Source of the DNA: Candidatus Kaiserbacteria bacterium
GTDB taxonomy: Bacteria > Patescibacteriota > Minisyncoccia > Phycocordibacterales > UBA2100
Length of the DNA: 64,000 nucleotides
NCBI GenBank assembly: GCA_016217925.1
Contig: JACRFK010000009.1
Location: forward strand, 33,191 to 97,190
Reading direction: 5' to 3'
The translations under genes and the position numbers were made by a program. Below, one piece after another: positions 1 through 64,000 of the stretch; the first letter of the stretch is position 1; every line of letters begins with the position of its first letter. The notes under the pieces were generated by a model. The model did not search any database. It was given only the letters and a program-made list of their open reading frames with translations, and had not been told where the DNA came from.

Positions 1-330
1 CACGCAATAACATTGATATTGCCGCCAACGACGCCGAGCGAATTGCCGCACTTACCGAATATGACAAGCGAAAAGCGGCGGGAGTCGAATCGGCAAGGAA
101 ACTTGAGGAGGTACGAAATGCTGTAGACAATGCAGCCAACGACGATGAGAGACGAGCGGCGCTTGCGGCGTACGACAAGCAAAAAGCAGCCGAGGCGGAA
201 TCGGCGAGAAAACTTGAGGAAGCGAGGAACGCGGTAGACAACGCCGCGAACGATGCCGAAAGGCGAATCGCTCTTGAGGAATATGACAAGCAAAAAGCCG
301 CGGCGGAGGAAGCGGCGCAAAAGAAGGCAG
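1..330 (+). repeat. Tandem ~114-nt (38-codon) direct repeats, at least 2.7 copies, probably continuing upstream of the window
   Basis: Direct inspection: aacgacgccgagcgaattgccgcacttaccgaatatgacaagc... recurs with period ~114 nt. The encoded peptide repeats in frame. Confidence 0.7.
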
Positions 331-3300
331 GTCCGAAATATTACGATGCATTCGGCACGGAATATTCATCTCCGAAAGTGGCGGAGGTGAGTGATAAACT
401 GCAGTTGAAAGAAGCGGAAATCGGCGTGAAGTTAGAAGCAGCAAAAGCAGAACTCGAAAAGGCGAAGGCAGAGCGGGCGGAAGTCCCGTGGTACGAGAAA
501 ATCGGAAATTTCAATTTTACGAATGACGCCTTAAAAACGCAGGATGCGGTTAAGCTCGCTCAAAAAAACGTCGAATCACTTACCGCCGAGTTCAAGAAAG
601 CGGATGCAGCGGTAACCGCTCTCCAAAAGAGTCCATATGCCGAAGCCGTACTGAACAATTTGCTCACGCAGCCGACGAAGCCTGAAGAGATAGTTGCCCG
701 GAATCAACTCAACGTGAATCTGGTTGAGTATGGCGATGCGGTAAAAACACTCGACCAATTCAACAGGGATCCGCAAGCCTTTGTCGCAGGGGCGGGGGGC
801 GATGAGATTGACTCCATCAGAAAGGGGCTTGAGGATAAGGTAGCATTACTGAATGCGCGGGTTGGGGAGTTTTCCGGTGCCATACCGTTATCGGCTGAGT
901 CCGACAGATTTATCAAACAATCCGTCGAGGCTCAGAAGTCCTTCGGTCAACTGACCTCTGAAGTGTTCACCGGGGACACGGGAACAGCTCTCAAGGCACT
1001 TTCGGACAAAAGTATTGCCTTCTTGGGCGAAGCGCAGCGCGGGTTTGCCGAACCGGGGGTATATTCAGGTCTCGAGCAGACCATTTCCCCCGCGGGAATA
1101 ATGAAGGGACTCGTTGCCGACCCCGTGGCGAATGTACTCGGTGTTCCAACACCCGAAACGCAAGGGGCGAACTTGTCGAAGAGTGAATTTGAAAAAGGAG
1201 TCAGCCATGCGGTCGACGTAGCCATTGTCGCGACGCCCGGCATTTATCCGGCGCTTAAGGGATTGGGGATGCTTAAAGGGGCAATCGACCTCCCGAAAAT
1301 CAGTGCGTTGGATCTGACAGCGGCGAAGGTGGGCGGTGAAGCGGTTGATTTCGCAACCGCTGATAGTCGGATTATCGCGGGAGCGGTGGGAAGAGACGCA
1401 GCAGCAGGCTCAGGCCTTGGGGACGCCGGTGCCGCCGCTTCGCGTAACGCAGCTGAACTTGCCCCACAGGCAGAGAAGGAAATTGCAGCTGCTCGACCAC
1501 CCGCACCCGTGGATACGGTTTCGGCCCCGCGCGTGGAGACACCACCCGTCGAGGCAGCACCAGCGCCAAAAGTGGACACATCAGCACCGCGCGTTGAACC
1601 GGCACCTCCCGAAATCACGCCTGCTCCAAAATCCGCCGAACCTGCGCCAATCGCATCTGCCTCGGAAAAATCCTGGTTACAGAGTAAATGGGAAGACCTC
1701 AAGAGTTCGTTTGGGTATGGCGAGAAACCGACGACTCTGACTCAAGCTGAAATTGATGCGCGAGCGGTTGCTCAAATAGAAACCGAGGCTCCGGTGCAAT
1801 TGAAACCGGGGGCTGAGAATCCGTCAGGAAAAGTATGGAATGACCCGATGCTTACAAAAGACGAATTCATTATTGACTACAAAGCCGTATATCCTAAAAC
1901 CGGACTCACGGACGAGCAGCTTGCAGCGAAGTTTGACGCAGGACAGCGACTCAACCCCGAAACGAGAAGCCTCAAACAAGAATTCACCACCAAGACCCCC
2001 AATCTTCCAGAGGCACCCACGCCGGAAGTAGTTGCGCCAAAGGCGCTTGAACCTATAGCCGCTGCAGAAAAACCATCCCTCTGGGAGCGCATTTTCGGAA
2101 AGAGCGAACCGCCGGCGGCAGCTGAGACACCGAAGGCCGCTATTGCGCCCGAAACTCCGCCCGCGCCAAAAGTGGATGCTCCCGCACCACGCGCCGAACC
2201 GACACCTGCCGAAATCACACCGGCGCCGAAACCGGCTGAGACGCCGACGCCGAGAGCCGAACCGGCGCCCGCAGAAACGACTCCTCCCGCTCGGGCGGCT
2301 GGGGAGCCTGCGCCTGTGGAGCCCGTGAAGAGAGGTAGCGGCGAGGTTTCAAAACCGAACGGGGAGATTGCGATGGGGGATGAAGGCCCTGTGGCGCTGA
2401 GGCCGGGCGCGGAGAATCCTTCCGGAAAAGTATGGAACGACAGGACGCTCACGCGCGATGAATTTGTTGCCGATTACAAAGCACGTTACCCCAACACCAG
2501 CCTCACCGATGCGCAATTGGCCGAACGGTACGCTGCAGGCCAAAGGCTGAATCCGGAAACGGGCAGATTGAAAGTTCCAGAGACACCTGTATCCGTCGCG
2601 GGTGCGACACCCGCAGGTACGCCCGCCGCGCCTGCAGTTGCGGGGACTCCATCGTGGCTCAGAAGTACGGCTAGCTGGGTAGGGGACCATAAAGCCCGTT
2701 CAATAGTTTATGGTGCGGGAATACTGACGGGCGGTCTTGCTCTCTATAATATGGTAACACCGAGGACGTTTACTCCTGCGAATGAATCCCCGGTTCCTCT
2801 GAAGAAAGATGACGTCGTGCCGCCTCCGAAAGCCGAGGTATCACCACCGGTCGTTCGCAAAGATGTCGTTCCGCCACCAGTGACTCGGCGTGACGTTGTT
2901 CAAACGGGGTATCCCGACAACAGCAACAGCGGCGGAGATAACTTTTGCATCAAAAGCATTCAGCCGGTCGTCGTGATACCCAACGTCAAACCGGGGCCGG
3001 GTTGTTACAACAACCCGGGGCAGAATCCCGCCTGGCGCCCGTTCCCGCCCATGCCGCCCGCGCAGACGACACCGCCGACGACCACGCCAACTCCTACCCC
3101 GGCGAAGCCACCCGTTTCCCCGACTCCAACCTCAACGCCGACCACGACACCGCCGGTCGCGAAGCCATACGCGACACTTATCGCAAATCCCCCCACGGTC
3201 TTACCCGGCAGAAAATCACGTTTGATCTGGTCGAGCGTCAACACGTCAAGCTGCGAGCTCTTTGCCCCCGGAAATATCTCCATGGCGACGAGCACACGCG

Positions 3301-3407
3301 GCTCGACGTCTACTCTCCCGCTTGCAACGACGACCCAATTCACGCTCAACTGCAGCGCCACATCGGGCGCCACCACCTCAGCGCAGACGACGGTGACTGT
3401 TCACTAA
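1..3407 (+). CDS. Large repeat-rich secreted/membrane-anchored protein, 5' partial (reading frame open from window start; track ORF 378..3407 is only the part after the first Met)
   Basis: Frame of 378..3407 is open to position 3 with no stop. N-terminal ~38-aa coiled-coil-like tandem repeats (NAVDNAANDAERR.ALEEYDKQKAA.ESARKLEE). Two copies of a ~60-aa module (PGAENPSGKVWND..LT.DEF..DYKA.YP.T.LTD.QLA....AGQRLNPET). Pro-rich APRVEPAPPEITPAPK repeats. One TM segment (SIVYGAGILTGGLALYNMV). Thr/Pro-rich C-terminus. Confidence 0.6.
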   Translation, partial: RNNIDIAANDAERIAALTEYDKRKAAGVESARKLEEVRNAVDNAANDDERRAALAAYDKQKAAEAESARKLEEARNAVDNAANDAERRIALEEYDKQKAAAEEAAQKKAGPKYYDAFGTEYSSPKVAEVSDKLQLKEAEIGVKLEAAKAELEKAKAERAEVPWYEKIGNFNFTNDALKTQDAVKLAQKNVESLTAEFKKADAAVTALQKSPYAEAVLNNLLTQPTKPEEIVARNQLNVNLVEYGDAVKTLDQFNRDPQAFVAGAGGDEIDSIRKGLEDKVALLNARVGEFSGAIPLSAESDRFIKQSVEAQKSFGQLTSEVFTGDTGTALKALSDKSIAFLGEAQRGFAEPGVYSGLEQTISPAGIMKGLVADPVANVLGVPTPETQGANLSKSEFEKGVSHAVDVAIVATPGIYPALKGLGMLKGAIDLPKISALDLTAAKVGGEAVDFATADSRIIAGAVGRDAAAGSGLGDAGAAASRNAAELAPQAEKEIAAARPPAPVDTVSAPRVETPPVEAAPAPKVDTSAPRVEPAPPEITPAPKSAEPAPIASASEKSWLQSKWEDLKSSFGYGEKPTTLTQAEIDARAVAQIETEAPVQLKPGAENPSGKVWNDPMLTKDEFIIDYKAVYPKTGLTDEQLAAKFDAGQRLNPETRSLKQEFTTKTPNLPEAPTPEVVAPKALEPIAAAEKPSLWERIFGKSEPPAAAETPKAAIAPETPPAPKVDAPAPRAEPTPAEITPAPKPAETPTPRAEPAPAETTPPARAAGEPAPVEPVKRGSGEVSKPNGEIAMGDEGPVALRPGAENPSGKVWNDRTLTRDEFVADYKARYPNTSLTDAQLAERYAAGQRLNPETGRLKVPETPVSVAGATPAGTPAAPAVAGTPSWLRSTASWVGDHKARSIVYGAGILTGGLALYNMVTPRTFTPANESPVPLKKDDVVPPPKAEVSPPVVRKDVVPPPVTRRDVVQTGYPDNSNSGGDNFCIKSIQPVVVIPNVKPGPGCYNNPGQNPAWRPFPPMPPAQTTPPTTTPTPTPAKPPVSPTPTSTPTTTPPVAKPYATLIANPPTVLPGRKSRLIWSSVNTSSCELFAPGNISMATSTRGSTSTLPLATTTQFTLNCSATSGATTSAQTTVTVH

Positions 3408-3434
3408 TTTGAGGACGGTGGTACAATAGCAGAT

Positions 3435-3995
3435 ATGAATACAACTTATATTGTGTTGGGAATTGTCGCAGTCGTTGCCGCCTGGCTCGTGTGGGCGTAC
3501 AACCGCTTTGTCCAACTTACCAATCGATGCGAGGAGGCGTGGTCGGATATCGACGTACAGCTCAAGAGACGCTACGACCTCATCCCGAATCTCGTCGAGA
3601 CGGTCAAGGGTTACGCCGCGCATGAAGCCGGCACGTTGCAGAAGGTGACAGAGGCGCGCACCAAGGCAATGGGTGCGACTACCGTGGCCGAGCATGCACA
3701 AGCGGAGAACATGCTCACAGGCGCGCTCAAGTCGCTTTTTGCGGTTTCCGAAGCGTACCCGGACCTGAAGGCCAATTCCAATTTCGTGGAACTTCAGCGC
3801 GAACTTTCCGACACCGAAAATAAAATTCAGGCAGCACGCCGCTTCTACAATTCCGTTGTACAAGAGCTCCAAAATGCGATCGAACAATTTCCGACGAATC
3901 TCGTGGGCAATGTATTCGGCTTCAAGACGCGCGAATTCTTCCAACTCGGCGAGGGTGAACAAGCGGCAAAAGAGCCAGTGAAGGTGAGCTTCTAG
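3435..3995 (+). CDS. lemA: LemA family protein
   Basis: N-terminal TM helix followed by AYNRFVQLTNRCEEAWSDIDVQLKRRYDLIPNLVETVKGYAAHE, the characteristic LemA sequence. Sits immediately upstream of the M48 protease gene (conserved LemA-HtpX pairing). Confidence 0.85.
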   Translation: MNTTYIVLGIVAVVAAWLVWAYNRFVQLTNRCEEAWSDIDVQLKRRYDLIPNLVETVKGYAAHEAGTLQKVTEARTKAMGATTVAEHAQAENMLTGALKSLFAVSEAYPDLKANSNFVELQRELSDTENKIQAARRFYNSVVQELQNAIEQFPTNLVGNVFGFKTREFFQLGEGEQAAKEPVKVSF

Positions 3996-3998
3996 CCA

Positions 3999-4385
3999 TT
4001 GGCCAAGAGCCACTCGCCAATAGAAATGCAGACGTACAAAGATTTGATTGTTTGGCAAAGAGGCGTCACGCTCGTTACGGAAGTTTATCGGCTGACAGAA
4101 AGATTTCCCAAAACGGAGATTTTCGGGCTAACGAGCCAGATGTGCAGGGCTGCCGTGTCGATCCCTTCCAATCTTGCCGAAGGATTTGCCCGTAAATCTC
4201 GAGCGGAAAATGCTCAATTTGTTAGAATAGCCTTTGGCTCAGGTGCAGAGCTCGAAACCCAGGTCACGATTGCAGAGAATCTCAGATTTGTTGGCAAGAA
4301 AGACACGGTGACTGTCCGAGGCCTTCTCGATGAAACAATGCGCATGCTAAACAAACTTTCTTTCTCGCTAATGGCTAAGAACTAA
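3999..4385 (+). CDS. Four-helix-bundle protein (TIGR02436-like; the family often found in 23S rRNA intervening sequences)
   Basis: 128 aa. Motifs WQRGVTLVTEVYRLTERFPKTEIFGLTSQMCRAAVSIPSNLAEGFAR...GSGAELETQ typical of this family. Wedged between lemA and htpX with 3-nt spacers. Confidence 0.75.
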   Translation: MAKSHSPIEMQTYKDLIVWQRGVTLVTEVYRLTERFPKTEIFGLTSQMCRAAVSIPSNLAEGFARKSRAENAQFVRIAFGSGAELETQVTIAENLRFVGKKDTVTVRGLLDETMRMLNKLSFSLMAKN

Positions 4386-5282
4386 TTGCTTATGGCTAGT
4401 TTATACACACAGCAGGGTAAGAATGTATTCCGCACCTGGATGCTCATGGGCATCTTTCTCGTGCTCGTGATAGCGGTCGGATTCGTCATGTCACAGTATT
4501 ACGGCAATCCGGGCATTCTCTACATCGCCGTCGCATTTTCTCTCGTAATGAACGTGAGCGCCTACTGGTTTTCCGACAAGGTCGCTATCGCATCGGCTGG
4601 GGCGAAGCCTGCGGACGAAAAAGAATACATTGAACTGCATCGCATCGTCGAAAATCTCGCCATCACCGCCGGCTTGCCCAAGCCGCGCGTCTATATCATC
4701 AACGACGCGCAGCCCAACGCATTTGCGTCCGGCCGCGACGCCAAACATGCAGTGATAGCGGTGACGACAGGTCTTCTCGCGACGCTTGACCGCTCGGAGC
4801 TCGAGGGCGTGCTCTCGCACGAGCTCTCGCATGTGGGGAATCGCGACATCCTCGTGATGACCGTCGCTGTCGTACTCGTCGGATTCATTTCCATCATTGC
4901 CGACATTTTCTTGCGCATGAGTTTCCACGGGGGGAATGACCGTGACAACAAAAATCCGCTTATCCTGATAGGAACTATTGCCGCCATCGTCCTTGCCCCA
5001 ATAGCCGCACAACTCATACAGCTCGCGATATCGCGCAAACGCGAATTCCTCGCCGACGCTTCCGGTGCTTTGCTCACGCGCTATCCCGACGCGCTTGCCT
5101 CGGCACTCGCAAAGATCGGTTCGTACCCCACGCCCATGCAGCGTGCATCCACAGCGACCGCACATCTTTTCATATCGAACCCCTTCGGCGCACAAAAGGC
5201 GGGAGCATTCGTTGCGAAATTGTTCAGCACGCACCCGCCAATGGGTGAACGGATCGCCGCACTGAAGGGAATGGATATCTGA
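4386..5282 (+). CDS. htpX: Zinc metalloprotease HtpX (M48 family)
   Basis: HELSHVGNRD (HExxH) motif. Four TM segments. Overall HtpX-like architecture. Confidence 0.85.
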   Translation: MLMASLYTQQGKNVFRTWMLMGIFLVLVIAVGFVMSQYYGNPGILYIAVAFSLVMNVSAYWFSDKVAIASAGAKPADEKEYIELHRIVENLAITAGLPKPRVYIINDAQPNAFASGRDAKHAVIAVTTGLLATLDRSELEGVLSHELSHVGNRDILVMTVAVVLVGFISIIADIFLRMSFHGGNDRDNKNPLILIGTIAAIVLAPIAAQLIQLAISRKREFLADASGALLTRYPDALASALAKIGSYPTPMQRASTATAHLFISNPFGAQKAGAFVAKLFSTHPPMGERIAALKGMDI

Positions 5283-5283
5283 T

Positions 5284-5832
5284 ATGGATACAATCGAGCG
5301 GTTGGAAAACGCGAGGAAGTATTTCACAAGAGACGGAAGGTTTATCAGGACCGATGCGTGGAAAAAAGAAGGCAGATACGTAGATCTCTGGAGCGTCGTG
5401 CATGTACTCTCCGGCATCGCGCTCGCGTTCTATCCGCGTTATTTCGGTTTCAGCGTACTCGCTACGTTCATCATCGTTACGCTGCTCTTCATCATGTACG
5501 AGATGTTCGAGGTCATCGTAAAGATCGAAGAGTATCCGACGAACCGCGTTACCGATGTGCTCTTCGGATTGGTAGGATTTGCCCCCGTCTATTTCGTCGA
5601 CCAGTATCTGGGAAGCACTACGAGCATTTTTCTTTGCGGTATCGCGACGACCATTGTGACCGTTGTGAGCATAGTCGGGTGGAGCTCCTCCTACAAAGCT
5701 TCGGTGCTTGAGGAGAAGATGCGCGCCGAATTCATTCGCGAGCGTGACCTCCTGCGTGAACGACGCATACGATTTGCTGCAAACAGAGAACGTCGCCGAC
5801 GAGCGCGGCGCATGCGCGGCCAGCCGCATTGA
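5284..5832 (+). CDS. Hypothetical membrane protein
   Basis: ATG overlaps the htpX stop. Four or more hydrophobic helices. Arg-rich C-terminus. No recognisable family. Confidence 0.5.
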   Translation: MDTIERLENARKYFTRDGRFIRTDAWKKEGRYVDLWSVVHVLSGIALAFYPRYFGFSVLATFIIVTLLFIMYEMFEVIVKIEEYPTNRVTDVLFGLVGFAPVYFVDQYLGSTTSIFLCGIATTIVTVVSIVGWSSSYKASVLEEKMRAEFIRERDLLRERRIRFAANRERRRRARRMRGQPH

Positions 5833-5973
5833 TTGCTGTGCGCAAAGGTTTCTTTCTGGTATAACGAGGGTGGTTGCCACCGCCCACAGCGGGGCTCCGC
5901 CAAAGGCGCGAGGAGGCGTCGGATACCACCGCCTATGGCGGGGCCTCGCCAAAGGCGATGGGTGGTCTAGAAT

Positions 5974-6225
5974 ATGTACTCGGTATATATATTGAAAAGC
6001 CAGATTGCCCAACGCTACTACGTTGGTTACTCTGGCGATGTAGAAGAACGTTTGCGCAAACATAATTCTGGAGGTACAACTTCCACTCGGCCAGATCGGC
6101 CATGGAAAGTCGTGTACACTGAAGTTTGTTCGAACAAAAGAGCGGCGTGGTTGCGCGAGAGGCAGATAAAGAGCTACAAAAGCGGAGAAGCTTTTAAGAA
6201 GCTCATAAATGGAGGCGTCGCATAG
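5974..6225 (+). CDS. GIY-YIG nuclease domain protein (UPF0213-like)
   Basis: YSVYILKS....YVGYSGDVEERLRKHN...WKVVYTE motif order typical of small GIY-YIG proteins. The last codons overlap the predicted tRNA-Ser by ~15 nt, so the true 3' end may be slightly earlier. Confidence 0.65.
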   Translation: MYSVYILKSQIAQRYYVGYSGDVEERLRKHNSGGTTSTRPDRPWKVVYTEVCSNKRAAWLRERQIKSYKSGEAFKKLINGGVA

Positions 6226-6295
6226 TGGTCTAGTGCGCACGCTTGGAAAGCGTGTGTGCCGCAAGGCACCGAGAGTTCGAATCTCTCCGCCTCCG
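6211..6295 (+). tRNA. tRNA-Ser (anticodon GGA)
   Basis: Manual fold: acceptor GGAGGCG/CGCCTCC. D-stem GCA/TGC with 11-nt D-loop. Anticodon stem CACGC/GCGTG with loop TTGGAAA. Long variable arm GTGCC-GCAA-GGCAC. T-arm GAGAG-TTCGAAT-CTCTC. Discriminator G. No encoded CCA. Confidence 0.8.
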
Positions 6296-6309
6296 CAGGG
6301 TAAAAGCAT

Positions 6310-6759
6310 ATGGAAGACAACACGGTCGAAATTTCTTGGGAATATTTATCCGAACTCGTTGACAAGCTTGCCCGGGATATTTCCGCGTCAGACTGGAAAC
6401 CCGATTCCCTCGTTGGCATAACGTCCGGAGGACTAATTCCGCTTGCGCTCATTTCGAAAAAACTCGGAGTCACCGACATTATGACGATTTCGGCCACCTC
6501 ATACACCGAGGACGAGAAGGGTGCGCTGACTATTTCAAATGTCCCAGCCGTTTGCCTCAAGGACCGTTCGGTACTCCTTATAGACGAGATAGCCGATACA
6601 GGCGATACGTTCCGGGAAGTTATCCGTACCCTCAGGACTCAATGCAGCGCCGACGTTCTGAAATCAGCCGCGATCGCGGTGCGTACTGACAAATGTAAAA
6701 CGCGACCGGATTTTTTCGCGCTCGAGGTTGATCGTTGGGTCACGTTCCCATGGGATTGA
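6310..6759 (+). CDS. Phosphoribosyltransferase (purine PRTase-like)
   Basis: PRPP-binding motif VLLIDEIADTGDTF. ~150-aa type I PRTase size. Confidence 0.7.
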   Translation: MEDNTVEISWEYLSELVDKLARDISASDWKPDSLVGITSGGLIPLALISKKLGVTDIMTISATSYTEDEKGALTISNVPAVCLKDRSVLLIDEIADTGDTFREVIRTLRTQCSADVLKSAAIAVRTDKCKTRPDFFALEVDRWVTFPWD

Positions 6760-6822
6760 GCAAGGAGCCTATACACACCAATACCTCGACACACAGTCCG
6801 CACGAGATATGATTGATGCGAT

Positions 6823-7299
6823 ATGACCGTCGTCACGATTTGGCCGATTCTTGCCGCGGGTGCAGCCTCCGTGCTCATCGGATGGATCTGGTACCATCCG
6901 CGCGTTTTCGGTACTACGTGGATGCGTCTTGCCAACATTACCCCCGAGATGGCGGAGCGCGGCAAGAAGATGATGCCGCTCTATGCGTTCATCGGCTTGT
7001 GTGCGAGCATGCTCATCGCGTACGTCATGAACTATGTGGGTATCGCATTTCAGATCTACGACTGGGTGGGTGCGGTCTTTGAGCTCGCGCTCTGGAGTTG
7101 GCTTGGATTTGTGGTGCCCGTCACGCTCGGCACGGTCTTGTGGGAACAGCGGCCGCTCAAACTGTACCTCATCAACGTTTCTTATTGGCTCGTATCTTTT
7201 GTGGCGATGGCACTTATCCTCGTGTTCGGCTCACAAACACTCGTCGGGGGTGCATATGATGTTCAGTACAGTACAGATGGACAATATATCAGTGAGTAA
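6823..7299 (+). CDS. Small polytopic membrane protein (DUF1761-like, tentative)
   Basis: Four hydrophobic helices. W/Y-rich WIWYHPRVFG motif. Family assignment is from memory only. Confidence 0.45.
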   Translation: MTVVTIWPILAAGAASVLIGWIWYHPRVFGTTWMRLANITPEMAERGKKMMPLYAFIGLCASMLIAYVMNYVGIAFQIYDWVGAVFELALWSWLGFVVPVTLGTVLWEQRPLKLYLINVSYWLVSFVAMALILVFGSQTLVGGAYDVQYSTDGQYISE

Positions 7300-7305
7300 C
7301 AGGAA

Positions 7306-7770
7306 GTGAGTATGAAGCGTTTTCTCCTCCCAGTCGCTCTCGTAGCGATTTTTCTTTTTGGCGTGGCAACCTACGAGCTCTACCAACCACCAACCGTGCC
7401 GCCGAGGCAAGTAGAGGGGGTGCGGACAATACAATTACATGGTCAGACCGTTCGCGTGTCGGTCGCAGACACGGAAGTGGCCCGCGAACGAGGCTTGAGC
7501 GACCGCCCCGGCCTTGCGGCGGACGAAGGCATGCTCTTCGTCTTCCCGAGGGACGGGAAATACGGATTTTGGATGAAAGACATGCACTTCTCGATAGACA
7601 TCATGTGGCTTTCTGCCGATCAGCAGGTCGTATACATGGCTCAAAACATATCTCCCGACACGTACCCGCAGGTTTTCCGCCCGAATGTGCTCGCGAGATA
7701 CGTTCTGGAGCTCCCAGCAGGGTATGCAAAAGAGTATACTGTCACTGTTGGCGACAAGATGACGTTCTGA
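7306..7770 (+). CDS. DUF192 domain protein (secreted)
   Basis: Signal peptide. GMLFVFP......FWMKDMHFSIDIMW, matching the DUF192 GMLF / FWMK..PLD pattern. Confidence 0.65.
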   Translation: MSMKRFLLPVALVAIFLFGVATYELYQPPTVPPRQVEGVRTIQLHGQTVRVSVADTEVARERGLSDRPGLAADEGMLFVFPRDGKYGFWMKDMHFSIDIMWLSADQQVVYMAQNISPDTYPQVFRPNVLARYVLELPAGYAKEYTVTVGDKMTF

Positions 7771-7903
7771 GGGGGTCCGACGCTTCGGTCGGACTCCGAC
7801 CGCTTCGCGCGTCGGAGTTATCCACTTTCGGAATGAGTGGCGCGGCACTCTCTGGGCGATACAATGAATCTCCCAATCAAGAGCAATTATTAGGGTAGTT
7901 GAA

Positions 7904-10267
7904 ATGCGCATGACAACAAGAACCGCAAAGCACGTGGGCAGAGGGAGGGTCGCCGTCCTGCCGTCTCCGGACACCGCAGCGATGCGAGTGTACAAAAAAT
8001 ACCTATCCAACATACAAAAACGCGATGGACGCGTCGTACCTTTTGAATTTTCAAAGATGGTGAATGCCATACACAAGGCGATGCTCGCTTCGGGTGAAGG
8101 TTCGGAGGACGAAGCAGCAGTTGTCGCACACAAAGTTGCGGGTGAAATGATGCGCATCAGCAAGATATACAAAAATTTCCTCCCGACCGTCGAAGGTTGC
8201 CAAGATGAAGTCGAGCGACAGCTCATTCTTTCTGATTACGTGGGCGCTTCCAAGGCCTACATTTTGTACCGTGCAGAGAGAAGCAAGATCCGCAAAGAGC
8301 AGGGTGAGGTACCGGAGCATGTGCGCAAGCTCGCAGAGGAATCCAAAAAATATTTCAAGAATAATCCGCTCGGTGAGTTCGTCTATCTGCGCACCTATGC
8401 GCGCTGGATTGAAAGCGAGCAGCGTCGCGAGACGTGGATCGAGACCGTCGATCGGTATGTCGGATTCATGAAAGAAAATATCGGTGACAAACTCACCAAG
8501 CGCGAGTATGCAGAAGTGCGCGAAGCGATACTCTCGCAGGAAGTGATGCCGAGCATGCGCGCGATGCAATTTGCCGGCGGACCTGCACGCAAGTGCAATA
8601 CCTGTTTCTACAACTGTTCGTTCACCGCACCGGTCAAGCTCGAAGATTTCGCCGAAATAATGTATCTCTCAATGCAAGGATGCGGTGTCGGCTATGCGGT
8701 AGAGAGTCAGAATGTCCAACAGCTTCCTCAGATCGCAAAGCAGATGGGTGAAAAGATCGCTACACATATCGTTTCGGATACCAAGGAGGGTTGGTGTGAC
8801 GCGCTCACCCTCGGATTGCGCACGTGGTATGAGGGCAAGGACATCGATTTTGATTTCTCGATGATACGTCCCGCCGGTGCACGATTAAAGACCATGGGGG
8901 GCAAGGCGTCGGGTCCCGAACCACTGCGTTCACTTCTCGCATTCGCGCGCGAACGTATCCTGAAGCGCCAAGGACGACGCTTGCGCAACATCGATGCACA
9001 CGACATCATCTGCAAAATAGGTGAGTGTGTGGTCGCTGGTGGTGTGCGCCGCACGGCGATGATCTCGCTCTCGGACCTCGACGATGTGGAGATCCGCGAC
9101 GCTAAAAAAGGCCAGTTTTTCCTTACGGATCCGTACCGCTCGGTCGCCAACAACTCCGCTGTCTACGAGACAAAACCATCGAACGCAGAATTAATGGATG
9201 AGTGGGTGGCGCTCATGAAAAGTGGCACCGGCGAGCGCGGCATCTTCAACCGTGGAAGCCTAGAGAAGACCATGCCCGAGCGCCGCCTCAAGTATCTCCA
9301 GAAAAAGCACGGCAAGAAGAACGGATTTATCGGCCAGGTCGGCACCAATCCATGTGGTGAGATCATCCTCCAATCCAAAGAGTTCTGCAATCTCTCCGAA
9401 GTGATAGCGCGTGCCGGCGACACCGAATCGACGCTATTGCGCAAGGCAAGGCTCGCGACGCTTTTGGGCACCTATCAGTCGACGCTCACAAAGTTCAATT
9501 ACATCTCAAAAGAATGGACGGATAATTGCGAAGCGGAGCGTTTGCTCGGCGTTTCGATAACGGGGCAATGGGATTCTCCGGTCGTGCGCGATGCAAAAGT
9601 CATGCGCAAAATGCGCGCGGCGACTGTGAAGGCCAATCAGACGTACGCAAAGCGCTTCGGCATTCCCGCATCCCACTCGATTACCTGTGTGAAGCCCTCC
9701 GGCACCGTGTCACAGACGTTCGACTGTTCGTCAGGCATTCATCCGCGCCACTCACAGTATTACATTCGCCGCGTGCGCATCTCTGCTACCGACTCGCTCT
9801 TCAAGATGATGCGCGACCAGGGCGTTGTCGCATTCCCTGAAGTAGGGCAGAACGCGAATGAGGCGACGACCTTTGTCCTTGAATTCCCGGTCAAGGCACC
9901 GTCGGGCTCCGTGTTCAAAAATGACCTCTCCGCAATGCAGCAGCTCGAGTACTGGAAGATGGTGAAATTAAATTTCACCGAACACAATCCCTCGGCGACT
10001 ATTTCGGTAGGGGATGAGGAGTGGGTCGCGGTCGTCGCATGGATTTCCGACAACTGGGATATCATCGGCGGGCTTTCATTCTTGCCGCGCGAGAATCACG
10101 TGTATCGTCTCGCCCCATACGAAGCCATCGACAAGAAGACCTATGAACGCCTTGCTGCGAACTTCCCGAAGATAGACTACTCGAAGCTCATCATCTACGA
10201 ACGCACCGACGAGACCGACCAGAAAAAAGAATTGGCGTGCGTGGGCGGGACGTGCGAAATAATATAA
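7904..10267 (+). CDS. nrdJ: Ribonucleotide reductase, class II (adenosylcobalamin-dependent), with N-terminal ATP-cone
   Basis: ATP-cone (VYKKYLSNIQKRDGRVVPFEFSKMVNAIHKA). Active-site GTNPCGEIIL motif. C-terminal redox Cys pair CVGGTCEII. The true start may be the internal Met at ~7982 (MRVYKK). Confidence 0.85.
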   Translation: MRMTTRTAKHVGRGRVAVLPSPDTAAMRVYKKYLSNIQKRDGRVVPFEFSKMVNAIHKAMLASGEGSEDEAAVVAHKVAGEMMRISKIYKNFLPTVEGCQDEVERQLILSDYVGASKAYILYRAERSKIRKEQGEVPEHVRKLAEESKKYFKNNPLGEFVYLRTYARWIESEQRRETWIETVDRYVGFMKENIGDKLTKREYAEVREAILSQEVMPSMRAMQFAGGPARKCNTCFYNCSFTAPVKLEDFAEIMYLSMQGCGVGYAVESQNVQQLPQIAKQMGEKIATHIVSDTKEGWCDALTLGLRTWYEGKDIDFDFSMIRPAGARLKTMGGKASGPEPLRSLLAFARERILKRQGRRLRNIDAHDIICKIGECVVAGGVRRTAMISLSDLDDVEIRDAKKGQFFLTDPYRSVANNSAVYETKPSNAELMDEWVALMKSGTGERGIFNRGSLEKTMPERRLKYLQKKHGKKNGFIGQVGTNPCGEIILQSKEFCNLSEVIARAGDTESTLLRKARLATLLGTYQSTLTKFNYISKEWTDNCEAERLLGVSITGQWDSPVVRDAKVMRKMRAATVKANQTYAKRFGIPASHSITCVKPSGTVSQTFDCSSGIHPRHSQYYIRRVRISATDSLFKMMRDQGVVAFPEVGQNANEATTFVLEFPVKAPSGSVFKNDLSAMQQLEYWKMVKLNFTEHNPSATISVGDEEWVAVVAWISDNWDIIGGLSFLPRENHVYRLAPYEAIDKKTYERLAANFPKIDYSKLIIYERTDETDQKKELACVGGTCEII

Positions 10268-10273
10268 AAGAAG

Positions 10274-10323
10274 CGCCCGACGAACCGAAGGTAGGCCGGG
10301 TTGGCTTCCTTGGTTGTCGGGCG
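10274..10323. terminator. Bidirectional hairpin between convergent nrdJ and the minus-strand secreted-protein gene
   Basis: gcccgacgaacc ...24-nt loop... ggttgtcgggc inverted repeat immediately after both stop codons. No clear T-run. Confidence 0.4.
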
Positions 10324-10324
10324 A

Positions 10325-10792
10325 TTATCGCTTCCTCATTCGTTCCACGCGAATAATCTCTGCGATGAAAGACACCACCGTGGCTGCCAATGCCGCATTG
10401 AGAACCGGGGTGTTTTCGTCCTCTGACGTTTCTACGAGCTGGAACTGTCCGAAGTAGGTATCCAGCTGAAGTCGCACGACAGTCCTTTTTACCAGGCCCG
10501 CACGCACAAGGACTTCGCACGACGCCGTGAACTTTAGGTAGGGTTCGCCGACGTATGCGCCTATCGACGCTCCGTCGCAGCCGGTCTCCATCTCAGGGTA
10601 GAACGCTCGTTCATGACTAAGAAGGTTCCCGCTGCCGCCCCAAGCGAGCAGATCTTGGTCGTCCAAAAGAAAGCTGTGGACGGTACGGAGATCCACGACA
10701 TCCAGTTTTGGCACGGTCTGTGCTTCAGCTTGAGTGACAACAATGAGCATTGCCATCACTCTAAAAAGAACGTGTCGAATGGCTCTCATTGA
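10325..10792 (-). CDS. Secreted hypothetical protein (~155 aa)
   Basis: Internal Met of track ORF 10325..11176 with a GGGAGG RBS 6 nt upstream. Signal peptide MRAIRHVLFRVMAMLIVVTQAEA. The upstream part of the track ORF is antisense to RNase P RNA and was rejected. Confidence 0.5.
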   Translation of the reverse strand, partial: SMRAIRHVLFRVMAMLIVVTQAEAQTVPKLDVVDLRTVHSFLLDDQDLLAWGGSGNLLSHERAFYPEMETGCDGASIGAYVGEPYLKFTASCEVLVRAGLVKRTVVRLQLDTYFGQFQLVETSEDENTPVLNAALAATVVSFIAEIIRVERMRKR

Positions 10793-10862
10793 TGCCTCCC
10801 TTTTTCGACGTGCCTGTAGCTTGCAACGATTTACACGAATACACAAGTTTGCTAGTATGTAA

Positions 10863-11350
10863 TCCTGCATTAGGCAGCCGCTGTCCCGCCTTGGCGGGAT
10901 AGAGGAAAGTCCGGACACAGACCGGCCCTTTCTTCGGAAAGAGCTGGTAGCAGGGTAGCGGCCCCGACGTTTCGGCAAAGCCGAAAGTGCGGGGCTCCGA
11001 CCTCGAAAGAGCGTCGGAGGTAACGCCCGTCCGCCGCGAGGCGAGAGATGCGAACAGTGACGGTTTTTCGCGAAAGTGAAAAACCGCCCTCCGAAGCCCA
11101 GAATTTTTTGGGCGTAGAAGGGCGAGCTTGGGCAATAAGCATGAGGTCCTTCTTCGCGTAAAGCTTCGAAGGACACCTCTCGCTGAAGGCTCGAGGTGCA
11201 ACGGCAAAATTCTTACTTCTGTGCAAGACCGTGTCCCGCCCTTTCTTGAAGCTTAGGAAAGAGCGGGAAGAGTCGCTTGAGGTGAATGGCGACATTCATC
11301 CCAGATACATGGCTGCCCACGACAGAATCCGGCTCATCGATGCAGTGCAC
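10863..11350 (+). ncRNA. rnpB: RNase P RNA (bacterial type A), unusually long (~490 nt)
   Basis: Conserved motifs in correct order: GAGGAAAGTCCGGAC (P4 5' half), GGTAACGCCCG, ACAGAATCCGGCTCATCG (P4 3' half). Possible P1 pairing ctgcat(10865)/atgcag(11340). Followed by a terminator hairpin. Boundaries are approximate. Confidence 0.75.
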
Positions 11351-11352
11351 AA

Positions 11353-11372
11353 CCCGCCTCACGGCGGGTTTT
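11353..11372 (+). terminator. Rho-independent terminator after rnpB
   Basis: cccgcc-tcac-ggcggg stem-loop followed by tttt. Confidence 0.6.
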
Positions 11373-11463
11373 GCAATATGTGATACCATTTCGCCATGAG
11401 AAGTAAGGGCTTATTCGACAGGATGGCAGGACAGCAGGCCGCAGTGCCCACAAAGTAAGACAT

Positions 11464-13164
11464 ATGATGAACAGGGCTCTCAGGTTCCTTTCATACGAGG
11501 TGCGCGGGCTTCACACGGCCGTCTACGTGATAGCGCTCTCATCGCTCCTTTCGTCGCTGTTGGCGCTCTTGCGCGACCGGCTCCTTGCGCACGAATTTGG
11601 AGCATCCACGACCCTCGACATTTACTACGCGGCCTTCCGTATCCCGGACCTCATTTTCGTAGGGGCCGGCGCGCTTGTGTCCGTTTACATTCTTATACCA
11701 GAGCTTACGCGCAGGGGAAGCGATGAGCAGCGTGAGTACGTCGATACCGTGCTCATCGGGTTCTCGCTCATCGCGGTCGTTGTATCTGTGATCGCGGCAC
11801 TTTTTGCGCCCGCCATTCTCGCGACACTATTCCCCGAAATTGCCGCTGCGGGACACCTCACGGCACTTGTGACATTGACGCGCCTCATGCTGTTGCAGCC
11901 GATATTTCTCGGACTCTCGAATATTTTTGGGGCAATAACCCAGATACGTCAACGCTATGCGCTCTACGCACTTTCACCACTTCTCTACAACGTGGGGATC
12001 ATCTGTGGCGTTCTTGTTTTTTATCCAATGTGGGGGCTCACGGGGCTCGCGCTCGGTGTCGTCTTCGGAGCGTTCATGCATGTTGGCATCCAGCTTCCTT
12101 CGGTATTTGCCGATGGATTCTTCCACGCGGTACCGACAAGATTCAAGGGACAGGCATTTTTGCAAACCGTCCTCATCTCTGTACCGCGAGCTCTCGCGCT
12201 TTCTATGAATCAAGTATCGTTCATAGGACTTACTGTACTCGCCGGCATGCTTGTACCGGGATCGATCGCGGTGTTCATGTTCGCATTCAATCTTCAGGCC
12301 GTACCGGTCGCGATCATCGGAGCTTCGTACTCCGTTGCTGCATTCCCGATCCTCGCCGCGGCGCTTTCACGCGGTGACCGTTCATTTTTCATCGAGCATA
12401 TCGCAAACGCGGCCCGACTTGTCGTATTTTGGTCGCTCCCCGCTACGGCGCTCATCATCGTATTGCGCGCACACATCGTGCGCGTCGTATTGGGGTCCGG
12501 TGCGTTCGATTGGACAGATACGCGGCTCACCGCAGCTGTTCTCGGGCTCCTAGCGCTCTCGCTTACTGCTCAGGGGATCACATTTCTTCTTGTGCGCGGG
12601 TATTATGCGGCGGGGCGTACGTTTGCTCCGTTCTTTGTTGCTCTGGGAAGTGCGCTCGCGACGGTCGCACTCGGCGCCCTTCTCCTGGGCGTATTTCAAA
12701 ATACATTCGTCCTCGAGCTCGCACAAGGCCTCCTGCGGGTCGTTGGCGTGCCGGGGAGTACCATTTTGGCGCTCGCATTCGCATCGGCGAGTATCTCGAT
12801 ACTGAGTACCATCGTACTTGTCGCCCATTTTGAGCATCGCTTCACCGGATTTCTTTCCCGTGTATGGCGTGCGTGGGTGCAAAGTGCGCTGGCTGCGCTC
12901 GGTGCAGGATGTGGTGCCTACGGCGTTCTCGTGGCGATAGGCCCCATCACGCTCTTCTCGACGACCGCATCAATATTCGTACGCGGCTTTGCGGCCGGGG
13001 TATTTGGGATTATAGTCGCTGGACTCGTGTATGCCCTCTTGAGGAGTCGCGAATTCGCGGAAATCGTCGACGTCATTCGCGGGCGGCTTGGAGGCATAAT
13101 CACTCCCATCCCGCAAAGTGCCGTCGTTTCCTCCGAAGAAAGTAGCCCGATCACCTTGCAGTAA
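11464..13164 (+). CDS. murJ: Lipid II flippase MurJ (MviN)
   Basis: 566 aa, ~14 TM. N-terminal region resembles MurJ/MviN (AHEFGASTTLDIYYAAFRIPDLIF...). Confidence 0.8.
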   Translation: MMNRALRFLSYEVRGLHTAVYVIALSSLLSSLLALLRDRLLAHEFGASTTLDIYYAAFRIPDLIFVGAGALVSVYILIPELTRRGSDEQREYVDTVLIGFSLIAVVVSVIAALFAPAILATLFPEIAAAGHLTALVTLTRLMLLQPIFLGLSNIFGAITQIRQRYALYALSPLLYNVGIICGVLVFYPMWGLTGLALGVVFGAFMHVGIQLPSVFADGFFHAVPTRFKGQAFLQTVLISVPRALALSMNQVSFIGLTVLAGMLVPGSIAVFMFAFNLQAVPVAIIGASYSVAAFPILAAALSRGDRSFFIEHIANAARLVVFWSLPATALIIVLRAHIVRVVLGSGAFDWTDTRLTAAVLGLLALSLTAQGITFLLVRGYYAAGRTFAPFFVALGSALATVALGALLLGVFQNTFVLELAQGLLRVVGVPGSTILALAFASASISILSTIVLVAHFEHRFTGFLSRVWRAWVQSALAALGAGCGAYGVLVAIGPITLFSTTASIFVRGFAAGVFGIIVAGLVYALLRSREFAEIVDVIRGRLGGIITPIPQSAVVSSEESSPITLQ

Positions 13165-13194
13165 CCTTCTCTCAAGAAACAGAACCAAAGACCT

Positions 13195-14979
13195 ATGGCA
13201 TCACATATACGTAATTTTTCTATCATTGCACACATTGACCATGGGAAGTCGACGCTCGCGGACCGCATGCTCGAACTGACCGGCACGATTGAGCCGCGGC
13301 GAATGCAAGAGCAGGTCTTGGACAAAATGGATTTGGAGCGTGAACGCGGCATCACTATCAAGATGGCCCCGGTCCGCATGGAGTGGAAAAAAGGCGGCGT
13401 TCCGTACGTTCTCAATCTTATTGATACCCCGGGCCATGTCGATTTCTCGTATGAAGTCTCGCGCGCGCTCACGGCCGTCGAGGGCGTGATACTCCTCGTG
13501 GATGCGACGCAAGGGGTCGAGGCGCAGACGCTCTCAGTACTTGCGGTCGCAAAAAAACTTAACCGCGTCATCATTCCGGTAGTTTCAAAGATCGATGCGC
13601 CACACGCGAGGAGGGCGGAGATTACGACGGAACTGGCGACGCTTCTTCACGTCGAGGAGTCACAGGTCTTGGGTTGCTCAGGGAGGACGGGAGAAGGAGT
13701 GGCGGCACTTCTTGATGCGGTCGTGGACCGTGTACCACCGCCGGATACGCAGGTGAGTGGTGCACAGGGACTCATCTTCGATTTCGGCTATTCCGACCAC
13801 CGGGGCATCATTGTGTACCTTCGAATCTTCGGCGGTCAGTTCAAAAAAGGTGATTATCTGCGCTTTGTTGCGGCACAGGCGGATTTCATTGCGCTTGAAG
13901 TTGGCGTACTCAAGCCGGGCGAGACACCCCGTGAATCTTTGGGATCCGGCGAGATCGGATACATCGTGACAGGAATAAAAAAGCCGGGAATCGCATCGGT
14001 CGGCGACACCATCACACAGAGCAGGAGACCGGCGGAGGCTCTCCACGGCTACCTCGCTCCGACTCCTGTCATTTGGGCGAGCGTCTATCCCGCGAGCCAA
14101 GACGACCTCACTATGTTGCGTCAATCGCTCGACAAACTTAAGTTGTCGGATTCCTCGCTATCGTACGAGGAGGAGTCTTCCGGCGTCATGGGGAGGGGAT
14201 TCCGCTGCGGTTTTTTGGGAATGTTGCATCTTGAAATAATCGTCGAGCGTTTACGGCGCGAATTCAACATGGAGCTGGTCGTTACCCAGCCGACGACCGT
14301 CTACGAGATCACACGGACGGACGGCACCGTTGAAGAAATATATTCTCCGGCCAAATTTCCGGACGACGGCACGGTGAAAGGTGTGCGAGAGAAGTGGGCG
14401 AGCGTAACGATATTGACTCCACCTGCCTATATCGGCGGAATCTCACAGCTCTTGTACGACCATGAGGCGGAAGTAGGGAACACAGAAACGTTGCCAGACG
14501 GAAAAGTAGAACTTCACGCCCTGATGCCGCTACGGGAGCTGATGCGGGGATTTTTTGATCGCCTGAAAAGCACTTCATCGGGTTTTGCATCGCTCTCATA
14601 CGAGATACTCGGTCTTCGCGAAGCACACGTGGTGCGCTTGGATGTGTTGGTCGCCGAAGAGGCGGTGCCGGCATTTTCGCGCATTGTTTCGGAGAGGCGC
14701 ATCAATCTGGAAGCCGAGGCGATGGTTGAGCGATTAGAGAAACTTCTTCCTCGGCAAATGTTCGAGCTCAAGATCCAGGCGAAAACCGGTGGCCGCATCA
14801 TCGCTTCACGCCGCAAATCGGCCCTAAAGAAGGACGTTACGCAGCACATGTACGGCGGCGACATCACGCGCAAGATGAAACTTCGTGAGAAACAAAAGAA
14901 AGGCAAGAAAAAGATGCTAGCAAGGGGAAAAGTCGATATACCCCATGACGTTTTCCTAAAGGTTGTTCGTGATTCATAA
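13195..14979 (+). CDS. lepA: Elongation factor 4 (LepA)
   Basis: N-terminus IRNFSIIAHIDHGKSTLADRML. G-domain motifs DTPGHVDF. Length 594 aa with LepA-specific C-terminal domain. Confidence 0.9.
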   Translation: MASHIRNFSIIAHIDHGKSTLADRMLELTGTIEPRRMQEQVLDKMDLERERGITIKMAPVRMEWKKGGVPYVLNLIDTPGHVDFSYEVSRALTAVEGVILLVDATQGVEAQTLSVLAVAKKLNRVIIPVVSKIDAPHARRAEITTELATLLHVEESQVLGCSGRTGEGVAALLDAVVDRVPPPDTQVSGAQGLIFDFGYSDHRGIIVYLRIFGGQFKKGDYLRFVAAQADFIALEVGVLKPGETPRESLGSGEIGYIVTGIKKPGIASVGDTITQSRRPAEALHGYLAPTPVIWASVYPASQDDLTMLRQSLDKLKLSDSSLSYEEESSGVMGRGFRCGFLGMLHLEIIVERLRREFNMELVVTQPTTVYEITRTDGTVEEIYSPAKFPDDGTVKGVREKWASVTILTPPAYIGGISQLLYDHEAEVGNTETLPDGKVELHALMPLRELMRGFFDRLKSTSSGFASLSYEILGLREAHVVRLDVLVAEEAVPAFSRIVSERRINLEAEAMVERLEKLLPRQMFELKIQAKTGGRIIASRRKSALKKDVTQHMYGGDITRKMKLREKQKKGKKKMLARGKVDIPHDVFLKVVRDS

Positions 14980-15223
14980 CCGCACGATGCCTGCCCCGTA
15001 GCCAACGCAAGGCGTTGTGCTACTGGGGTGTTCTTAAAGGTGGTCCGTGAGAGCTAGGTTCTAGAACAAGCCCGCAAACCATTCAGGAAGCCCCGGAGCG
15101 AAGAAAAGAACCATACTGAGTATGATAAGTATGGCCATACCACCCCATATAAATTTGAGGATTTTCTTGGTCCGTTTGTGAAAAAGGAAACTCATGCGAA
15201 GAGTATAGTGGTACGATAGACAT

Positions 15224-15595
15224 ATGGCAATACGTTCGCGCAATGACCCTGTGCGCCTTTTCGGAAGGCGGCTTCTTCTGTTGGCGCTCCTGGGAGTCAT
15301 TGTCGTTGCCGCACTCGGGGCCTGGAATGCATACGGGAAGGAGCGGGAGTCGCGCGCCCTGCGCGAGCAGGCCGAAATGCAGCTCAGCGACCTCTCAAAG
15401 CGGCAGGCGCAATTGGAGAGCGATATCGCCAATCTTGAGACTGACCGAGGCAAGGAACAGGTATTGCGCGAACAGTACGCGCTCGCGGCGCGCGGCGAAG
15501 GACTCATCGTAATCGTCGACGCCCCGAAAGCGACGCCAACCCAAGCGACCTCTTCAGTCCTAGAATGGTTACGCAAGGCGCTGCCGTGGTGGTGA
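15224..15595 (+). CDS. Septum formation initiator (FtsB/DivIC-like) protein
   Basis: N-terminal TM helix followed by a coiled coil (ALREQAEMQLSDLSKRQAQLESDIANLETDRGKEQVLREQYALAARGEGLIVI). This is the typical FtsB/DivIC architecture. Confidence 0.6.
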   Translation: MAIRSRNDPVRLFGRRLLLLALLGVIVVAALGAWNAYGKERESRALREQAEMQLSDLSKRQAQLESDIANLETDRGKEQVLREQYALAARGEGLIVIVDAPKATPTQATSSVLEWLRKALPWW

Positions 15596-15598
15596 TTG

Positions 15599-15669
15599 TG
15601 CGGGTACGGAGAATCGAACTCCGATCTAATGCTTGGGAAGCATTCGTTCTACCACTAAACTATACCCGC
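15599..15669 (-). tRNA. tRNA-Gly (anticodon CCC)
   Basis: Reverse complement folds as a cloverleaf: acceptor GCGGGTA/TACCCGC, anticodon stem AATGC/GCATT with loop TTCCCAA, T-arm CGGAG-TTCGATT-CTCCG, discriminator A. Confidence 0.8.
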
Positions 15670-15726
15670 CTTCGCTGAAGCTTCGGCGGACAGGCCCGCT
15701 TGGCTAAGCAAAAGCATTGTAACGCA

Positions 15727-16056
15727 CTACAGGTATTTTTTCCCGTATGCGCGCATGGCGGCGGCGACACGCTCGAATGCGGCGCCTTTTTTGGTGAGCC
15801 GGTAGACTATTTTGTTGCCGAGGCGGAAATCAGGGTGGCGCGAGACGATGCCGCACTTCTCGAGCTTCTTGAGCTTGAGCGTGAGGGTACGCGATGAGAC
15901 ACCCGCGAGCGCAAGCTGCAGGTCGGTAAATCGCCGCGGCTTTTCGAGGAGGTCGCGCAAGACGATGAGACTGACCGAATCGCCGACAAGGTCGGCGACC
16001 TTGGCAAGAGGGCAAGAACGGCACAAAACCATACGCTGATGCGATGTCCGCAACAT
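15727..16056 (-). CDS. HxlR-family winged-helix transcriptional regulator
   Basis: CPLAKVADLVGDSVSLIVLRDLLEKPRRFTDLQLALAGVSSRTLTLKLKKLEKCGIV matches the HxlR HTH. The true start may be the internal Met (MVLCRSCPL). Confidence 0.75.
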   Translation of the reverse strand: MLRTSHQRMVLCRSCPLAKVADLVGDSVSLIVLRDLLEKPRRFTDLQLALAGVSSRTLTLKLKKLEKCGIVSRHPDFRLGNKIVYRLTKKGAAFERVAAAMRAYGKKYL

Positions 16057-16080
16057 GCCCTCATGGTAGCACAGACTTAT

Positions 16081-16144
16081 CCACTTTACAAAGTAAAGTG
16101 GATAAACTATGATGAACCCTCGCTTATCACTTTACAAAGTAAAC
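16081..16144. promoter_or_regulatory. Candidate HxlR operator: 21-nt perfect palindrome plus a second half-site in the divergent promoter region
   Basis: ccactttacaaagtaaagtgg (16081-16101) is a perfect inverted repeat. tcactttacaaagtaaac recurs at 16127-16144. Lies between the divergent hxlR-like and LUD-domain genes. Confidence 0.55.
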
Positions 16145-16158
16145 TAACGATACTGTCT

Positions 16159-16776
16159 ATGGACTACACGAAGCTCGCATCGCAAGGATCCGTCGAGAAG
16201 ACCGCAGAGGCGCTCAAAAAACGCGGATTCATCCCCGTCGTCGTCGAAAACGCGAAGGAAGCATTTGACACTATTAAAAAGCTGATACCGCAGGGTGCTT
16301 CAGTCATGAACGGGTCGTCGGTCACGCTCGAAGAGATCGGATTCGTCGATCACCTGAAATCGGGCGCGCACGGGTGGAACAACCTGCACGAAGCGGTGTT
16401 GAAAGAGGGGGACAAGGAAAAGAGAGCGCACCTGCGCAAGCATTCCGTCGTTTCCGATTATTACCTCGGAAGCGTACACGCGGTTACCGAGGGCGGTGAG
16501 CTCATCATCGCGTCGAACACCGGAAGCCAGTTACCGCACCTCGCCTATACCTCGCCGAATCTTATCCTCGTCGTAAGCACGCAAAAAATCGTGCCAGACC
16601 TCGATGCGGCGTTCGAACGTCTTGAAAAGCATGTTATCCCGCTGGAGGACGAACATATGAAAAAGCTCTATGGCATGGGCACGCAGCACAACAAAACCAC
16701 GATACTTCACGGCGAAAGCTCCTCGACGAAACGTGCTGCGACCGTCATTCTGGTCAAAGAAAAGTTAGGATTTTAG
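16159..16776 (+). CDS. LUD-domain protein (LutC/YkgG-like)
   Basis: MDYTKLASQGSVEKTAEALKKRGFIPVVVENAKEAFDTIKKLIPQGASVMNGSSVTLEEIG resembles the LutC N-terminus. Start moved from track 16039 to the first ATG downstream of the operator. Confidence 0.5.
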   Translation: MDYTKLASQGSVEKTAEALKKRGFIPVVVENAKEAFDTIKKLIPQGASVMNGSSVTLEEIGFVDHLKSGAHGWNNLHEAVLKEGDKEKRAHLRKHSVVSDYYLGSVHAVTEGGELIIASNTGSQLPHLAYTSPNLILVVSTQKIVPDLDAAFERLEKHVIPLEDEHMKKLYGMGTQHNKTTILHGESSSTKRAATVILVKEKLGF

Positions 16777-16828
16777 AGGCGGGCGATCAATGCTACAATT
16801 ACTGTACTTAAGAAATAATCTACGACCT

Positions 16829-17071
16829 ATGGCCACCAAACCTCAAGTCACTATTTACTCGACACCGACCTGCCACTTCTGTCACGCCGCAAAGGAGTTC
16901 TTCACGGCGAATAGTGTCGCATTCACCGACTACAACGTCGGCAGCGATCTCGCAAAACGCAAAGAAATGATAGAAAAGAGCGGACAAATGGGTGTACCCG
17001 TAATCACTGTGGGCAGTGACCTCGTCGTCGGCTTCGACGAATCGAAATTGCGCGAACTTCTCGCGATCTAA
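16829..17071 (+). CDS. Glutaredoxin-like protein (NrdH/Grx family)
   Basis: VTIYSTPTCHFCHAAKEFF (CxxC) and thioredoxin-fold length ~80 aa. Start set at MATKPQ. Confidence 0.7.
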   Translation: MATKPQVTIYSTPTCHFCHAAKEFFTANSVAFTDYNVGSDLAKRKEMIEKSGQMGVPVITVGSDLVVGFDESKLRELLAI

Positions 17072-17106
17072 TTTTCCGAAGCAAGGTTCGTGCTAAAGTT
17101 TACGCA

Positions 17107-17178
17107 CCCCTCGTAGCTCAACGGATAGAGCAATCCCGTCCTAAGGGAGAGATGTGGGTTCGACTCCTGCCGAGGGGA
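17107..17178 (+). tRNA. tRNA-Arg (anticodon CCT)
   Basis: Acceptor CCCCTCG/CGAGGGG. D-arm GCTC-AACGGATA-GAGC. Anticodon loop GTCCTAA. T-loop TTCGACT. Discriminator A. Confidence 0.7.
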
Positions 17179-17196
17179 TAGGGTATACTTGTTTGC

Positions 17197-17709
17197 ATGA
17201 GTGGAGGTTCGCGCGTAGGCCTTGTTGTCGCGATAGGGCTTTTTGTATTGTCGGAGGTCATTTTGTACCAAATGCAAGGCATATCGTTTACTTCCGCACT
17301 ACTTGGGGGTAGCTCGATGCCCATTGTTGTGTTCGTTAGCGGCTGCATCATCGGCATGGCTTGGGATTACCTTGGACTCTTGGCGCTCCGTTGGTGGCGC
17401 TATCCTCCGGCAGAACGGCATCCATGGCTCTTGATTATTCTCCCGCTCTTTTGGGGCATTTTTATGTTTATCATGCAGGACGCCTACGCCGTTGCCCGCC
17501 TATCGGGACTCGGGACAATTCCGGCGGTGCTCATTTCGACGATCGTGCTCGGAATCATCATGGAGGGCGCCAACCTCTATACCCGTTCCTGGGTCTACCT
17601 AGGCGCGGCGACATCGATCCCATTTCTTATCCTCGGTTGGATCGTCGGGCTCGGGTTTACCTACGTCGTAGGATTCAACGCTTTTATCCTAAATCCGTTT
17701 AGTTTATAA
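17197..17709 (+). CDS. Hypothetical polytopic membrane protein
   Basis: 170 aa with 5-6 hydrophobic helices. No recognisable family. Confidence 0.5.
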   Translation: MSGGSRVGLVVAIGLFVLSEVILYQMQGISFTSALLGGSSMPIVVFVSGCIIGMAWDYLGLLALRWWRYPPAERHPWLLIILPLFWGIFMFIMQDAYAVARLSGLGTIPAVLISTIVLGIIMEGANLYTRSWVYLGAATSIPFLILGWIVGLGFTYVVGFNAFILNPFSL

Positions 17710-17722
17710 AATAATCACACAG

Positions 17723-18031
17723 ATGAACTCCATGGACCCGAATCAAGTGAAATTGGATGAATTGCTGCGCCTCACGAAGGAGAATAATCACATGCTCCAC
17801 AAAATGCGGCGCAACGCCTTTTGGGGCGGGATCATCAAGATCCTTCTCTACGCTGCACTCTTCGTGGCACTGCCGTTCTGGCTCTACGTGACCTACCTTG
17901 CGCCTGTATTGGAAAGCACAATGCAAACGATGAACCAGATACAAGGCACGGGGGCAAGAGCACAGGCACAATTCGGCAGTTTCCAGGAGATGTTGCAGCA
18001 ATTACAACAAAAGTTTCCTTCAGCGCAGTAG
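17723..18031 (+). CDS. Hypothetical small membrane protein
   Basis: 102 aa with a single central TM helix (IIKILLYAALFVALPFWLYVTYLAPVL). Gln-rich C-terminus. Confidence 0.45.
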   Translation: MNSMDPNQVKLDELLRLTKENNHMLHKMRRNAFWGGIIKILLYAALFVALPFWLYVTYLAPVLESTMQTMNQIQGTGARAQAQFGSFQEMLQQLQQKFPSAQ

Positions 18032-18082
18032 TAGCCCCGACGTAAAGTCGGGGTCCCGACCGAAGGCGTCGGGAAAAAGAGA
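18031..18082 (+). repeat. Double-hairpin element, copy 1
   Basis: gtagccccgacg-taaag-tcgggg then tcccgac-cgaagg-cgtcggga: two adjacent GC-rich hairpins. Confidence 0.55.
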
Positions 18083-18147
18083 AGACCAGAAGAATGGACC
18101 ACGTTGAGAAAATGTTTGATGACGGGTATATTAGAGTACTGCTTGGG

Positions 18148-18200
18148 TAGCCCCGACGCACAGAGTGGTCGGGGTCCCGACTGAAACGTCGGGACTCAGA
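18148..18200 (+). repeat. Double-hairpin element, copy 2
   Basis: gtagccccgacg-cacagagtgg-tcgggg then tcccgac-tgaaa-cgtcggga. Same stems as copy 1 with different loops, so the structure is conserved. Confidence 0.55.
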
Positions 18201-18218
18201 AGCAGGAAGTTGGAAAAT

Positions 18219-18291
18219 GCTTGGGTAGCTCAGTTGGTAGAGCATTCCCCTGAAGAGGGAAGGGTCGCCGGTTCGATCCCGGCCCCAAGCA
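18219..18291 (+). tRNA. tRNA-Phe (anticodon GAA)
   Basis: Acceptor GCTTGGG/CCCAAGC. D-arm GCTC-AGTTGGTA-GAGC. Anticodon stem TTCCC/GGGAA with loop CTGAAGA. T-arm GCCGG-TTCGATC-CCGGC. Discriminator A. Confidence 0.85.
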
Positions 18292-18399
18292 CAAAACGAG
18301 AAGCGAGTTTTTGGCATTGGGGCCGGGATGGGGAAGGGGTCGGGAAACGCGAGTTTCCCGTGGAGGAAGGAATGGGAAAACCGAGGGTTTCCCAGTACC

Positions 18400-18416
18400 C
18401 ATGCCCCAAGCACAAA
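18400..18416 (+). repeat. Direct repeat of the tRNA-Phe 3' end (att-like duplicate)
   Basis: gccccaagcacaaaac at the tRNA 3' end (18283-18298) recurs as tgccccaagcacaaaacag ~100 nt downstream. Confidence 0.5.
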
Positions 18417-18508
18417 ACAGAAACAGTGCGGCCCACCTACTCGCGAAGAGTGGCGGGCCGCAGAGCGGTAAGCTCTGGATGTCAGAAGAACAGGCTAGAT
18501 TCGGTACG

Positions 18509-19222
18509 TCAGCGTGCCCAGAAGCGGAGTTGCTGTTTGTGATAGATACCGGCCGAAATCGCTGCCAACACAAAAGCAATCCACAAGAATAGTCCACCAC
18601 AGCTCGCGATGAACCGGAGCAGAGATAGACTGCCGACGTTGAACCAGGGCGTAACGCTTGGGTCGAGGAACGCAGCGAACAAGAGCGCCCCGACGCCAAT
18701 GTTAAGTGGCCATTGCTTTGCTTTGGCGAACTGGTTCGGCTGCATTTTCTTATTATCGCGTGCGCGTTGATAGCTTGTATCAACATCGTAGGCCACTATC
18801 CCAGCGATTGGGATTGCCAGCCACAACTCGGCGCCATAGAGGTGCAACAGAACAGAAAAAGCGCTCCAAGCGATGGCCTTGTCGGCGAGCGGGTCGATGA
18901 AGCGACCGAATGCAGTTTCTCGACCGTCGAACTTTCGCGCCACAGGACCATCAGCGGCATCAAGCAGAGCCGCAATGATGAGCGAGGCAAGGGCTATCCA
19001 CACCGCCCAATGGAACAGGGGGAGAAAGTCGTGCTTGGGCGAATACGGCCAATAAAAGCCGAGCGTCCCCCAGAATCCCAAGCGCAAGCGTGCCATGGTG
19101 ATGTTGTTGGCGACGCTCTCTTCCCATGGCGGCGCTTTGATTAGGCGCAGAATTACTGATTCGAACGATCCCGGCCGTGCACCCAGAAACTGGAATCCAG
19201 TCTTTGCAAGATCCGTCGGCAT
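18509..19222 (-). CDS. CDP-alcohol phosphatidyltransferase (PgsA-like)
   Basis: DAADGPVARKFDGRETAFGRFIDPLADK matches the D-G-x2-A-R-x8-G-x3-D-x3-D signature. Multiple TM helices. Confidence 0.75.
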   Translation of the reverse strand: MPTDLAKTGFQFLGARPGSFESVILRLIKAPPWEESVANNITMARLRLGFWGTLGFYWPYSPKHDFLPLFHWAVWIALASLIIAALLDAADGPVARKFDGRETAFGRFIDPLADKAIAWSAFSVLLHLYGAELWLAIPIAGIVAYDVDTSYQRARDNKKMQPNQFAKAKQWPLNIGVGALLFAAFLDPSVTPWFNVGSLSLLRFIASCGGLFLWIAFVLAAISAGIYHKQQLRFWAR

Positions 19223-19303
19223 GTCTCTCTCCCGGGTTTCTATGATTGCGGATGATTCCGCCTGCGAATAAGACTAGCTGGGGCTCGACGGGTGGTCAAG
19301 CAA

Positions 19304-19879
19304 CTAGAGCCCGAGCGTGTACGTCATCGCGCCGCCGCTCTTTGAGAGCCACTTTGAAGTATTGAGTTTTATCTCGCGGGCACGCCCCAGCTCCTGATAC
19401 TTCACAGAGCCTTTGGCGAGTGCGTAATCGAATATTTTCTTAGTTATCTCCACGTCCTTGAGGCAGTACGAGCGGACTTTTTCTATCTCGCCCGCGCGCC
19501 ACCACTGAAGCGACTGTGCGCCCGAGGCGCTTTTCTTTTCGCCGAGCGTTCCTTCCGCAATCGAATCGAGCTTGAGCCTGCGCCCTACTGCTTGGTATAC
19601 CTCTTGCATAAGGTCGAGGCTTTTTATTCTCGTGAGGTCGCCGGGGTAGTATTTGTTCAAGAGGGGAATATCAAAGTGATTGGAATTGTACCCGACGAGC
19701 ACATCAGTGCGCTCCAGTATCGGCCACATCTGCGGAAGCTCGTGTTCCAAATAGCTGGAATACGTGTCGGTCTCCGAATCATGAATGCAGACTATCGCTA
19801 TCGTAAGATCGGCCGGGTCGGAGGAGCCGATGTCCGACATCCAATTCGCCGTCTCGATATCAAACGTTACCACTCGCAT
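19304..19879 (-). CDS. 3'-5' exonuclease, RNase H-like/DEDD superfamily (YprB-like)
   Basis: VVTFDIETANW (Exo I motif). YNSNHFDIPLL (Exo II). SYCLKDVEI (Exo III). Confidence 0.7.
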   Translation of the reverse strand: MRVVTFDIETANWMSDIGSSDPADLTIAIVCIHDSETDTYSSYLEHELPQMWPILERTDVLVGYNSNHFDIPLLNKYYPGDLTRIKSLDLMQEVYQAVGRRLKLDSIAEGTLGEKKSASGAQSLQWWRAGEIEKVRSYCLKDVEITKKIFDYALAKGSVKYQELGRAREIKLNTSKWLSKSGGAMTYTLGL

Positions 19880-19901
19880 GGCGGGAGTATATCATTCTCA
19901 C

Positions 19902-21167
19902 TTACGGCTTGTATTTGTATGCGTGCTGGTTCAAGTGGTATACGGTACTCGGCCAGCGGTCAAGCGGCATGTCGGTGAGAAGAGCGACGGCCTTGTCGGC
20001 ATCGTATTTACCCGCGGTGCGCAGGTCGTTAAATGCTTTCAGAGCATCTGTAATAATGCGGTCGTACTCTCCGACGAGAATTTCGTGAGCAAGCTCAGCA
20101 TAATCGGGGTCTTTATAGTACTCGTCGCGTTTCGATACTAGATAGTCATAGGGGCCACCGTCCTTACTGTAGAACCGGTTGAAGTATTGCGATTTCTTAT
20201 CTTTTAACATGGCCGTCAGCTCGTCCTTGACCTCATCGAGCGCTTGGTCGCGAACGGCCCTTAGTTCTTCAACACGCAGCCCTGAGCGGACGACCGAATC
20301 AGGTTCGTTGCGGACGCGGGTCTGGATGATGGACGCATTTGTTGCCAGAGTTTTCGGAAGGTCAAAGAACTTCCGGAAGACTTGATTACGAACGTGCTGT
20401 TGTTCGTGTGTGTAAGCGTTCTCAAGGTCGGCGATGTTGTTTACTGCAACGGTAAAACAGATGTTGTTTTCCGGATTGCGTGCCTGAAAAGCTTGAGTTT
20501 CACTACCCATTTTTTGCGCCGTACCGTCTATCAGCAGTTTGCCGTCTTCAGAGTAGAGGCGTTCCGCTGTCGCGCGGTCCGTCTGGATATCAATGCTGAG
20601 CGGTCCCTCCGTCACCCGGATATCTGCAGGGTTCACGGGCACGCCCGTAACTTCGCGCACGAGCGTCGCGTTGTCCGGGTACTTTAGGCGGAACGCCTTC
20701 ACAGCCTTATGTTGGTCTGCGTACTCACCTATAAGGTCGTACAGTGTTCCTTTTGCAAAGTCGGAGAAACCATAGCGGTTGGCGAAAAAATCGCCTATCT
20801 GTATGAGCCCCGCTCCCTTCGTATCGGGGTCGTATTGGATCGCGCGTTCGATAAACGAGCGGCATTGTGCGTACGCATGACGCTGTCGCACGAGCTTGTC
20901 TTTGAAAACTTCAAGCGCGGTCTCTTTTTTCCCGTGCGGGAGAGACGTGATTTTCTTGAGCTCAACTTCTGCGTCGAATACCTCCCCGAAAGGAGGATTA
21001 TCAACAGTCGAAAGCAGCATTTCACATTCAATCACTTGCCGGAAGTCTTGTGGGCTGAGTTCACTGTCTTCCCCCTTCGCGCGAAGCTCGGCGTAGCGGT
21101 CCCATGGCTCCCGTGACAACTCGCGTGGGCGCTCATCCCGCGGTTTTTGCCGCAGCATCTCATCCAT
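19902..21167 (-). CDS. Hypothetical cytoplasmic protein (421 aa)
   Basis: Long ORF, charged and Tyr-rich, with no TM segments. No family recognised. Confidence 0.45.
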   Translation of the reverse strand: MDEMLRQKPRDERPRELSREPWDRYAELRAKGEDSELSPQDFRQVIECEMLLSTVDNPPFGEVFDAEVELKKITSLPHGKKETALEVFKDKLVRQRHAYAQCRSFIERAIQYDPDTKGAGLIQIGDFFANRYGFSDFAKGTLYDLIGEYADQHKAVKAFRLKYPDNATLVREVTGVPVNPADIRVTEGPLSIDIQTDRATAERLYSEDGKLLIDGTAQKMGSETQAFQARNPENNICFTVAVNNIADLENAYTHEQQHVRNQVFRKFFDLPKTLATNASIIQTRVRNEPDSVVRSGLRVEELRAVRDQALDEVKDELTAMLKDKKSQYFNRFYSKDGGPYDYLVSKRDEYYKDPDYAELAHEILVGEYDRIITDALKAFNDLRTAGKYDADKAVALLTDMPLDRWPSTVYHLNQHAYKYKP

Positions 21168-21168
21168 A

Positions 21169-22500
21169 CTATCCGAGCGAGCTGAACAAGTGTTCTGCGA
21201 TGCGGTCGGCGGGGAGTGTGATCTCGGCTCCCGTAGAGAGATTTTTCACGGTGTAGCGCCCTGAATCACGTTCTTTTGCGCCTACTGCGATGACGAACGG
21301 TATTTTCATTTTGTCTGCACTGCGTACCTGATCTCCGATGCGCTTCCCGGAGAAGTTGACAGCCACCGCCACGTCCTCACGCCGGAGACCCTGAGCGAGC
21401 TGCACCGCATGTGACGTGGCGTCAGGTTCTACGATGCATATCATAAGCTCGGTTGAGGGTGTGTACGTCGGCAGGAGATTGTGCGCCTCAAGGAAATCGC
21501 GCGCCGTTACATCGCCCATTCCGAATCCGACGGCAGGAATCGGCTCTGCGCCGAAGAGCGAGAGAAGATTGTCGTAACGGCCACCGCCAAAGAGCGACCT
21601 GCGATTGTTCGGATCGGTGTCGAATACTTCGAACACCATACCGGTATAGTAATCAAAACCACGTGTGATGGATGTGTCTACGATCATGTTCCGCACCCCC
21701 ATGTGTTCAAGCGCTACGCGCAGTTCCTCGAGATAGGCGGTCGAGGTGATGTTCTCGAGTTCTTCTATCAGTTTTACCGCTTTTTCTTCGTGTGCGATGA
21801 GCGCCGTCAATTCTTTCTCGAAATCGTCTATCTTGGCGCGTCGGTCGAGAAGTCGGGTGACGTTGCCAGTGTATTCCTTTGCGATGCCGACGGAGTGATA
21901 AATGGCGTCGAGTATCCGCCGGTCGGACACACGTATCTCAAAATTACGTTCATCGGCTCCCAGTGAGCGCATGATACTATGCGCGACCGCGATTATCTCT
22001 GCGTCAGCCTCGACGCCTTCCACACCGACGATGTCGGCGTTCAGCTGCCAGTGCTCTCGCAGGCGGCCTTTCTGCGGCCGCTCGTAGCGGAACACGTTGG
22101 GGATCGAGTACCAGCGTGCCGGCAGAGGAATATCGCGCTGCCGCGCCGCTATCATTCGGGCGAGTGTCGGTGTCATCTCAGGTCGCAGTGTTACATCGCG
22201 TCCGCCGCGGTCTGCGAAGGTGTACGTTTGCTCGTTCACTATCTCTTCGGAAGTCTTCGATCGGTAGAGTTCGGCTGGCTCCAGTATCGACGCGCTGTAT
22301 TCCTCAAAGCCAAAAAGCTCGCACACACGCTCCATGTGTTCGAACAAATACCGTTGGATGAACTGGTCTTCGGGGTAGAAATCGCGGACACCCTTGTAGC
22401 TTTCGGTGGAGAGCCTCGCCCGTCGGCCGCTGTCCGACGAGTCTACGGCCGAGGGCTTTTCGCGTTTGGTCATCGGTCCATTATGCATCAAAAAAGCCAC
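21169..22500 (-). CDS. hisS: Histidine--tRNA ligase
   Basis: KGVRDFYPED N-terminal signature. TLRPEMTPTLARM (motif 2 region). Class II aaRS core plus C-terminal anticodon-binding domain. Has an N-terminal extension of ~35 aa. Confidence 0.85.
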   Translation of the reverse strand: MAFLMHNGPMTKREKPSAVDSSDSGRRARLSTESYKGVRDFYPEDQFIQRYLFEHMERVCELFGFEEYSASILEPAELYRSKTSEEIVNEQTYTFADRGGRDVTLRPEMTPTLARMIAARQRDIPLPARWYSIPNVFRYERPQKGRLREHWQLNADIVGVEGVEADAEIIAVAHSIMRSLGADERNFEIRVSDRRILDAIYHSVGIAKEYTGNVTRLLDRRAKIDDFEKELTALIAHEEKAVKLIEELENITSTAYLEELRVALEHMGVRNMIVDTSITRGFDYYTGMVFEVFDTDPNNRRSLFGGGRYDNLLSLFGAEPIPAVGFGMGDVTARDFLEAHNLLPTYTPSTELMICIVEPDATSHAVQLAQGLRREDVAVAVNFSGKRIGDQVRSADKMKIPFVIAVGAKERDSGRYTVKNLSTGAEITLPADRIAEHLFSSLG

Positions 22501-22536
22501 AACGAAAACGACTCCGTGGTATACTCGCCGCCATGA

Positions 22537-22652
22537 ACCCCGTTAGAAATCGCGGACGCGCAGACCCTGTATATGCCATTACGTTTGGTTTTATCGGCAC
22601 TAGTCGAATAGAGTGCGGCATCGAACTTGTCCGCGTCCTATTTCTAACGGGG
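22537..22652. promoter_or_regulatory. Long-range inverted repeat in the hisS/SET divergent intergenic region
   Basis: accccgttagaaatcgcggacgcg (22537-22560) pairs with cgcgtcctatttctaacgggg (22632-22652), i.e. ~21-nt arms separated by ~70 nt. It overlaps the annotated 5' end of the SET ORF. Confidence 0.4.
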
Positions 22653-23053
22653 TGAAAACGATAGATACCCGTTTCGAGATACGCACATCTAAACCCGGGA
22701 CAGGACAAGGGCTATTTGCTGTTGTCGCCATCAAAAAGGGTGAATTCATTCTCGAATATATCGGGCGCAAGATACCAACGGCCATCGCAGACAGCATGAA
22801 GGAGGCGCGGTATCTTTTCGAAATAGACGAGGATTGGACGATCGACGGTTCTGGGAGTTCGAACACCGCGCGATACATTAATCATTCGTGCGATCCGAAC
22901 ACAGAGGCCGAGATAGATGAAGGTCGTATCATGATACATGCGGTTCGGGATATAAAAAAAGGAGAGGAGCTGACGATCGATTATGACACCGAGTATTTCG
23001 ATGAGTTCATCCGGCCGGCCGGATGCAAATGTTCAGCGGGGGTACACCACTAG
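22613..23053 (+). CDS. SET-domain protein (putative protein-lysine N-methyltransferase)
   Basis: GQGLFAVVAIKKGEFILEYIG... ARYINHSCDPNTEAEI ... ELTIDYD ... post-SET Cys pair CKCSAG. A GTG start at 22652 is equally plausible. Confidence 0.75.
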   Translation: MRHRTCPRPISNGVKTIDTRFEIRTSKPGTGQGLFAVVAIKKGEFILEYIGRKIPTAIADSMKEARYLFEIDEDWTIDGSGSSNTARYINHSCDPNTEAEIDEGRIMIHAVRDIKKGEELTIDYDTEYFDEFIRPAGCKCSAGVHH

Positions 23054-23133
23054 TGAAATATAACTACCCGCGGTCAATTTTTTGGAAAAATTGCCCGTGA
23101 TTTTAAAGATTCCATTGGATGCAACCTTTAAAA

Positions 23134-23649
23134 TCATGCGCTGCCGATAAAGATGCCGGTCATAAAGACGAGCGCGCCGCCGAAGACGACTTGCGCTATC
23201 GAGGACCAGAAACCCAATTTAAAATAACGGTAACGGATGTAGCCGATGGCAATGAGCTCGAGTCCGACGATAAGGTACGCAAGATACAGCGCCGTTGTGA
23301 GGTCAGACAGAAGAAAGGGAAGCGTGTGGAAAATGCCGCCGATAAAAGTCGCGAAGCCTACAATTGAGCCACGAATGGCGGGATGACCGCGGCCGGTATG
23401 CTCGCCTGTATCCGAGAGGCCCTCAGCGAATGCCATTGAGATAGCGGCGCCGATAGCGGCGGCGGTACCGACGAGGAAAGCGATATGAGGGCTATTGCTC
23501 GCAAATGCAGCGGCAAAAAGCGGCGCGAGCGTCGAGATGGAGCCGTCTATAAGTCCTACCAGCGATGGCTGGACGACTTTAAGCAAAAACGCGCGGTCGA
23601 CATCCTCAACATGTAGCGCCTTCTCGACTTCGAGCACGGGATTTGACAT
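23134..23649 (-). CDS. VIT1/CCC1-family membrane protein (putative Fe/Mn transporter)
   Basis: 171 aa. N-terminal cytoplasmic segment then ~5 TM helices with Gly/Ala-rich helices (LVGTAAAIGAAISMAFAEGLSD) typical of the VIT family. Confidence 0.55.
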   Translation of the reverse strand: MSNPVLEVEKALHVEDVDRAFLLKVVQPSLVGLIDGSISTLAPLFAAAFASNSPHIAFLVGTAAAIGAAISMAFAEGLSDTGEHTGRGHPAIRGSIVGFATFIGGIFHTLPFLLSDLTTALYLAYLIVGLELIAIGYIRYRYFKLGFWSSIAQVVFGGALVFMTGIFIGSA

Positions 23650-23676
23650 CGCACCATTCTACCAGATGCTCTGCGC

Positions 23677-24093
23677 TTGGCATTTCTGGTGGCTCGCAGT
23701 ATTATGGCAAGTATGAAAAGGGGAGTCCTCATCTTCTGGCTCGTCATCATCTTCCTTATCGTCGCGGGGGTCGGCATGTCCTTTTTCGTGCGCTCTTCTC
23801 CCGGCAAGCTCGACACCTTCGCACAGTGCCTAAAGGATAAAGGGGTCGTGTTCTATGGAGCGTTCTGGTGTCCGCATTGTCAGAACACGAAGAAGATGTT
23901 CGGTAGTTCTGCTCGGCTTTTGCCGTACGTCGAATGCTCGACTCCTGATGGCGGGGCACAGTTGCAAATCTGCAAAGACAAGGGCGTCCAAAGCTATCCG
24001 ACATGGACATTCCCGAATTCGACGACGACGCTTACGGGCGAGCGCACTCTACAAGAACTATCCACGGCAAGCGGATGTCCGCTTCCGGCGTAG
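23677..24093 (+). CDS. Membrane-anchored thioredoxin-like oxidoreductase (DsbA/BdbD-like)
   Basis: N-terminal TM anchor. FYGAFWCPHCQNTKKMF CxxC thioredoxin motif. Upstream of a DsbB-like gene. Confidence 0.65.
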   Translation: MAFLVARSIMASMKRGVLIFWLVIIFLIVAGVGMSFFVRSSPGKLDTFAQCLKDKGVVFYGAFWCPHCQNTKKMFGSSARLLPYVECSTPDGGAQLQICKDKGVQSYPTWTFPNSTTTLTGERTLQELSTASGCPLPA

Positions 24094-24106
24094 CCTTTGA
24101 TCCTGC

Positions 24107-24649
24107 ATGCCGGTCGAAACACTCAATTATCTTCTCGCGCTCGGGACCCTCGCAATGCAGGTCGCCGGGGCAGGATTCTTCGCACTGTATTTCTTGCAGA
24201 AGAAATTCACTGACCTGCAGGATATTGCCGCACTTTTGAGTCGGTGGGGTTTGTGGCTCGGATTTCTGCTTACGCTCGGGGTGACCGCGATGACGCTCTA
24301 CTACTCCGAAGTGCTCGGGTTCGCTCCATGCGGCTGGTGCTGGGTACAGCGCGTATTCTTATGGCCGCAAGCGCTCCTCTTTGGCGTTGCGCTCTATAAG
24401 CAGGAACGTTCTGTCGCGGACTTTTCGATCGCCTTTTCTATTTTTGGAGCGGCGGCCGCACTGTACCAGCATTATCTGCAAATGGGAGGCGGCGCACTTA
24501 TTCCGTGTCCGGCAAGCGGTGCAGGGGATTGTGCGCAGCGCATTCTCTTTGAATTCGGATACATCACCTTTCCGCTCATGTCCGCGACCCTCTTTTGCTT
24601 CCTCATCGTGTTGATGCTTTTTGTTCGTCGCTCTACCGCGAGCTCATAA
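24107..24649 (+). CDS. Disulfide bond formation protein B (DsbB/BdbC family)
   Basis: Four TM helices. First loop CGWC (APCGWCWVQR). Second loop Cys pair CPASGAGDC. Confidence 0.7.
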   Translation: MPVETLNYLLALGTLAMQVAGAGFFALYFLQKKFTDLQDIAALLSRWGLWLGFLLTLGVTAMTLYYSEVLGFAPCGWCWVQRVFLWPQALLFGVALYKQERSVADFSIAFSIFGAAAALYQHYLQMGGGALIPCPASGAGDCAQRILFEFGYITFPLMSATLFCFLIVLMLFVRRSTASS

Positions 24650-25693
24650 CACAGGTTCAATTCCGTGCCGCTTGAAGAAGCGGCCTTCGAGCGAATATCG
24701 GTCGTATCCGTGGAAGAAAAGCGCGATCCCGAGGCCAAAGAGTATCAGGTGTGGCCACACGGCCTCTTGGAAGTAGAGGAGTGAGAGCGTGAGCCAGAAA
24801 ACGAGGAATAGCGCCGTCCAGCGTATTTCAATGCCGAGCAGCATCATCAGGCCGGCCGCGGATTCAATAATAAGAGCGCCGAGGACTATGAAAAGCGGGT
24901 CGAATGGGAAGTATGTGGTGAGATGGTATTGCTGGACCACGTCGAGCGCAAGTTGGGTGTGGATAAATTTCGCGTACACAGCGGCGAATATCAGGCCGAA
25001 GCCGAAAAGGACGCGCATGACAGGGAATGCGAACGGGACAAAAGGTTGGAGGTATCTTCGCATGGGGTGGGGGAGGTATCCTCTGTGCAAGAAATTTTCA
25101 AGTGACCACGAGCCTGCCCCGAGGACAAGAAGAAGGAGGTAGCTGCCGAGATGGTCGGCGTAGGTGAGGACGTACCATCCGAGCGCGCTTGCGGCATAGG
25201 CATATACTGTAAGCGAAAGAATGGCGACGGTCCGGACATATATTCCTGCAATGGTCACCACACCGCCGAGGACGAATAGCGCCTGCATGACGACACCCCA
25301 AGACCCGAAGAGCCCCCCTGTATCTATCTCAGTGCCGTAGAGTTTCCCCGCAATGCCAAATGAGAGGAGACAGGCACCCACCGTCAACCTCACAAGCGGA
25401 TGCGCCCACTGCTTGAGAGAGAAGAGCAGCGGATCAGCCAGTCTTTCGAACACGCGGAATAGAGAGACGAAAAGAATGGTCAGGGTGGTGACAAAGACGA
25501 TGAATCCCCAGAAAAAGAAACTGAGTTCATTGCCGGAGTACGCCGTGAATGGATTCGGGGACGCCGTCGCCATGCCCGCGGCTACCGCACTCGGGTCAAG
25601 CACGTACACCTCGTGCGCGGATGCAATAGTGGGCAAAAGCAGCGGGAAACATACCCCGGCCATGCGCCCAAGTCCTATCAGCGCTCTATGCAT
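24644..25693 (-). CDS. Hypothetical polytopic membrane protein (349 aa)
   Basis: Signal peptide followed by ~9 TM helices. No CxxC. Family not recognised. Confidence 0.45.
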   Translation of the reverse strand: MHRALIGLGRMAGVCFPLLLPTIASAHEVYVLDPSAVAAGMATASPNPFTAYSGNELSFFFWGFIVFVTTLTILFVSLFRVFERLADPLLFSLKQWAHPLVRLTVGACLLSFGIAGKLYGTEIDTGGLFGSWGVVMQALFVLGGVVTIAGIYVRTVAILSLTVYAYAASALGWYVLTYADHLGSYLLLLVLGAGSWSLENFLHRGYLPHPMRRYLQPFVPFAFPVMRVLFGFGLIFAAVYAKFIHTQLALDVVQQYHLTTYFPFDPLFIVLGALIIESAAGLMMLLGIEIRWTALFLVFWLTLSLLYFQEAVWPHLILFGLGIALFFHGYDRYSLEGRFFKRHGIEPVL

Positions 25694-25834
25694 ATTCCAT
25701 CATATTGTGTTCTATTGTACCTCCGATTTTCCTGTAGCATTTTTGGGCACATCGTTGGCCAAACAACCCCCTCCCTGACTGCGCGGACCGGCGTGTGTCC
25801 GTTAAAAAAGCTCCACGAACCAGCGTTTTCTATA

Positions 25835-25863
25835 GGACATCTATCGGACAGTTGATGTCCGAT
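25835..25863. promoter_or_regulatory. Nested palindromes upstream of minus-strand gene 24644..25693
   Basis: ggacatc-tatcggacagtt-gatgtcc overlapping atcggaca-gttga-tgtccgat. No flanking T-run in the transcribed orientation, so operator-like rather than terminator. Confidence 0.35.
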
Positions 25864-26108
25864 AAAAATTCGCTTGGAATTGCTCATCATATTCCTGTGC
25901 TCGTGCGAAAAGTCTGAAAATCTCTCCCGACCTCGGACCGAATCCGTTCATAGCATCCACAGGTTGACGGAGTACACATATTGTCGTGCGTGCTATCCAC
26001 TCGTTGTCCACTTTTCTCAAGTTGACAACTTTTCGGACGTGCTACCGTTGAGATGGTACTGATCGTTATCAATTTATCCGATCCTAAAAGGATTCACATA
26101 CAGAGCTT

Positions 26109-28526
26109 ATGACGTTGACATTAAAGAAAATGTCGGCTGTAATCGCAGTGAGCGCATTTTTGCTCGTTGCAGCAGGCATCGTTATCTTGGGAAACCAGCG
26201 TCCAGCTCATGCAGACCTACCACCGCCGGGCTTCGGAAGCCAGATCGTGTGTAGAGTTTTTACGGCCTTAAATCAGATCGGTCCCCCGATACCCGTTTTT
26301 CCAGGGGATTGCCAAAACCCCCCGGATGCGACCCCACAATGTTCCGATGGTATCGACAACGATAGCGATGGATTGACTGACATCGCTGATCCAGGTTGCC
26401 ACAGCGATGGCAACGCCTCAAACACAGCTTCATACAACGCCGATGACAATGGCGAGTTTAATGTACCCGCCTGTTCCGACACGCTTGATAACGACGGCGA
26501 TGCACTGATAGACACTGAGGACCCAGCGTGCCATACCGACGGAAACGCGAGCAACGCAAGCTCTTACGACCCCGGTGGCACAGACGAATCCGCGTTCGTA
26601 CCGCAATGTAAGGATGGGCTTGATAACGACGACGACGGGTTGACCGACACTGCCGACCCAGGTTGTCATACCGACGGCAACGCGAGCAATTCAAGCTCGT
26701 ATAACGCCGATGATAATGGAGAGGCCAATTTGCCGGCCTGCTCTGATTCTCTCGATAACGATGGCGACGGCTTGATAGACAGCGCCGATCCGGCCTGTCA
26801 CACCGATGGAAACTCGGGCAATCCGGACTCATATAACGCCGGCGGCACGGATGAATCCGCATCTGTCCCTCAATGTGGGGACGGGCTTGATAACGACGGC
26901 GATGGCAAGACCGACACCGCCGACCCAGGCTGCCACTCCGATGGCAACGCAAGTAACGCGGGTTCGTACGACCCAGCCGACACAAGCGAGACTGACTCAG
27001 GTGGCGGCGGGAACGGGGGCGGCGGAGGTGGGGGAGCGACTACCACCACAGGCACCCTAGTCGTCACAAAAGTGTTCAATAGCGGCACCACAACACCGGC
27101 CTTGTTCTCGTTCACGATAAACGGGACTTCTACGACTGCGTTCGGTGCGGGGGGACAAAACATCTTCACTGTCGCCACCGGCACGTATACCGTGCTCGAA
27201 GTAGCCACGAGCACCTATACCGCGAGCCACGATAATTGCGGCGCGGTCACGGTATCAGCTGGCGCGACCACCACCTGTACGATAACGAATACGCTCGTTG
27301 CCACCTCGTCCACCATGGGTACGCTCATCGTCCAAAAAGTATTTGGCAGTGGGACGACGACCCCTACACTCTTCTCACTCCTCATCAACGAGGCGGCAAC
27401 GACCACCTTCGATGCCGACGGGCAAAACGAGTTCCTCGTAGCTACCGGCACGTATACCGTGCGTGAAATGGCGACTTCAACGTATGGCGCCGTATATAGC
27501 AACTGTTCGAACGTATCAGTAAACGCGGGAACGACAACAACGTGCGTTATAACAAACACCTTGGCCGTCGCGACCTTACCTGCGTGCTCCGACGGTGTCG
27601 ATAATGATAGTGACGGCCAAATAGATATGGCAGACTCGGGATGTAATGACCCGTCCGACGATACGGAAACTGCCGCAGCGTCAACGCCGGGCGGAGGCGG
27701 AGGAGGTGGTGGTGGCGGGGGAGGTGGCGGAGGAAGCGGCGGCTCGCTCTTTCCCGTGGCTCCGGTCCTCGGCACAGGGTCTTCGGGGGGCTCTAGCGGG
27801 ACCGTTCTCGGTACTTCGACGACGACCGCACCCGCACCTACTACATCATGTGCGGCCCTCGTCTCCGACTTCATGCGGTTGGGCAAAGATAACGACCCTG
27901 AGCAAGTGCGTCGCCTGCAGCAATTCTTGAACGAGGAAATGGGCTCGAATTTGCCGATAACTGGATTTTTCGGGCCTCTCACGGATGCCGCCGTGCGTGC
28001 ATTCCAGCGCAAATATCAAAGCGACATACTTGAACCATGGGGAATCAGTGGCGACACCGGCTATGTGTATCTCACGACACGCAAGAAAATAAACGAGCTC
28101 TACTGTCGCAATACAATGCAATTTCCTCTTACTACCGCAGAACAACAGCTGATAGAGCAAAGCCGCTCCGGAGCGCAACAAGGATCCGTACCGGCTTCCT
28201 CGCAGGAACCCGGACCGGCTTCTTCCTCGCCACCGCCGACGACAGGTGATGAAGCCACGGCCCAGGACGAAAGCTCTGCTGGACCTGGCACCTCCGTTAC
28301 TGGACAGGTATTCGGCACCTCATCGGCCTCGGACACTCCTTGGGAAACTGTGGGCGCCGGTCCAACGACAGGAAACATAGGCAATTTTCCTGAAGCTTCA
28401 CCTCAAATTATTGCGGCGCTCCTTGTTCTCCTTGCACTTGGCGCTGGGTGGTACTTCTGGTACCGACGGCCCACCATCCCGCCCACCATCCCGCCCACGG
28501 GGAGCTCTAGCGCCGGAAAGGCGTAG
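26109..28526 (+). CDS. Cell-surface protein: six thrombospondin-type-3-like DxDxDGxxDxxDPxC repeats, two prealbumin/Cna-B-like domains, C-terminal PG_binding_1 domain and TM anchor
   Basis: Signal peptide. 6 x ~42-aa repeats (CSDGIDNDSDGLTDIADPGCHSDGNASN...). Poly-Gly linkers. Two copies of GTLVVTKVFNSGTTTP..F.INGTS...GTYTV.E.ATSTY....NC..V.V.AG.TTTC.ITNT. PG_binding_1-like LQQFLNEEMGSNLPITGFFGPLTDAAVRAFQRKYQ. C-terminal TM plus PTIPPTIPPT. Confidence 0.8.
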   Translation: MTLTLKKMSAVIAVSAFLLVAAGIVILGNQRPAHADLPPPGFGSQIVCRVFTALNQIGPPIPVFPGDCQNPPDATPQCSDGIDNDSDGLTDIADPGCHSDGNASNTASYNADDNGEFNVPACSDTLDNDGDALIDTEDPACHTDGNASNASSYDPGGTDESAFVPQCKDGLDNDDDGLTDTADPGCHTDGNASNSSSYNADDNGEANLPACSDSLDNDGDGLIDSADPACHTDGNSGNPDSYNAGGTDESASVPQCGDGLDNDGDGKTDTADPGCHSDGNASNAGSYDPADTSETDSGGGGNGGGGGGGATTTTGTLVVTKVFNSGTTTPALFSFTINGTSTTAFGAGGQNIFTVATGTYTVLEVATSTYTASHDNCGAVTVSAGATTTCTITNTLVATSSTMGTLIVQKVFGSGTTTPTLFSLLINEAATTTFDADGQNEFLVATGTYTVREMATSTYGAVYSNCSNVSVNAGTTTTCVITNTLAVATLPACSDGVDNDSDGQIDMADSGCNDPSDDTETAAASTPGGGGGGGGGGGGGGGSGGSLFPVAPVLGTGSSGGSSGTVLGTSTTTAPAPTTSCAALVSDFMRLGKDNDPEQVRRLQQFLNEEMGSNLPITGFFGPLTDAAVRAFQRKYQSDILEPWGISGDTGYVYLTTRKKINELYCRNTMQFPLTTAEQQLIEQSRSGAQQGSVPASSQEPGPASSSPPPTTGDEATAQDESSAGPGTSVTGQVFGTSSASDTPWETVGAGPTTGNIGNFPEASPQIIAALLVLLALGAGWYFWYRRPTIPPTIPPTGSSSAGKA
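26335..26995 (+). repeat. Six tandem ~126-nt coding repeats (TSP3-like units) inside gene 26109..28526
   Basis: Period ~126 nt recognisable at DNA and protein level (C.D.LDNDGDGL.D.ADP.CH.DGN.SN). Confidence 0.7.
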
Positions 28527-28690
28527 GGATGTAGCGGTTTTCTCCGCTCAAAATCACGCACGTTCGCGTATTGACGTTTACGAGTTCTGTCTTTGGATAC
28601 GCGAAAAGCGTTGACAGGGCAATGGACAAGTATATCTTTGGGGGCGGCGAGTTCTCACTGCTTTATTGTTTCTAATATTCCCAAAGGCTT

Positions 28691-30502
28691 ATGACGTTGA
28701 CATCACGAAGGATGTCGGCGGGGCTCGCGACGCTTTTCGCGATACTCGCGGCCGGCACCCTTCTCTTGGGAAACCAGCGTCTAGCTCATGCAGAAGTACC
28801 TCCGAATCTGGGAAGTCAGATCGTTTGTAGAGTATTTACCGACTTAAACCATATCGGACCGCCAATACCGCTTTTCCCAGGCGATTGTCAAAATCCTCCG
28901 GGCTCCCCCCCGCAGTGTTCCGACGGTATCGACAATGATGCCGACGGACTCGCAGACTATCCGGCGGATACAGGCTGCTCGAGTACGAGCGACAACACCG
29001 AAGCGCCGAATCCGCCTCCGCCGCCCCAATGCTCGAACGGGAGCGACGACGATAATGACAGCTTTACAGACCAAAACGACCCAAATTGCCACACCGATGG
29101 CGACCCGACCAATTCTGCAACGTACAACCCGAATGGCACCGAAGCGGGCAGCCTTCCCGCATGCTGGAATGGCGTAGACGATGATGGCGATGGGCTCAAA
29201 GACTTCCCGGCCGACCCCGGATGCACTTCGGCGCTTGACACCAGTGAATCAAACACGCCGACGCAGGGTCCGGAAAATACCCTTGCATTATGTTCAGACG
29301 GCATTGATAACGACGCCGATAGCAAAGTAGACCTTGCTGATCCGGATTGTGCAGGCTTCCAGGCGAAATTGGTCGTTGTGAAGATAGTTGTGAACGATAA
29401 CGGCGGCACCAGTGTGGCGTCGGACTTTTCTTTGCACATAGCTACAAGCTCTACAGGCTCTGCGGAAGCAATCGGCGTATCATCCGGCGCCACGACGACC
29501 GTGCATACGGGTACATGGACGGTGAGCGAGGTACAAAAATCCGGATATACGGCCACCTTTGGCGGTGATTGCAATACGAGCGGGCAGGTAACACTGGGAG
29601 CTGGGGAAACCAAGACGTGCACTATCACCAATAACGACATCGCGCCGTCCGCTCCGGCGTGTTCCGACGGTATAGACAACGACAACGACGGTAAAATCGA
29701 CAGCGTAGACCCCGGGTGCAGCGATGCAAACGACACGGATGAAGCAAATGCTCCGGAGTCACCCGCGTGCTCCGACGGTCTGGACAACGATGACGACGAC
29801 CTGATAGATAGCGCAGACCCCGGCTGCAACGACAGCAATGATACTGATGAAACGAACACGCCGCCGTCCTCGGGGGGTGGTGGCGCTGGCGGAGGCGGAG
29901 GTGGCGGAGGTGGGATAGGTCCTGACCTCATCTCGCCCGGCGGAGCCATATTCACGGCGGGGCCGACTGCTGCTGTCCTTGGGGTTGCAACGACGACCGC
30001 GCTTTTACCGGCCCTTGTGCTCAAACCAAAGGAATCGTGCGACATGTACGTTACGTCCTTTATAAAAAGCGGTGCAAAGAATGACGCAGATCAAGTACGA
30101 CGTCTCCAGCATGTATTGCGCGAATATGAAGGCGCCAAGATCGAGATACATGGTGTCTATGACGAACCGACTCTCGCGGCAGTGCACACATTCCAGAGCA
30201 AGTATGCCCAAGACGTATTGACCCCTTGGGGAATTACCAAGTCAACGGGCTTCACGTATCTCACGACACGCAAGAAAATAAACGAGGTGTATTGCCGCGG
30301 CACCAAACAATTCCCGCTCACGACCGCCGAGCAGCAGACAATAGTAAAATCACGTTCACCGATACAGCCACTTTCGCCAACTTCAACGAAGATCGCACCG
30401 GCGGCATCTCCTTCCCCACTTCCCGCGGAAGCGGTCCCTGAAACGGCAAAAAGCTTGTGGCAGCGTCTCCTCGACGTGGTAAAAGGAGCACGAGGGCAAT
30501 AG
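28691..30502 (+). CDS. Cell-surface protein, tandem paralog of 26109..28526 (TSP3-like repeats, one Cna-B/prealbumin-like domain, PG_binding_1)
   Basis: First 60 aa nearly identical to the upstream gene (QIVCRVFT.LN.IGPPIP.FPGDCQNPP). DNDxDG repeats. KLVVVKIVVNDNGG..DFSLHI...GTWTVSEVQKSGYTA...C.TITNND. PG_binding_1-like VRRLQHVLREYEGAKIEIHGVYDEPTLAAVHTFQSKY. Confidence 0.8.
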   Translation: MTLTSRRMSAGLATLFAILAAGTLLLGNQRLAHAEVPPNLGSQIVCRVFTDLNHIGPPIPLFPGDCQNPPGSPPQCSDGIDNDADGLADYPADTGCSSTSDNTEAPNPPPPPQCSNGSDDDNDSFTDQNDPNCHTDGDPTNSATYNPNGTEAGSLPACWNGVDDDGDGLKDFPADPGCTSALDTSESNTPTQGPENTLALCSDGIDNDADSKVDLADPDCAGFQAKLVVVKIVVNDNGGTSVASDFSLHIATSSTGSAEAIGVSSGATTTVHTGTWTVSEVQKSGYTATFGGDCNTSGQVTLGAGETKTCTITNNDIAPSAPACSDGIDNDNDGKIDSVDPGCSDANDTDEANAPESPACSDGLDNDDDDLIDSADPGCNDSNDTDETNTPPSSGGGGAGGGGGGGGGIGPDLISPGGAIFTAGPTAAVLGVATTTALLPALVLKPKESCDMYVTSFIKSGAKNDADQVRRLQHVLREYEGAKIEIHGVYDEPTLAAVHTFQSKYAQDVLTPWGITKSTGFTYLTTRKKINEVYCRGTKQFPLTTAEQQTIVKSRSPIQPLSPTSTKIAPAASPSPLPAEAVPETAKSLWQRLLDVVKGARGQ

Positions 30503-30504
30503 AG

Positions 30505-30530
30505 AAAAGCACATAGGTCGGTTCTCTGTG
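30505..30530 (+). repeat. REP-like 26-nt repeat, copy A (variant ...ctctgtg)
   Basis: gaaaagcacataggtcggttctctgtg, 40 nt upstream of the RAYT-like gene. Confidence 0.6.
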
Positions 30531-30543
30531 CTAAAATCCGGTC

Positions 30544-31242
30544 ATGCTGCGAAAAACACCCCTTCTCTCTGGAGAGACCTATCATATCTACAATAGGGGT
30601 GCGCATAAGTACGCGACCTTCACAGACGAGTCAGACTACTGGCGCTTTTCTGCGCTCCTCCATCTCGCAAATCACTCCGGCCCTGTATTGTTGCGTGAGA
30701 TTCTTGAGCGCAAAAAGCACATAGGTCGGTTCTCGGGGGAGATTTTTACTGAACAAACTGACAAGTCTCTTGTTGATTTGCTGGCATATTCACTTATGCC
30801 GAATCATTTCCATTTTGTCATCAGGCAAAAAATGGATAACGGGATCACAAAGTTTATGCAAAAACTGACCGTGTCTTATTCAATGTACTTCAATACCAAG
30901 TATGAGCATAGCGGCGTTCTATTCCAAGGCCGCTTCAAGAGCAGCCACTTAGGTACCGACCCGTACTTCAAATGGATCTTTTCCTATATCCATCTCAATC
31001 CGGTCTCTCTCGTCGAACCACAATGGAAGGAAAAAGGTATTGGCAACCCCGCGCAGTCGAAGGAATTTCTCAGAAACTATCGACACTCAAGCTACTACGA
31101 CTACTACGTGGGGGAGCGACCCGAGCGAGCAATTCTTGCGTACGATGAGGCGGTCGGTCTTCTGGACAAAGAGGCCGATCTTCAAGATATGCTAGCGGCG
31201 TATGTGAATGGCAGAGCTCTCTATTCCAACTCCAACGTATAA
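30544..31242 (+). CDS. tnpA: HuH Y1 transposase, IS200-like / REP-associated tyrosine transposase (RAYT)-like (COG1943)
   Basis: YHIYNRGAHK near the N-terminus. LMPNHFHFVI (HuH). Conserved Y in the C-terminal half. Paralogous to 55009..55704. Confidence 0.75.
   Translation: MLRKTPLLSGETYHIYNRGAHKYATFTDESDYWRFSALLHLANHSGPVLLREILERKKHIGRFSGEIFTEQTDKSLVDLLAYSLMPNHFHFVIRQKMDNGITKFMQKLTVSYSMYFNTKYEHSGVLFQGRFKSSHLGTDPYFKWIFSYIHLNPVSLVEPQWKEKGIGNPAQSKEFLRNYRHSSYYDYYVGERPERAILAYDEAVGLLDKEADLQDMLAAYVNGRALYSNSNV
30713..30738 (+). repeat. REP-like repeat, copy B (in-frame inside the transposase ORF, encodes KKHIGRFSGE)
   Basis: aaaagcacataggtcggttctcgggg. Confidence 0.6.
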
Positions 31243-31268
31243 AAAAGCACATAGGTCGGTTCTCGGGG
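31243..31268 (+). repeat. REP-like repeat, copy C (immediately after the transposase stop)
   Basis: aaaagcacataggtcggttctcgggg. Confidence 0.65.
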
Positions 31269-31550
31269 ATTTGACAAGGGCGGGTTGTTGTATAAGATTC
31301 CACGCCGGAGACCGTAGTCTCATAGAAAAAAGAAAGTGTCCTTTTGAAGAGACTTCAGAGCGGACCCGAGACCGACAGCTTTCGCTGGTTTCCCTAGGGC
31401 TTGGGTCCACTCTGGAACCTCTCCATGATGAAATTATAACTCGCGCCCGGGAAAGCACGTCGCTATCTGTGTATATTTAGGCATATTGCCCGAAAAAGAG
31501 CCTCTGTTGCAACGCGGATATACACACGCTTGTCCACAGCTTGTACACGG

Positions 31551-31576
31551 AAAAGCACATAGGTCGGTTCTCGGCG
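31551..31576 (+). repeat. REP-like repeat, copy D (variant ...tcggcg)
   Basis: aaaagcacataggtcggttctcggcg, in the intergenic region. Confidence 0.6.
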
Positions 31577-31660
31577 GTCTTAAAGCCAAGATTTCACTAG
31601 GGAGATTGACGGATAGTAATTGATTGTGTCGTATTGCATAAAATAGGCGAAATATCATTG

Positions 31661-31695
31661 ACCTGGCGCGCGATAGATACATAATGGCTGCAACG
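31661..31695 (+). promoter_or_regulatory. Putative sigma70-like promoter in the long intergenic region
   Basis: TTGACC - 16 nt - CATAAT. Followed by ~130 nt of hairpin-rich sequence ending in ggttcgcttttttatttt (31815-31835). Confidence 0.3.
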
Positions 31696-32052
31696 TTGCG
31701 TGTGTGCCCCGCATTCAGAGGGGCAGACGCGACGAGGGGAACCAGCGACATAGTATGGTCGCTGTAGGAAACAATCGTAAAGGACAGAATCTAAAGAGGC
31801 GGAGCACTCAGCTTATGGGTGGTTCGCTTTTTTATTTTGCTATCGGACAGGCTGAGGTGGAGAGCACAGCACGCTGCGCTTAAGAGACAAGCGCGTCGTG
31901 CCGTGAACTCCACGTTTCCGAGTCCGCCTCGGCGGAGGAGGAGAAGGGAAGTTCACATAAGGGTCGATAACCTATCGTCGCGTGCGCAAATTTATTAGCA
32001 AGCGAGACGGTGGATTTACCAGATTCATTAAAAAAAATCAAAACAAAACATT

Positions 32053-32769
32053 ATGCAAAACACATACGGAAAGGCAGCGGCTATCGCAACGTCGGTAGCT
32101 ATGGCTTTGGGAACATTCGGATTCGCAGCTCCTGCGTTCGCAGCTGTGAACTCTTCGAGCATCACGATCTCGATAACGAACCGTGGCTCGATCGACAACA
32201 CGACACAGGCTGATGCGCACACGGGCCAGAACATTGCGCTCGGAAGCCAGGGTGGCTTGGGCGGCAACGGCGGCTCAGTTACCTCGGCTGGCAGTGAGAA
32301 CAACGGCGGTGCGACAGCCGGCAACGGCGGCAACGGCGGCAATGGTGGAGCTGGTGGCCTCGTGACTACGGGTAACGCTTCGGCGGACGCTGGCACGCAG
32401 AACGGCCTCAACGGCACCGACGCAACAATTGAATTCGATTGCGCATGTGGTGACCTCAACAGTGTTACTGTTGGCGTAACAATCGACAACGACCGCGAGT
32501 TCCCAACCCAGAACAACATCGACAACACGACACAGGCACGTGCTCGCTCAGGGCAAAATCTTGCCGATGGCAGCACAGGTGGCGATGCAGGAACGGGTGG
32601 TGACGTGACCGGTGGCTCGGGCAGCGAGAACAACGGTGGCGCAACGAGCGGCAACGGCGGCAACGGCGGCTCGGGCGGTCTCGGCGGCGAAATCGCCACG
32701 GGCAGCGCAACCAGCAAGTCTGGTTCTGTCAACATGTTGAACACAACGATCCTTCGCGTTCGCATGTAA
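32053..32769 (+). CDS. Secreted Gly/Asn-rich repeat protein (238 aa), internal duplication
   Basis: Signal peptide (AFAAV). Two copies of ITNRGSIDNTTQA.A.TGQN.A.GS.GG..G...VT.G.ENNGGAT.GNGGNGG.GG.GG. C-terminal TGSATSKSGSVNMLNTTILRVRM. Confidence 0.65.
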   Translation: MQNTYGKAAAIATSVAMALGTFGFAAPAFAAVNSSSITISITNRGSIDNTTQADAHTGQNIALGSQGGLGGNGGSVTSAGSENNGGATAGNGGNGGNGGAGGLVTTGNASADAGTQNGLNGTDATIEFDCACGDLNSVTVGVTIDNDREFPTQNNIDNTTQARARSGQNLADGSTGGDAGTGGDVTGGSGSENNGGATSGNGGNGGSGGLGGEIATGSATSKSGSVNMLNTTILRVRM

Positions 32770-32916
32770 TCTCTGGGACTAAAGTACTTGCTTTAGTTGC
32801 AGAAGTTCTTGGAGGGTCGGTACCGCCGCCGGCGGTACCGACCTCCGGAGAGTCCTTCTTAGGGAAGGAAGGTTCTCCGGAGGGAAGCCTCTTAGCAAAA
32901 CAATATAAATAAAAAT

Positions 32917-33474
32917 ATGACAAAAACACACGGTAGAACAATGACTCTCTTCGCCGCATGCGGGCTCATTCTCGCGGGGATGTTCTTCTTGATGCCGCGC
33001 GGAGCGGACGCAGCGCAGACCACCTCCCGACTCGGCGGAGGCAATGCGCTTCTGCGGGCAACGGTTGGTCTGTTGCACGCGAGCTCCACAAGCGACATCC
33101 TCGCGCACCTCACTTTTGCGAGTACGCGTGGTGTCCCCGGTACCACATCCTCGCAAAGCTCGGATGGCTACGGGGCAGGCGAGAATGATACGGCGAACGA
33201 TACGGGAGGCAGCACTGCCGGTGGTGTCGACGGCTCGCAGGGAAACTCGGGTGAACCAGCCCCACAAGGGAACGCAAACGACAACGGCGGCAACCCCATT
33301 GGAAACTCTGCGAGTTCCAACGGGGCAGGCGGCGGCGCTACTGCCGGTAACGGAGGAGATGGCGGCAACGGAGGAGGTGCAGCGGCAGGAGGATTGGTGC
33401 GAGCAGGGAACGTCGTCTCGAACGCGAATGCGTCAAATGCGATAAACGTGACCACTGTTCGTATCAGCCGATAA
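32917..33474 (+). CDS. Secreted Gly/Asn-rich protein (185 aa), paralog of 32053..32769
   Basis: Signal peptide. G/N-rich. C-terminal LVRAGNVVSNANASNAINVTTVRISR matches the C-terminus of the upstream gene. Confidence 0.6.
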   Translation: MTKTHGRTMTLFAACGLILAGMFFLMPRGADAAQTTSRLGGGNALLRATVGLLHASSTSDILAHLTFASTRGVPGTTSSQSSDGYGAGENDTANDTGGSTAGGVDGSQGNSGEPAPQGNANDNGGNPIGNSASSNGAGGGATAGNGGDGGNGGGAAAGGLVRAGNVVSNANASNAINVTTVRISR

Positions 33475-33682
33475 TCCAAAAAACAGTATGACAACACATC
33501 TCGCAAAAAACAGCATTATAGGAACAATACTCATCGGCGCACTTTTGGCCCCGATGTTCGCCTTTGCCCAACCGTGCTCGCCTCGCCCCGGTAGCGGCGT
33601 GAGGACCCCAAGCGCCTTCAACGACATGAATGCTGTTATGGCCCGATTTCACCGCTAAGGCTAAGGAAAAGAGCACCATGGT

Positions 33683-34123
33683 ATGACAAAAACAACACAA
33701 AAAGCACATAGGTCGGTTCTCGGGGGAATGGCGGCACTTATCTTTCTCGCGGTGTTTTTAATTGCTTTTAATGCGTATGCAGATGGGGGCGCCGCGCGGG
33801 ACCGCGGGACATCCGGCCGCACCACTACTCCTACTCCACCACCACCTCCACCACCGAGCCCTGCACCGGTGCCGGTGCCGCCATCCTCAAATCCGTCCGG
33901 CGGTATTACGAACGTAACGACTGGAGAGGTTGATTCGGGCGGCAATACCGGCGGCAATGTTACGACAGGAGACGAGAGCGTGGAGATAACGGTCGTAAAT
34001 ATCGGGCCGACGAATAGTTCCCAATCGGTAATTATCCCGGGCCCGACTCCACCTCCCACGCCGGAGTGTGACTCGCGTACTCGGACAGGATGCGAGACGC
34101 AGGGTCCAGACCGCACACGTTAG
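33683..34123 (+). CDS. Secreted Pro/Gly-rich protein, same family (true start probably Met at 33728)
   Basis: After copy E of the REP-like repeat comes MAALIFLAVFLIAFNAYA (signal peptide), then PPPPPPPSP and ITNVTTGEVDSGGNTGGNVTTGDESVEITVVNIGPTN. Overlaps the next gene by ~50 nt if the track end is used. Confidence 0.5.
   Translation: MTKTTQKAHRSVLGGMAALIFLAVFLIAFNAYADGGAARDRGTSGRTTTPTPPPPPPPSPAPVPVPPSSNPSGGITNVTTGEVDSGGNTGGNVTTGDESVEITVVNIGPTNSSQSVIIPGPTPPPTPECDSRTRTGCETQGPDRTR
33700..33725 (+). repeat. REP-like repeat, copy E
   Basis: aaaagcacataggtcggttctcgggg just upstream of the signal-peptide start. Confidence 0.65.
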
Positions 34124-34169
34124 GAGGAACTATTATCCTTTATTGATTATTAATTTAGAAAATAAATAT

Positions 34170-36131
34170 ATGACAAACAAACTAACCACTCTCATCGCAA
34201 CGTTCATCGCCGTCGCTGCGCTGCTTGCCTTTGGGGGGGTCCGCGCCTTCGCCGCCTCCTCGCTTTTCGGCGGCGCGTCGCTCGGGCTTGGCTATGTAAG
34301 CCTCGTCTCGGATGGAAGCGACAACCCAGGCAATACGACGAACGATTGGAGTGAAGTATCGTTCGACGACATGAACGGCGTGACGTTCTCAGATCTCGCA
34401 GTTTTGAGCGCCGATTTTGACGTGACGGATGATAGCTGTGGTGGCGGATCTCCTCGCTTCCAGATCGCCATTGATGACGATAACGACACCGTCTCCGACG
34501 GCAACATCTTTGTGTATCTCGGCCCATCTCCATCATTTTCAGGATGCACGGGAGGCTGGCAGAACTCTGGCAATCTCATCGGGAACGAAGACGCGGGAAG
34601 ATGGGACTACACACAACTCGGTGGGCCTTTGGGCGGTTATAGCGGAGCGACTGCAAGCATTCAAAACGGCAAGATCCTCGGCATCAGCATTGTAGTTGAC
34701 AGCTACTGGAGCGCGGCCGCGACTGGCGGTGATTCAGAGATGACCACAAATATAGACAACGTGGTTATGAAAAAACTCGTCGGCTCGACCTACGACTTCG
34801 AAGCGCCGGCAACTGTCACCGTTAGCATCGTGAAGTACGTGGACGGTGTGCACGCGACGGCGGGGAATGCGAGCAGCCTTTCGTTCCCAATAGATGCAAC
34901 GTGGAATGCCGTGAATATCGGCGCAGGCGCAGGAAGCTTCGCACTCTCGACCATCGGCTTCAACAATCCGAATCCGTATGAGGCGACGACTGCGGAAATG
35001 ACGAGCGGCGCTGACTACTCGGTAAGCGAGGACACGAGTGGACCAAATGTGGGCGCGAGCTGTGCCGACAACAAGCCGTTCGCTCTCGCAGGATATTCGA
35101 CCGGCGATACCGAGGGCGCGGCTGCAGGCGCTGCGACGTCATCGAGCGCTGTTCTCGCCGGCATTACGACCGACAAGTTCATTATCGTGTGGAACGAAAC
35201 CTGCGAGGATGAAGGGACGTTAACGTTGCAAAAGACCGTTGTCACCGACAGCGGCGGCACGGCCACCGACACCGATTGGACGCTCTCTGCTTCCGGCCCG
35301 ACGCCGATCTCGGGCGTGGAGGGCAATGCGAGCGTCACAAACGCAGTTGTGCTTGCGGGTACCTACGACCTCTCTGAATCGGGCCCAGGCGGATACACAG
35401 CTTCCGATTGGGTCTGCACCGCAAATGGCGGCGGGCCCGCGCCTACCTTCGTGCAGGATGATGGCGACACGATAACGATAAGTGATGGAGATGACATCAC
35501 GTGCGTCATCACAAACGACGACGACTTCGTACCAACTCCGCCTCCTTCTCCGACTGCATGCGACACACCGGGCGTGGCGCCGTTCGGGTACACCCTCCAG
35601 AATGGCACGGCGGGTAACGACAACGTCACTATCGCGCCATTCACCATGTTCGTCGGGTTTGGCGGCTACGACACGGTGAACGGACCTGCCGACGGGAACT
35701 ACATCGTCTGCACCGGAGCCAAGACCGACAAAATCACGCTCGGAAATGGTGACTTCACGATAAGTGCGGGAGAGGGACACAACAACATCACAACGGGGAA
35801 TGGCAACGGCTACATCGTGACGGGCAGCGGTAACGACCAGGTAAAGACAGGTAACGGGACACAAACGATACAAGCGGGTGAGGGTTACAACTGGATCTTG
35901 ACCGGTGATGGCGATAAGAACGTAACAACCGGCAGTGTGGGCGATCAGATATACACCGGCGCGGGCTCCGACACGATAAACGCGGGCGGTGGATACAATA
36001 AGGTCAACTCAGGTGCAGGAAACGACACAATTACGTCCGGCCCCAACAACGACAACATCGACGGCGGTGCAGACTTCGACACGTGCAATGGGGGAGGTGG
36101 ATACGACGCAATAACGAACTGCGAGGCGTAA
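34170..36131 (+). CDS. Large secreted protein with Cna-B/prealbumin-like domain and C-terminal RTX-like (GGxGxD) beta-roll repeats
   Basis: Start set at MTNKLTTLIATFIAVAALLAFGGVRAFAA (signal peptide). LTLQKTVVTDSGGTATDTDWTLSASG...GTYDLSESGPGGYTASDWVC.......ITCVITNDD. C-terminal ~150 aa of TGNGNGYIVTGSGNDQVKTGNGTQTIQAGEGYNWILTGDGDKNVTTGSVGDQIYTGAGSDTINAGGGYNKVNSGAGNDTITSG (nonapeptide-like Ca-binding repeats). Confidence 0.7.
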   Translation: MTNKLTTLIATFIAVAALLAFGGVRAFAASSLFGGASLGLGYVSLVSDGSDNPGNTTNDWSEVSFDDMNGVTFSDLAVLSADFDVTDDSCGGGSPRFQIAIDDDNDTVSDGNIFVYLGPSPSFSGCTGGWQNSGNLIGNEDAGRWDYTQLGGPLGGYSGATASIQNGKILGISIVVDSYWSAAATGGDSEMTTNIDNVVMKKLVGSTYDFEAPATVTVSIVKYVDGVHATAGNASSLSFPIDATWNAVNIGAGAGSFALSTIGFNNPNPYEATTAEMTSGADYSVSEDTSGPNVGASCADNKPFALAGYSTGDTEGAAAGAATSSSAVLAGITTDKFIIVWNETCEDEGTLTLQKTVVTDSGGTATDTDWTLSASGPTPISGVEGNASVTNAVVLAGTYDLSESGPGGYTASDWVCTANGGGPAPTFVQDDGDTITISDGDDITCVITNDDDFVPTPPPSPTACDTPGVAPFGYTLQNGTAGNDNVTIAPFTMFVGFGGYDTVNGPADGNYIVCTGAKTDKITLGNGDFTISAGEGHNNITTGNGNGYIVTGSGNDQVKTGNGTQTIQAGEGYNWILTGDGDKNVTTGSVGDQIYTGAGSDTINAGGGYNKVNSGAGNDTITSGPNNDNIDGGADFDTCNGGGGYDAITNCEA

Positions 36132-36160
36132 ATTATCAAATTAGTAATTACGAATAAATT

Positions 36161-36565
36161 ATGAACACATCAGTAACTCAGAAAACGTATGTAGTGGCCC
36201 TCGTGATACTTCTGGCAGTCCTTGCCTACATCGCGCTTGCGCCGACTGCGGACGCAAGCACACAAGTAGGGGGGAGATCAGACCGCACGCGCGAAGTAGG
36301 AGCCCCGTTGCCCGGAGGCACGGGCGGCACCGGAGGTTCGCAGGGCGGGACATCGGGAGAAAGCGGACAGTCCGGAGATTCGTCAACCAACGAAACATTG
36401 GACCAGGAGGCAGCACAGGCGCTCATCGATGAGATAGTAGACAACGTGCCAAACGAAAGCGACTTCCCGAGCCAAAGTGACATCGATGAAGCGACCGACC
36501 CGCCCACGATTCCCGGCTTTCTCGCCCTCTTCAATACGTTCCTCACACGCTTCCGGGATAGATAG
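36161..36565 (+). CDS. Small secreted acidic protein
   Basis: TM/signal segment VVALVILLAVLAYIALAP. Gly/Ser-rich. Acidic C-terminal half. Confidence 0.5.
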   Translation: MNTSVTQKTYVVALVILLAVLAYIALAPTADASTQVGGRSDRTREVGAPLPGGTGGTGGSQGGTSGESGQSGDSSTNETLDQEAAQALIDEIVDNVPNESDFPSQSDIDEATDPPTIPGFLALFNTFLTRFRDR

Positions 36566-36703
36566 TTGCCGGAACATCTCTGCTACGTGGGAGGGAATGG
36601 ATAGGTGGGAAATATGCCCTCAGTAGAGCCAAGATTCTCCTTTTCTCGGGGCCTTGACCTGTCTGTCCTTGAGAGGTAAAACTGGAGGCCCAGAGAGCGA
36701 ATT

Positions 36704-39700
36704 ATGATCAAAGTATTGTCAATATCAGAATCGAGAATAATGGCTGTATTCCTAGCTATAGCCATTATCTACACCCCGATAGCCCCCGCTGTCCTTTATG
36801 CTCAAGTGGCGACCACCACCGAGACCACCACGGAAACGAGGGCAGAGAGAGATAGAAATGCGGATACCGCGCCCCCGACCATCGAGCCTCACGCGAACGT
36901 AAACGCCGAAGCAACGTCTGAAGCCGGTGCCGTCGTTTCATACACTTCGCCCGCTACGACAGACGATGTAGACGGTGCGGGCGTCGCCTCGTGCTCTCCT
37001 CCTTCGGGCTCCACCTTCCCGGTCGGTAATACAGTGGTGACCTGTACCGCGACCGATGTCGCAGGCAACACGGCTACGATGTCGTTCTATATAAAAGTTG
37101 CCGCTCTTCCGCCGCCCGACACCGCCACGACCACTCCCGATGTCGCCACAAGCACGCCCGACATTATTGCAACGAGTACTCCCGACATTATTGCCACAAG
37201 CACTCCCGATGTCGCGACCAGCACTCCGGAGACAACTCCACCCGACGACCCGTCCGCCGCTTCGACCGCGTCCGCCAATTCGGCAGAAATTCCTCCGGAC
37301 CAATCCGGTACCGACAATACTGATTTCCAAAATATCATCAATGGAGGATCTGCAACTACCACGGACGATACACTACCTATCATCAATGCGAGCGCGACCT
37401 CGACAGAGGCACTCGCCCTTGATCCCAAGCTCTCCGTCGCCACTTCAACGGACGGCACCGGCTCGAAATTTGGCGGCACGATATTCACGGGAAGCGCCGT
37501 TGCCTCCACGACGGTCAACAATACTCTCAACATCACGCGCTCGAACGTAGACGGCCCCGGAGTGACCAACAGCTCCCACATCACTGCAGATACCGATAAC
37601 ACTGGTACCGTGACGACGGCCGATGATACGCGGGCGTTCACCGGAGACAACAATGGCTTCGGCGGAGAGGGCAATGCGACCATTTACACAGGCAACGCCG
37701 TCTCCTCCGCGCGGGTCTTAAACGTCGTCAACACCAACTTTTTCAATTCGACCGGTCTCGTACTCTTTCTCAACCCGCAAAATGGCGACGGCCTTGACCT
37801 GCGCACCGCCAATCTCTCGTACCTCATCGCCGGTGGTGTAGGGGCTTCCCCGACCAATCTAGGATGCACCATCCTCACGTGTCTCAATAGCGCGACATTG
37901 CAGATACTCAATAAAAACGTCGGCACCATCAACAACAACGTCCTTGTGCGTGCCTCGACAGGCGGCAATGCTGCGACTTCGACCAAGGAAGGAGGCATCG
38001 ACATACGGACGGGCGACGCATACGCTTCCGCAGCCGTCTTGAACCTCGTCAATACGAATTTCATCAACTCAAAATATTTTGTCGCGACATTCGATAATTT
38101 CGGCAGTATGCAGGGCGACGTCGTACTACCCGACGCAGGCTTTTTCAGGACATTCTTCAAGAACGGCAATACGCTGCCCGACCTCAATTCGAGTTCGTAC
38201 ATCGTCTCGAATGACAACGAAGAGACATTCGTGGGGACGACTACCGCCAATGCGCTTACCGGAGGAAACATCGCTACGACCACGAGCCCGGGTGACGGCC
38301 ACGGGGAAATAAAGACCGGACAAGCCTACACGTCGTCTACAAGCTACACCGCCGCCAACCAAACACACGTCGGTGGCTCATCGGCGCTGTTCGTGTTCCA
38401 CGTATCCGGCGCGTGGAACGGCACCGTCAAAGGCTTGCCCGAAGGCATGTCGTGGCGCCGTACCGATTACGGCATCGAGGTCTACAGTTCCGGCAACAAC
38501 TTGTCCACGAGCACACAAGGTATCTACAATTCGGCAACATTCATCGCTTCTTCGACCAACAGGGCGACCGTGAGAACCGACGTGAACGTCTGGGCTGAGA
38601 CCGGTGAGAACCGCGCGCAGACCGAGAACGGTACCTCGACCATCGCGACAGGAGACGCCTATGCGACCGCCAACGTCGTCAACATGGTGAACACCAACGT
38701 CGTCAACAGGAACTTCATGTTCGCCGTGTTCAATATATCCGGCGATTGGAACGGGGACATCGACTTCGGAGGCCACAGCCCGAACATGAAGGTGACGACG
38801 ACGGTGGACGCACCAAACCCCACGGCCCCGAACTCCGATGTCACCTACCACCTCACTGTTGCGAATAATGGCAGTGTTGATGCGGACAACGTCGTTCTTT
38901 CGGCAGCATACAACAAAAGCCTCCTCTTCATCTCGAGAAGCAACGGGCTCAGTTCGGATACCTCGACCGGTACAAAGTGGGACCTCGGCCGTATTCCTGC
39001 GGGAGGTACTCGTGAAATAATCGCGACCGCGCGCGTATCCGCTCCGGGCCTCTCCGCCGGGTTCTCGATGACCCTACCCTTGACGGCGACCGTCTCATCC
39101 AGTCTTCGAGATCAGGACGATGCCGACAATACACAGAGCGTCTCGGTCGTCGTCTCTTTGCCGGAAAGCGGAAGTACCGGAGGTGATACTACCAACACGG
39201 ATACCCGAGACAGAGGAGACCGCACGGATACCGGCAGCACTCCTCCGCCACCGCCACCCTCTGGAGGCGGAGGCGGCGGTGGAGGCGGCGGTGGAGGAGG
39301 CGGAGGCGGCAGTACCCCACCACCCTCCGGCGGCGGCGGCACGCCACCGCCCGCGGGCAGCGGAACCACCACCCCACCACCCGGCACTACTACCACTCCA
39401 CCACCGGCCTCAAATAACGGTACGAGTCCCTCGACAAACTCGGGCTCTTCGGGTGGCGGAGGTTCTACGCCCGCGAGCACGAATAATGGCGTATTCGTCG
39501 GCAACAACGCCATCGCGACGACATGGGAGCCGAACCCCGAGATAACGGTGGTAAAGACATCGAGTATCGTGAAGACGACAGCGCCCGCGACGGTGGACTA
39601 CAAAGTGATAGTGAGGAATAGCAAGAACGCGGGCGCGGCGTTCCGCGGACTGCTCACCGACATACTCTACAATCCGAAGGGGGCCGTTATGTCCAATCGT

Positions 39701-40381
39701 TCGTGGGACCTCGAGACGATAGTCCCCGGCGATGAGATAACGCTCACGTACACCGTTGAATACGCCACGAGTACTGCTCCGGGTAAGTATCACAACGTAG
39801 CGCGAGTGACCGCGAAGCGCAATTCGTCTATTGCCACAGCGCCCGATATAACGCCCGTTGAGGCGTCCCGAGATGTTGAATTTGGCTCCAACGGTCTTGT
39901 ACTTGGGGTTTCTACATCGAGCCCGAAGTTTGCGAGCTCGACCATCACCGTCGCGCCCACCTCCTGCGTCCCGCTCCTCACGACCTTTATGAAACAGGGG
40001 CAAGCGAACGTACCATCCGAGGTCGTAAAACTGCAGACATTTCTCAATACGGAAGGCGCACGGCTTCCGACGACCGGATTCTTCGGGTCCATGACGACGG
40101 CAGCCGTCAAGAACTTTCAGCTCAAATATAAGAGTGAGGTCCTGACACCGCTCGGACTTACGAGACCCACCGGCAATGTGTACGGCTCGACCCAAAGAAA
40201 GATAAACCAACTGAACTGTGGCGGGACAACGACCTATATGGAGAACGCACCTGCGGTATCTGCATCTGCGGTGAAGCCGGCGTCGAAGAAAGCTGCGGCC
40301 CCCGCGAAAGCTCCCGCGGCACCGAAGTCGTCCGGATTGCTCAACGCCGTCGGCTCGCTGTTCTCGAAGAAGTGGTGGTAA
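36704..40381 (+). CDS. Giant cell-surface protein (1225 aa): HYR-like domain, TSTPDIIA short repeats, TG(N/D)A..V.N.VNTN repeats, two DUF11-like domains, C-terminal PG_binding_1 and Lys/Ala-rich tail
   Basis: Signal/TM segment. HYR-like PPTIEPHANVNAEATSEAGAVVSYTSPATTDDVDGAGVASCSPPSGSTFPVGNTVVTCTATDVAGNTATMSFYIKV. Repeats IYTGNAVSSARVLNVVNTNFFNS / RTGDAYASAAVLNLVNTNFINS / ATGDAYATANVVNMVNTNVVNR. DUF11-like VTYHLTVANNGSVDADNVVL. Poly-Gly then Pro-rich stretch. PG_binding_1-like VVKLQTFLNTEGARLPTTGFFGSMTTAAVKNFQLKY. Confidence 0.8.
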   Translation: MIKVLSISESRIMAVFLAIAIIYTPIAPAVLYAQVATTTETTTETRAERDRNADTAPPTIEPHANVNAEATSEAGAVVSYTSPATTDDVDGAGVASCSPPSGSTFPVGNTVVTCTATDVAGNTATMSFYIKVAALPPPDTATTTPDVATSTPDIIATSTPDIIATSTPDVATSTPETTPPDDPSAASTASANSAEIPPDQSGTDNTDFQNIINGGSATTTDDTLPIINASATSTEALALDPKLSVATSTDGTGSKFGGTIFTGSAVASTTVNNTLNITRSNVDGPGVTNSSHITADTDNTGTVTTADDTRAFTGDNNGFGGEGNATIYTGNAVSSARVLNVVNTNFFNSTGLVLFLNPQNGDGLDLRTANLSYLIAGGVGASPTNLGCTILTCLNSATLQILNKNVGTINNNVLVRASTGGNAATSTKEGGIDIRTGDAYASAAVLNLVNTNFINSKYFVATFDNFGSMQGDVVLPDAGFFRTFFKNGNTLPDLNSSSYIVSNDNEETFVGTTTANALTGGNIATTTSPGDGHGEIKTGQAYTSSTSYTAANQTHVGGSSALFVFHVSGAWNGTVKGLPEGMSWRRTDYGIEVYSSGNNLSTSTQGIYNSATFIASSTNRATVRTDVNVWAETGENRAQTENGTSTIATGDAYATANVVNMVNTNVVNRNFMFAVFNISGDWNGDIDFGGHSPNMKVTTTVDAPNPTAPNSDVTYHLTVANNGSVDADNVVLSAAYNKSLLFISRSNGLSSDTSTGTKWDLGRIPAGGTREIIATARVSAPGLSAGFSMTLPLTATVSSSLRDQDDADNTQSVSVVVSLPESGSTGGDTTNTDTRDRGDRTDTGSTPPPPPPSGGGGGGGGGGGGGGGGSTPPPSGGGGTPPPAGSGTTTPPPGTTTTPPPASNNGTSPSTNSGSSGGGGSTPASTNNGVFVGNNAIATTWEPNPEITVVKTSSIVKTTAPATVDYKVIVRNSKNAGAAFRGLLTDILYNPKGAVMSNRSWDLETIVPGDEITLTYTVEYATSTAPGKYHNVARVTAKRNSSIATAPDITPVEASRDVEFGSNGLVLGVSTSSPKFASSTITVAPTSCVPLLTTFMKQGQANVPSEVVKLQTFLNTEGARLPTTGFFGSMTTAAVKNFQLKYKSEVLTPLGLTRPTGNVYGSTQRKINQLNCGGTTTYMENAPAVSASAVKPASKKAAAPAKAPAAPKSSGLLNAVGSLFSKKWW
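37129..37240 (+). repeat. Short tandem coding repeats (21-24 nt x ~5) encoding TPD(V/I)(A/I)ATS
   Basis: actcccgatgtcgccacaagc / acgcccgacattattgcaacgagt / actcccgacattattgccacaagc / actcccgatgtcgcgaccagc. Confidence 0.65.
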
Positions 40382-40392
40382 GTTCATTCGTT

Positions 40393-40842
40393 ATGAGGAA
40401 CATGCTCCGTAAAATCACAGCGATTTCTCTATTTGTACCGCTGTTTGCGTACGCGGAAGTGCTTCAGAGTACGAGCGTATCCTCATCGTACAGCGGAGGC
40501 GTAGTCGTTGCCGCCGAGGCGACGTCGACCGGGGAGTCAAGCGCGTCTGCAGATATCAGGGCGACTGTGAGGAGCGGGAAGGGCGGCGTGTGGGTAGAGA
40601 TAACGACAGAGAAAGACGGTGTACGGCGGACAGAGGTCCGACAAGGGGACGTGTCACCGGAACGATCTGTCACTGTTTCTATCGCGACGAGTAGCGGAGC
40701 CGGGGTTCCTGCCGGAGAAGCGCGCGCCACGAGGGGAGGGAATGCTACGACAAGCGCTCAGCGCGCTTCCGGGGCTCTACGTATTTGGAGCGAGAATCTT
40801 CGAGCTCTCCTGAGGAACTTTTTCCGTCAATTCTCCCGCTAA
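40393..40842 (+). CDS. Small secreted hypothetical protein
   Basis: Start set at MRNMLRKITAISLFVPLFAYA (signal peptide). Ser/Thr/Gly-rich. Confidence 0.5.
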   Translation: MRNMLRKITAISLFVPLFAYAEVLQSTSVSSSYSGGVVVAAEATSTGESSASADIRATVRSGKGGVWVEITTEKDGVRRTEVRQGDVSPERSVTVSIATSSGAGVPAGEARATRGGNATTSAQRASGALRIWSENLRALLRNFFRQFSR

Positions 40843-40849
40843 CTACCAA

Positions 40850-40875
40850 AAAAGCACATAGGTCGGTTCTCGGGG
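40850..40875 (+). repeat. REP-like repeat, copy F
   Basis: aaaagcacataggtcggttctcgggg. Confidence 0.65.
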
Positions 40876-40879
40876 ATTA

Positions 40880-40905
40880 AAAAGCACATAGGTCGGTTCT
40901 CGGGG
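40880..40905 (+). repeat. REP-like repeat, copy G (tandem with F)
   Basis: aaaagcacataggtcggttctcgggg, 4 nt after copy F. Confidence 0.65.
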
Positions 40906-40964
40906 ATTTTTTGGAGGCGTGCTATTGCGCTTGACCTTGACAGAGGACGGTATACACTGGCGGC

Positions 40965-42290
40965 ATGAGTATACGGAGATTTATGTCTTCGGTGTTGCTT
41001 TTGGCTGTCTGTACGGCGTTCACTTTTTTTGCTTTTGTCAATGCGGATGTGCGCGAAGACCGACCCGTGCGGGATGAGGTGGTCGCAGGTCAATACATCG
41101 TCGTTCTCAAAGACTCGGTCGTGGATATCGATACGGCGGAAAATGACATAGTCAAGAATTCCCGTAGTGAGCGATTTAATTCCTACAGAAATACGATCCA
41201 CGGATTCGCCGCTCGCATTCCCGATGCAGAACTCGACGCGGTGAAGAACGACCCGCGTGTCGAATTCGTGAGCGAGGACCGAGTGGTTTCTACTACCGAT
41301 GCCCGCAGCGCGGGAGCGCGTGAGCGCGGTGTAACAGAGCTCGCCAAAAACGGCACTCTCTTTGCCCAGGCGCAGTCACTGCCCACAGGCATCGATCGCA
41401 TCAATGCGGAGAACAAAACCAACAAAGGAGCCGGCGTGCAGGTCGCGGTCATCGACACCGGCATTTACGTAAACCATCCGGACCTCAAGGCAAACGTGCT
41501 CGGCGGCAAAAATTGCATATCGTCGAATAAATCGGCATACATTGACCAGAACGGACACGGCACGCACGTCGCGGGCACTATCGCTGCCCTGGATAACGGT
41601 CAGGGAGTTGTCGGCGTTGCGCCTGCGGCGAAGCTCTGGGCTATACGCGTACTCGACAGAAATGGCAACGGCACGTGGTCGTCGGTCATATGCGGCCTAG
41701 ACGCCGTTGCCGCGAGCGGCCCGAAATACGGCGGCAGTATCACCGTTGCGAACATGAGCCTCGGCGGAAGCGGCACATCCGACAACAACTGCGGCAATAC
41801 CAATAACGACGCCCTGCACAAGGCAGTCTGCCGCGTACGTGATGCGGGCATCACGCTCGTCGTCGCCGCAGGCAACAGTGGCGCTAATGCCGCAAACTTC
41901 GTACCGGCGGCCTACGACGACGCCGTCATCACGGTCTCCGCACTTGCGGACTCGAATGGAACTTCGGGTGGAGGGGGAGCGCCTACTTCCTACGGTGCCG
42001 ACGACACATTCGCATCGTTCAGCAACTGGGGTACGCCGGTAGATATCGGCGCACCGGGCGTCAATATTTATTCAACGTGGCTTTCGAATGGCTACAAAAC
42101 TATTAGCGGCACGAGCATGGCCTCTCCACACGTGGCAGGTGCGGCGGCTCTCTACGTCGCAACGCACCCGGGCGCCTTGTGGACCGACGTGCGCAATGCC
42201 TTGGTCGCCGCGGGGGAAGCCGTCGGGGCAGGGCACACCGACCCTTCAGGAAAACATCCGGAGCTTGTCTTGCGCGCCGATACGCTATAA
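40965..42290 (+). CDS. Subtilisin-like serine protease (S8) with I9 inhibitor propeptide
   Basis: Signal peptide. Propeptide (YIVVLKD...HGFAARI). Catalytic D (VAVIDTGI), H (HGTHVAGTIAA), S (GTSMASPHVAGAAAL). Confidence 0.85.
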   Translation: MSIRRFMSSVLLLAVCTAFTFFAFVNADVREDRPVRDEVVAGQYIVVLKDSVVDIDTAENDIVKNSRSERFNSYRNTIHGFAARIPDAELDAVKNDPRVEFVSEDRVVSTTDARSAGARERGVTELAKNGTLFAQAQSLPTGIDRINAENKTNKGAGVQVAVIDTGIYVNHPDLKANVLGGKNCISSNKSAYIDQNGHGTHVAGTIAALDNGQGVVGVAPAAKLWAIRVLDRNGNGTWSSVICGLDAVAASGPKYGGSITVANMSLGGSGTSDNNCGNTNNDALHKAVCRVRDAGITLVVAAGNSGANAANFVPAAYDDAVITVSALADSNGTSGGGGAPTSYGADDTFASFSNWGTPVDIGAPGVNIYSTWLSNGYKTISGTSMASPHVAGAAALYVATHPGALWTDVRNALVAAGEAVGAGHTDPSGKHPELVLRADTL

Positions 42291-42334
42291 AAAAACGAGT
42301 TTTGAGTTTGGCGGGGACATGAGAAAATGCACGT

Positions 42335-43336
42335 GTGCGTAACAACACACCAAAGCGCTTGAGCCGTACCCCTTCGGTCATGCCGAAACGGCAGCTGTGG
42401 CTCCTCGAGGGGGCAACATTAGCCGCTTCGGTCGCGCTCATACTCTCTCTTTTTTGCGTATCTGCGATACAAACATTCATCGTCCGTTCGGGGCAAGGAG
42501 CGGCGGTCGTCTCTGCGGTATTGGTCGATCTCGCGAACAGTGACCGCGCATCGAACATGGTGGGGGGCCTCACCGTAAATCCCGTGCTTACCGCTGCGGC
42601 GCAGGCAAAAGCCGACGATATGGCGGCGAAGGGATACTTCGCCCACGTCTCTCCAGACGGTCGCGATTCGTGGTACTGGTTTAAGCAGGCCGGATACTCA
42701 TTCAGCTATGCGGGAGAAAATCTCGCCGTCGACTTCTCCGATTCCGCGGATGTCGAGCGGGCGTGGATGAATTCGCCCACGCACCACGACAATCTGCTCG
42801 ACCCGCATTTTACCGAGATCGGTATCGCGCTTGCGTGGGGGACATTTGAGGGCCACGCGACGACGTTCGTGGTGCAGATGTTCGGTACTCCCGCGGAGAC
42901 TGCAGAGGTCGCCTCTATTCAGGAGGTTGCAACACCGCTCGATGCCACAGAAACCGCTGTCGCAACGACGCAACCCGCGGGGGCGAACGTCTTGGGTGCA
43001 AGCGTGGATGAGGGAGCGCAAGCCGGCGCACTGACCGCCGACATCAGTACGACCGCGGCTCCGCCCATAGGTGCCGTTACACGATACGCTCCTCCATGGG
43101 GCCTCATGGCGACGTCGCCAAAGACGATGCTACGCTACGCGTTTTACGCCATCGGATTCCTCGTGCTTTTGGCGCTGCTCCTTACAACAGGCCTGGAGTT
43201 GCGATGGCATCATCGAAGAGCCTTTGTTACTGCCGCGTGTTTGCTGGTCTTCATGTCCGCAGTTTTCGTCGTTGCGGATTACGCGGTGTTCACCGAACCG
43301 GTATTGGCCGATACTTTGCCGGGACTTGATCAATAG
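42335..43336 (+). CDS. CAP/SCP/PR-1-like domain protein (YkwD-like), membrane-anchored
   Basis: N-terminal TM. CAP core AAQAKADDMAAKGYFAHVSPDGRDSWYWFKQAGYSFSYAGENLA...HHDNLLDPHFTEIGIAL. C-terminal TM. Start could be the Met at 42380. Confidence 0.7.
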   Translation: MRNNTPKRLSRTPSVMPKRQLWLLEGATLAASVALILSLFCVSAIQTFIVRSGQGAAVVSAVLVDLANSDRASNMVGGLTVNPVLTAAAQAKADDMAAKGYFAHVSPDGRDSWYWFKQAGYSFSYAGENLAVDFSDSADVERAWMNSPTHHDNLLDPHFTEIGIALAWGTFEGHATTFVVQMFGTPAETAEVASIQEVATPLDATETAVATTQPAGANVLGASVDEGAQAGALTADISTTAAPPIGAVTRYAPPWGLMATSPKTMLRYAFYAIGFLVLLALLLTTGLELRWHHRRAFVTAACLLVFMSAVFVVADYAVFTEPVLADTLPGLDQ

Positions 43337-43424
43337 ATTTGTAACGCAGGATATACACATGCACCCCTCGCGCGGGTGTGCCGCGGGTCTACAATTCACA
43401 AATTATCTTTAAAACGGATATATT

Positions 43425-44069
43425 GTGATGAAATATATTTCATGGGCAACAGGTCTTGCGGTCGCAAGCGCCATTGTGATGATGGGCGCTTTTCTTTTTG
43501 CGGTGCCATGGGTGAGTGCGAGCGCAGCACAACAGCTGACGTTATGCGCTCAAAAGAGCGGGGTCGTGTTCGTTGTGGGAGAAGGATTCCGACGCACTGA
43601 GTGCAGAGGCAACGAAAGACTTATCAGATTGGACGTAAGCCGTGGCGAACAAGGTCCCGCAGGCCCAGCGGGTCCGCAGGGTCCAAAAGGAGACAAAGGC
43701 GACAAGGGTGATACAGGTGATACCGGCCCGGTCGGTCCGGAAGGTCCACAAGGCCCACAGGGGCAGAAGGGCGAACAGGGTGTTGCCGGCAACAGCGGTG
43801 CAGTGCGCATCGAAGGCACACCGATTTCTTCTGCACCGGGGGCCGGCGGTGGTGCCCAAGTGACGGCTACCGCAACGTGCCCGACCGGAGTACTTCTTGG
43901 TGGTGGTGCCAACGTTACGAACTCGTCGGGGACTTCGAACGGCAGCGTCATTCTTTCGTCTTCATATCCGAGCGACGCGACCACATGGACTGCAGTAGGG
44001 ACTGTGCGCGCAGTTCTCGCAGCGAGCGCTGAAATGGTCGTGCAGGCATTCGCGCTCTGTTCGCTCTAA
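43425..44069 (+). CDS. Collagen-like triple-helix repeat protein with C-terminal globular domain
   Basis: Signal peptide. ~26 uninterrupted G-X-Y triplets (GPAGPAGPQGPKGDKGDKGDTGDTGPVGPEGPQGPQGQKGEQG). ~95-aa Cys-containing C-terminal domain. Confidence 0.75.
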   Translation: MMKYISWATGLAVASAIVMMGAFLFAVPWVSASAAQQLTLCAQKSGVVFVVGEGFRRTECRGNERLIRLDVSRGEQGPAGPAGPQGPKGDKGDKGDTGDTGPVGPEGPQGPQGQKGEQGVAGNSGAVRIEGTPISSAPGAGGGAQVTATATCPTGVLLGGGANVTNSSGTSNGSVILSSSYPSDATTWTAVGTVRAVLAASAEMVVQAFALCSL

Positions 44070-44113
44070 TTCTCGCTGTAATCGAATGGGCCGCGTTCTC
44101 CACCAAGGCTTGT

Positions 44114-44830
44114 TTGCAGGGTGTGAGTTCCGTCCTACTATACAGGTATATGCGCAGCATACTCACGTTAGGAGCCGCCGCGCTCATCGTCGCTCTTATT
44201 ATTGTGAATGGTCCGGCCCTTTCCCATTCCCGGCTCGTCCTAAATCCGGCTGCTCAAGCGGGCGCGGCGGTCTTCATATACGACGAGGACGGGTACCCGG
44301 TTATTTTCGATGAAGTGTATCCGGATTATGTCGTAAACGATCAGCCGGGTATGTTCTACACGCCTTGGGATGACTACGACTACTACTACGATTACTACAA
44401 CTACGGAACCGGCTACGGCCCGTACGACTATTCTTCAGGCGACGTTACCTATTACGATACATGGGATACGTACTACTACGAGCCGCCTCCGCCGCCTCCG
44501 CCGAGCCCCTGGTACGTGCAGGCGCTTCCGGGTGTCGGCAGCATTGCGCAACCTATCGTGCAGGGCATTGCTCCGCAGACGAAAGTATCGCCGCGTCCCA
44601 CGTGTTCCATCTCCTCAAGCTCGTCTACCGTCGCATCCGGCGGCTCTGTGATACTTCGCTGGACATCCCAAGGAGCGGAATGGAGCGACCTCACCGAGCT
44701 CGGTATCGTGAGCGCGAGCGGTTCATGGCAATTCGACAGTATGACACGCAGCAGAACGTTCGTCCTCAACCTTTCGGGTCCGGGTGGCACCGGCAGCTGC
44801 TCCACGGTCGTTACCGTCCTGCCGCGTTGA
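44114..44830 (+). CDS. Secreted Tyr/Asp-rich hypothetical protein
   Basis: Signal peptide. YDYYYDYYNYGTGYGPYDY low-complexity region. PPPPPPPSP. C-terminal beta-rich domain. Confidence 0.5.
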   Translation: MQGVSSVLLYRYMRSILTLGAAALIVALIIVNGPALSHSRLVLNPAAQAGAAVFIYDEDGYPVIFDEVYPDYVVNDQPGMFYTPWDDYDYYYDYYNYGTGYGPYDYSSGDVTYYDTWDTYYYEPPPPPPPSPWYVQALPGVGSIAQPIVQGIAPQTKVSPRPTCSISSSSSTVASGGSVILRWTSQGAEWSDLTELGIVSASGSWQFDSMTRSRTFVLNLSGPGGTGSCSTVVTVLPR

Positions 44831-44871
44831 TGGGCAAGTAGTACAAGCCGCGGGTCTGATAGAATGTCACG

Positions 44872-46038
44872 ATGGCCGACAAGGAGTTTCCCGAAGGCTT
44901 CCTGTGGGGCGCTTCTACGGCTGCCTACCAAGTCGAAGGCGGCATTGAAAATGTGGATTGGGCGGAAGCCGCCCGGGAGGGGAAGGTACCCGAAGCCGGA
45001 AGAGCTTGCGACTTTTATAATCGCTTTGGATCTGATTTTGAAATTGCCGCGAGTCTCGGGATGAACGCTCAACGCTTCTCGATAGAATGGGCACGCATTG
45101 AGCCGGAAGAGGGAAAGTTCAACGAGCGAGAGATAGAACACTACCGCGCGGTTCTCGAGAGGCTCAAAGCGAGCGGCGTTACCCCGATGGTGAATCTCTG
45201 GCACTTCACGCTCCCTTTGTGGTTCTCGGAACGAGGCGGATTTTTGGAGAAGGGCGCGCCGGAGATATTCGCGCGGTACTGTCGCTTCGTCGTGGAGCGA
45301 TTGGGGGGTTATGCAGACCTCTGGCTTACCCACAATGAGCCGATAGTGTACTCCAGCAAAGGATTTTGGGATGGCGTCTGGCCGCCGTTTCTGAGAAATC
45401 CTCTGCAGTACCTGCGTGTGATATATGCAGTTGCCGCCGCACATCGTACCGCATACACAGCGATGAAGACCGTGCGTCCGAGCATTCAGATAGGGATCGC
45501 AAAGCACAATATTTTCTTTGAGTCGAATTCAAATCCGTTGAATCGGCTGCTCTGCGTGTGCTCGGATTGGTTCTGGAATCACCGATTCTTGCGGCTCATC
45601 GAGGGATATCAAGACTTCATCGGTCTCAACCATTACCATCACAAGAAATACGGTGCGACATCGCGCGAGCGAGAGACCGCGGTGCGCTCCGACATGGGCT
45701 GGGAAATACACCCAACGTCCCTCTACCACTGCCTTATCGCTCTCAAGCGGTACGGGCTTCCTCTCTACGTCTCCGAACACGGACTTGCGGATGCGGCGGA
45801 TGTACATCGGCCTGAATTCATAAAGAACGCCGCACGCGCAGTACACCGTGCGATAGAGGAAGGAGCACCGGTCAGGGGGTACTTCCATTGGTCACTGCTC
45901 GATAACTACGAGTGGACGGAAGGTTTTACGAAACGCTTCGGGCTCATCGAGGTGAATTACGATACACTCGAACGCACTATCCGGCCGAGCGCGTACGTGT
46001 ATAAACAGATAATCGAGCGGAATGCTCTGATAGACTAA
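44872..46038 (+). CDS. Glycoside hydrolase family 1 (beta-glucosidase-like), short form
   Basis: N-terminal GH1 signature FPEGFLWGASTAAYQVEGG. NEP acid/base (LTHNEP). Nucleophile region YVSEHG. Confidence 0.75.
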   Translation: MADKEFPEGFLWGASTAAYQVEGGIENVDWAEAAREGKVPEAGRACDFYNRFGSDFEIAASLGMNAQRFSIEWARIEPEEGKFNEREIEHYRAVLERLKASGVTPMVNLWHFTLPLWFSERGGFLEKGAPEIFARYCRFVVERLGGYADLWLTHNEPIVYSSKGFWDGVWPPFLRNPLQYLRVIYAVAAAHRTAYTAMKTVRPSIQIGIAKHNIFFESNSNPLNRLLCVCSDWFWNHRFLRLIEGYQDFIGLNHYHHKKYGATSRERETAVRSDMGWEIHPTSLYHCLIALKRYGLPLYVSEHGLADAADVHRPEFIKNAARAVHRAIEEGAPVRGYFHWSLLDNYEWTEGFTKRFGLIEVNYDTLERTIRPSAYVYKQIIERNALID

Positions 46039-46042
46039 CGAG

Positions 46043-46936
46043 ATGATTTTGTGGATCGCGCTTGCGGCTCTCGCCCAGCTCATTTCGGCTGGGATTGTGC
46101 TTGTGGACAAATACGTCCTCGTGAGCCACGCCCATTTGGGCAAGCCCGTGGTGTACGCGTTTTACATCAGCGTCATGTCGGGGTTCGTCCTCGTCCTCGT
46201 GCCTTTTGGCGTCATCTCAATCCCGTCGCTCACCGTTCTCGCGCTCGCCATGCTTGCATCGGTGACGTTCATACTGTCAGTTCTTTTTCTCTACACCGCC
46301 CTCAAGCGCGGCAATGCCTCGGACGCTATACCCATCGTGGGTGCGGTATCCGCGATCGTAACGGCGCATCTTGCCTTCGTATTTCTCCACCAAGATCTTC
46401 CCCGCGCTTTCCTTCCGGCGTTCGCCTTGCTCGTCCTCGGCACGGTGCTCATATCGCACTTCAAACTCACATGGAAGTCGCTTGGGTTCGTGGTGGCGTC
46501 CGGCGTATTTTTTGGCGCATCTGCGCTACTGACCAAGCTTATTTTCCAGGAAACAGATTTTATCAACGGATTCTTTTGGTCGCGTATGACCAATGTTGTC
46601 GGGGCTCTGTTCCTGCTTGCCATACCCGCGAACCGTCACGCGATATTCCACGGGTATCGTACGTCGTCACATGGTATGAAATGGTTGGTCATATCGAACA
46701 AAGCGCTCGGCGGCGTCGCTGCGTTCCTGACACTTCTCGCCATCAGTCTGGGGAGCGTCACCATCGTAAACGCGATGGCCGGACTCCAATTCGTATTCCT
46801 CCTCTCGTTCGCCTTTTTGGGCGCGCGGTGGATCCCGCGCGTCTTCAAAGGCGAGGTCCACCCGCACCAATTTCCGCACCAGGTGTACGGCATCCTCTGC
46901 GTCGTAGCGGGTATCGCCGCGTTGTTCGTCGTATGA
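46043..46936 (+). CDS. DMT-superfamily (EamA-like) transporter
   Basis: ~10 TM helices in two similar halves, typical of EamA/DMT permeases. Confidence 0.55.
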   Translation: MILWIALAALAQLISAGIVLVDKYVLVSHAHLGKPVVYAFYISVMSGFVLVLVPFGVISIPSLTVLALAMLASVTFILSVLFLYTALKRGNASDAIPIVGAVSAIVTAHLAFVFLHQDLPRAFLPAFALLVLGTVLISHFKLTWKSLGFVVASGVFFGASALLTKLIFQETDFINGFFWSRMTNVVGALFLLAIPANRHAIFHGYRTSSHGMKWLVISNKALGGVAAFLTLLAISLGSVTIVNAMAGLQFVFLLSFAFLGARWIPRVFKGEVHPHQFPHQVYGILCVVAGIAALFVV

Positions 46937-47937
46937 ACCGTTTGGTATGGCTCTCGGTCGTGGGCATCGTACTGCTCGGTGCGGCGTACCTCTTTTTGAC
47001 GCTGCGCCCGGTACCGGCGCACGTTACCTATGGCATAACGTTCAGTACGATGCAGGCAGAGCAACTTGGCCTCGATTGGAAGAATGTGTACGTCGCGATG
47101 CTGGACGACTTGAAAGTCCGTGATATCCGCATTCCTGCGTATTGGCAAAGAGTGGTGCCGAAAAAAGGCCGTTATGATTGGAGCGAACTTGATTTTGAGA
47201 TGAGTCAGGCGCAGATCCGGGATGCTCGAGTCATCCTTGCGGTAGGACGTCGTCTCCCGCGCTGGCCCGAGTGCCACATTCCCGATTGGGCACGCAGCCT
47301 TTCGTGGGAAGAGCAGAAAGAAGAATTACGAGGTTATATTACGGCAGTCGTACAAAGGTATAAAGAATTTCCCGCTGTGGCATATTGGCAAGTTGAAAAT
47401 GAGCCGTACCTCTCGGCGTTTGCCTTTGAGCACTGCGGAGCGCTCGACGAAGCCTTCCTCGAAGAAGAAATCGCGCTTGTGCACTCGCTCGACGCACGCC
47501 CCGTACTCGTGACCGACAGTGGCAACTTGGGAACATGGATAGGCCCCTACAAGAACGGGGACGCGTTCGGTACCAGCCTCTATATGTATTTTTGGAATCC
47601 GGAGCTGGGCCAATTCAAGACGAGACTTCCCGCATTCGTATACCGGATGAAAGAGAGAGCGGTGGAGCTTTTGTATGGACCGAAACCGACATTCCTCATT
47701 GAGCTCTCTCTGGAGCCGTGGCTCACGGGACCGACCGCCGAAGCCTCGCTTGAGACGCAGCTTTCGCGCATGGACATCGATAAGTTCGACGAGATAGTCG
47801 CTTACGCGCGCAAGACCTCGTTTGGGACACAATACCTCTGGGGCGTGGAGTGGTGGTACTACATGAAAGAAAAACAAGGACACCCCGAATTTTGGAAGGC
47901 CGCCAAAGAGCTCTACGCCGCACCGCCCGCGAACTGA
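46933..47937 (+). CDS. Glycoside hydrolase, clan GH-A TIM-barrel (GH5/GH42-like), signal-anchored
   Basis: Start ATG overlaps the upstream stop (ATGA). N-terminal TM. WQVENEPY (NEP acid/base motif). Later conserved E in LIELSLEPW. The track ORF 46051..47937 is a frame shadow for its first ~880 nt. Confidence 0.6.
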   Translation: MNRLVWLSVVGIVLLGAAYLFLTLRPVPAHVTYGITFSTMQAEQLGLDWKNVYVAMLDDLKVRDIRIPAYWQRVVPKKGRYDWSELDFEMSQAQIRDARVILAVGRRLPRWPECHIPDWARSLSWEEQKEELRGYITAVVQRYKEFPAVAYWQVENEPYLSAFAFEHCGALDEAFLEEEIALVHSLDARPVLVTDSGNLGTWIGPYKNGDAFGTSLYMYFWNPELGQFKTRLPAFVYRMKERAVELLYGPKPTFLIELSLEPWLTGPTAEASLETQLSRMDIDKFDEIVAYARKTSFGTQYLWGVEWWYYMKEKQGHPEFWKAAKELYAAPPAN

Positions 47938-47941
47938 GACC

Positions 47942-48700
47942 TCAGGCCGAGCAGGCGGCGAGGATTTCTTCGATGACTTGGAGCGTTTCAGGCGGACCGC
48001 TTACAGAGCGGGTCTCAATGCCGGTCGGAATGACGACCGCATCGTTGCCGCCGGGGTAGAGCGCATCGCCAACGTAGAGCATTTCGCCGATGGGAATGCC
48101 GAGGTGTTCCGAAAGCCACTTCACACCGTGAGATTTGTTCACGCCTTTGCGCGTGATGTCAATCGTCGTCACACCGCCCATCAAGACCTCGAATTCGGGA
48201 AGCTTGTTTTTAAGAGTGCTCCACAGGGACGCGCGCTTCGAGCCGTCTCGGTCCCACGAAGCCTTCACATCCGTGGGCGCATCTACACCGACATGCGTGT
48301 AGGCGACTTGCGCTCCACGATCTACTATCTGTTCCCCATAATGTGGAATGTCTTGGAGCTCCTTGAGAGCGCTCACGGTCTCCGTCATTACTGCTTTGAT
48401 GTGAGCACGTTCTTCTTCAGTAAGTGCGAGATCGTAAACCTGTTCCCACACCCCGTTCTTTTGGACGTACGCTTGCCCCGAACTCGCGGGAAATATGTAC
48501 AGGCGATCAGAGCGCGGATGTGCGGCGAGCACAGGAAGAAAGCGTTCTTCTATTTTTTGGAAACCTGTACCCGTCATGATTGCGACCGGCATCAAGTCCA
48601 GGGTCTTCTTCAGACCGTCAAGTACCTCCGGCGAGGGTGTGCGGAAACTTTCGGCAAGTGTGTCGTCGAGGTCGAAGAGTGCGGCGCGCGGGCATTGCAT
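47942..48700 (-). CDS. HAD-superfamily hydrolase (HAD-IIB-like)
   Basis: Motif I ALFDLDDTLA near the N-terminus. Motif IV YVGDALYPGGNDAV. Confidence 0.7.
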   Translation of the reverse strand: MQCPRAALFDLDDTLAESFRTPSPEVLDGLKKTLDLMPVAIMTGTGFQKIEERFLPVLAAHPRSDRLYIFPASSGQAYVQKNGVWEQVYDLALTEEERAHIKAVMTETVSALKELQDIPHYGEQIVDRGAQVAYTHVGVDAPTDVKASWDRDGSKRASLWSTLKNKLPEFEVLMGGVTTIDITRKGVNKSHGVKWLSEHLGIPIGEMLYVGDALYPGGNDAVVIPTGIETRSVSGPPETLQVIEEILAACSA

Positions 48701-48766
48701 GTAGTGAGATTACCATATTCCAAGCGCTCGCGGCGATTCTGTCGCACGTGGTACAATGGCGCCACT

Positions 48767-49357
48767 ATGGCATTTGAGCCCTTCGCCGCGCGCACGCATG
48801 AAAAGATGACGGAGGTTCTTATGAGCCCCGGTGCGCAGGGGCCCGCCATTCACTACTACATGGTCCGCGGCGGCTCCAAAAAGCGCAACATCACGGTTCT
48901 TGAAACGGGGACGGTCGGCTCGGAGTACATCAAGACGTACGGGCACTACCACATCGGCAATCTCGACGAAACATACTGGTTTTCCGCGGGTGAAGGTGTC
49001 GTACTTCAGCAAAAGCTTGTTGAGGAAAACGGTGTGGCGCAACCGGACAGAGTAGAGAAATTCCGCGCAGTGCGCGTCAAGCAGGGCGAGTCCGTTTACA
49101 TGCCGCCCGGCTACGGTCACCTCATGGTGAATACCGGTAAGACATGGCTCGTAATGGAGGACGATAGCCCCGTGGAGGGCGCGGAAGATTCCGCCTCAAC
49201 GCCGGGCCACGCGGATTACGAGATGGTCAAGCAGATGCACGGCTTTGCGTACTACGTCGTTGATAAAGGCGGCATACCGACGCTCGTCTCGAATCCGCGC
49301 TATAAGGAGGTTCGGAAAACGGATTTCGGCGGCATTGGAGTAGTAGATAGTCATTAG
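48767..49357 (+). CDS. Cupin-type glucose-6-phosphate isomerase (archaeal-type cPGI)
   Basis: TYGHYHIG ... GHLMVNTG ... His/Glu metal ligands in a ~190-aa cupin. Flanked by GH and ROK kinase genes. Start set at MAFEPFAAR. Confidence 0.55.
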   Translation: MAFEPFAARTHEKMTEVLMSPGAQGPAIHYYMVRGGSKKRNITVLETGTVGSEYIKTYGHYHIGNLDETYWFSAGEGVVLQQKLVEENGVAQPDRVEKFRAVRVKQGESVYMPPGYGHLMVNTGKTWLVMEDDSPVEGAEDSASTPGHADYEMVKQMHGFAYYVVDKGGIPTLVSNPRYKEVRKTDFGGIGVVDSH

Positions 49358-49430
49358 CCACTAGCCATTAGGAAAATGCAATTAGTACAAGTTCCTCGAA
49401 GCATCCTAGTGGCTAACCCCTAGTGGCTAA
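49353..49430. promoter_or_regulatory. Inverted/direct repeat cluster between the cPGI and ROK genes
   Basis: attagccactagccattag (49353-49371) is complementary to cctagtggctaa (49405-49416), which is repeated at 49419-49430. Confidence 0.35.
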
Positions 49431-49441
49431 TTACTAATTCT

Positions 49442-50230
49442 ATGTACATCGTAATGGATATTGGAGGGACCAATATGCGTGTCGCCGCCGTGACGAATGA
49501 TGTGTTGGGTGAAATCAAGAAAATAAAGACACCGCAAAATCCAAAGGAGGGAATTGCGAAGTTTGTTGCCCTTGCGCGTGAGTGTGCCGGCGGCGAAGAA
49601 ATCACGGCGGTTTCTGGTTGTATCTCGGGAAGCGTGGACGGCGCGGGTGCGCTGTCCGATGCGCGTAATTTGCGTGCGTGGGAAGGGACAAATATTGTGC
49701 GGGAACTTGCGGAGACCCTCAGCGTTCCAGTACATGTGGTCAATGACGCGGCATGCGCAGGATTGGGCGAGGCGTATGCAGGTGCGGGAAAAGGGGTGAA
49801 ATCGCTCGCGTATGTAACTGTCTCGACGGGTGTGGGAGGAGGGTGGGTCGTTGACGGAAAAATTGCCGCCGCGGGAGGCGTCGCAGGCATCAAGATCCGC
49901 GGCGCCGATCTCGAGGACCTCGTGTCTGGGACGGCAGTCACCAAGAAATTTGGCATCCATCCCAAGGACCTTGATTCACTGGAGGAGCGCAACAAACTCG
50001 CGGACACTCTTGCGGAAGGACTCCTTGTCCTCCTCGGACAATGGCCGTCCGATACCATCGTCCTCGGGGGCTCGATGATAGTCGGCGTGAACCCTGTTCC
50101 CGTTCCACGCGTGCAAGAGTCACTGGACAAGCTCTTTATGGGGCATCCAAAACCGGTAATAAAAATGGCAGAGCTCGGGGATAATGGCGGACTTACGGGA
50201 GGTATCGCTTTGCTCAAGCAGGGGAACTAG
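49442..50230 (+). CDS. ROK-family sugar kinase (glucokinase-like, no HTH)
   Basis: MYIVMDIGGTNMRVA N-terminal ATP-binding motif. ROK-like length 262 aa without an N-terminal DNA-binding domain. Confidence 0.75.
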   Translation: MYIVMDIGGTNMRVAAVTNDVLGEIKKIKTPQNPKEGIAKFVALARECAGGEEITAVSGCISGSVDGAGALSDARNLRAWEGTNIVRELAETLSVPVHVVNDAACAGLGEAYAGAGKGVKSLAYVTVSTGVGGGWVVDGKIAAAGGVAGIKIRGADLEDLVSGTAVTKKFGIHPKDLDSLEERNKLADTLAEGLLVLLGQWPSDTIVLGGSMIVGVNPVPVPRVQESLDKLFMGHPKPVIKMAELGDNGGLTGGIALLKQGN

Positions 50231-50840
50231 ATTCTTTGTTCTTTTTACTCTGCCGCAGATATTCCCGCACTACGGGGATGCATGTGGCGAGAATAATGAG
50301 GAGAATTATCGGTGTAAGATATTTCTCCACGCCAGGGACTTTTTCTCCCAAATAGAACCCAATGAACGTGACGCCCGCGCCCCAGATAACGGCGCCGGTG
50401 ATGTTGTAGATCAGGAATGTGCGGTATCGCATCTGTACGATACCGGCAACGATAGGGGCAAACGTGCGGATGATGGGTAAGAAGCGCGCAAGAACGATGG
50501 CGAGGACGCCGTGGTGCTCATAAAAATCCCGAGCGCGCACGAGATGTTCCTGTCGGAAGAATCGAGAGTCTTTCCGCTCGAACAACTTTATCCCGACCTT
50601 TGCACCGAACCAGTAGCCCGCACTGTCGCCCAAGATGGCGGCGAGCGTGAGGAGCGGGATAAGTATCCATACGTTGAAAACGCCCTGAGAGGCGAGGAGG
50701 CCGGCGGTAAAGAGCATGGAAGCGCCGGGGAGGAAGAAGCCGAAGAAAACCCCCGACTCGAGAAAAACCGCGGTAAAGAGCCCCGGATAGCCGACGAACT
50801 GTATGATGGAAACAAGATCAAGGTCGGGCATTCCGGGCAT
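50214..50840 (-). CDS. DedA/VTT-family membrane protein
   Basis: FLESGVFFGFFLPGASMLFTAGLLA ... GDSAGYWFG: classic DedA motifs. Confidence 0.8.
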   Translation of the reverse strand: MPGMPDLDLVSIIQFVGYPGLFTAVFLESGVFFGFFLPGASMLFTAGLLASQGVFNVWILIPLLTLAAILGDSAGYWFGAKVGIKLFERKDSRFFRQEHLVRARDFYEHHGVLAIVLARFLPIIRTFAPIVAGIVQMRYRTFLIYNITGAVIWGAGVTFIGFYLGEKVPGVEKYLTPIILLIILATCIPVVREYLRQSKKNKESSSPA

Positions 50841-50864
50841 TATACAAGCTTCCGACGAATGACC

Positions 50865-52214
50865 CTATGTGCGGGCGAGGTGCGGCAGAGGATACTTCTT
50901 GCAGAATATGCGTACTTCCTGCCGTATCTTCTTGAGGTTCGTATTTCGCTTGAGCTCCTTCTTGGCTTTCTCGAGGTACGCGGGACGGTCCTTCGTTTCG
51001 GTGGGTAGGCGATACTTGTGTGCTTCTTGGATTGCCCGCGCGACCCATTCACCAACTTTTTTCATCTCTGCTTCTTTCATGCCGCGGGTCGTCAGTGCGG
51101 GTGTGCCCAAGCGGACGCCGCTCGGATAGAAGGCGGATCCGGGGTCTTTGGGAATCGTATTCTTGTTCGCGGTCATTCCGGCGATTTCAAGTGCGTCGCT
51201 CGCAAAGTGTCCGCCGCCGGGGCCGAATACCGGCACAAGGTCGAGAAGGAGCAAATGATTTTCGGTGCCTCCCGAGACCAGCTTCAGGCCGTTTTTCTTG
51301 AGGCTCTCAGCGAGAGCCTTCGCGTTCCTCACAATCTGCTTGCCGTACGATTTGAATGCCGGCGTCGCGGCCTCTTTGAGTGCGATCGCGATCGCCGCTG
51401 TCTGATGGTTGTGAGGTCCACCCTGGAGACCCGGTATAATCGCTTTGTCTATCCGCTGGGCAAGCTCGGCATCCTTCGCGATGCCACGTGCCGTCGTCAT
51501 GATGATGCCGCCGCGCGGACCGCGGAGCGTTTTGTGCGTGGTTGTCGTGATGATGTGTGCGTGAGCGGCCGGACTCGGATGTGCGCCTGCGACAATGAGA
51601 CCCGCGACGTGCGCGATGTCGGCGGCAACGAATGCGCCGACCTCATCGGCGATCTCCATGAAAGATTTGTAGTCGTACAGGTACGGATACGCGGTCGCGC
51701 CGACCCAGATTAATTTCGGCTTGTGTTCGTGTGCGAGCTTCCTCACCTCTTCCATATCGATGCGTCCGTCTTCCCGCACATGGTAGGGAATGCTCTTGTA
51801 GAAGAGCGCGGTCGCGGAATATTTCCATCCGTGCGTCAGGTGTCCGCCGTCCGGGAGATTGAGGCCCATCACCGCGTCGCCCGGTTTGCAGATTGCCACG
51901 TACACGGCGAGATTTGCGGGACTTCCCGAGTAGGGTTGGACGTTGGCGAAGGGGACGCCGAAGATTTTCTTGGTGCGCTCGATTGCCTCTGTTTCAATCT
52001 GATCGATGAATTCATTGCCGCCGTAATAGCGCCGATTCGGGTACCCCTCGGAATATTTGTTGGTGAGGATGCTGCCCATCGCCTCCATCACGGCAGGAGA
52101 CGTGTAATTTTCCGAGGGAATGAGTTCGAGTCCGTCGGCCTGACGTTCCCACTCGCCCGCGATTGCTTTGTAAATTACTTTGTCCTCCTTTTTGATGCGT
52201 TTGTAGAGATCCAT
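50865..52214 (-). CDS. glyA: Serine hydroxymethyltransferase
   Basis: LELIPSENYTSPAVMEAMGS; PLP-binding Lys region TTTHKTLRGPRGG; 449 aa with C-terminal extension. Confidence 0.9.
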   Translation of the reverse strand: MDLYKRIKKEDKVIYKAIAGEWERQADGLELIPSENYTSPAVMEAMGSILTNKYSEGYPNRRYYGGNEFIDQIETEAIERTKKIFGVPFANVQPYSGSPANLAVYVAICKPGDAVMGLNLPDGGHLTHGWKYSATALFYKSIPYHVREDGRIDMEEVRKLAHEHKPKLIWVGATAYPYLYDYKSFMEIADEVGAFVAADIAHVAGLIVAGAHPSPAAHAHIITTTTHKTLRGPRGGIIMTTARGIAKDAELAQRIDKAIIPGLQGGPHNHQTAAIAIALKEAATPAFKSYGKQIVRNAKALAESLKKNGLKLVSGGTENHLLLLDLVPVFGPGGGHFASDALEIAGMTANKNTIPKDPGSAFYPSGVRLGTPALTTRGMKEAEMKKVGEWVARAIQEAHKYRLPTETKDRPAYLEKAKKELKRNTNLKKIRQEVRIFCKKYPLPHLART

Positions 52215-52251
52215 GGGGATGAAATGAAAAAAATAATGGTATGTCGGGTAA

Positions 52252-52881
52252 CTAAATCATAGATTTTGTTGATACGACCGATTGTATCGTCTCCTCGATA
52301 TTTCGCCAGACCTCTTCGAGCGGCTTGTCGGCGTCAATAATGAAGAAGCGCGGGTATTCAACGATGTGCTTCCGGTAGCCTTCGCGCACGCGCTCGTGGA
52401 ATGCGAGCTCCTCGTTGTCGAAACGGTTGGGCTCCTCGGGGCGGGAGTGCGCGCGGGCGAGACCGATTTCCGGTGACACGTCGAGAAAAATTGTCGCATC
52501 GGGAACGCAGCCCTTGTTGATAGTCTTGGACATCGTAAAAAGAAAATCCCGGTACTCGGGTTTTTGGCGGCCGTACACCTGATAGACCATCGTGGAGAGC
52601 TCGAAGCGGTCACAGACGACCGTTTTTCCGGCAGAAAGCGCAGGCTCGATGACATCGGCAATGAGTTGCGCACGCGCCGCGAGAAAAAGCAGAAGCTCCG
52701 TCGCCGTATCAATTCCTTGCGCCTCTTGCGAGAGCACGAGCTCCCGTATTTTCTCTCCGATGGGGCTTCCGCCGGGGTAGCGGGTGAAAACAGCGTCGGG
52801 AAGCACCGCGTGCAAACGCTCCATCAGCACTGATTTGCCCGAGCCTTCGCCGCCCTCAAAAACGATAAATTTTCCGCGCAT
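52252..52881 (-). CDS. tmk: Thymidylate kinase
   Basis: MRGKFIVFEGGEGSGKS P-loop; DRF/DR motif (CDRFELST). Confidence 0.85.
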   Translation of the reverse strand: MRGKFIVFEGGEGSGKSVLMERLHAVLPDAVFTRYPGGSPIGEKIRELVLSQEAQGIDTATELLLFLAARAQLIADVIEPALSAGKTVVCDRFELSTMVYQVYGRQKPEYRDFLFTMSKTINKGCVPDATIFLDVSPEIGLARAHSRPEEPNRFDNEELAFHERVREGYRKHIVEYPRFFIIDADKPLEEVWRNIEETIQSVVSTKSMI

Positions 52882-52915
52882 GGCTCATTCTACCCCGCAC
52901 CAAAACTCTCAACAA

Positions 52916-53455
52916 TCAATCTTGCAATGGGGTAACAGATTCCGTCGAGTTTGGTACGGGGCGCGCACCCTCAAACTGCTTGCCGATAACGTTGCCCGCA
53001 TGCGCCTTGTTGAAGAGTTTTTCGCTGTCTTTGAGGAGGTAGACGTTCTCGATGCCCGCTTCGATGATGGCATTCCAACAAGGCTGACATGCCCACCAGT
53101 GGCCCCAGAGATACAGGTCGGCGCCGATGGTTTCGTGGCCGTTCTTTAAGGCGTCGGCTATCGCCCGTGGCTCGCTGTGATTCTTGGGGTCGCACCCCTC
53201 GCACAATTCGTAGCCGTGCCCCGTGGGAATTCCACGCCTCACGCGTTCGCAGCCATGCAATTTGTGGTAGTCACTCCCGTTTGCCCCTCGCCCGATTATC
53301 TCGCCGTTTTTTACGACAAGGGAAGCGTTGGGCATCGCCTCGTCGAGCGAGTGTGCGCGGGCCCAGTCCCGGGCCTCTTGCATAAAAGGGTTGTGCGCAT
53401 CCACGTACTTGATGATGCGGCCGGTGGGAAGGTAGGGGTATTCTATTGCCGACAT
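52916..53455 (-). CDS. dCMP deaminase (CMP/dCMP deaminase zinc-binding family, ComEB-like)
   Basis: HSEPRAIADA (H-x-E) and PCWNAI (PCxxC) zinc motifs. Start set at MSAIEYPY. The upstream extension of track ORF 52916..54364 is antisense to thyA. Confidence 0.7.
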   Translation of the reverse strand: MSAIEYPYLPTGRIIKYVDAHNPFMQEARDWARAHSLDEAMPNASLVVKNGEIIGRGANGSDYHKLHGCERVRRGIPTGHGYELCEGCDPKNHSEPRAIADALKNGHETIGADLYLWGHWWACQPCWNAIIEAGIENVYLLKDSEKLFNKAHAGNVIGKQFEGARPVPNSTESVTPLQD

Positions 53456-53509
53456 AAACGCAACTTTACCACAATTGGCGGGGGCACTTCCGCATCGTAC
53501 AATGCCTCC

Positions 53510-54346
53510 ATGACCCGCTTCGACGAGATGTACCAAGGAATGTTGAAGCGCATCATGGAGGAGGGCGTCCGCGAGAAGAATCAGCGCACCGGACACGAAA
53601 CGATAGCGCTGCCCGGAATGCACTTCTCTATAGACATCGAAAAAGAAGGGCTCCCGCTCCTCACGTTGCGAAAGATCCCGGTCAAAATGTTCGTCGCTGA
53701 GCAGATATGGTTTATCTCGGGGGCACGCAAGCCCGCTGATTTCCTGCGCGACTACACGAAGATTTGGGACAGCTTCACGAACCCGGCGGATGTCGTTACG
53801 GTCGCGTACGGATATCGCTGGCGCAAACATTTCGGCCGCGACCAGCTCGGCCTTCTTGTCGACCTGCTCAAAAAAGATTCGAGCTCGCGCCACGGCGTCG
53901 TCGTCACGTGGGACCCCGCGCAGGACGGGCTCGGCGGCATAAAAAAGGCGAACGTCCCGTGTCCGTATACATTTACGGTCAACATCATCGGCGGACGGCT
54001 CCACCTCCACAACATGGTCCGCTCCAACGACATGATGCTCGGTTTTCCGTCGGACGTTGCGGGCTTCGCGCTTTTGCAATGTATCCTCGCGCAAAAACTC
54101 GGTGTCACGGCAGGGGTGTACTCGCACTCCATCTCGAATGCGCACGTATACGATAATCAACTCGAAGCGGTGCAAGAACTGTTGCGTCGCACCAACGACC
54201 ATGCGCCCATACGCGTGACTTTGCCCAAAAACACCTACGACCGCTCGGAGAAGAAGGACAAAAAACTGGTGGACGAAATAGTGAACCCCATCGCCGCACA
54301 ATACAACCCATTGCCGGCCATTACAGGAATGCAAATCGTGCTGTAA
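53510..54346 (+). CDS. thyA: Thymidylate synthase (ThyA) family enzyme with atypical active site
   Basis: Aligns to ThyA over its full length (NQRTGHET; VPCPYTF; VRSNDMMLGFPSDVAGFALL; HVYDNQ). Catalytic Cys and R166/D169 equivalents present. PCH replaced by PCP. Asp at the position of E. coli Asn177. Confidence 0.75.
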   Translation: MTRFDEMYQGMLKRIMEEGVREKNQRTGHETIALPGMHFSIDIEKEGLPLLTLRKIPVKMFVAEQIWFISGARKPADFLRDYTKIWDSFTNPADVVTVAYGYRWRKHFGRDQLGLLVDLLKKDSSSRHGVVVTWDPAQDGLGGIKKANVPCPYTFTVNIIGGRLHLHNMVRSNDMMLGFPSDVAGFALLQCILAQKLGVTAGVYSHSISNAHVYDNQLEAVQELLRRTNDHAPIRVTLPKNTYDRSEKKDKKLVDEIVNPIAAQYNPLPAITGMQIVL

Positions 54347-54357
54347 ACTGTACGACC

Positions 54358-54996
54358 ATGGCAATACTGACCAAAGACGAGATATTGGCGCGCGTAAAGA
54401 AGGGCAACATTGAATTCAAGCCCGGCCTCGACCGTTTCCAACTGCAGATGCATGCGGTGGACCTACGGCTCGGATTTACATTCCTGATACCCAAGGCCTG
54501 GAAGATGACCGCGAAGGGGAGGCAAGCGCTCAGTCTCGACCCGCTCAAGGACCACGGGCCCGAATATTTTGACGTCATCGAGCTCGAACAAGGTCAGTGC
54601 TTCGAACTCCTTCCGCAGGAATACGTACTCGTATCGACATTCGAGACGATAAAAGTGCCCAATGACCTGATGGCAGTTCTTTATCCGCGCTCGTCGGTCA
54701 ACCGCAAAGGGCTTTCCGTCGACCTCACGGGAATCATCGATTCGGGTTATGAAGGACCGCTCACGCTTCCCATCCGCAACAATACGAATTCCCAGGTCAT
54801 CCAACTGCACCCAGGCGAGCGTTTCTGCCAGATTGTCTTTGAAGAGCTCACGCACAAAGTGGAGCCAAAGAAATCGCGTTGGCACCAGAAGGATGTCGTG
54901 GAGAAGGGCAAGAAAGAAAAAGCGGCGGAAATGAAACTCGTATTTAACGGCGACCTCAAAAAATTGAAAAAGGATTTCTCCGCTACCGACCAATGA
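54358..54996 (+). CDS. dcd: dCTP deaminase (dUTPase-fold)
   Basis: N-terminal MAILTKDEIL. Typical dcd length 212 aa. GIIDSGYEGPLTLPIRN motif (dUTPase motif III-like). Confidence 0.7.
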   Translation: MAILTKDEILARVKKGNIEFKPGLDRFQLQMHAVDLRLGFTFLIPKAWKMTAKGRQALSLDPLKDHGPEYFDVIELEQGQCFELLPQEYVLVSTFETIKVPNDLMAVLYPRSSVNRKGLSVDLTGIIDSGYEGPLTLPIRNNTNSQVIQLHPGERFCQIVFEELTHKVEPKKSRWHQKDVVEKGKKEKAAEMKLVFNGDLKKLKKDFSATDQ

Positions 54997-55731
54997 GATG
55001 ACATCTCATTGTGTTATGCTAGGTCAATGGCAAATCGCCCGCCATTCGAGATAGAGGAGTGGTACCACTGTTTCAATCGAGGGGTTGAAAAGCGGAAAGT
55101 CTTTGAAGATGAAAATGACGCGAAGCGATTTCTGATGTTGCTATACCTCGCGAATGGCACGGCGCCGATTGAGATTTTTAATGATCCCAAACCCTCACTC
55201 AAAAAAGTCTTTGAAACAGACCGCGGGGACCCCGTTGTTGGAGTGGGCGCGTTCTGTCTCATGCCAAACCACTTCCATCTCTTATTGAAAGAAACGACGG
55301 AGGGAGGAATTAGTTCCTTTATGAAAAAAGTCGGTATCGCCTACGTGATGTATTTTAACGCCAAGAACGAGCGTGTCGGGAACCTTTTTATAAAACCTTT
55401 CCGCTCTCGGCATATTGCAACTGATAGTTATTTTCAACACGTTCTCCAGTACATACATTGCAACCCGGCGGAGTTGTATGAGCCGGGCTGGAAAGAGGGC
55501 AAGGTTCGGAGTATGCGTTCTCTGGAAAACAAACTTCTGAACTATCCCTACTCAAGCTTCGCAAGCTATGGAGAGAGAAAGGCCATCAGCCCTATTCTTT
55601 CTGCAGATGGATTTGACGTTGCGAATCAGTTGCCGGTCTCTCGTATGCTCGAAGACGCGAGATCCTATTACGCGCAAGTCGCTCAGGAACGATTCGAGAA
55701 GTAGTCCAAAACAATGAGATGACATCTCATT
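54992..55731 (+). mobile_element. IS200/IS605-family element (tnpA only) bounded by identical 19-nt perfect palindromes
   Basis: aatgagatgacatctcatt + gtgtt at 54992-55015 and again at 55713-55736, flanking a HuH Y1 transposase gene. Inserted between dcd and folA. Confidence 0.7.
55009..55704 (+). CDS. tnpA: IS200-like HuH Y1 transposase
   Basis: WYHCFNRGVEK. CLMPNHFHLLL (HuH). Conserved C-terminal Tyr region. Paralog of 30544..31242. Confidence 0.75.
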   Translation: MCYARSMANRPPFEIEEWYHCFNRGVEKRKVFEDENDAKRFLMLLYLANGTAPIEIFNDPKPSLKKVFETDRGDPVVGVGAFCLMPNHFHLLLKETTEGGISSFMKKVGIAYVMYFNAKNERVGNLFIKPFRSRHIATDSYFQHVLQYIHCNPAELYEPGWKEGKVRSMRSLENKLLNYPYSSFASYGERKAISPILSADGFDVANQLPVSRMLEDARSYYAQVAQERFEK

Positions 55732-55760
55732 GTGTTTTCTGTAGATGCTATATTTTCTAA

Positions 55761-56267
55761 ATGAATAAGCCTTCGATCTGCGCGGTGGTCGCGATAGGGA
55801 AAAATCGGGAGCTGGGAAAAGAGGGGAAACTGCTTTGGCACATTCCCGACGACCTGAAGCGTTTCAAAGAATTGACGCTCGGGCGTCCCGTCATCATGGG
55901 TCGCAAGACTTTTGAATCCATTCTCGGCTATACGGGCGGCAAGCCGCTTCCAGGGCGCACGAACATCATCGTCACGCGCGACGCCGGGTGGAGGTATGAG
56001 GGGGTCATCGTTGCGCCGTCGCTCGAAGATGCTCTGGAAAAAGCCAAACGACTCGACGCTGAAGAGATACACATCGGCGGCGGGGCGCAAATCTATGAAC
56101 AAGCCTTGCCGTACATCACCAAGCTCTACCTCACGCTCGTAGACGACACAAAAGAGGCCGACACCTTTTTCCCCGCGTATGCCGATGAGTTTACAAAAAA
56201 AGTATTTGAAGAAGAGAGGGAATGGAACGGATTGAAATATTCGTGGGTGGATTTGGAGAGGGTATAA
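55761..56267 (+). CDS. folA: Dihydrofolate reductase
   Basis: ICAVVAIGKNRELGKEGKLLWHIPDDLKRFKELTLGRPVIMGRKTFESI: canonical DHFR N-terminal motifs. Confidence 0.85.
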   Translation: MNKPSICAVVAIGKNRELGKEGKLLWHIPDDLKRFKELTLGRPVIMGRKTFESILGYTGGKPLPGRTNIIVTRDAGWRYEGVIVAPSLEDALEKAKRLDAEEIHIGGGAQIYEQALPYITKLYLTLVDDTKEADTFFPAYADEFTKKVFEEEREWNGLKYSWVDLERV

Positions 56268-56286
56268 AAACGAACGGGGCGGCTTT

Positions 56287-56871
56287 TCATGGGCCGCCCC
56301 GGTTAACAAGGTGCTTCGGATCGAGTTGCTTGGGATCATTTGGGAATAGTGCTAGGAACGCTGAGACCCGTTTCTCAAGGAGCTTTTTCCGGTTCGTAGG
56401 ATGGTTGAACCTCAACCATGTATCAGCCGTGAGGGGACTTTCCGGATCCTTCAGTTCCCGCCGGTACTCGTACCGACAGAATCCGCAGGACACGGTCACT
56501 CCCTCTTTGAAATAGCCACTGAAGTCATCCGCTTGCGGCGGCGCTTCGATGACCATGCCGATGATTCGGCTTTTCATCTTTCGTGCCATCTTGATGCCGA
56601 ACATCTCGGCACAGTGATCGGGACACATATGCTGCCGCGGCCCGACCCGCTCTTTGAAGTTGCTTGCGCCGATACACGCGAGTTCGCGCTTCGGCGTGAG
56701 CACGACGAGCCCCGCTCCGACGTCGAATGGCTTATCCGGCCTCGGAGAGAATGCGTCTTGTCGCTGTCCGTGGGCGATTTGCCCGAGCAGTCGCTTCTTG
56801 AGCTTCCAGATCCTGTCCAGGTCCATCGGTTCGACTAGAGCGAGCCGATGTATTTGATGGATTCTGACCAT
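56287..56871 (-). CDS. Hypothetical Cys/His-containing protein, last gene of the GTP-cyclohydrolase operon
   Basis: 194 aa. HMCPDHC and SCGFCRYEY motifs. No family recognised. Separated by 13 nt from the upstream RibA-like gene. Confidence 0.45.
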   Translation of the reverse strand: MVRIHQIHRLALVEPMDLDRIWKLKKRLLGQIAHGQRQDAFSPRPDKPFDVGAGLVVLTPKRELACIGASNFKERVGPRQHMCPDHCAEMFGIKMARKMKSRIIGMVIEAPPQADDFSGYFKEGVTVSCGFCRYEYRRELKDPESPLTADTWLRFNHPTNRKKLLEKRVSAFLALFPNDPKQLDPKHLVNRGGP

Positions 56872-56884
56872 TTGACAGTCCTCC

Positions 56885-57448
56885 TCACGCGCTGGCGGTT
56901 GACGGTTGCCACGTATGCGACGGCTTTGCGAAGCAATACTCCTGAGTGACCGTAAAGCCGCCTTTCTCTACGGCTTGACGTTTTCCGTCGTTGCAGCTCA
57001 ACAATCGGATTTGTCTTGAGACCTGCAAGTCCCGCAAGATTGCGACTTCCTCGTCGTAACCGCGGAAGTCGTTGCTCTCGAGGCCGATGGCAGAGAGATC
57101 CTCGGCACTATCGCATCCCGTTTCTTGTCTGTTGGCCATGGCCAACGTCTTAGTCACGAGATCGACGCCGCGACCTTCTTTGTGCGGCGCGTAAACGAAC
57201 ACGCCGTGTTGTGCGCCGGCGATTACTCGCAACGCATCATCGATTTCTTGACGGCAGTCGCAGTCCGCCGAGTGGAAAACGGTGGCGTACACGCATCCGG
57301 ACTGGATCCGGACGAACGGGTTACCCGTGGTTACGTCGCCACAGGTGACACACGCGTAGTCGTGGCCGCCGATTTTGTAGGCGGTGCAAGCGAAGTTGCC
57401 GTACTTGGTTGTCGGAAGTTTGGCTTGCGCCCGGGCTTTGATCAACAT
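56885..57448 (-). CDS. GTP cyclohydrolase II (RibA)-family protein
   Basis: AKLPTTKYGNF..GHDYACV.GD; VRIQSGCVYATVFHSADCDCRQEID (three Zn-ligand Cys in RibA spacing); HKEGRGVDL; RLLSCNDGK. Aligns along the whole of E. coli RibA. Confidence 0.7.
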   Translation of the reverse strand: MLIKARAQAKLPTTKYGNFACTAYKIGGHDYACVTCGDVTTGNPFVRIQSGCVYATVFHSADCDCRQEIDDALRVIAGAQHGVFVYAPHKEGRGVDLVTKTLAMANRQETGCDSAEDLSAIGLESNDFRGYDEEVAILRDLQVSRQIRLLSCNDGKRQAVEKGGFTVTQEYCFAKPSHTWQPSTASA

Positions 57449-57460
57449 CAGTCATCTCCT

Positions 57461-58249
57461 TCAATTTACAGGTTGAAGTTCCCGCTGCGCCTCGTACTTT
57501 CGAAGAAGCGAGTCGGTAGCTTGAACGTACCGGATAGCCTTCCTCATATTGAGGAGGTCAGCCGGAAAATCACGCAGCTTTGATTCTGCGTCCGTACTTA
57601 GAGCGAACTGCCGAAGTAGGTCACTCAGACTTTCTTCCACGTTGTCACCATGAAGGCCGCCGGCAGCCACGAGACCGACATTCGGCAGTAGCTTCTCGAT
57701 TGCCTCGTAGGTGCGACGCGTAAAGTCCACGTTAATGTCCTTGCCTTCGCCTGCGCTCGGGTCAAGGATAACGCGGTCGAAGGTATCGCCGTACAACGCA
57801 AGCCGCCGCGCGACCGCCTTCGGCTCCCAGTTCACGGCGTCGAGTGACTCCTCTTGCAGTGCGATGGTGACGCACGCTCCAGGGTAACGTTTCTTATATT
57901 GGACGAGCGCTTTCGCACTCGGCCACATCGTGTTGAGCTGGAAGCCGTGAAAGCACGGCCCTGCCGCTTCGTGCGCCCTGCTCAGGTTCTCGAATAGATC
58001 GAACCCGGCATCCGGGTGGATATGCAGGACATTAAGCACATTGTTGTACGGAAGAAAGATTTCCGACAGACGTGATGTGGACGGACAGCGATTAGGCCAT
58101 TTGAATGGCTTCCAATCCGAGGGTTTCCCGTGAATGCCGCAGCCGACCATCAAGAGTCGATCGGTAGGCAGTGCCGCACGCACGGCACCCACCTGAGCAC
58201 CGGTTTCGAAACCGGTGATACCGACGTATGATTCTGGCCTCATGGCCAT
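57461..58249 (-). CDS. Phosphoribosylanthranilate isomerase (TrpF)-like TIM-barrel isomerase
   Basis: YVGITGF (cf. KICGI). DPSAGEGKDINVDFT (cf. D.G.GGSG..FDW). VGLVAAGGLHGDNVEE (cf. LAGGL..DNV). ALSTDAESK (cf. G.D.NS..E). Confidence 0.55.
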   Translation of the reverse strand: MAMRPESYVGITGFETGAQVGAVRAALPTDRLLMVGCGIHGKPSDWKPFKWPNRCPSTSRLSEIFLPYNNVLNVLHIHPDAGFDLFENLSRAHEAAGPCFHGFQLNTMWPSAKALVQYKKRYPGACVTIALQEESLDAVNWEPKAVARRLALYGDTFDRVILDPSAGEGKDINVDFTRRTYEAIEKLLPNVGLVAAGGLHGDNVEESLSDLLRQFALSTDAESKLRDFPADLLNMRKAIRYVQATDSLLRKYEAQRELQPVN

Positions 58250-58397
58250 CCTCCTCTGTTTGTTACTCTATTACTTTAGGCGATGGTGTAAGCATCGCAC
58301 CGTAGCGAATATAAACATAAATATATAGCGATGTCAAATAAAAAGATGAGCTCCCGGTTTGCACCGGGAGCCCGTTTGTTGTGGATCGACGCAAAGA

Positions 58398-59684
58398 TCA
58401 GGTGAGAAAAGTTCGGCCGCGCACCTCGTCCAATTTGGTGACGTTCGATGTCACGTCCATGGTGAAGTAACCGTCGGCCTTCTTCGCCTCGATTTCAACA
58501 TGAGCGTCGGCCGGGATGAGTTCCGCGGGGATCTCGATCCGTTCGATCACCTCGATGCCACTGCGTATAATGGCGTCGTATTTGTCGTTGGACATGCTCA
58601 CCAGCCTGATTCTGTGAAGACCGAGCCAGTGAAGTGGATCGGGCATGAACTGCTGGAAGCGCGCGTCCCGGAAGCCGGCCACTTGCTCAGTGCAAGCGAA
58701 GTACTGGGCAGCGGTGTCGCCGCCAGGCTGACGCTTCCTGCGGTTGTACACCATCAGTTTCGTAACTGCGCCGAGGCCACGTCCCTCCTTGTCGAAGTAG
58801 ACGATGACACCGACGCCGCCCTGTTGAGCGCAACGGACGCATTCCTCGAAGGCGTGCGTCAGATACGGGCGACAGCAGCAGACGTCGCTACTCAGCACAT
58901 CCGATCCGATACAGGCATCGTGCACGCGCACGGTGACCGTTGTTTTTGGGTCGGACAGTTTCTTCGCGTCACCGAAGATGATCACGAGCGTTTGCCCGAT
59001 AGGTGGCAAGAAAACCTGCAAGTCCCTTCTCGTCACAAGATCAGGGAACATGCCGCCGGTCTGTTCGACCAGCGTACGCCGCAAATCGAGCTCACTAATT
59101 CCGAGCCGATCCGCGACGCCAGGCAGGTGCCATACCGGATCGATCGCGATTTCGGTAACGGGACAGGCGTATGAGACCCTGCCCGTTGCTTCACCGTTGC
59201 GACGCTCATCTTCCGCTTTGAGGATTGAGCCGTCAACTTCCAGTCGGCCGGCGATGACCGCTTCGCGGATCTCGAGTGGACGAATGTACGCCCGAGTGAC
59301 AGCGATTGTCGGACGAATGTCGTATCCGCCCGCGATGAGGTCGGCGAACGTCTCGGTGACGTTCGCGCCGAACGGATCCAGCGTCACGATCTTTCCGGGT
59401 TCGAACCATTGCGGGAACGGCCCGATGACATCGGTCGGATACGTATCGTACAGATCCGGTTTCTTGGTCGGGTCGTACATCCCTGCAGCTACGGCCATGC
59501 TCCGGCTCAGCGAGAATTGTCCCCCATGAACACCCAGCACATTGCGGCGCTGAGGATCTGAAAGTGTCGCGATGATGGGGCCACGTTTGGCCGGGTCAGT
59601 TGCGCCCCAAAGGATTGGTAGAGGATTGGTCTCATGTGATGCAGGGTCTGATGCCCCGGCATTCACTACAGGTTTATTATTCAT
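58398..59684 (-). CDS. Two-domain GTP cyclohydrolase: N-terminal GTP_CH_N-like domain fused to a RibA-like domain
   Basis: C-terminal TVRVHDACIGSDVLSSDVCCCRPYL...DKEGRGLG (RibA-like Zn/active-site region). ~250-aa N-terminal domain, as in the Streptomyces-type FAPy-forming GTP cyclohydrolase III-like enzymes. First gene of a four-gene minus-strand operon. Confidence 0.6.
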   Translation of the reverse strand: MNNKPVVNAGASDPASHETNPLPILWGATDPAKRGPIIATLSDPQRRNVLGVHGGQFSLSRSMAVAAGMYDPTKKPDLYDTYPTDVIGPFPQWFEPGKIVTLDPFGANVTETFADLIAGGYDIRPTIAVTRAYIRPLEIREAVIAGRLEVDGSILKAEDERRNGEATGRVSYACPVTEIAIDPVWHLPGVADRLGISELDLRRTLVEQTGGMFPDLVTRRDLQVFLPPIGQTLVIIFGDAKKLSDPKTTVTVRVHDACIGSDVLSSDVCCCRPYLTHAFEECVRCAQQGGVGVIVYFDKEGRGLGAVTKLMVYNRRKRQPGGDTAAQYFACTEQVAGFRDARFQQFMPDPLHWLGLHRIRLVSMSNDKYDAIIRSGIEVIERIEIPAELIPADAHVEIEAKKADGYFTMDVTSNVTKLDEVRGRTFLT

Positions 59685-59836
59685 CTTACACGTCCCTTCA
59701 ATGCTCTCTCATGAGAGCGGTTGCATTTTTATGGCAGAGCCATAAGCCACTTTTAGAGCCGAAAAGTTGGCGAACGGCACTAAGTGAAGATTATACGATT
59801 AAAAGCTCTACTGTCAATAATCATACATACCGTTAT

Positions 59837-59880
59837 TAAAAAAAGAACGCCTCGCCGATACGAAGACCAACGAGGGTTCT
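59837..59880 (-). terminator. Rho-independent terminator (minus strand) after gene 59897..60358
   Basis: Minus-strand reading: agaaccctcg-loop-cgaggcgttct followed by ttttttt (plus-strand a-run 59837-59844). Confidence 0.55.
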
Positions 59881-59896
59881 TCCATCAAGCGAAGCG

Positions 59897-60358
59897 TTAT
59901 AAGCCGGCTTTCCAGCTGGCGAAGGTGACGATGCCGGCGCCGATGAAGGCGACAGCGTGCCATCCGTTCAGTGGATTGCCACCATACAGTTTCATGACGA
60001 AGATTGTAACCACCTGCGCCATGAGGCAGATCAGGAAGTAATCGGGGTACTTTCCCGCAGGGGCAGTCAGGAATATGAGCAACGCCATGCAGCTCGTTCC
60101 CAAGAGCGAGATTACGCCGCCGAGAACGACCAGCCGGTACGAGCCTGGTGCCATTCCCGTCGGCCACCCACCTTGCCAGATCACTAGCGGAATCATCAAA
60201 ACAGCATAGACGATTCCGACCATCATCATGGAAGCACCGACAGGCATTTTGCTTGCCTCAATCGGGGCCGGCCATGTTACGAAGCATACGGCGATCAGTA
60301 TGCTGAGTGCGGGCAAGAAAAACGGCGCCGCCATTAGAGAAGCGAGCAGGTTTGTCAT
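59897..60358 (-). CDS. Hypothetical polytopic membrane protein
   Basis: Start moved to the Met (MTNLLASLMAAPFF) with a GGGAGG RBS 7 nt upstream. Five hydrophobic helices. Confidence 0.5.
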   Translation of the reverse strand: MTNLLASLMAAPFFLPALSILIAVCFVTWPAPIEASKMPVGASMMMVGIVYAVLMIPLVIWQGGWPTGMAPGSYRLVVLGGVISLLGTSCMALLIFLTAPAGKYPDYFLICLMAQVVTIFVMKLYGGNPLNGWHAVAFIGAGIVTFASWKAGL

Positions 60359-60422
60359 CGGTGTCCTCCCGAGTTGGAATTCAAGGAACGTATGGGAACA
60401 ATAGTACAATAATAGTGTCTTG

Positions 60423-61442
60423 TCAAGTTCTCCCAAGACTCTTCAAAACCTTTAAGTAGAGGCTTTCGACTATTTTCTGCTGGGCGCGGCCGGATTTGAC
60501 GTAGTGGTCGAGCCCGGGCGCAGCGTTCACTTCGAGCACCCAGTATTTCTTTGGCTTCTCGCGGATGTCGCCATGCACCATGAGGTCTACGCCGCAAAGT
60601 CGGAGACCCATGTCGCGGGTGAGCTTGACCGCGAGCTTCTTGAATTCTGGATGAATAGGCTTGGTCACGTCTACCGCATCGCCTCCGCTCGAGAGGTTGG
60701 CATTGTCGAGAAGAAAGACCTGTTTACCGCGTTCAGGCACGGAGCGGAGTGCAAGCTGCTGGATACCGAGCTTATGCGCGATGCGGATGTCGTCGAGCCG
60801 AATGCGCGTGTCGCGGCTTGATGCGACGAACCCTTTTTGTTTTTTCTTGAGGAGCGTCTTAATACTTGAGCGACCGTCGCCCACGACGGAGAGCGGAATG
60901 CGCTCGTACGCCGAGATGACTGTGTTGTCCAGGACCACGATGCGATAATCGCGCCCGCGCACCACGCGTTGGACCAAAGCGATGCGGTCGTTCCTGAATA
61001 CGAATCGCATAGCGCGGTAGAATTCGCGTTTGCCACGCACCACAAAAACGCCGCTCCCATGGCTTCCCGAATTGGGCTTCACGACGACGGGGAAGCGGAG
61101 CCTGCGCGCATAGCGGTACCCCGCGTCAATGTCGCGCCGCACGCCGAGCCCACGTGCGAAATCTTTGCGAAAAAATGTTTTTCCCTCGATGGTGGGGTAG
61201 CCCATGTGCGTCATGAAGAACGCTGCGTAGTCTTTGTCTTTGGCGATGTCGGAGGCGCCGACGGGATTCAAGTCGAGTGTGTTGTAGCGGAAATAACGTT
61301 TCTTCCCGTCTTTGAATAGTATCTGCCCGGCGATTTTCCACTCCGGCTCAAGCACAACCTGTGCGCCGAGCTTCTTACCGAGCTTTTGCAGCATCCCGGC
61401 GAGGACGAGATGTTCGGATTTCTTCTTCATCTGCGCTATCAT
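60423..61442 (-). CDS. ATP-grasp domain protein (cyanophycin-synthetase/RimK-like ligase)
   Basis: ATP-grasp features: VVVKPNSGSHGSGVFVV, DYRIVVLDNTVISAYERIP, LLDNANLSSGGDAVDVT (cf. CphA NLSTGG), VLEVNAAPGL. The track ORF starts at a TTG (61511). ATG at 61442 used here, but the start is uncertain. Confidence 0.6.
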   Translation of the reverse strand: MIAQMKKKSEHLVLAGMLQKLGKKLGAQVVLEPEWKIAGQILFKDGKKRYFRYNTLDLNPVGASDIAKDKDYAAFFMTHMGYPTIEGKTFFRKDFARGLGVRRDIDAGYRYARRLRFPVVVKPNSGSHGSGVFVVRGKREFYRAMRFVFRNDRIALVQRVVRGRDYRIVVLDNTVISAYERIPLSVVGDGRSSIKTLLKKKQKGFVASSRDTRIRLDDIRIAHKLGIQQLALRSVPERGKQVFLLDNANLSSGGDAVDVTKPIHPEFKKLAVKLTRDMGLRLCGVDLMVHGDIREKPKKYWVLEVNAAPGLDHYVKSGRAQQKIVESLYLKVLKSLGRT

Positions 61443-61553
61443 GGCACAATGGTTGGCGACATGCATCCCCCAAGGGGACTGCGATTTGCTGCGTCTCTTC
61501 GAGACGTGCAAATCGGGAGCTTGACATTTTGCGCGAAGGTAGTATCATAGACC

Positions 61554-64000
61554 ATGGCAAATCGAATCGCAGTCTCCTCAAAAGTCCAAGATGCCCGTGC
61601 GGAAAGTCTTCTTCGCAATCTCAAAGCCCTGTTTCCTCAAAGCGCCTTAGAAGGCGCTTCTTACGTTCATGCCTACACTATAGACACGGAATTAGAGGCG
61701 AAGGAGTTGCAAAGCGTCGCCCTGCGCCTCACGCATCCTGTCGCGGAAACGTATTCCACAGATACAGTTCCGGCGCCGGGCGATTACGCGTATGTGATCG
61801 AAGTAGGATATCTTCCCGGCGTCACCGACAACGTCGGGCATACGGCGCGTCAAACGATAGAGGATTGCCTCGGTAGAAATCTCGGGGACGGGGGAGTGTA
61901 CTCTTCGTATTTTCTTTTTCTTTCGGGTGCTATTTCAGAAGAAGAAGCGCACAAGATGGCGCGGGAATTACACAACCCACTGATTGAACGCGCCACCGTA
62001 TACGCAAGGGGCGCTGAATTCAAGGTTGTCGTCCCGCGAGTCGAATTGCATGAACACACGACGACCGATGAAGTAAGCTTGGATGTCGACGACGTGGAGC
62101 TCACCCGCATCGGGAAGGAGGGCGTCAGGAACGCCGACGGTACCCGACGCGGACCACTCTCGCTCTCACTGAAGCAGCTCAAAGTGATACGCGACTACTT
62201 TTCCTCCGGAGGAGGATCCGCCTCCGGCGGACAAAAGCAAAAAAGGAACCCGACGGATATCGAATTGGAGTCGCTCGCACAGGCGTGGTCCGAGCACTGC
62301 AAGCACACAATATTCGCCGACCCGCTCGACGAGGTGAAGGAGGGTATCTATCGCCGCTACATCAAGGGGGCGACGGAGAAAATACGAAAGGCAAAGGGCA
62401 AGAAAGATTTTTGCGTCTCGGTCTTCAAGGATAATTCCGGAGCCATCGCCTTTGACGACAAATATCTCATCACGCACAAAGTGGAGACCCACAATTCTCC
62501 CTCAGGCCTCGACCCCTTCGGCGGCTCGGTGACGGCTATCGTCGGCGTCAATCGCGATTGTCTCGGATTCGGGCTCGGCGCGAAGCCCATTGCGAATGTC
62601 TACGGCTTCTGCGTTGCCGACCCCAACGATACGACCGAGCTTTTCCGCGACGCCAAAAAGACTCAGCCGCTTTTGCCCGCGCGCCGCATCCTCGAAGGTG
62701 TCGTTCATGGCGTGAACGCAGGCGGCAACCAAAGCGGCATTCCGACCCCGCTCGGATTCATTGCCGTCGACGCTTCGTACCGCGGCAAGCCTCTCGTCTT
62801 CGGCGGAACTGTCGGGCTCATACCAAGAAAAAATAAGGGCCGCAAACTGTACGAGAAAAAAGCAAAGGCGGGCGATTACATTGTGATGCTCGGCGGTCGG
62901 GTAGGGCTCGACGGTATCCACGGCGCGACCTTCTCTTCCGAATCGCTTTCAGGCGGTTCTCCCGCGACGGCAGTGCAAATAGGTGACCCTATTACGCAGA
63001 AGAAACTTTCGGACATGCTCATACGCGAAGCACGCGACAAGGGACTCTATTCGAGCATCACCGACGACGGCGCAGGCGGGCTCTCCGGCTCGGTGGGCGA
63101 GATGGCGCGCGAGAGCGGCGGTGCGCTCGTCGACCTCGAAAAAGTCCCACTCAAATATCCGGGGCTCGCACCGTGGCAGATATGGCTCTCAGAATCGCAA
63201 GAACGCATGACGCTTGCGGTGCCCAAGGCGAAGTGGGCGGCCTTCAAAAAGATATGCGACAGGCACGACGTCGAGGTTACCCGCATCGGGGAATTTACCA
63301 AATCCAGACGCTGCGTCATCCGCCACAACGGAAATGTCATCTCGGACATCCCGCTCAATTTCTTGCACGACGGACGGCCTATTGAGGTCCAAATGTCGAA
63401 AAAACCGGAGGTGAGTCGCGAGGACCAAACTCCGGCGAAGCTACCGCTCAAAGAAGCGGTGCTCGCCATGCTCTCGGGGCCGAACGTCGGCTCGATATCG
63501 TTCGTCTCGCAACAGTATGACCACGAAGTGCAGGGGAGCTCGGTCACGAAGCCTCTACAGGGCAGGGGCAGAGTAAATGCCGATGCGGGGGTGATACAGC
63601 CTCTCTCTGATTCACCAAGAGGCGTCGTCCTCTCGCACGGATACGCGCCGTGGTATTCCGCACTCGATACCTACGCCATGGCGGCCGCCTCTATTGATAC
63701 GGCCGTCCGCAACGCTATCGCGGCAGGAGCCTCGCGCGACTACCTCGCCATCCTCGACAATTTCTGCTGGTCATCTTCCGAAAAGCCTGAGCGCTTGTAC
63801 GAGCTGAAGCAGGCGGGCAAGGCCTGCTACGACATCGCGACCGCCTACGGTACGCCGTTTATTTCGGGCAAAGATTCGATGTACAACGACTTCCGTGGGT
63901 TCACAGCTGATGGAAAACCGACCCACATCGCCGCACTTCCGACGCTTCTCGTCTCCGCTATCGGCGTCATTCCCGATGTGGCGAAAGCGATGACGGTTGA
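61554..64000 (+). CDS. purL: Phosphoribosylformylglycinamidine synthase subunit PurL (FGAM synthase II), 3' partial, with ~200-aa N-terminal extension
   Basis: Frame open from the ATG at 61554 to the window end. Hallmark SEHCKHTIF. GSVGEMA and DNFCW motifs. Not reported as one ORF in the track because no stop is reached. Confidence 0.8.
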   Translation, partial: MANRIAVSSKVQDARAESLLRNLKALFPQSALEGASYVHAYTIDTELEAKELQSVALRLTHPVAETYSTDTVPAPGDYAYVIEVGYLPGVTDNVGHTARQTIEDCLGRNLGDGGVYSSYFLFLSGAISEEEAHKMARELHNPLIERATVYARGAEFKVVVPRVELHEHTTTDEVSLDVDDVELTRIGKEGVRNADGTRRGPLSLSLKQLKVIRDYFSSGGGSASGGQKQKRNPTDIELESLAQAWSEHCKHTIFADPLDEVKEGIYRRYIKGATEKIRKAKGKKDFCVSVFKDNSGAIAFDDKYLITHKVETHNSPSGLDPFGGSVTAIVGVNRDCLGFGLGAKPIANVYGFCVADPNDTTELFRDAKKTQPLLPARRILEGVVHGVNAGGNQSGIPTPLGFIAVDASYRGKPLVFGGTVGLIPRKNKGRKLYEKKAKAGDYIVMLGGRVGLDGIHGATFSSESLSGGSPATAVQIGDPITQKKLSDMLIREARDKGLYSSITDDGAGGLSGSVGEMARESGGALVDLEKVPLKYPGLAPWQIWLSESQERMTLAVPKAKWAAFKKICDRHDVEVTRIGEFTKSRRCVIRHNGNVISDIPLNFLHDGRPIEVQMSKKPEVSREDQTPAKLPLKEAVLAMLSGPNVGSISFVSQQYDHEVQGSSVTKPLQGRGRVNADAGVIQPLSDSPRGVVLSHGYAPWYSALDTYAMAAASIDTAVRNAIAAGASRDYLAILDNFCWSSSEKPERLYELKQAGKACYDIATAYGTPFISGKDSMYNDFRGFTADGKPTHIAALPTLLVSAIGVIPDVAKAMTV

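Follow-up and report, generated by a model that had tools for sequence, protein, structure and literature searches.

The genes at positions 26109-44830 of the window (the whole 64,000-nucleotide stretch that was analysed) probably form a chromosomal surface cluster, conserved in Kaiserbacteria and with a core kept across Parcubacteria, that would build a wall-anchored surface fibre or coat. The source is a MAG of Candidatus Kaiserbacteria, in which g4 is 100% identical to Kaiserbacteria HY971_04505; this identity and the lineage place it in the CPR, as expected from the small-genome bacterium proposed in an earlier note on this DNA. Parcubacteria are tiny, probably host-dependent bacteria.

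All ORFs of the locus lie on the plus strand in an unbroken run of 14 (Table 1). The co-orientation described in the earlier note was thus found again, but not its count of eleven genes: the ORFs of 134 and 156 aa (g8 and g10) had been passed over and the transposase was left uncounted. The long minus-strand ORFs that cross Gly-rich sequence (e.g. 28957-30045) resemble antisense artefacts. An N-terminal hydrophobic signal or anchor segment, called by a Kyte-Doolittle heuristic plus AxA-type sites and not by SignalP, was detected in 13 of the 14 ORFs, so that the signal peptide or TM anchor formerly ascribed to every gene holds, by this heuristic, for all except the Y1 transposase-like g3. Domain HMM searches recovered HYR, DUF11/CLIPPER, PG_binding_1, SpaA_2, Peptidase_S8 with Inhibitor_I9, CAP and Collagen, whereas TSP_3 was not recovered and HemolysinCabind remained below its cut-off. 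PG_binding_1 is C-terminal in g1, g2 and g9, which agrees with the coordinated, secreted, wall-associated surface set suggested earlier. The 'three unrelated giants' do have this domain in common, but two of them, g1 and g2, are paralogues, for whose 805 and 603 aa the label is rather strong.

Table 1. Features of the locus and its upstream flank, in window coordinates.
Feature	Position	Strand	Evidence
DsbB-like gene, upstream flank	24107-24649	+	Pfam DsbB 6.8e-11
349-aa polytopic membrane protein, upstream flank	24644-25693	-	synteny
g1, 805 aa	26109..28526	+	Pfam, NCBIfam, TM-segment, repeat evidence
g2, 603 aa, tandem paralogue of g1	28691..30502	+	Pfam, NCBIfam, identity to g1
First AAGCACATAGGTCGGTTCTC copy	30507..30526	+	exact 20-mer
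Other AAGCACATAGGTCGGTTCTC copies	30715, 31245, 31553, 33702, 40852, 40882	+	exact 20-mer
g3, 232 aa, Y1 (HUH) transposase-like, RAYT-like	30544..31242	+	Pfam Y1_Tnp 4.2e-12
g4 leader, 5' half	31658..31840	+	alignments, folding
g4 leader, 3' half	31854..31976	+	covariation, controls, model matches
g4, 238 aa, secreted Gly/Asn/Thr-rich	32053..32769	+	hhalign, synteny
g5, 185 aa, secreted Gly/Asn-rich	32917..33474	+	position-matched homologues
g6, 146 aa, secreted Pro/Thr-rich	33683..34123	+	position-matched homologues
g7, 653 aa from ATG	34170..36131	+	Pfam, NCBIfam, 653-aa gene call
g8, 134 aa, small secreted	36161..36565	+	homologues in L005, L015 only
g9, 1225 aa	36704..40381	+	Pfam domains, repeats
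g10, 156 aa, small secreted Ser/Thr-rich	40372..40842	+	iterated family next to g9
g11, 441 aa, secreted subtilisin	40965..42290	+	Peptidase_S8 142.8 bits, Inhibitor_I9 propeptide 36.3 bits
g12, 333 aa, CAP/SCP domain protein	42335..43336	+	CAP 53.5 bits
g13, 214 aa	43425..44069	+	Collagen match
g14, 238 aa	44114..44830	+	N-terminal anchor, Tyr/Asp-rich region

The N-terminal part of g9 consists of a signal peptide, an HYR domain (aa 54-132; 47.5 bits in Pfam) and a Thr-rich linker, and is followed by a central domain of ~470 aa (aa ~225-700) with four to five TG.N.A...TG.A.A.A.V.N.VNTN units. Next are a DUF11/CLIPPER domain (695-815; 54.8 bits), a Gly/Pro linker and a second DUF11-like domain that is weak (20 bits); PG_binding_1 (1105-1143; 24.8 bits), a Lys/Ala/Pro tail and the tag ...GSLFSKKWW complete the protein. 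The HYR, DUF11 and PG_binding_1 domains previously read in g9 were all recovered, the second DUF11-like domain only weakly. Modelling gives the central domain a β-solenoid-like fold, to which no solved structure is closely related, and the HYR is a putative distal binding domain. As the signal peptide has a plausible cleavage site, the C-terminus is the sole visible anchor of g9. CLIPPER/DUF11 is known as the isopeptide-bonded stalk domain of fibrillar adhesins (PMC12617251).

Three small secreted proteins share the repeats of g9. Two copies of N.G.I.N.T.A.A.TG.N.A.G...(Gly-rich loop)...V.TG.A.A.A...N..N.T, with a C-x-C spacer between them, make up g4, which matches aa 288-457 of g9, covering two repeats of its central domain, with an hhalign probability of 98.5% (E 2.9e-15). 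The repeat motifs are invariant across the g4 and g9 families and, judged from these alignments, g4 is a stand-alone paralogue of two g9 repeats. No Pfam domain was found in g4, whose family comprises 1453 representatives, the named ones all labelled 'hypothetical protein'; the AF2 model of the monomer was poor (pLDDT 59.6) and uninformative either way on co-assembly. A single ...GGLVRAGNVVSNANASNAINVTTVRISR unit of this repeat type closes g5 (start probably at 32941; called by Logan as 177 aa), whose iterated profile merges into the g4/g9 repeat family. The protein g6, which probably starts near 33728, just past a copy of the 20-mer described below, has a single short TG..TG..VVN unit and, at its C-terminus, a pair of Cys residues. 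Homologues of g5 and g6 occupy the same place in 14 and 16 loci, respectively.

A different feature, an aromatic C-terminal tag, is common to g8 (...GFLALFNTFLTRFRDR), g9 and g10 (...IWSENLRALLRNFFRQFSR) and to their homologues, being amphipathic in g8 and g10. F/W residues abound at the C-termini of the g10 family, where their number over the final 14 positions has a mode of 5, compared with 0 for the window ORFs, and the iterated family directly adjoins g9 in 44 of 76 loci; the start of g10 itself is probably a few codons inside the ORF. From its distribution (Table 1), g8 appears lineage-restricted.

In g1, a signal/anchor, a conserved N-terminal Cys box and six acidic double-disulfide repeats precede two weak SpaA-like domains (SpaA_2/SpaA), a Gly-rich linker, PG_binding_1 (31.6 bits), a low-complexity tail and a TM segment (aa 760-778), an order that would place the PG-binding domain beside the cell's own membrane. 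Its paralogue g2, with identity blocks of 52% and 41%, has six such repeats, a SpaA_2 domain (37 bits) and a PG_binding_1-like domain that is sub-threshold (18.3 bits against a cut-off of 23) and ~55% identical to that of g1. The repeat unit, C-x-D-G-x-D-N-D-x-D-G-x-x-D-x-x-D-P-x-C, belongs to NF033662 (g1, E 2.8e-50, 167.7 bits; g2, E 4.9e-39, 131.7 bits; cut-off 41). The six repeats per protein reported before were confirmed, but not their thrombospondin type 3 family: the likeness is compositional only, and Pfam TSP_3 had no match in the locus even at E<=10. NF033662 covers the repeat alone, so the combination with SpaA-like and PG_binding_1 domains, and the placement in this cluster, fall outside its definition. 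Both proteins are taken as wall-tethered, acidic, disulfide-rich and probably Ca-binding.

The ORF of g7 opens at 34068 and its ATG lies at 34170, giving 653 aa and not the 687 of the earlier note. A signal peptide, an unassigned N-terminal region and SpaA_2 prealbumin-like domain(s) (89.5 bits) are followed by C-terminal nonapeptide repeats, for which the RTX-like beta-roll reading was upheld by a clean 9-residue xGxGxDxUx register of ~16 units and a partial NCBIfam Ca-repeat match (1.8e-9), but not by HemolysinCabind (20.8 bits, cut-off 23). Type I-secreted RTX proteins likewise have such a predicted Ca-binding beta-roll, but g7 has an N-terminal Sec-type signal instead and, in contrast to type I systems, no ABC transporter or membrane-fusion gene was found in the locus. 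At the 3' end, the subtilisin with I9 propeptide, the CAP protein and the collagen GXY protein were all as previously described. Close homologues of g11 lie 3' of g9 in 11 loci, with a second S8 type in 7 more, and homologues of g12, which has one N-terminal and two C-terminal TM segments, are near g9 in 19. A signal/anchor, 18 collagen GXY triplets and a C-terminal domain form g13, with longer homologues after the CAP gene in L006, L007 and L012, and g14 is variable, with no homologue among the fetched loci. The poorly conserved outer genes g8, g13 and g14 may be unrelated passengers.

The distribution of the module was followed in loci fetched by similarity to g9; the co-occurrence figures are therefore conditional on the presence of g9 and give no estimate of the share of Parcubacteria without the module. 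The family comprises 77 distinct genome loci, with titles from Kaiser-, Adler-, Taylor-, Nomura-, Giovannoni-, Zambryski- and Shapirobacteria, Minisyncoccia, Paceibacterota and others. In Kaiserbacteria relatives the order g1/g2-(Y1)-g4-g5-g6-g7-g8-g9-g10...S8-CAP-collagen is repeated, with g7 syntenic but shifting in position among genomes. Across Parcubacteria, 62 of 65 loci have a g4-family ORF at most 4.5 kb upstream of g9, and the adjacency and order of g4, g9 and g10 hold down to ~30% identity; by this conservation, the core is a three-gene module, g4, g9 and g10, across Parcubacteria (Paceibacteria). The patchy outer genes, with a moving g7, patchy g8, g13 and g14 and optional S8 and CAP, would fit a set of physically independent secreted proteins that are neighbours only through common export, disulfide formation or regulation. 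Such a reading is improbable, as it leaves aside the kept adjacency of the core, the homology of g4-g6 to the g9 repeats, the tag common to g8, g9 and g10 and a leader RNA dedicated to this operon only.

The locus is flanked by housekeeping genes. The DsbB-like and membrane-protein genes, together with HisRS, are also upstream of the module in L026 and L033, and this flank is syntenic with it in genomes where g9 is only ~45% identical. This flank is conserved context and only possibly belongs to the system; a disulfide-forming enzyme beside Cys-rich secreted repeat proteins is a suggestive functional tie only.

The exact 20-mer AAGCACATAGGTCGGTTCTC has seven copies, all on the plus strand and within the locus, against 0.01 expected, and none elsewhere in the 64-kb window; the first has the hairpin form AGCACA...TGTGCT, and most lack the hairpin 3' half. 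These copies and g3 bear out the REP-like repeats and Y1 transposase seen before. As in REP/RAYT systems, a Y1/HUH transposase-like gene is flanked by short, dispersed, partly hairpin-forming repeats, but REP_Tyr_transpos (NCBIfam) scored 36.9 bits where 80 are required, the copies on either side are in direct and not inverted orientation, and one copy lies inside the coding sequence of g3.

These elements were the basis for calling the locus accessory DNA, and a horizontally acquired adhesion island would also account for the GC dip to 0.50 at 30-32 kb, for the lack of g14 homologues in the fetched loci and for the few of g8. Nevertheless, in one related metagenome the 20-mer, along with a variant that has a hairpin and T-run, was spread over several contigs; this small repeat is dispersed in the lineage and therefore no island marker. 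The Y1 gene itself is syntenic, with an orthologue between g2 and g4 in L010 (437 bits) and homologues nearby in other relatives. The rest of the locus has a GC of 0.56-0.59, at the upper end of the window range (0.51-0.59), and neither an integrase nor a flanking tRNA was found, the nearest tRNA in the window being at 18219. With the gene order held in Kaiserbacteria, the core pair across Parcubacteria and the flank accompanying the module in distant genomes, the island reading is refuted and hardly credible; the cluster is a conserved surface-protein gene cluster, not mobile DNA.

A long leader precedes g4. In its 5' half lie a promoter-like TTGACC-N16-CATAAT at 31658-31685, the conserved box ACGTTGCG at 31693 and an invariant GGGGAACCAGCG at 31736-31747; a hairpin comes after this last motif, and another, terminator-like and with a U-run, is at about 31798-31840. 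In alignments read by eye, the stems vary in sequence among loci, with the hairpin-then-T-run kept. The 3' half forms adjacent 10-bp and 7-bp hairpins, followed by an invariant GGUCGAU ~75 nt 5' of the g4 start codon. There, 90% of cells were paired, compared with 29-47% in slid controls, two-sided changes occurred in 185 cells (22-55 in controls), and none of 500 shuffles reached the observed covariation score. The leader model gave 39 plus-strand matches, one per locus, and every one checked was just 5' of a g4 homologue; Rfam had no relevant match, at gathering score or up to E=10. The leader thus appears to be a previously undescribed conserved structured RNA with strong covariation in 39 loci, its 3' half being a candidate new cis-acting element. 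It would set the expression of g4 and the downstream genes, and the terminator-like hairpin in a long structured leader points to control by attenuation or to a 5' structure that stabilises the mRNA.

In the arrangement that we propose, g9 would be exported by Sec and held at its own cell wall by PG_binding_1, the Lys/Pro/Ala spacer and the short aromatic tag, projecting outward first the isopeptide-type CLIPPER domain, then the beta-solenoid-like repeats and finally the distal HYR. As free secreted copies of one or two solenoid units, g4, g5 and g6 may join the g9 solenoid or lengthen it through stacked beta-strands, similar to the templating of CsgA by the cell-bound CsgB in curli, to give the wall-anchored fibre or coat; homology and adjacency suggest this co-assembly. 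Kaiserbacteria would add g1 and g2, the SpaA/RTX-type g7, the CAP-domain membrane protein, the collagen-like protein and the subtilisin g11, a possible processing or maturation protease for the others. Counting against this reading are the single confident CLIPPER of g9 plus a weak one, unlike the long tandem stalk of fibrillar adhesins, the HYR domain without an established ligand, and a PG_binding_1 that could in principle bind the wall of a bacterial host.

No described secretion or adhesion system with this gene set was found in the literature searched, as already claimed. Fibrillar adhesins with CLIPPER/SpaA-type stalks (PMC12617251) are likewise large Sec-exported surface proteins with a distal HYR and a wall anchor at the opposite end, and share CnaA/CnaB-type stalk domains, here DUF11/CLIPPER in g9 and SpaA_2 in g2 and g7. 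They differ in their long tandem CLIPPER arrays and their LPXTG/sortase or OmpA anchoring, whereas g9 is mostly an unclassified beta-solenoid-like repeat domain, carries PG_binding_1 with a novel aromatic tag and has small, separate paralogues of its repeats alongside. Sortase-assembled SpaA pili also have the prealbumin-like domains seen in g2, g7 and, weakly, g1, but only 6 loci, of which 4 are distinct (L003, L025, L071, L077), have a sortase gene near the module; the window locus has none, and no protein there has an LPXTG-type sorting signal. Curli are nucleator-templated beta-solenoid fibres, but the locus proteins have no sequence homology to CsgA/CsgB, the CsgG/E/F secretion channel is absent (the organism is presumed monoderm), and the units here are ~100 aa with long strands and spacers, their polymerisation being only proposed.

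The same proteins could form an S-layer-like coat, with g9 and g4-g6 as a regular outer layer for protection and shape and not for host recognition. S-layer genes typically have long structured mRNA-stabilising 5' leaders, and the g4 leader is a long one that folds strongly (z = -6.3 over its entire length); the wall anchor is non-covalent, and many species-level Parcubacteria genomes have the module, as a rule in a single copy per fetched locus. This purely structural role is rather unlikely, as SLH, CWB2 or other known S-layer anchors are absent and the distal HYR and CLIPPER are adhesin features (PMC12617251). Coat and adhesin roles are also mutually compatible, and the evidence here does not separate one from the other; attachment is one putative role.

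Attack or feeding on a host wall would have PG_binding_1 bind bacterial host peptidoglycan and the large proteins act in targeting, with S8 and CAP degrading or remodelling the host surface. PG_binding_1 is common in cell-wall hydrolases, its sole match in a PDB sequence search was the Zn D-Ala-D-Ala carboxypeptidase 1lbu, and the module repeatedly has a CAP gene and one for a secreted S8 protease nearby. On the other hand, no recognisable catalytic domain was found in g1, g2 or g9, the S8 and CAP genes occur in only ~1/4 of loci, and the PG-binding domain of g1, adjoining the C-terminal TM anchor, would therefore be turned to the wall of its own cell. Cultured Paceibacteria that have such proteins are parasites of archaea, whose walls are not known to contain peptidoglycan. 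Although Kuroda et al. read secreted PGBD proteins as involved in host attachment, an attack on host walls is very improbable here.

The wall-anchored fibre or coat remains our preferred reading. In cultured Paceibacteria parasitising methanogens, genes for secreted peptidoglycan-binding proteins rank among those with the highest expression (PMC10936435), which we take as a lead only. The wall-tethered fibre-like protein, its small secreted repeat copies and the leader RNA are candidates for surface building or attachment in Parcubacteria.

All substantial ORFs of the locus at 26109-44830, antisense artefacts aside, were found on the plus strand (n = 14; designated g1 to g14 in order in the table). 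An N-terminal hydrophobic segment of the signal-peptide or membrane-anchor type, called heuristically and not with SignalP, was detected in 13 of them, the exception being g3, and several carry AxA-type cleavage sites, as in g4, between PAFAA and VNS. C-terminal TM segments were seen in g1 (one) and g12 (two). The earlier note's description of co-oriented secreted or surface genes was thus borne out, but with 14 genes instead of eleven and with some domain names changed. Long ORFs on the minus strand opposite Gly/Asn-rich coding regions, with Pro-rich or Arg-rich mirror sequences, are most likely artefacts of repeat composition.

Coordinates of the features described (positions in the window unless a locus is named)
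Feature	Position	Strand	Remark
g1	26109-28526	+	805 aa
g2	28691-30502	+	603 aa
g3	30544-31242	+	232 aa
g4	32053-32769	+	238 aa
g5	32917-33474	+	
g6	33683-34123	+	
g7	34170-36131	+	ORF opening at 34068
g8	36161-36565	+	
g9	36704-40381	+	1225 aa
g10	40372-40842	+	
g11	40965-42290	+	
g12	42335-43336	+	
g13	43425-44069	+	
g14	44114-44830	+	
Minus-strand mirror ORFs	27215-28012, 28957-30045, 32028-32765, 39410-40387	-	
ORF of 1009 aa	378-3407	+	
Conserved upstream flank	21169-25693; L026 1-2856; L033 680-2632		
20-mer copies	30507, 30715, 31245, 31553, 33702, 40852, 40882	+	
Whole leader	31658-32052	+	g4 start at 32053
Leader element 1, promoter-like	31658-31685	+	TTGAC-N(16-17)-ATAAT
Leader element 2, box			ACGTTGCG, 3' of the promoter-like site
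Leader element 3, invariant sequence			GGGAAACCAGCG, followed by a hairpin
Leader element 4, terminator-like	~31798-31840		hairpin and U-run; stem sequence varies among loci
Leader element 5, R1 match	31854-31976		two adjacent hairpins, then invariant GGUCGAU
Tag-bearing 3' ends	g8 36520-36565; g9 40330-40381; g10 40790-40842		
T2SSE, T2SSF, N_methyl pilin or sortase near the module	L001 17542-23747; L003 3511-4098		

Pfam searches recovered the HYR, SpaA_2, Peptidase_S8 with Inhibitor_I9, CAP, Collagen and Y1 assignments: SpaA_2 in g2 and g7, Y1_Tnp in g3, the protease and its inhibitor domain in g11, CAP in g12 and Collagen in g13. In g9, an N-terminal HYR domain (47.5 bits), a DUF11/CLIPPER domain (54.8 bits) and a C-terminal PG_binding_1 domain (24.8 bits) were identified; PG_binding_1 was also found in g1, and the match in g2 is below cut-off, the same region being ~55% identical to that of g1. 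Of the DUF11-like domains proposed for g9, one was confirmed, but the second is weak (20 bits, under cut-off), and there is no long tandem array. The repeats of g1 and g2, previously likened to thrombospondin type 3, are real (six C...C units of 20-21 residues in each) but belong to another family: they match NCBIfam NF033662, the acidic double-disulfide repeat, in six stretches each, with 167.7 bits for g1 and 131.7 for g2 (curated cut-off 41; E 2.8e-50 and 4.9e-39), and Pfam TSP_3 was absent from the isolated repeat region even at E<=10. The RTX-like repeats of g7 hold a clean nonapeptide register (9 residues, ~16 units, at the C-terminus) and a partial match to an NCBIfam Ca-repeat model (1.8e-9), but their HemolysinCabind score of 20.8 bits falls just below the cut-off of 23. 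For g4, g5, g6, g8, g10 and g14, no Pfam or NCBIfam family was matched above its curated cut-off, the lone match listed being that of g10 to a fimbrial-protein model (17.4 bits, cut-off 213).

Elsewhere in the window, a Pro/Ala/Glu-rich ORF of 1009 aa without a Pfam match, with a TM-like segment, a Thr/Pro-rich C-terminal part and an internal duplication (LKPGAENPSGKVWND...GQRLNPET is present twice), may encode a further envelope protein. A likeness of its C-terminus to that of g14 was discarded, BLASTP having returned nothing. The remaining genes of the window encode housekeeping functions (HisRS, LepA, MurJ, ribonucleotide reductase, SHMT, GPI, ROK, dCTP deaminase, GTP cyclohydrolase), and the presence of MurJ indicates a peptidoglycan wall.

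The distribution of the locus was followed in other genomes. The g4 product is 100% identical to HY971_04505, encoded on a 110,073-bp contig from a Candidatus Kaiserbacteria bacterium (Parcubacteria group, Patescibacteria). Full-length relatives of g9 number hundreds, those with a named source being Kaiserbacteria, Parcubacteria, Paceibacterota or Minisyncoccia, and a scan in which each species was represented by a single genome yielded 77 distinct loci, with Kaiser-, Adler-, Taylor-, Nomura-, Giovannoni-, Zambryski- and Shapirobacteria among their titles. When every ORF of the fetched loci was compared with the window genes, the same order was met repeatedly in related Kaiserbacteria: g1 g2 g4 g5 g6 g7 g8 g9 in locus L015, g2 g4 g5 g6 g7 g9 in L008, g2 g3 g4 g6 g7 g9 in L010, g4 g5 g6 g7 g9 g10 ... 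g11 g12 g13 in L012, g7 g9 ... g11 g12 g13 in L006, and g5 g6 g7 g8 g9 in L005, whose g9 is 90% identical. Even the Y1 gene is present between g2 and g4 in L010 (437 bits). Among the 65 loci with sufficient sequence upstream of g9, an ORF of the g4 family precedes the g9 homologue on the same strand within 4.5 kb in 62 and within 1.5 kb in 53, and an ORF of the g10 family adjoins g9 in 44 of 76 loci, just downstream or, in more distant genomes, just upstream.

The upstream flank is conserved as well. HisRS, a DsbB-like gene and a gene for a polytopic membrane protein of 349 aa, the latter with no Pfam match, precede the module in L026, and the last two also in L033, in both of which g9 is only ~45% identical to that of the window. 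The DsbB-like protein may serve the Cys-rich secreted repeat proteins. A Pfam domain scan detected no integrase, no tRNA lies within 7 kb of the locus, and its GC content (0.56-0.59, against 0.51-0.59 for the window) breaks only at an AT-richer spacer at 30-32 kb. The earlier note had taken the locus for an accessory island. Because gene order recurs, the flank is co-conserved and neither tRNA, integrase nor compositional break marks a border, that part of its interpretation is refuted: the gene set is syntenic in Kaiserbacteria relatives and its core extends across Parcubacteria. The other part, a coordinated wall-tethered surface system, was retained.

Two copies of the g4-g9 module, ~15 kb apart, were found in one genome (L024 and L026, both on contig CAZWFX010000002.1), one of them with a g7-like gene between g4 and g9; therefore, the module is capable of duplication. 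Type IV pilus genes and sortase genes were each detected within 10 kb of the module in only 6 fetched loci (4 distinct), and neither was kept as a component, the association not being general. In L001 and L003, T2SSE, T2SSF, N_methyl pilin or sortase genes lie a few kb from the module.

An exact 20-mer, AAGCACATAGGTCGGTTCTC, occurs in seven copies, all on the plus strand and all inside the locus, where 0.01 would be expected. Copies are located directly past the stops of g2, g3 and g10 (a tandem pair after g10), in the g3-g4 spacer, shortly ahead of the probable g6 start and within g3, and the peptide encoded by this intragenic copy is kept in the L010 orthologue. In one related metagenome the 20-mer is scattered across several contigs (L084-L092), often as a hairpin with a T-run (AAGCACA-N13-TGTGCTTTT); one window copy also has a hairpin form. 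Rather than marking a border, the element belongs to this lineage as a small, dispersed repeat, and its candidate roles are those of a terminator, a REP-like element or a binding site. A REP/RAYT system requires inverted palindromic REPs, whereas here the seven copies all lie on the same strand, and g3 resembles REP-associated tyrosine transposases (NF047646) at 36.9 bits, under the curated cut-off of 80.

The core module consists of g4, g9 and g10. The homologues of g9 share an invariant central region of 4-5 units, A.TG.N.A-(8-10)-I.TG.A.A.A.V.N.VNTN, each followed by a spacer. Those of g4, typically of 210-300 aa, contain a pair of these units, into which Gly-rich loops are inserted, together with a C-x-C spacer; a single unit closes g5, and likewise g6. 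In a profile-profile alignment, the g4 family was matched to g9 residues 288-457, which comprise two consecutive units with the Cys spacer (probability 98.5%, E 2.9e-15). Searched against 1.84 billion cluster representatives, a g4-family profile matched 1453 of them at E<=1e-3. The central domain of g9 (aa 225-700) was modelled as all-beta (pLDDT 77, pTM 0.74), and Foldseek returned no significant PDB match for it; the AF2 model of the g4 monomer, from a 39-sequence alignment, was poor (pLDDT 59.6) and unusable for a fold search. The only PDB match of the g9-family profile was the PG_binding_1 domain of 1lbu (E 0.01).

Three proteins of the locus have short aromatic amphipathic endings, ...GFLALFNTFLTRFRDR in g8, ...GSLFSKKWW in g9 and ...LRNFFRQFSR in g10. 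Similar endings (...GSFFSKFRP, ...GTFFKLW, ...FFSFFRLF, ...SFFSWFGR) are present on many g9 and most g10 homologues (P0001-P0043 and many of the retrieved loci), and the most frequent F/W count over the last 14 residues is 5 in the g10 family compared to 0 in the window ORFs of 100 aa or more (n = 172). This tag, which may represent a novel signal for anchoring or sorting, was matched by none of the sorting-signal models of NCBIfam.

Upstream of g4, a long non-coding gap of about 650-900 nt was found in all relatives examined, and its last ~480 nt could be aligned in six Kaiserbacteria-type loci, revealing a leader with five elements (see table) and, in the window, a folding z of -6.3. The two 3' hairpins, strongly supported by covariation, form 17 base pairs, with compensatory changes in 10/10 in the first helix; 89.9% of cells are paired, compared to 31-42% with the partners slid, 92 double-sided changes were counted against 11-26 in the slid controls, and none of 500 shuffles attained the covariation score of the real alignment. 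A covariance model of these hairpins (R1), built from 23 sequences, gave 39 plus-strand matches in 1.43 Mb, one per locus and 16 of them outside the seed. Every match checked sits just upstream of a g4 homologue, and that in the window is the only one there. In the enlarged alignment, 90.5% of cells are paired, with 185 double-sided changes compared to 22-55 in controls. Searches of Rfam 15 (4227 covariance models) produced no leader match at gathering score and, up to E=10, only two at chance level, mir-K12-10 and ctRNA; no description of the motif was found in the literature.

The 5' half of the leader aligns too poorly with MAFFT for a covariation count, and the hairpin and the terminator there were recognized by inspection. 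As an ORF of 42 codons from a conserved leader ATG stops after a few codons in the L001 frame, by reading of the alignment, it was rejected as unconserved; therefore, the ATG was counted as part of the RNA. A GUGGAG/CUCCAC pairing around the first 3' hairpin, seen in the window MFE fold, was not kept in other sequences, and a candidate long-range pairing of 4 bp proposed by RNAalifold, CGAC/GUCG, involves invariant bases. The position of the terminator-like hairpin between the promoter-like site and g4 suggests control by attenuation. Alternatively, the 5' part would be a small RNA in its own right, and the g4 mRNA would begin with the 3' hairpins, which would stabilise it.

The domain order also bears on anchoring. 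In g1, PG_binding_1 is followed by ~100 low-complexity residues and a TM segment; therefore, this domain adjoins the membrane of the cell itself. The signal peptide of g9 looks cleavable, and its visible anchors are then only C-terminal: PG_binding_1, a Lys/Pro/Ala spacer and the tag. This arrangement argues by inference that g9 is tethered to the cell's own wall, which would leave the HYR domain distal.

The locus was compared with known systems. From its sequence, g9 appears to share the end-to-end plan of fibrillar adhesins, with a C-terminal surface anchor and an N-terminal putative binding domain (HYR). Their stalk consists of tandem Ig-like or isopeptide domains; g9 has one DUF11/CLIPPER domain and a weak one, and g2 and g7 have SpaA_2. 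CLIPPER, the current Pfam name of DUF11, denotes a CnaA-like domain with an isopeptide bond that builds the stalks of fibrillar adhesins (PMC12617251). The locus differs from sortase-dependent surface proteins in having neither an LPXTG-like sorting signal nor a sortase, and from type I-secreted RTX proteins in that g7 carries an N-terminal signal peptide instead and no transporter genes are present in the locus. The S-layer anchors SLH and CWB2 were not found in the locus with Pfam or NCBIfam. In Paceibacteria that parasitise methanogens, genes for secreted proteins carrying peptidoglycan-binding domains are reported to rank with the most strongly expressed (PMC10936435), which fits the picture of a wall-tethered surface; the corresponding gene in the supplement of Kuroda et al. 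is listed with 2079 nt (~690 aa) and no sequence (PMC10936435), and no sequence link to g9 was made. Neither the gene cluster nor NF033662 was found described in the literature.

Together, these data support a chromosomal surface-protein cluster conserved among Kaiserbacteria, with an ancient core of leader RNA, g4, g9 and g10. It is a variant of wall-anchored fibrillar surface systems that includes a candidate C-terminal tag and in which both the repeat family and the RNA motif are undescribed. In the mechanism proposed as the most economical, g9 would be a wall-tethered stalk with a beta-solenoid-like body, on which the free repeat paralogues g4-g6 would dock or which they would lengthen, in a manner likened to the CsgB-templated assembly of CsgA; the locus itself lies outside the curli family, as judged by CsgA/CsgB repeat homology and CsgE/F/G export machinery. 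The paralogues g1 and g2, g7, the subtilisin, the CAP protein and the collagen-like protein would be lineage-specific additions. The resulting structure may be an adhesin, a coat or both.

A bolder proposal, which we consider rather unlikely, is that g4-g9-g10 make up the main fibre or coat on the parcubacterial surface, a new wall-anchored beta-solenoid polymer with a steering tag and a new class of leader RNA. Peptidoglycan-tethered g9 would then serve as the template on which g4-g6, the free paralogues of its repeats, stack; the previously unrecognised aromatic C-terminal tag would direct placement, and the new structured leader would govern production, either as an attenuator resembling a riboswitch or as a 5' element with a stabilising effect.

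Parcubacteria/Paceibacteria are among the largest bacterial radiations, and those members that have been cultured live attached to other microorganisms. To our knowledge, almost nothing is known of their surface make-up and of their means of holding a host beyond type IV pili. The locus is no strain-specific curiosity, as its module of three protein genes and an RNA element is present in dozens of species-level genomes, and it contributes several undescribed elements: a repeat family (~1450 cluster representatives), a C-terminal tag that is a candidate for sorting or anchoring, and an RNA motif outside Rfam with support from covariation. If the fibre or coat proposal is true and the structure mediates host contact, this very large uncultivated lineage would gain its first defined attachment structure other than pili.

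Follow-up and report, generated by a model that had tools for sequence, protein, structure and literature searches.

RAYT genes are flanked by cognate REPs (Nunvar 2010, PMC2817692), and these genes together with their REP/REPIN sequences are called REPtrons (see also Bertels and Rainey 2011, PMC3116915). TnpA_REP proteins have co-evolved with their REPs, which they can cut and rejoin in vitro as single strands (Corneloup 2021, PMC8266576). Such in vitro work has demonstrated cleavage and joining but no transposition pathway. In-frame insertion of REPs within tnpA_REP itself has been reported for subclass 2.4 (Quentin et al. 2018, PMC6006769, Fig. S10). The TnpA_Y1 subclass 2.1, whose signature consists of NH[YF]H, FQ and Y[IV]HLNP in proteins of about 238 aa with SS in the proximal tail, has been reported as not REP-associated (PMC6006769). 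Members of this subclass, which are also described as Bertels group 1 RAYTs or TIRYTs, sometimes have long terminal inverted repeats with GGGGWSAS (PMC6006769; bioRxiv 10.1101/119735; Di Nocera 2013, PMC3733652).

The window examined here is a stretch of 64,000 nucleotides (64 kb) from Candidatus Kaiserbacteria. A search for a 26-base repeat, with up to three mismatches allowed, returned exactly seven matches, all on the plus strand; the same search of 100 dinucleotide shuffles returned none, and none is expected by chance. The 18-mer GCACATAGGTCGGTTCTC forms an identical core in all seven copies, each of which also contains CATAGGTCGG. The copies have sharp edges within unrelated flanking sequence and lie within 10.4 kb that include a Y1 gene, with none in the remaining 53.6 kb. 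The 64 kb contain no decayed copy (one to four mismatches), and nothing was added by an nhmmer search of the window. Among GTDB species representatives, the exact 20-mer was recovered from only three contigs of MFKT01 and one of MFMA01, which are related MAGs, and it was also present in 10 metagenome contigs.

Features of the repeat family and its Y1 genes in the window
Feature	Position	Strand	Remarks
26-base repeat, all copies	starts 30505, 30713, 31243, 31551, 33700, 40850, 40880	+	
Hairpin-type copy, AAAAGCACATAG-GTCGGTT-CTCTGTGC	30505..30531	+	3 nt past stop of upstream gene; abuts Y1 promoter
Extended -10-like box, TGcTAAAAT	30529..30537	+	ends 6 nt before ATG; read from sequence
Y1 HUH gene, RAYT-like, 232 aa	30544..31242	+	Pfam PF01797, 4e-12
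Intragenic copy	30711..30740	+	codons 57-65 of Y1 gene; 30 nt identical to 33698-33727
Copy, GGGG type	31241..31270	+	begins at last base of Y1 stop codon
Conserved promoter, TTGACA-16-TAAGAT	31271-31298		directly 3' of the 31241..31270 copy
Intergenic copy, tail CGGCG	31551..31576	+	between two conserved non-coding blocks
Copy inside ORF 33683..34123	33698..33727	+	reading frame differs from that of in-gene Y1 copy
Tandem pair, 2 x 30 nt, AAAAAGCACATAGGTCGGTTCTCGGGGATT	40848..40907	+	5 nt past stop of ORF 40372..40842
Second, independent REPtron-like unit	54992..55736	+	paralogous Y1 gene 55027..55704, 40% identity

The number, positions and common orientation of the copies agree with the original prediction, and this orientation is that of the sense strand of their genes. 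Two copies had been said to flank the Y1 gene; those at 30505 and 31243 do so, and the original prediction overlooked that the copy at 30713 lies inside the open reading frame. The remaining copies had been described as intergenic or at gene 5' ends; the copy at 31551 is intergenic, and that at 33700 falls within an open reading frame and supplies QKAHRSVLGG to its signal-peptide n-region. The tandem pair has a period of 30 nt and is located approximately 60 nt upstream of a subtilase gene (40965..42290). An antisense open reading frame containing PENRPMCF (40839..41201, minus strand) does read through this pair, but nothing suggests that it is a gene. A few of the window copies beyond the Y1 gene sit in a neighboring cluster of surface-protein genes.

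Five window copies have a CTCGGGG tail and one a CTCGGCG tail, and none of these six folds; only copy 30505, a distinct hairpin variant that ends in CTCTGTGC, folds (-4.7 kcal/mol, z -4.3). Most copies of this lineage have lost the 3' arm, and the original description of the repeat as non-palindromic is accurate for this lineage but not for the family. Most lineages have an element that is plainly palindromic, for example CAGAGAAC-C-GTTCTCTG or CAAGGAC-C-GTCCTTG, with folds of -5.6 to -11.6 kcal/mol. When 46 distinct copies were compared, 75.7% of the cells were paired, as against 26-55% in slid registers, double changes occur in 7 of 11 stem pairs, and the covariation score was reached by none of 500 shuffles. 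The element family as a whole is a hairpin with compensatory stem changes, and the 26-base repeat is a local, partly decayed version of this hairpin-forming element, which is a constant companion of one domesticated transposase-like gene, the Y1 gene, in Kaiserbacteria and related bacteria. GT[AG]G is missing from the hairpin foot in all 46 aligned copies, where AAGCA, AAATA, TTTTA and similar sequences occur. The nonfolding CTCGGGG copies are the type that multiplied in the window, which is hard to explain with a hairpin-dependent enzyme.

The Y1 protein has the HUH motif H88-F-H90, the catalytic Y148 within YIHLNP, FQ at 127-128 and SS at 182-183, and it carries the class-2 signature (HuH and Y---NP). 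In 30 orthologues with identities down to 53%, N87-H88-x-H90, Y148-x-H-L-N-P and S183 were invariant or nearly so. The comparison of TnpA_REP and IS200 profiles that had been proposed for this gene gave the former the higher score: the best NCBIfam match was NF047646 (REP_Tyr_transpos) at 36.9 bits, below the curated cut-off of 80, versus 18.7 bits for IS200. When an AlphaFold model of the protein (pLDDT 77) was searched with Foldseek, the top match was 4ER8_A, the Escherichia coli RAYT in complex with REP (E 8e-4, prob 1.0); the TnpA proteins of IS608 and ISDra2 ranked below it. A profile search of PDB sequences with the protein gave no match. These data partly support a placement of the protein nearer to the REP-associated tyrosine transposases than to IS200, with a best profile match that is far below its cut-off. 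By motif comparison only, the protein would fit TnpA_Y1 subclass 2.1, all of whose protein motifs it matches (NHFH, FQ, Y[IV]HLNP and the SS tail). Subclass 2.4 was also considered; the protein has FQ and YIHLNP, and its intragenic element is 22 codons upstream of HuH, so it was not assigned there.

The arrangement was compared across 13 orthologous loci (the window, L029, L015, L017, L019, L023, L022, L021 and L024-L028; 53-100% amino acid identity). At every locus, a lineage-specific element occupied the same codons of the Y1 gene, and the only long in-gene k-mer that matched the flanks lay at codons ~50-66. All 13 loci also had a copy centered 21-59 nt upstream of the ATG, which adjoins a -10 box. 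A copy after the stop codon or at the 3' terminus was present in 10 of the 13 lineages; post-stop copies were found in the window, L029, L015, L017 (two), L019, L021 (two), L025 and L027. The downstream element of L022 and L023 follows two co-oriented downstream genes, and L028 contains at least six copies in 16 kb. Purely local duplication, which the original prediction had itself raised, or chance, in either case without function, would be in keeping with the clustering of the window copies. However, chance would produce no copies at all, and 13 independent lineages have this arrangement with sequences specific to the lineage; the comparative data refute this explanation, the probability of which is negligible.

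The Y1 gene is embedded in two conserved neighborhoods, one that is shared by the window with L015, L017, L019, L029 and L021 and another common to L022, L025, L026 and L028, which together account for 10 of the 13 lineages. Since the neighborhoods differ between clades, the element has no constant partner other than the Y1 gene. No near-identical copy of the gene was found, and the other Y1 gene of the window is a paralogue with 40% identity. Judged by synteny and window content, the gene is single-copy and vertically inherited; it is held in conserved synteny and does not behave like a mobile insertion sequence. These findings bear on the hypothesis that the unit 30505..31270 is an autonomous insertion sequence of the IS200/IS605 type, with the flanking copies as left- and right-end hairpins and the other copies as miniature derivatives or solo ends. 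The unit resembles such elements (IS608, ISDra2) in its Y1 HUH fold, in one-strand subterminal hairpins of the kind recognized as single-stranded DNA and in a promoter at the left end; same-orientation, hairpin-like repeats on either side of the gene span ~760 bp in total, and there is a weak IS200 profile match. It differs in its conserved synteny and single copy, in the absence of tnpB, in its class-2 Y---NP motif rather than the Y---Q of IS200 (PMC6006769) and in its 232-aa protein, compared with about 150 aa for TnpA. Near-identical copies at varying loci, a ~150-aa TnpA and Y---Q were all lacking, and we regard this hypothesis as highly improbable. For annotation, these CPR "transposase" genes should not be counted as insertion sequences.

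Comparison of copies within genomes revealed that in-gene and outside copies evolve in concert, with private substitutions common to the copies of one genome. All four L029 copies, including the in-gene one, carry CATAGGTAGG; the in-gene copy of this genome has AGA>ATA (Arg>Ile) and CGG>AGG (synonymous). The copies of L015 and L019 carry CAGAGGTCGG, and in L021, L022 and L024-L028 the gene and its flanks contain a palindrome particular to the respective lineage.

The most informative feature of the repeat system is the intragenic copy, which in the window is the only long in-gene k-mer common to the flanks. It encodes K57-K-H-I-G-R-F-S-G-E66, located in a loop that follows helix 29-41 and precedes strand 77-84. 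The peptide KKH(R/I)GRFSGE is conserved across the Y1 family; therefore, the intragenic copy is not an insertion. Third-codon-position identity was 0.96 at codons 58-66, compared with 0.49 gene-wide and ~0.6 at the HUH motif, which shows constraint on the gene at the nucleotide level. An otherwise conserved residue, Arg60, is replaced by Ile in the window and L029, matching the outside copies. We tentatively propose that the intragenic copy may be a working part of the system and not a passenger that is merely tolerated, a protected substrate reference through which information would flow both ways between coding and outside copies: homogenization would rewrite the enzyme loop (for example, Arg60 to Ile), and the coding copy would reseed the outside family. 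If true, this would physically couple the evolution of the domesticated transposase to that of its substrate and would make RAYT activity naturally readable in a CPR lineage that is uncultured. The nonfolding CTCGGGG copies carry codon-dictated bases.

The dispersed copies could instead be targets of an antisense or guide RNA whose template would be the in-gene segment, read on the opposite strand, with outside copies tracking the coding sequence for pairing. Such pairing would account for nonpalindromic GGGG-type copies that match the in-gene sequence over 26-30 nt, codon-dictated bases included, and for the uniform sense orientation of the window copies. However, no minus-strand promoter-like site was seen in or after the Y1 gene, other lineages contain both orientations as well as inverted pairs, and the hairpin covariation would be superfluous. 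The change from Arg to Ile in the window and L029, which matches the outside copies, indicates that information also flows into the gene. We therefore consider an antisense mechanism very unlikely.

Copies also turn over between relatives. The 30-nt in-frame copy at 33698..33727, in a 145-aa open reading frame, is present in the window and L015 but absent from the orthologous frame of L029, L017, L019 and L021. The window copy at 31551 and the copies located 600-700 downstream in L015 and L017 occupy different places, and gain and loss are therefore indicated. At the site of the window tandem pair, L017 has an inverted pair that forms a long hairpin followed by a T-run (L017 20600-20665); tandem, single or inverted copies occupy this site depending on the genome. 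Element copies in both orientations and inverted pairs were found in other lineages.

The upstream copy is closely linked to the promoter of the Y1 gene. The TG of the extended -10-like box is part of the hairpin 3' arm of copy 30505, and orthologues have a TGnTAnnnT or TAnAAT box 6-8 nt before the ATG. Because the box is so close to the start codon, the sequence suggests that the Y1 mRNA is leaderless. A purely regulatory role for the elements, as operators, terminators or RNA-stability hairpins, would explain why the upstream copy always abuts the -10 box; the Y1 protein would then be a recombination-dead, sequence-specific DNA- or RNA-binding regulator of itself and its neighbors, and the in-gene copy would be autoregulatory on DNA or mRNA. 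Consistent with this hypothesis, several other copies are followed by promoters at a distance of 0-60 nt (TTGACA at 31271; the 40939 region), inverted pairs with T-runs such as that of L017 resemble terminators, copies are few and local, and at an orthologous site in L004 and L013 the core is 100% identical between flanks that are ~80% identical. However, the invariance of the catalytic HUH and Tyr residues in the 30 orthologues would be unexpected for a pure binder. In addition, private substitutions throughout the copies of a genome (two in all four L029 copies) need a copying process and not site-wise selection alone, and copy number and arrangement differ among relatives. A purely regulatory role is the strongest competing explanation but still an unlikely one.

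Our preferred interpretation, to which we assign a probability of roughly 0.6, is that the 26-mer represents, in this lineage, a REP-like hairpin element whose cognate protein is the RAYT-like Y1 HUH protein, which is inherited vertically, and that gene and elements form a REPtron-like unit. The unit comprises one element that abuts or overlaps the putatively leaderless promoter, one in frame at codons 57-65 and one after the stop codon. In the proposed mechanism, a dimeric Y1 enzyme would bind the element in its exposed, single-stranded form, cleave beside it by means of Tyr148 and the HUH-bound metal and then rejoin the strands. Over time, elements would be copied, duplicated, inverted and homogenized, the in-gene copy included, and this homogenization would be the work of the enzyme and not of general recombination. 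Through the promoter-proximal copy, the protein probably acts as a repressor of its own gene. Host recombination, by short-tract gene conversion, is another process that could homogenize nearby copies.

We read the arrangement as a RAYT/REP system of REPtron-like type in a CPR bacterium; its known copies are few and local, a GTAG head is lacking, and one copy is fixed within the gene and co-evolves with the others. The REP/RAYT arrangement originally predicted is partly supported: the best profile and fold matches, synteny and the cognate repeats favor it, the GT[AG]G head is missing, and the seven copies known in the window are local. Like REPtrons, it has a single vertically inherited Y1 HUH gene with a class-2 Y---NP motif and a co-evolving, lineage-specific palindrome on both sides; its repeats are single, in tandem or in inverted pairs and mostly follow genes, and two Y1 paralogues in one genome correspond to two repeat types. 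Unlike REPtrons, the Kaiserbacteria element has no GT[AG]G head, and its known copies are a handful clustered near the gene, whereas REPs number tens to hundreds genome-wide. Further differences are the direct orientation of the flanking copies in the window, the loss of the 3' arm from most copies of this lineage, the fixation of one copy in coding sequence and the CPR/Patescibacteria host. As in subclass 2.4, a cognate REP lies within the enzyme's own gene, in a peripheral loop and with the frame unbroken; here, however, the element precedes HuH on the N-terminal side, occupies the same codons in each of the 13 lineages examined (down to 53% identity) and encodes a family-conserved (Y/H)-x-G-x-x-S with compensatory stem changes and 0.96 third-position identity. 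The clear cognate hairpins that flank the Y1 gene are at odds with the reported lack of REPs in subclass 2.1. Rickettsia palindromic elements and other intragenic REPs (PMC3733652) are likewise short palindromes in frame in coding genes, tolerated in loops, and the 33700 copy, which falls in the n-region of a signal peptide, belongs with them in this respect; theirs, however, occur in unrelated host genes with no tie to the gene of the enzyme.

REPtron-like systems would thereby be extended to CPR/Patescibacteria and, going by the protein motifs, to a TnpA_Y1 subclass reported without REPs. With a substrate copy fixed in the enzyme gene, changes in the repeat can be read as amino acid and synonymous changes in a conserved protein, and the small, local family makes every copy traceable between related genomes. 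A promoter that always abuts a copy provides a simple, testable model of autoregulation.

On either side of the paralogous Y1 gene of the second unit there are direct copies of another palindrome, AATGAGATG-A-CATCTCATTGTGTT, at 54992-55015 and 55713-55736 (fold, -6.6 kcal/mol), and no in-gene copy of its element was found. The original prediction had treated distinct hairpins, like those of the copy at 55009, as evidence against a REP/RAYT relationship; instead, the paralogue's own palindrome supports REPtron logic, in which each enzyme has its cognate repeat. The L002 paralogue is also flanked by its own palindrome, with 15-bp arms.

All seven copies of the 26-nt REP-like element listed in the original prediction were recovered on the + strand at exactly the predicted coordinates, and no match was obtained in 100 shuffled sequences. 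An 18-nt core, GCACATAGGTCGGTTCTC, was invariant across the seven. No copy with 1-4 mismatches was detected in the whole 64 kb and an HMM search added none; thus, the family is all-or-none. Similarity between copies stopped abruptly, with unrelated flanking sequences. The 3' tail took two forms, CTCGGGG(A/G) in five copies and CTCGGCG in one, versus the tail of copy 30505, which pairs with GCACA(t)AG to give a full stem (fold -4.7 kcal/mol, z -4.3); GGGG-form copies did not fold (-0.3 kcal/mol, z +0.7). Copy 30713 does not flank the gene for the RAYT-like Y1 protein but lies within it.

Positions, sequences and encoded peptides of the element copies and other features (window positions unless a locus fetched from another genome or contig, L0xx, is named)
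Feature	Position	Sequence or peptide	Remark
Hairpin-type copy	30505	tail CTCTGTGC	starts 0-5 nt past a stop codon
Y1 gene	30544..31242 (+)		232 aa
In-gene copy	30713	CATAGGTCGGTTCTCGG; HIGRFSG	codons 57-65, encoding KKHIGRFSG
Copy	31243		starts 0-5 nt past a stop codon
Copy	31551
Copy	33700		within ORF 33683..34123, different reading frame, in signal peptide n-region
Identical segments	33698-33727 and 30711-30740		identity complete over 30 nt
Tandem pair	40850, 40880		two 30-nt units; 40850 starts 0-5 nt past a stop codon
In-gene element, L029		CATAGGTAGGTTCTCGG; HIGRFSG
In-gene element, L015 and L019		CAGAGGTCGG...; HRGRFSG
In-gene element, L023		CAGAGGTAGG...; YRGRFSG
In-gene element, L022		CAGAGGACAGGTCTCTG; HRGQVSG
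In-gene element, L021		CAAGGAC-C-GTCCTTG; YQGPSLT
In-gene element, L024		CAAAGGAC-G-GTCCTTTG; YKGRSFA
In-gene element, L025		CAGAGAAC-C-GTTCTCTG; YREPFSE
In-gene element, L026		CAGAGGTC-C-GACCTCTG; YRGPTSG
In-gene element, L027		CCGAGGAC-C-GTCCTCGG; YRGPSSV
In-gene element, L028		ACGAAGGA-GAG-TCCTTCGT; YEGESFV
Second in-gene palindrome copy	L024 2760-2778; L026 10703-10719; L027 10683-10700		last ~20 codons
Faint echo of second copy	~31210	GGCAGAGCTCTCTAT	in the window Y1 gene
Adjacent element types	L002 112-175 (MFKT01000021)	GTACCAAGGACCGTCCTTGACAC and AAGCACATAGGTCGGTTCTCTGTGCTTTT
Paralogous Y1 gene	55027..55704
Palindromes flanking paralogue	54992 and 55713	AATGAGATG-A-CATCTCATTGTGTT	direct copies
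Paralogue unit	54992-55736	TGtTATGCT	abutted by upstream palindrome; ATG 7 nt further on
ORF-free spacer	31271-32050		~800 nt, 3' of Y1 gene
Spacer counterparts	L015 10770-11460; L017 10810-11600; L019 5730-6480; L021 10166-10920; L029 1327-
Sigma-70-like promoters	31271; 31658	TTGACA-16-TAAGAT; TTGACC-16-CATAAT	precede two spacer blocks
Spacer block 1	~31304-31426	GAGAyTTCAGAGCGGACCC...GGGTCCACTCTGGAAcCTC	long helix
Spacer block 2	~31680-31832		terminator-like hairpin and T-run at end
Spacer block 3			immediately 5' of a 238-aa gene
Secreted-protein gene pair	26109-30502		805 and 603 aa, neighbouring paralogues
Tandem units in gene pair	26333-26990		132-135 nt
Tandem units	1-334	repeated peptide	at least three of 111 nt, in ORF extending beyond window start
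Inverted repeat	49348-49436	TAGTCATTAGCCACTAGCCATTAG / CTAACCCCTAGTGGCTAATTACTA	24 nt, arm gap 41 nt, complementarity 83%

The initial idea of an in-frame repeat insertion into the Y1 gene was ruled out by family-wide conservation of the encoded peptide. The Y1 protein belongs to a large family in the CPR (Patescibacteria), with 2,497 matches at E <= 1e-5, and Candidatus Kaiserbacteria is the annotated source of an identical protein. Since the peptide ERKK(H/Y)(R/I/K)GRFSGEIF was kept across 30 aligned orthologues (53-96% identity), the 26-mer is not a recent insertion. Among the five closest genomes, third-codon-position pairwise identity was 0.49 gene-wide, with a single peak of 0.96 at codons 58-66 that exceeded the HUH motif, H88-F-H90 (~0.6). 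The element-encoded peptide forms a loop that joins helix 29-41 to strand 77-84. Decayed Y1 pseudogene fragments were likewise dismissed as the source of the copies, as similarity is cut off abruptly at 26-30 nt.

Comparison of the window with 12 fetched orthologous loci (13 lineages) revealed the same arrangement. In 13/13 lineages, the sole long in-gene k-mer also present in the flanks fell at codons ~50-66, and an upstream element was centred 21-59 nt before the ATG. The sequence of the element varied by lineage, yet gene and flank versions always matched. Chance duplication of the repeat is refuted by this comparison. Eight lineages carried an additional copy 3' of the stop codon. The gene neighbourhood was clade-dependent: some clades had a SpaA/HYR/PG-binding surface-protein cluster around the gene, others FtsK...L10/L12. 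The element thus has no constant partner other than the Y1 gene. Even across differing synteny, neighbours at the fetched loci were usually very large secreted or cell-envelope proteins (domains SpaA_2, HYR, DUF11/CLIPPER, PG_binding_1, Big_13 and Wzy_C). The second in-gene copies in L024, L026 and L027 lay in reverse orientation, where this could be told, over a C-terminal G(R/K)xLY-type motif.

The earlier statement that the repeat is not an obvious palindrome held only for the window clade, whose copies have a degenerate inner stem and mostly lack the 3' arm; the family itself is a hairpin. When an 11-pair stem was counted in a gap-free alignment of 46 distinct copies, 75.7% of cells paired in the true register versus 26-55% with the 3' partner slid by 1-3 columns. 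Two-sided changes were found at 7/11 stem pairs, and the observed covariation score was matched by none of 500 shuffles. In most lineages, single-strand DNA folds had energies between -5.6 and -11.6 kcal/mol.

Copies within a genome also changed together. At L029, both a T and an A were present in 4/4 copies (CATAGGTAGG), producing in the gene one non-synonymous (AGA>ATA) and one synonymous (CGG>AGG) change. The T was shared by all seven window copies, and in the gene it displaces an Arg conserved in most orthologues; at L015, three copies at the gene carried G and two distal copies T. For L029, independent origin would take eight point mutations in parallel, which is implausible; the element copies must therefore be subject to copying or conversion. 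The Ser-Gly codons dictate bases that are also carried by non-folding GGGG copies. Sequence transfer between copies is bidirectional, both into the Y1 gene and out of it.

Gain and loss were evident as well. A 30-nt in-frame segment (QKAHRSVLGG) was found in the window and L015 and was missing from the orthologous ORF of L029, L017, L019 and L021. Although the spacer could otherwise be aligned, window copy 31551 did not share its position with the L015 and L017 copies termed "down 600-700", and an equivalent site held, depending on the genome, a single copy, a tandem pair or an inverted pair. Genome and metagenome scans with the exact core, with loci viewed +/-10 kb, detected copies in related MAGs also on contigs without a Y1 gene nearby (L001, L003/L010, L009, L011 and L004); in the orthologous pair L004/L013, the core was 100% identical and the flanks ~80%. 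Of the adjacent types at L002, GTACCAAGGACCGTCCTTGACAC matches the in-gene sequence of the same genome's Y1 orthologue and AAGCACATAGGTCGGTTCTCTGTGCTTTT is the window type; protein P0026 (represented by L021), the sole orthologue found for that genome, is without window-type sequence.

The Y1 protein matched Pfam Y1_Tnp (4e-12). The top NCBIfam match was the REP-associated tyrosine transposase, at 36.9 bits against a cut-off of 80, with IS200 at 18.7. A profile search of PDB sequences gave no match and only the fold search was informative: the AlphaFold model (pLDDT 77, pTM 0.79) retrieved E. coli RAYT on its REP hairpin (4ER8_A) first, followed by the IS608 and ISDra2 transposases. N87-H88-x-H90, Y148-x-H-L-N-P, F127-Q128 and S183 were invariant in the 30 orthologues, and S182 nearly so. 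These motifs fit the published TnpA_Y1 subclass 2.1 signature (NH[YF]H, FQ, Y[IV]HLNP, SS tail, ~238 aa; PMC6006769). However, that subclass was reported without nearby REPs (PMC6006769), whereas here the element flanks the gene. The paralogous Y1 gene (40% identity) has no in-gene element copy and is flanked by another palindrome, and its relative at L002 by yet another; the rule for REPtrons (a RAYT/TnpA_REP gene with its cognate REPs) is one enzyme, one cognate repeat (PMC6006769). An autonomous IS has at most a slight likelihood.

A -10 box lay 6-8 nt 5' of the Y1 ATG in nearly all lineages, and the Y1 mRNA should therefore be leaderless. The box was usually of the extended type, TGnTAnnnT, its TG derived from the hairpin 3' arm; the promoter-plus-hairpin layout of the paralogue is that of the first Y1 gene. 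Since the element overlaps the RNA polymerase site, we propose that the Y1 protein may regulate its own gene, in that element-bound protein, or an extruded hairpin, would occupy the binding place of the polymerase. The identical anatomy could belong to a pure regulator with no recombination activity, which accounts for the promoter position of the element and its low copy number. Such a protein leaves both the invariant catalytic residues and the need for a copying process unexplained, and we consider this main rival rather unlikely. An antisense or guide RNA model, for which a search inside the Y1 gene found no antisense promoter, is very doubtful.

Collectively, the best-supported reading, with a probability of roughly 0.6, is that the gene and its elements form a REPtron-like system in which an intragenic copy is fixed and co-evolves. 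Cumulative GC skew climbs across the window, which suggests that lagging-strand synthesis uses as its template the + strand, on which all seven copies lie; this fits, as a weak point, the lagging-strand template preference of IS200/IS605-type enzymes (PMC6006769). Precedents exist for RAYT genes with cognate flanking REPs and for REP/RAYT co-evolution (PMC2817692, PMC8266576), as well as for in-frame REPs within host genes (PMC3733652) and within subclass 2.4 tnpA_REP genes (PMC6006769). A literature search combining RAYT/REP terms with CPR/Patescibacteria found nothing relevant. To our knowledge, the CPR association with a subclass 2.1-like enzyme, the fixation of an intragenic copy N-terminal of the HuH motif across deep divergence, the compensatory evolution and synonymous-site constraint of that copy, demonstrable two-way concerted evolution between intragenic and outside copies, and the small, local nature of the family appear to be new in the literature searched.

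Other identities were rejected. The spacings between copies (208, 530, 308, 2149, 7150 and 30 nt) show no regular spacers as in a CRISPR-like array, Rfam at the gathering threshold returned just four tRNAs in the window, and no match to the element was found among viral contigs. A sigma-54 or ECF promoter (unsuited consensus spacing) and a DNA-uptake sequence (far too low a copy density) were dropped on sequence alone.

The spacer 3' of the Y1 gene contains three strongly conserved non-coding blocks. Rfam in E-value mode gave no credible match over 31200-32100, and the blocks may thus be undescribed CPR RNAs or leaders. The inverted repeat at 49348-49436 bears no relation to the Y1 elements. 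The secreted-protein gene pair encodes PG_binding_1 and SpaA_2 domains and contains many ~44-nt repeats; these encode C-x-D-G-x-D-N-D-x-D-G, a pattern resembling calcium-binding motifs.

Follow-up and report, generated by a model that had tools for sequence, protein, structure and literature searches.

The window analysed here, a 64,000-nt stretch of a Candidatus Kaiserbacteria contig, carries a thymidylate synthase (TS)-family gene on the plus strand at 53510..54346. Translation of this ORF gave a full-length protein of the thymidylate synthase fold with 278 amino acids, residues 7-252 of which matched the Pfam family PF00303 (Thymidylat_synt; E 2.2e-52), and the start at 53510 was consistent with the 278-aa length seen in more than 100 homologs. 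The top PDB folds for its AF2 model (pTM 0.84) were full-length ThyAs (TM 0.71-0.77), with 24-28% identity in the structural superposition. On the minus strand beside it lie the serine hydroxymethyltransferase gene glyA (50865..52214; Pfam PF00464, E 1e-154), accounting for the supply of 5,10-methylene-THF, the dTMP kinase gene tmk (52252..52881; TIGR00041 score 162 against a cutoff of 83), and a gene for a 179-aa zinc deaminase of the CDA/dCMP-deaminase fold (52916..53455; motifs HSE...CQPC; Pfam PF00383, E 2.3e-10), which is transcribed divergently from the TS gene. On the plus strand, a gene for a 212-aa protein of the DCD/dUTPase superfamily (54358..54996) begins 11 nt downstream of the TS gene, and is followed by a dihydrofolate reductase (DHFR) gene (55761..56267; Pfam PF00186, E 7e-47). 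The window also encodes, at 7904..10267 on the plus strand, a ribonucleotide reductase of class II (B12), with matches to the Pfam families ATP-cone, RNR_Alpha and RNR-II_ins_dom. This reductase was closest to the NTP-reducing RTPR family, scoring just under the cutoff of TIGR02505 RTPR (320 vs 340), and is likely to be the source of dCTP and dUTP. No riboswitch was found in the cluster with Rfam, the only matches being four tRNAs elsewhere in the window.

From a manual alignment, the earlier note had located the catalytic Cys of the TS-family protein in VPCPYTF, with Pro in place of His147, and had put Asp at the position of Asn177 (E. coli ThyA numbering). In phmmer pairwise alignments with the solved ThyAs 6auj, 3ix6 and 4h0r, 'vpCPytf' of the query stood opposite 'pCHamf/pCHclf/pCHllf', and 'rsndmmlGFPSDVAGfall' opposite 'rsadvflGVPFNIASyall'. 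Three MAFFT alignments, made with 133 cluster representatives, with phage references and with 80 orthologs, all including E. coli ThyA (a reference sequence in which C146, H147 and N177 were confirmed to be present), equated Cys151 with C146, Pro152 with H147 and Asp182 with N177. Both assignments were thus borne out by all six alignments, none of which placed an Asn opposite N177, and a register shift hiding such an Asn was rejected. The codons of Cys151 and Pro152 occupy 53960..53965 (TGT at 53960-53962, CCG at 53963-53965), and that of Asp182, the pyrimidine-specificity residue, 54053..54055 (GAC). Two further substitutions are Val170 (54017..54019), which corresponds to E. coli Gln165 and L. 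casei Gln217 and co-varies with D177, and Phe89 (53774..53776), a clade-specific replacement of E. coli Trp83 identified in the alignment; all these codons lie on the plus strand. In L. casei TS, Gln217 orients Asn229, and in dUMP-specific ThyA (EC 2.1.1.45) Asn177, which Gln165 and a water network around His147 keep in place, pairs with O4 and N3-H of uracil. The C-terminus, YNPLPAITGMQIVL, aligned with the end of E. coli ThyA, YDPHPGIKAPVAI, indicating that a ThyA-like lid is kept, and no extra domain follows it. The query shares its fold, its catalytic Cys, Glu, Tyr and Arg residues and its C-terminal lid with the canonical ThyAs of E. coli and L. casei and with their engineered N177D and N229D mutants, whereas it differs from the canonical enzymes in having Asp for Asn177, Pro for His147, Val for Gln165 and Phe for Trp83.

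These specificity positions proved to be uniform among related genes. A scan of one genome per species, built on a 10-sequence alignment, gave 279 matching stretches; 80 loci were kept, every one of them from Patescibacteria. D177, P147, F83 and V/I165 were found in 81/81 TS orthologs (from Kaiser-, Adler-, Nomura-, Taylorbacteria and others), and the dUMP-specificity set Asn177/Gln165/His147 was accordingly absent from the query and from all 81 of them; the canonical ThyA clade, in contrast, carries Q or M at position 165. Meanwhile, W80 was kept, E58, Y94, R126, C146, R166, S167, D169 and H207 were retained in every ortholog, R21 in 80/81, and Y209 in 75/81, with Trp in the remaining six. 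In the ortholog alignment, D177 and P147 co-varied with W83F, Q165V/I and R127H/Q, and among 135 aligned sequences (the query, E. coli ThyA and 133 representatives) Asp occupied position 177 in 117 and Phe position 83 in 110, W83 occurring almost exclusively together with N177. Because D177 and P147 are invariant and co-vary with other positions, the substitution is not a matter of chance; a sporadic replacement or a sequencing error was likewise rejected as its source. The same residues have been singled out previously: positions 177 and 147 are the best two TS discriminators between cytosine-modified and unmodified phage contigs (PMC8670742), and, as cited in that paper, TS becomes a dCMP methylase through the mutation N177D in E. 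coli or N229D in L. casei (Hardy & Nalivaika 1992; Liu & Santi 1992), N177D mutants losing most of their dUMP activity.

A neighbor-joining tree of 145 sequences, computed without bootstrap and with T4 gp42 as an outgroup on a very long branch, showed two separate clades, a canonical one with W83, R127, H147, Q165 and N177, to which E. coli ThyA belongs, and a D177 clade in which the TS proteins of phages Xp12, Mallos and RcSimone fell together with the query clade. Consistent with this placement, the best phage tblastn matches of the query were those of the Xp12 group (33-36% identity over 90-98% of the length, E 1e-36 to 1e-42), whereas T4-like td reached 31% identity (E 3e-25). Among viral contigs, one close relative of the TS was found (L085, 50% identity). 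The Xp12 TS and the query have the motifs AYGYRWR.HFGRDQL and WDPA.DGLG..KNVPCP in common; the phage protein reads 'NVPCPTSF' at P147, and positions 83/127/147/165/177 are F-R-P-L-D in Xp12 and F-H-P-V-D in the query. Phage Xp12 DNA contains 5-methylcytosine (5mC) in place of cytosine and its dCMP methyltransferase has been characterized experimentally, 5mdC having been formed in vivo by the Xp12 TS and by 5/7 D177 homologs assayed (bioRxiv 10.1101/2024.12.05.627091). The query and this enzyme (QNN97214.1), with its PaMx74-, Mallos- and RcSimone-type kin, have in common the TS fold, D177, P147, F83, a ThyA-like C-terminus, the subfamily motifs, and linkage to genes for a CDA-fold deaminase and DHFR, the TS, deaminase and DHFR genes being linked in Xp12, Mallos and RcSimone-Hastad as well. 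On the other hand, the Xp12 type consists of phage genes while the query type is chromosomal, hundreds of Patescibacteria carrying it in their core genome; Arg127 and Leu165 of the former are replaced by His or Gln at 127 in the query clade and by Val165 in the query; and Xp12 has 5mC-substituted DNA, while the organism of the query is not known to have any.

The earlier note had argued from Asp177 to a cytosine nucleotide as substrate, listing dCMP and CMP and both methylase and hydroxymethylase activities. The cytosine part of this prediction gained support from membership of the D177/P147 clade that holds the Xp12 enzyme, but its CMP and hydroxymethylase options were not favored. An enzyme producing 5-hydroxymethyl-(d)CMP from dCMP or CMP, as T4 gp42 and the CMP hydroxymethylases MilA and BcmA do, would explain the Asp at position 177, which gp42, MilA and the query have in common, and T4 gp42 in particular resembles the query in being a TS-family protein with dCMP as substrate. 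However, gp42 (verified against PDB 1B49) has Thr at position 147 and is far more distant in sequence, its very long branch being matched by a best PDB ThyA hit of just E 2.6e-10. It also ends about 40 alignment columns earlier than the query, which keeps the full C-terminal segment including the ThyA lid of about 27 residues; gp42 lacks this lid, releases THF and does not need DHFR (PMC5175136), whereas a DHFR gene is linked to that of the query. As for a ribonucleotide substrate, MilA and BcmA likewise have Asp at the specificity position but combine Lys133' with Ala176 and carry an extra helical C-terminal domain, whereas the deoxyribo signature Arg126'/Ser167 was found as Arg127 and Ser172 in 81/81 TS orthologs, and the query ends in a ThyA-type C-terminus; the rule that distinguishes Lys/Ala from Arg/Ser enzymes of the TS family by ribose specificity is taken from PMC5175136. 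A CMP substrate was thus rejected, and hydroxymethylation, disfavored by the lid and the DHFR linkage, is highly improbable. Taken together, the Xp12-containing clade, the Arg/Ser signature, the lid at the C-terminus and the DHFR linkage make a dCMP methylase more likely than a hydroxymethylase or an enzyme acting on CMP, the last three of these arguing for methylation specifically. We consider dCMP the likely main substrate, and hold with moderate confidence that the product of the gene is an Xp12-type deoxycytidylate C5-methyltransferase, folate-dependent like that of the phage, instead of a dUMP thymidylate synthase.

Two observations counted against a dCMP substrate: the Patescibacteria TS clade is about 35% identical to the Xp12 TS, and 2/7 of the D177 phage homologs assayed gave no 5mdC (bioRxiv 10.1101/2024.12.05.627091). 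The view of the earlier note that the protein may simply be a divergent ThyA is the less likely reading. In a canonical pathway of this kind, a divergent but genuine dUMP thymidylate synthase would tolerate Asp182, for instance in protonated form; dUTP from the ribonucleotide reductase would be hydrolyzed to dUMP by the DCD-like protein acting as a dUTPase, the deaminase would add dUMP from dCMP, and the TS would yield dTMP. The ThyA-like catalytic residues and lid, together with the linkage to DHFR, GlyA and Tmk genes as in ThyA systems, are what such an enzyme should have, the DHFR-coupled reductive methylation of canonical ThyA being proposed for the query likewise; the protein passed the cutoff of the ThyA equivalog TIGR03284 (123 vs 108), and the gene is called thyA in public annotation and in metabolic reconstructions of CPR genomes. 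Nevertheless, it fell under the cutoffs of six of the seven bacterial-type ThyA equivalogs (NF002497, NF002496, NF002495, NF002499, NF002498 and NF010393), and did so widely, as in a score of 142 against 327. Furthermore, a dUMP enzyme, to which Asn would be better suited, leaves the invariance of D177 and its co-variation with P147, V165 and F83 unexplained, and would have to be reconciled both with the position of the query outside the canonical clade, among relatives with demonstrated dCMP methylases, and with the loss of dUMP activity cited for N177D mutants. We therefore regard this alternative as rather unlikely.

The argument from dUMP supply depends largely on the DCD-like protein. This protein cleared the cutoff of TIGR02274 (113 vs 92.8), but the Glu of the 'TLEL' motif in solved Dcd proteins stood opposite Pro138 (alignment; codon at 54769-54771, plus strand). 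We take this residue, Glu138, to be the catalytic residue of E. coli Dcd (dCTP deaminase), the sequence of which was verified against 1XS1; the PDB contains this enzyme engineered as E138A, E138D and H121A. Replacement of E138 by Pro and of H121 by Asp was seen in 73/73 orthologs of the DCD-like protein, which kept S111, R115 and D128. As judged from these residues, the protein is probably not a standard dCTP deaminase, and the main argument for a supply of dUMP from dCTP is thereby removed. It is probably instead a (d)NTP diphosphatase, with dCTP, dUTP or 5-methyl-dCTP as candidate substrates. A homolog search returned close relatives only (at least 79% identity), and no close relative was found among viral contigs. 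With the catalytic Glu of Dcd absent, the 'dCTP deaminase' label of this family is probably wrong in hundreds of genomes, whatever the pathway. Meanwhile, the second-best match of the protein, PDB 9ln0, has Met at the Glu138 position, and a protein of this type without the Glu could be an archaeal-type dUTPase, a point in favor of the dUMP synthase and against the dCMP reading, since a dUTPase acting on the dUTP of an NTP-reducing ribonucleotide reductase would provide dUMP, on which canonical TS works.

In the earlier note, the textbook thymidylate cluster had been set against a cytosine substrate. This objection fell away, because Xp12-like phages with 5mC in their DNA have the same cluster of TS, deaminase and DHFR genes, and because the supposed dcd product has Pro at the Glu138 position in 73/73 orthologs. 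An enzyme of dual specificity, methylating both dCMP and dUMP in a scavenging symbiont in which any pyrimidine dNMP would end as dTMP, with the deaminase rescuing 5-methyl-dCMP, would accommodate a diphosphatase and a deaminase that produce dUMP together with the D177 signature. TS mutants of the N229D type keep some residual dUMP activity, which can be counted in its favor. We know of no natural TS with dual specificity, however, and the pocket changes at P147 and V165 all point in one direction, so that this less parsimonious explanation appears quite improbable.

The proposed role of the neighboring deaminase is that of a 5-methyl-dC-nucleotide deaminase. Its AF2 model (pLDDT 81) had as top folds the dCMP deaminase of S-TIM5, the dCMP/dCTP deaminase of PBCV-1 and T4 Cd, and its score with the NCBIfam model ComEB was 29 against a cutoff of 219. 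A BLASTP comparison with the Xp12-group deaminases gave no significant match (best E 0.13); homology between them was thus not supported, and, as the partners of the Xp12-type and query enzymes belong to unrelated lineages, the partnership of TS and deaminase seems to have arisen independently. The diphosphatase partners differ in a similar manner, being a HAD or MazG protein in the Xp12 type and the DCD-like protein beside the query. The deaminase could also be an ordinary dCMP deaminase yielding dUMP, which would speak against the dCMP-methylase pathway. For the phages, formation of thymidine nucleotides by deamination of 5-methyl-dC nucleotides has been proposed by the authors who characterized the Xp12 enzyme, and a cis-linked phage deaminase, mSCD-B5, is 5mC-selective and works on triphosphates and ssDNA (bioRxiv 10.1101/2024.12.05.627091). 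That route resembles the arrangement here in having a D177 TS with a dCMP-deaminase-family gene in cis, in methylating C first and forming T by deamination next, and in bypassing the dUMP thymidylate synthase, but its description is confined to viruses whose DNA is fully 5mC-substituted, whereas the host here is a cell. The use of triphosphates by mSCD-B5, the sole characterized 5mC-selective phage deaminase, was counted against a route at the monophosphate level; the canonical Tmk of the window, in contrast, suggests monophosphate-level deamination.

In the favored mechanism, Cys151 would attack C6 of dCMP while Asp182 would pair with N3 and the 4-amino group of cytosine in a pocket that Pro152 and Val170 have reshaped. 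The methylene group of 5,10-CH2-THF would be transferred and then reduced by the hydride of the cofactor under the C-terminal lid, yielding 5-methyl-dCMP and dihydrofolate, from which the cofactor would be regenerated by the linked DHFR and GlyA. The adjacent CDA-fold deaminase would convert the 5-methyl-dC nucleotide to the thymidine nucleotide, most likely at the monophosphate level, giving dTMP for phosphorylation by the canonical Tmk, and the DCD-like protein, probably as a nucleotide diphosphatase, would feed dCMP from dCTP or sanitize the pool. Overall, Patescibacteria of the Paceibacteria type would encode, in their core genome, a route to thymidylate that does not depend on dUMP. Whether the whole pathway from dCMP through 5-methyl-dCMP to dTMP operates, as a cellular version of the route proposed for phages, we judge to be evenly balanced. 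An alignment of Tmk with S. aureus TMK showed that Phe, Arg and Gln, which we assume to be its thymine contacts, are retained, and a canonical Tmk fits the dCMP and dUMP readings alike.

The thymine-specific contacts of Tmk bear on a further alternative, in which 5-methyl-dCMP would be phosphorylated and incorporated as well as serving as the dTMP intermediate, the DCD-like and MazG-domain proteins would act as dCTPases to remove dCTP, and 5mC would replace most or all chromosomal cytosine as in Xp12. The module does resemble the phage 5mC module in its D177 TS, nucleotide diphosphatase, deaminase and DHFR, and a deaminase-dead DCD-like protein together with MazG, which is encoded in 19/80 loci, could deplete dCTP. 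Yet no dedicated 5mdCMP kinase was seen in the cluster, literature searches gave no globally 5mC-substituted cellular DNA, many Patescibacteria genomes have been assembled with no such anomaly noted, and dTMP would need another source if all 5mdCMP entered DNA. Such replacement is thus very unlikely.

The textbook cellular routes to thymidylate, those of ThyA and ThyX, both methylate dUMP. If the dCMP pathway is correct, a large bacterial radiation would follow a third logic, the phage-type methylation of dCMP and subsequent deamination, which would avoid the dUMP/dUTP pool altogether, and CPR metabolic reconstructions that count the gene as thyA and its neighbor as dcd would change. It would also explain the retention of DHFR in such reduced genomes, link a central pathway of the cell with a DNA-modification module of phages through gene transfer in either direction, and supply biotechnology with many candidate dCMP methylases and deaminases selective for 5mC. 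In addition, 5mC-rich DNA in these uncultured organisms would become a testable possibility. Wholesale base replacement is to our knowledge known so far only in phages, and if 5mC were incorporated, these would be the first cellular organisms to have it. Literature searches found nothing tying Patescibacteria or CPR bacteria to dCMP methylation or Asp177; regarding the linked DHFR, folA genes of CPR bacteria complement an E. coli delta-folA strain (PMC11974145).

In tblastn searches with E. coli ThyA and with T. maritima ThyX, no second ThyA or ThyX was found in the window or in the 80 loci, which span about 1 Mb around the cluster. In related loci the cluster lies among housekeeping genes (glyA, tmk, hisS, lepA, nusG and rplK), and it remained syntenic down to 67% TS identity; given these surroundings and this synteny, a prophage or a recent transfer is disfavored. 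A DHFR gene was present in the cluster in 55-63 of the 80 loci, glyA in 54-61 and a Tmk-family kinase gene in 57. Deaminase, TS and DCD-like genes formed a core that was conserved among the Patescibacteria loci, the deaminase gene adjoining the TS gene in 78/80 loci and the DCD-like gene being present in 77/80, with the absences falling at contig ends. Furthermore, in a distant lineage the deaminase is fused to a D177 TS (P0142), and this fusion, too, is followed by a DCD-like protein with Pro at the E138 position.

Translation of the open reading frame at 53510-54346 (+) gave a 278-aa protein covered over nearly its full length by the Pfam domain Thymidylat_synt (E = 2.2e-52), and the best solved relatives of this thymidylate synthase (TS)-family query were bacterial ThyAs (6auj, E = 8.7e-31). 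Among the NCBIfam ThyA equivalog models, the query exceeded the cutoff of TIGR03284 only (123 vs 108), the others being missed widely (e.g., 142 vs 327). Its AlphaFold2 model (mean pLDDT 80, pTM 0.84) superposed on full-length ThyAs with TM-scores of 0.71-0.77. Three pairwise phmmer alignments with solved ThyAs placed vpCPytf opposite pCH and GFPSDVAG opposite GVPFNIAS. The same register, in which Cys151, Pro152, and Asp182 match C146, H147, and N177 of E. coli ThyA, was kept in all multiple alignments. The first of these combined the query and E. coli ThyA with 133 sequences, each standing for a 50%-identity cluster of hits among 1.84 billion searched proteins; later ones brought in phage and T4 references and then 80 orthologs. 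The Pro-for-His replacement and the Asp opposite Asn177 described in the earlier note were thus borne out, and the comparison with ThyA and T4 references that it suggested caused no shift of register.

These substitutions are a clade signature and no accident. In all 81 orthologs, positions 177, 147, and 83 (E. coli numbering) were Asp, Pro, and Phe (Trp in ThyA), position 165 was Val or Ile where ThyA has Gln or Met, and position 127 was His or Gln where ThyA has Arg; the catalytic set R21, E58, W80, Y94, R126, C146, R166, S167, D169, and H207 was retained in the same alignment. A dual-specificity enzyme would be an improbable alternative. The first alignment (135 sequences) contained D177 in 117 and N177 in 18, and His147 and Trp83 were nearly confined to the latter. 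A neighbor-joining tree of 145 sequences, built without bootstrap support, fell into two parts, a canonical clade with E. coli ThyA and a large clade with D177, the latter uniting the query clade with the TS homologs found in phages Xp12, Mallos, and RcSimone-Hastad.

In a search of 50,697 phage genomes, the top matches belonged to the Xp12 group (33-36% identity, E = 1e-36 to 1e-42), T4-like td being a weaker match (31%, 3e-25). The Xp12 TS and the query have NVPCP and the Asp in common, and also the motifs AYGYRWR.HFGRDQL and WDPA.DGLG..KNVPCP, which are absent from ThyA. Xp12 DNA has 5mC in place of all C, and the classical dCMP methyltransferase is the TS homolog of this phage (Feng, Tu & Kuo 1978, as cited in PMC5175136). 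According to PMC8670742, TS becomes a dCMP methylase through the substitution N177D in the E. coli enzyme or N229D in that of L. casei; positions 177 and 147 were moreover the best two separators of cytosine-modified from unmodified contigs in phage metaviromes (PMC8670742). In vivo, 5mdC was made by the Xp12 TS as well as by five out of seven D177 homologs (bioRxiv 10.1101/2024.12.05.627091). The shared clade, the common motifs, and these mutants back the cytosine-nucleotide substrate predicted in the earlier note, and the main substrate of the query is probably dCMP.

According to the MilA study (PMC5175136), ribo-specific family members carry Lys133' (E. coli Arg126') and Ala176 (Ser167). 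Since Arg and Ser occupy these positions in 81/81 query-clade orthologs, a deoxyribonucleotide substrate is indicated. In E. coli TS, about 27 C-terminal residues close over the folate, and T4 dCMP hydroxymethylase is without them, releasing THF so that no DHFR is needed (PMC5175136). The C-termini of the query and Xp12-type enzymes are ThyA-like and aligned right up to where E. coli ThyA ends, whereas T4 gp42 (sequence identical to PDB 1B49) ended well earlier, lacking the segment that they retain. This C-terminus and the linked DHFR thus favor reductive methylation yielding 5-methyl-dCMP and DHF; hydroxymethylation, the reaction of the T4 enzyme, would be very improbable here.

The gene at 54358-54996 (+), dcd in the earlier note, encodes a DCD-like protein scoring above the TIGR02274 cutoff. 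In alignments, however, the Glu of the TLEL motif in solved Dcd proteins lay opposite Pro, and in 73/73 orthologs Glu138 and His121 of E. coli Dcd (sequence identical to 1XS1) were replaced by Pro and Asp, with Ser111, Arg115, and Asp128 kept (Pro138 codon 54769-54771; Asp122 codon 54721-54723, + strand). Johansson et al. (2005) reportedly identified Glu138 as catalytic in Dcd. Engineered E. coli Dcd variants in the PDB include E138A, E138D, and H121A. The orthologs are extremely conserved (mean column identity 86%), and the motif G-IIDSGYEG is similar to dUTPase motif III. A standard dCTP deaminase, as the earlier note had assumed, is therefore probably not what this gene encodes; its product more likely acts as a nucleotide diphosphatase that does not deaminate, and the label "dCTP deaminase" has probably been misapplied to the family in hundreds of Patescibacteria genomes. 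Its substrate could be dCTP, feeding dCMP to the TS as T4 gp56 and phage MazG proteins do. It could instead be dUTP, as for archaeal-type dUTPases, PDB 9ln0 having Met where E. coli Dcd has Glu138; a divergent true ThyA fed by such a dUTPase, beside the TIGR03284 score on one side and the Asp177 signature on the other, is a credible though unlikely reading. It could also be 5-methyl-dCTP, keeping 5mC out of DNA; incorporation of 5mC into the chromosome, as in Xp12 DNA, is quite improbable.

The cluster runs glyA (-), tmk (-), CDA-fold deaminase (-, 52916-53455), TS (+), DCD-like (+), Y1-transposase-like (+), and DHFR (+). Because the divergent deaminase and TS genes are only 54 bp apart (53456-53509) and the DCD-like gene starts 11 nt after TS, tightly shared regulation of the three is implied; an Rfam scan found no element there. 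In Xp12, Mallos, and RcSimone-Hastad, TS is followed by dCMP deaminase and then DHFR, and a pyrophosphohydrolase or HAD hydrolase precedes TS in Xp12 and RcSimone-Hastad, none being annotated in Mallos. Given this order in 5mC phages, the cluster fits a dCMP methylase equally well, and the objection that a textbook thymidylate cluster speaks against a cytosine substrate loses its force, the more so as its "dcd" is non-standard.

Scanning a single genome from each species yielded 279 stretches encoding a TS relative. The best 80 loci, analyzed further, were all from Patescibacteria (TS identity 67-95%); the deaminase adjoined TS divergently in 78/80 and the DCD-like gene followed it in 77/80, the absences lying at contig ends, and GlyA (54-61 loci), DHFR (55-63), and a Tmk-family kinase (57) were nearby. 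The D177 TS genes of cytosine-modified phages typically have MazG/PRA-PH genes as partners. A small MazG-domain protein (~111 aa, PF03819, E = 2e-10; e.g., L023 6400-6735 (-) and L026 6360-6698 (-)), absent from the window cluster, adjoined Tmk and deaminase in 19 of these 80 loci. In a much more distant lineage (L086, Logan SRR28892722 contig, GC 33%), P0142 (433 aa; 8001-9302 (+)) begins with a dCMP-deaminase domain, which is fused to a D177 TS domain 38% identical to the window TS. The next gene (9335-9973 (-)) encodes a DCD-like protein of 212 aa in which Pro again replaces Glu138. In another representative, P0151, a D177 TS is fused to a MazG/PRA-PH pyrophosphohydrolase. Sister representatives occur in phage-like contexts, beside deaminases or dNMP kinases. 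The sole viral contig with a close TS relative (50% identity) was the 40-kb IMGVR_UViG_3300022222_000005 (L085, 7541-8819 (+)), where TS overlaps a small gene resembling P-loop kinases, without a deaminase in view near TS; the contig may come from a Patescibacteria phage whose cytosine is modified.

The window deaminase retains the HxE and CxPC zinc motifs, but its sequence has diverged strongly (best PDB match, E = 0.008). Its AlphaFold2 model (pLDDT 81) was closest, with modest TM-scores, to S-TIM5 (cyanophage) dCMP deaminase, PBCV-1 dCMP/dCTP deaminase, and T4 Cd. A phage deaminase encoded adjoining a D177-type TS is 5mC-selective, and the authors of that work proposed that 5-methyl-dC nucleotides are deaminated to thymidine nucleotides, bypassing the dUMP-dependent synthase (bioRxiv 10.1101/2024.12.05.627091). 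Because BLASTP gave no significant match to Xp12-group deaminases (best E = 0.13), a 5-methyl preference of the window enzyme would be purely conjectural. Tmk scored above the dTMP-kinase equivalog cutoff and, in alignment, retains the Phe, Arg, and Gln with which S. aureus TMK contacts thymine; deamination is therefore placed at the monophosphate level. CPR-bacteria folA genes are functional (PMC11974145). The RNR was closest to NTP-reducing RTPR, just under the RTPR cutoff. In the proposed route, RNR would reduce CTP to dCTP, from which dCMP would arise, possibly by the DCD-like diphosphatase; TS would convert dCMP to 5-methyl-dCMP and CH2-THF to DHF, DHFR and GlyA would recycle the cofactor, the deaminase would yield dTMP, and Tmk would form dTDP. 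Our judgment of this whole route is evenly balanced. Within the window and ~1 Mb around the cluster in the 80 related loci, no thyX or further thyA was found.

The kind of enzyme is already known from phages and the methylate-then-deaminate logic from the 2024 preprint. In public records and literature the gene counts as thyA and the one beside it as dCTP deaminase, and our literature search found nothing linking Patescibacteria to Asp177 or dCMP methylation. If true, a conserved core-genome dCMP-methylase module in a large cellular lineage would be new and of real consequence.

The window is a piece of Patescibacteria (Kaiserbacteria-like) chromosome with class II RNR, HisRS, LepA, MurJ, tRNAs, and large surface proteins, and the closest TS homologs came from Kaiserbacteria, Parcubacteria, and Paceibacterota MAGs. 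Two Y1-transposase-family (IS200-like) genes, 55027-55704 (+) and 30544-31242 (+), share 40% protein identity, and no similarity was found between their flanking DNA. The former, between the DCD-like and DHFR genes, occupies the same place in at least six of nine other homolog-bearing loci (L012, L016, L027, L031, L074, and others), and has the look of an ancient gene, fixed or domesticated (perhaps RAYT-like), rather than of an active insertion sequence. Directly beyond DHFR, a minus-strand block (56287-61466 (-)) encodes a 194-aa protein of no named family, a GTP cyclohydrolase II-like protein (187 aa), a 262-aa protein of no named family, a GTP_CH_N plus GTP cyclohydrolase II protein (428 aa), a 153-aa protein of no named family, and a RimK-like ATP-grasp ligase; it may be a pterin/folate-type cofactor module or a URC-like pyrimidine module. 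Among related loci, a RimK-like gene followed DHFR in 18; FolD was present in 13, and 8 had an F420-0:gamma-glutamyl-ligase-like gene. Lastly, very large predicted surface proteins (805, 603, 653, and 1225 aa) are encoded in succession at 26109-40381 (+). They bear domains of the PG-binding, SpaA-like prealbumin-fold, DUF11, HYR, and RTX-repeat types; next come a subtilase, a CAP-domain protein, and a protein with collagen repeats. Such attachment machinery is typical of episymbionts.
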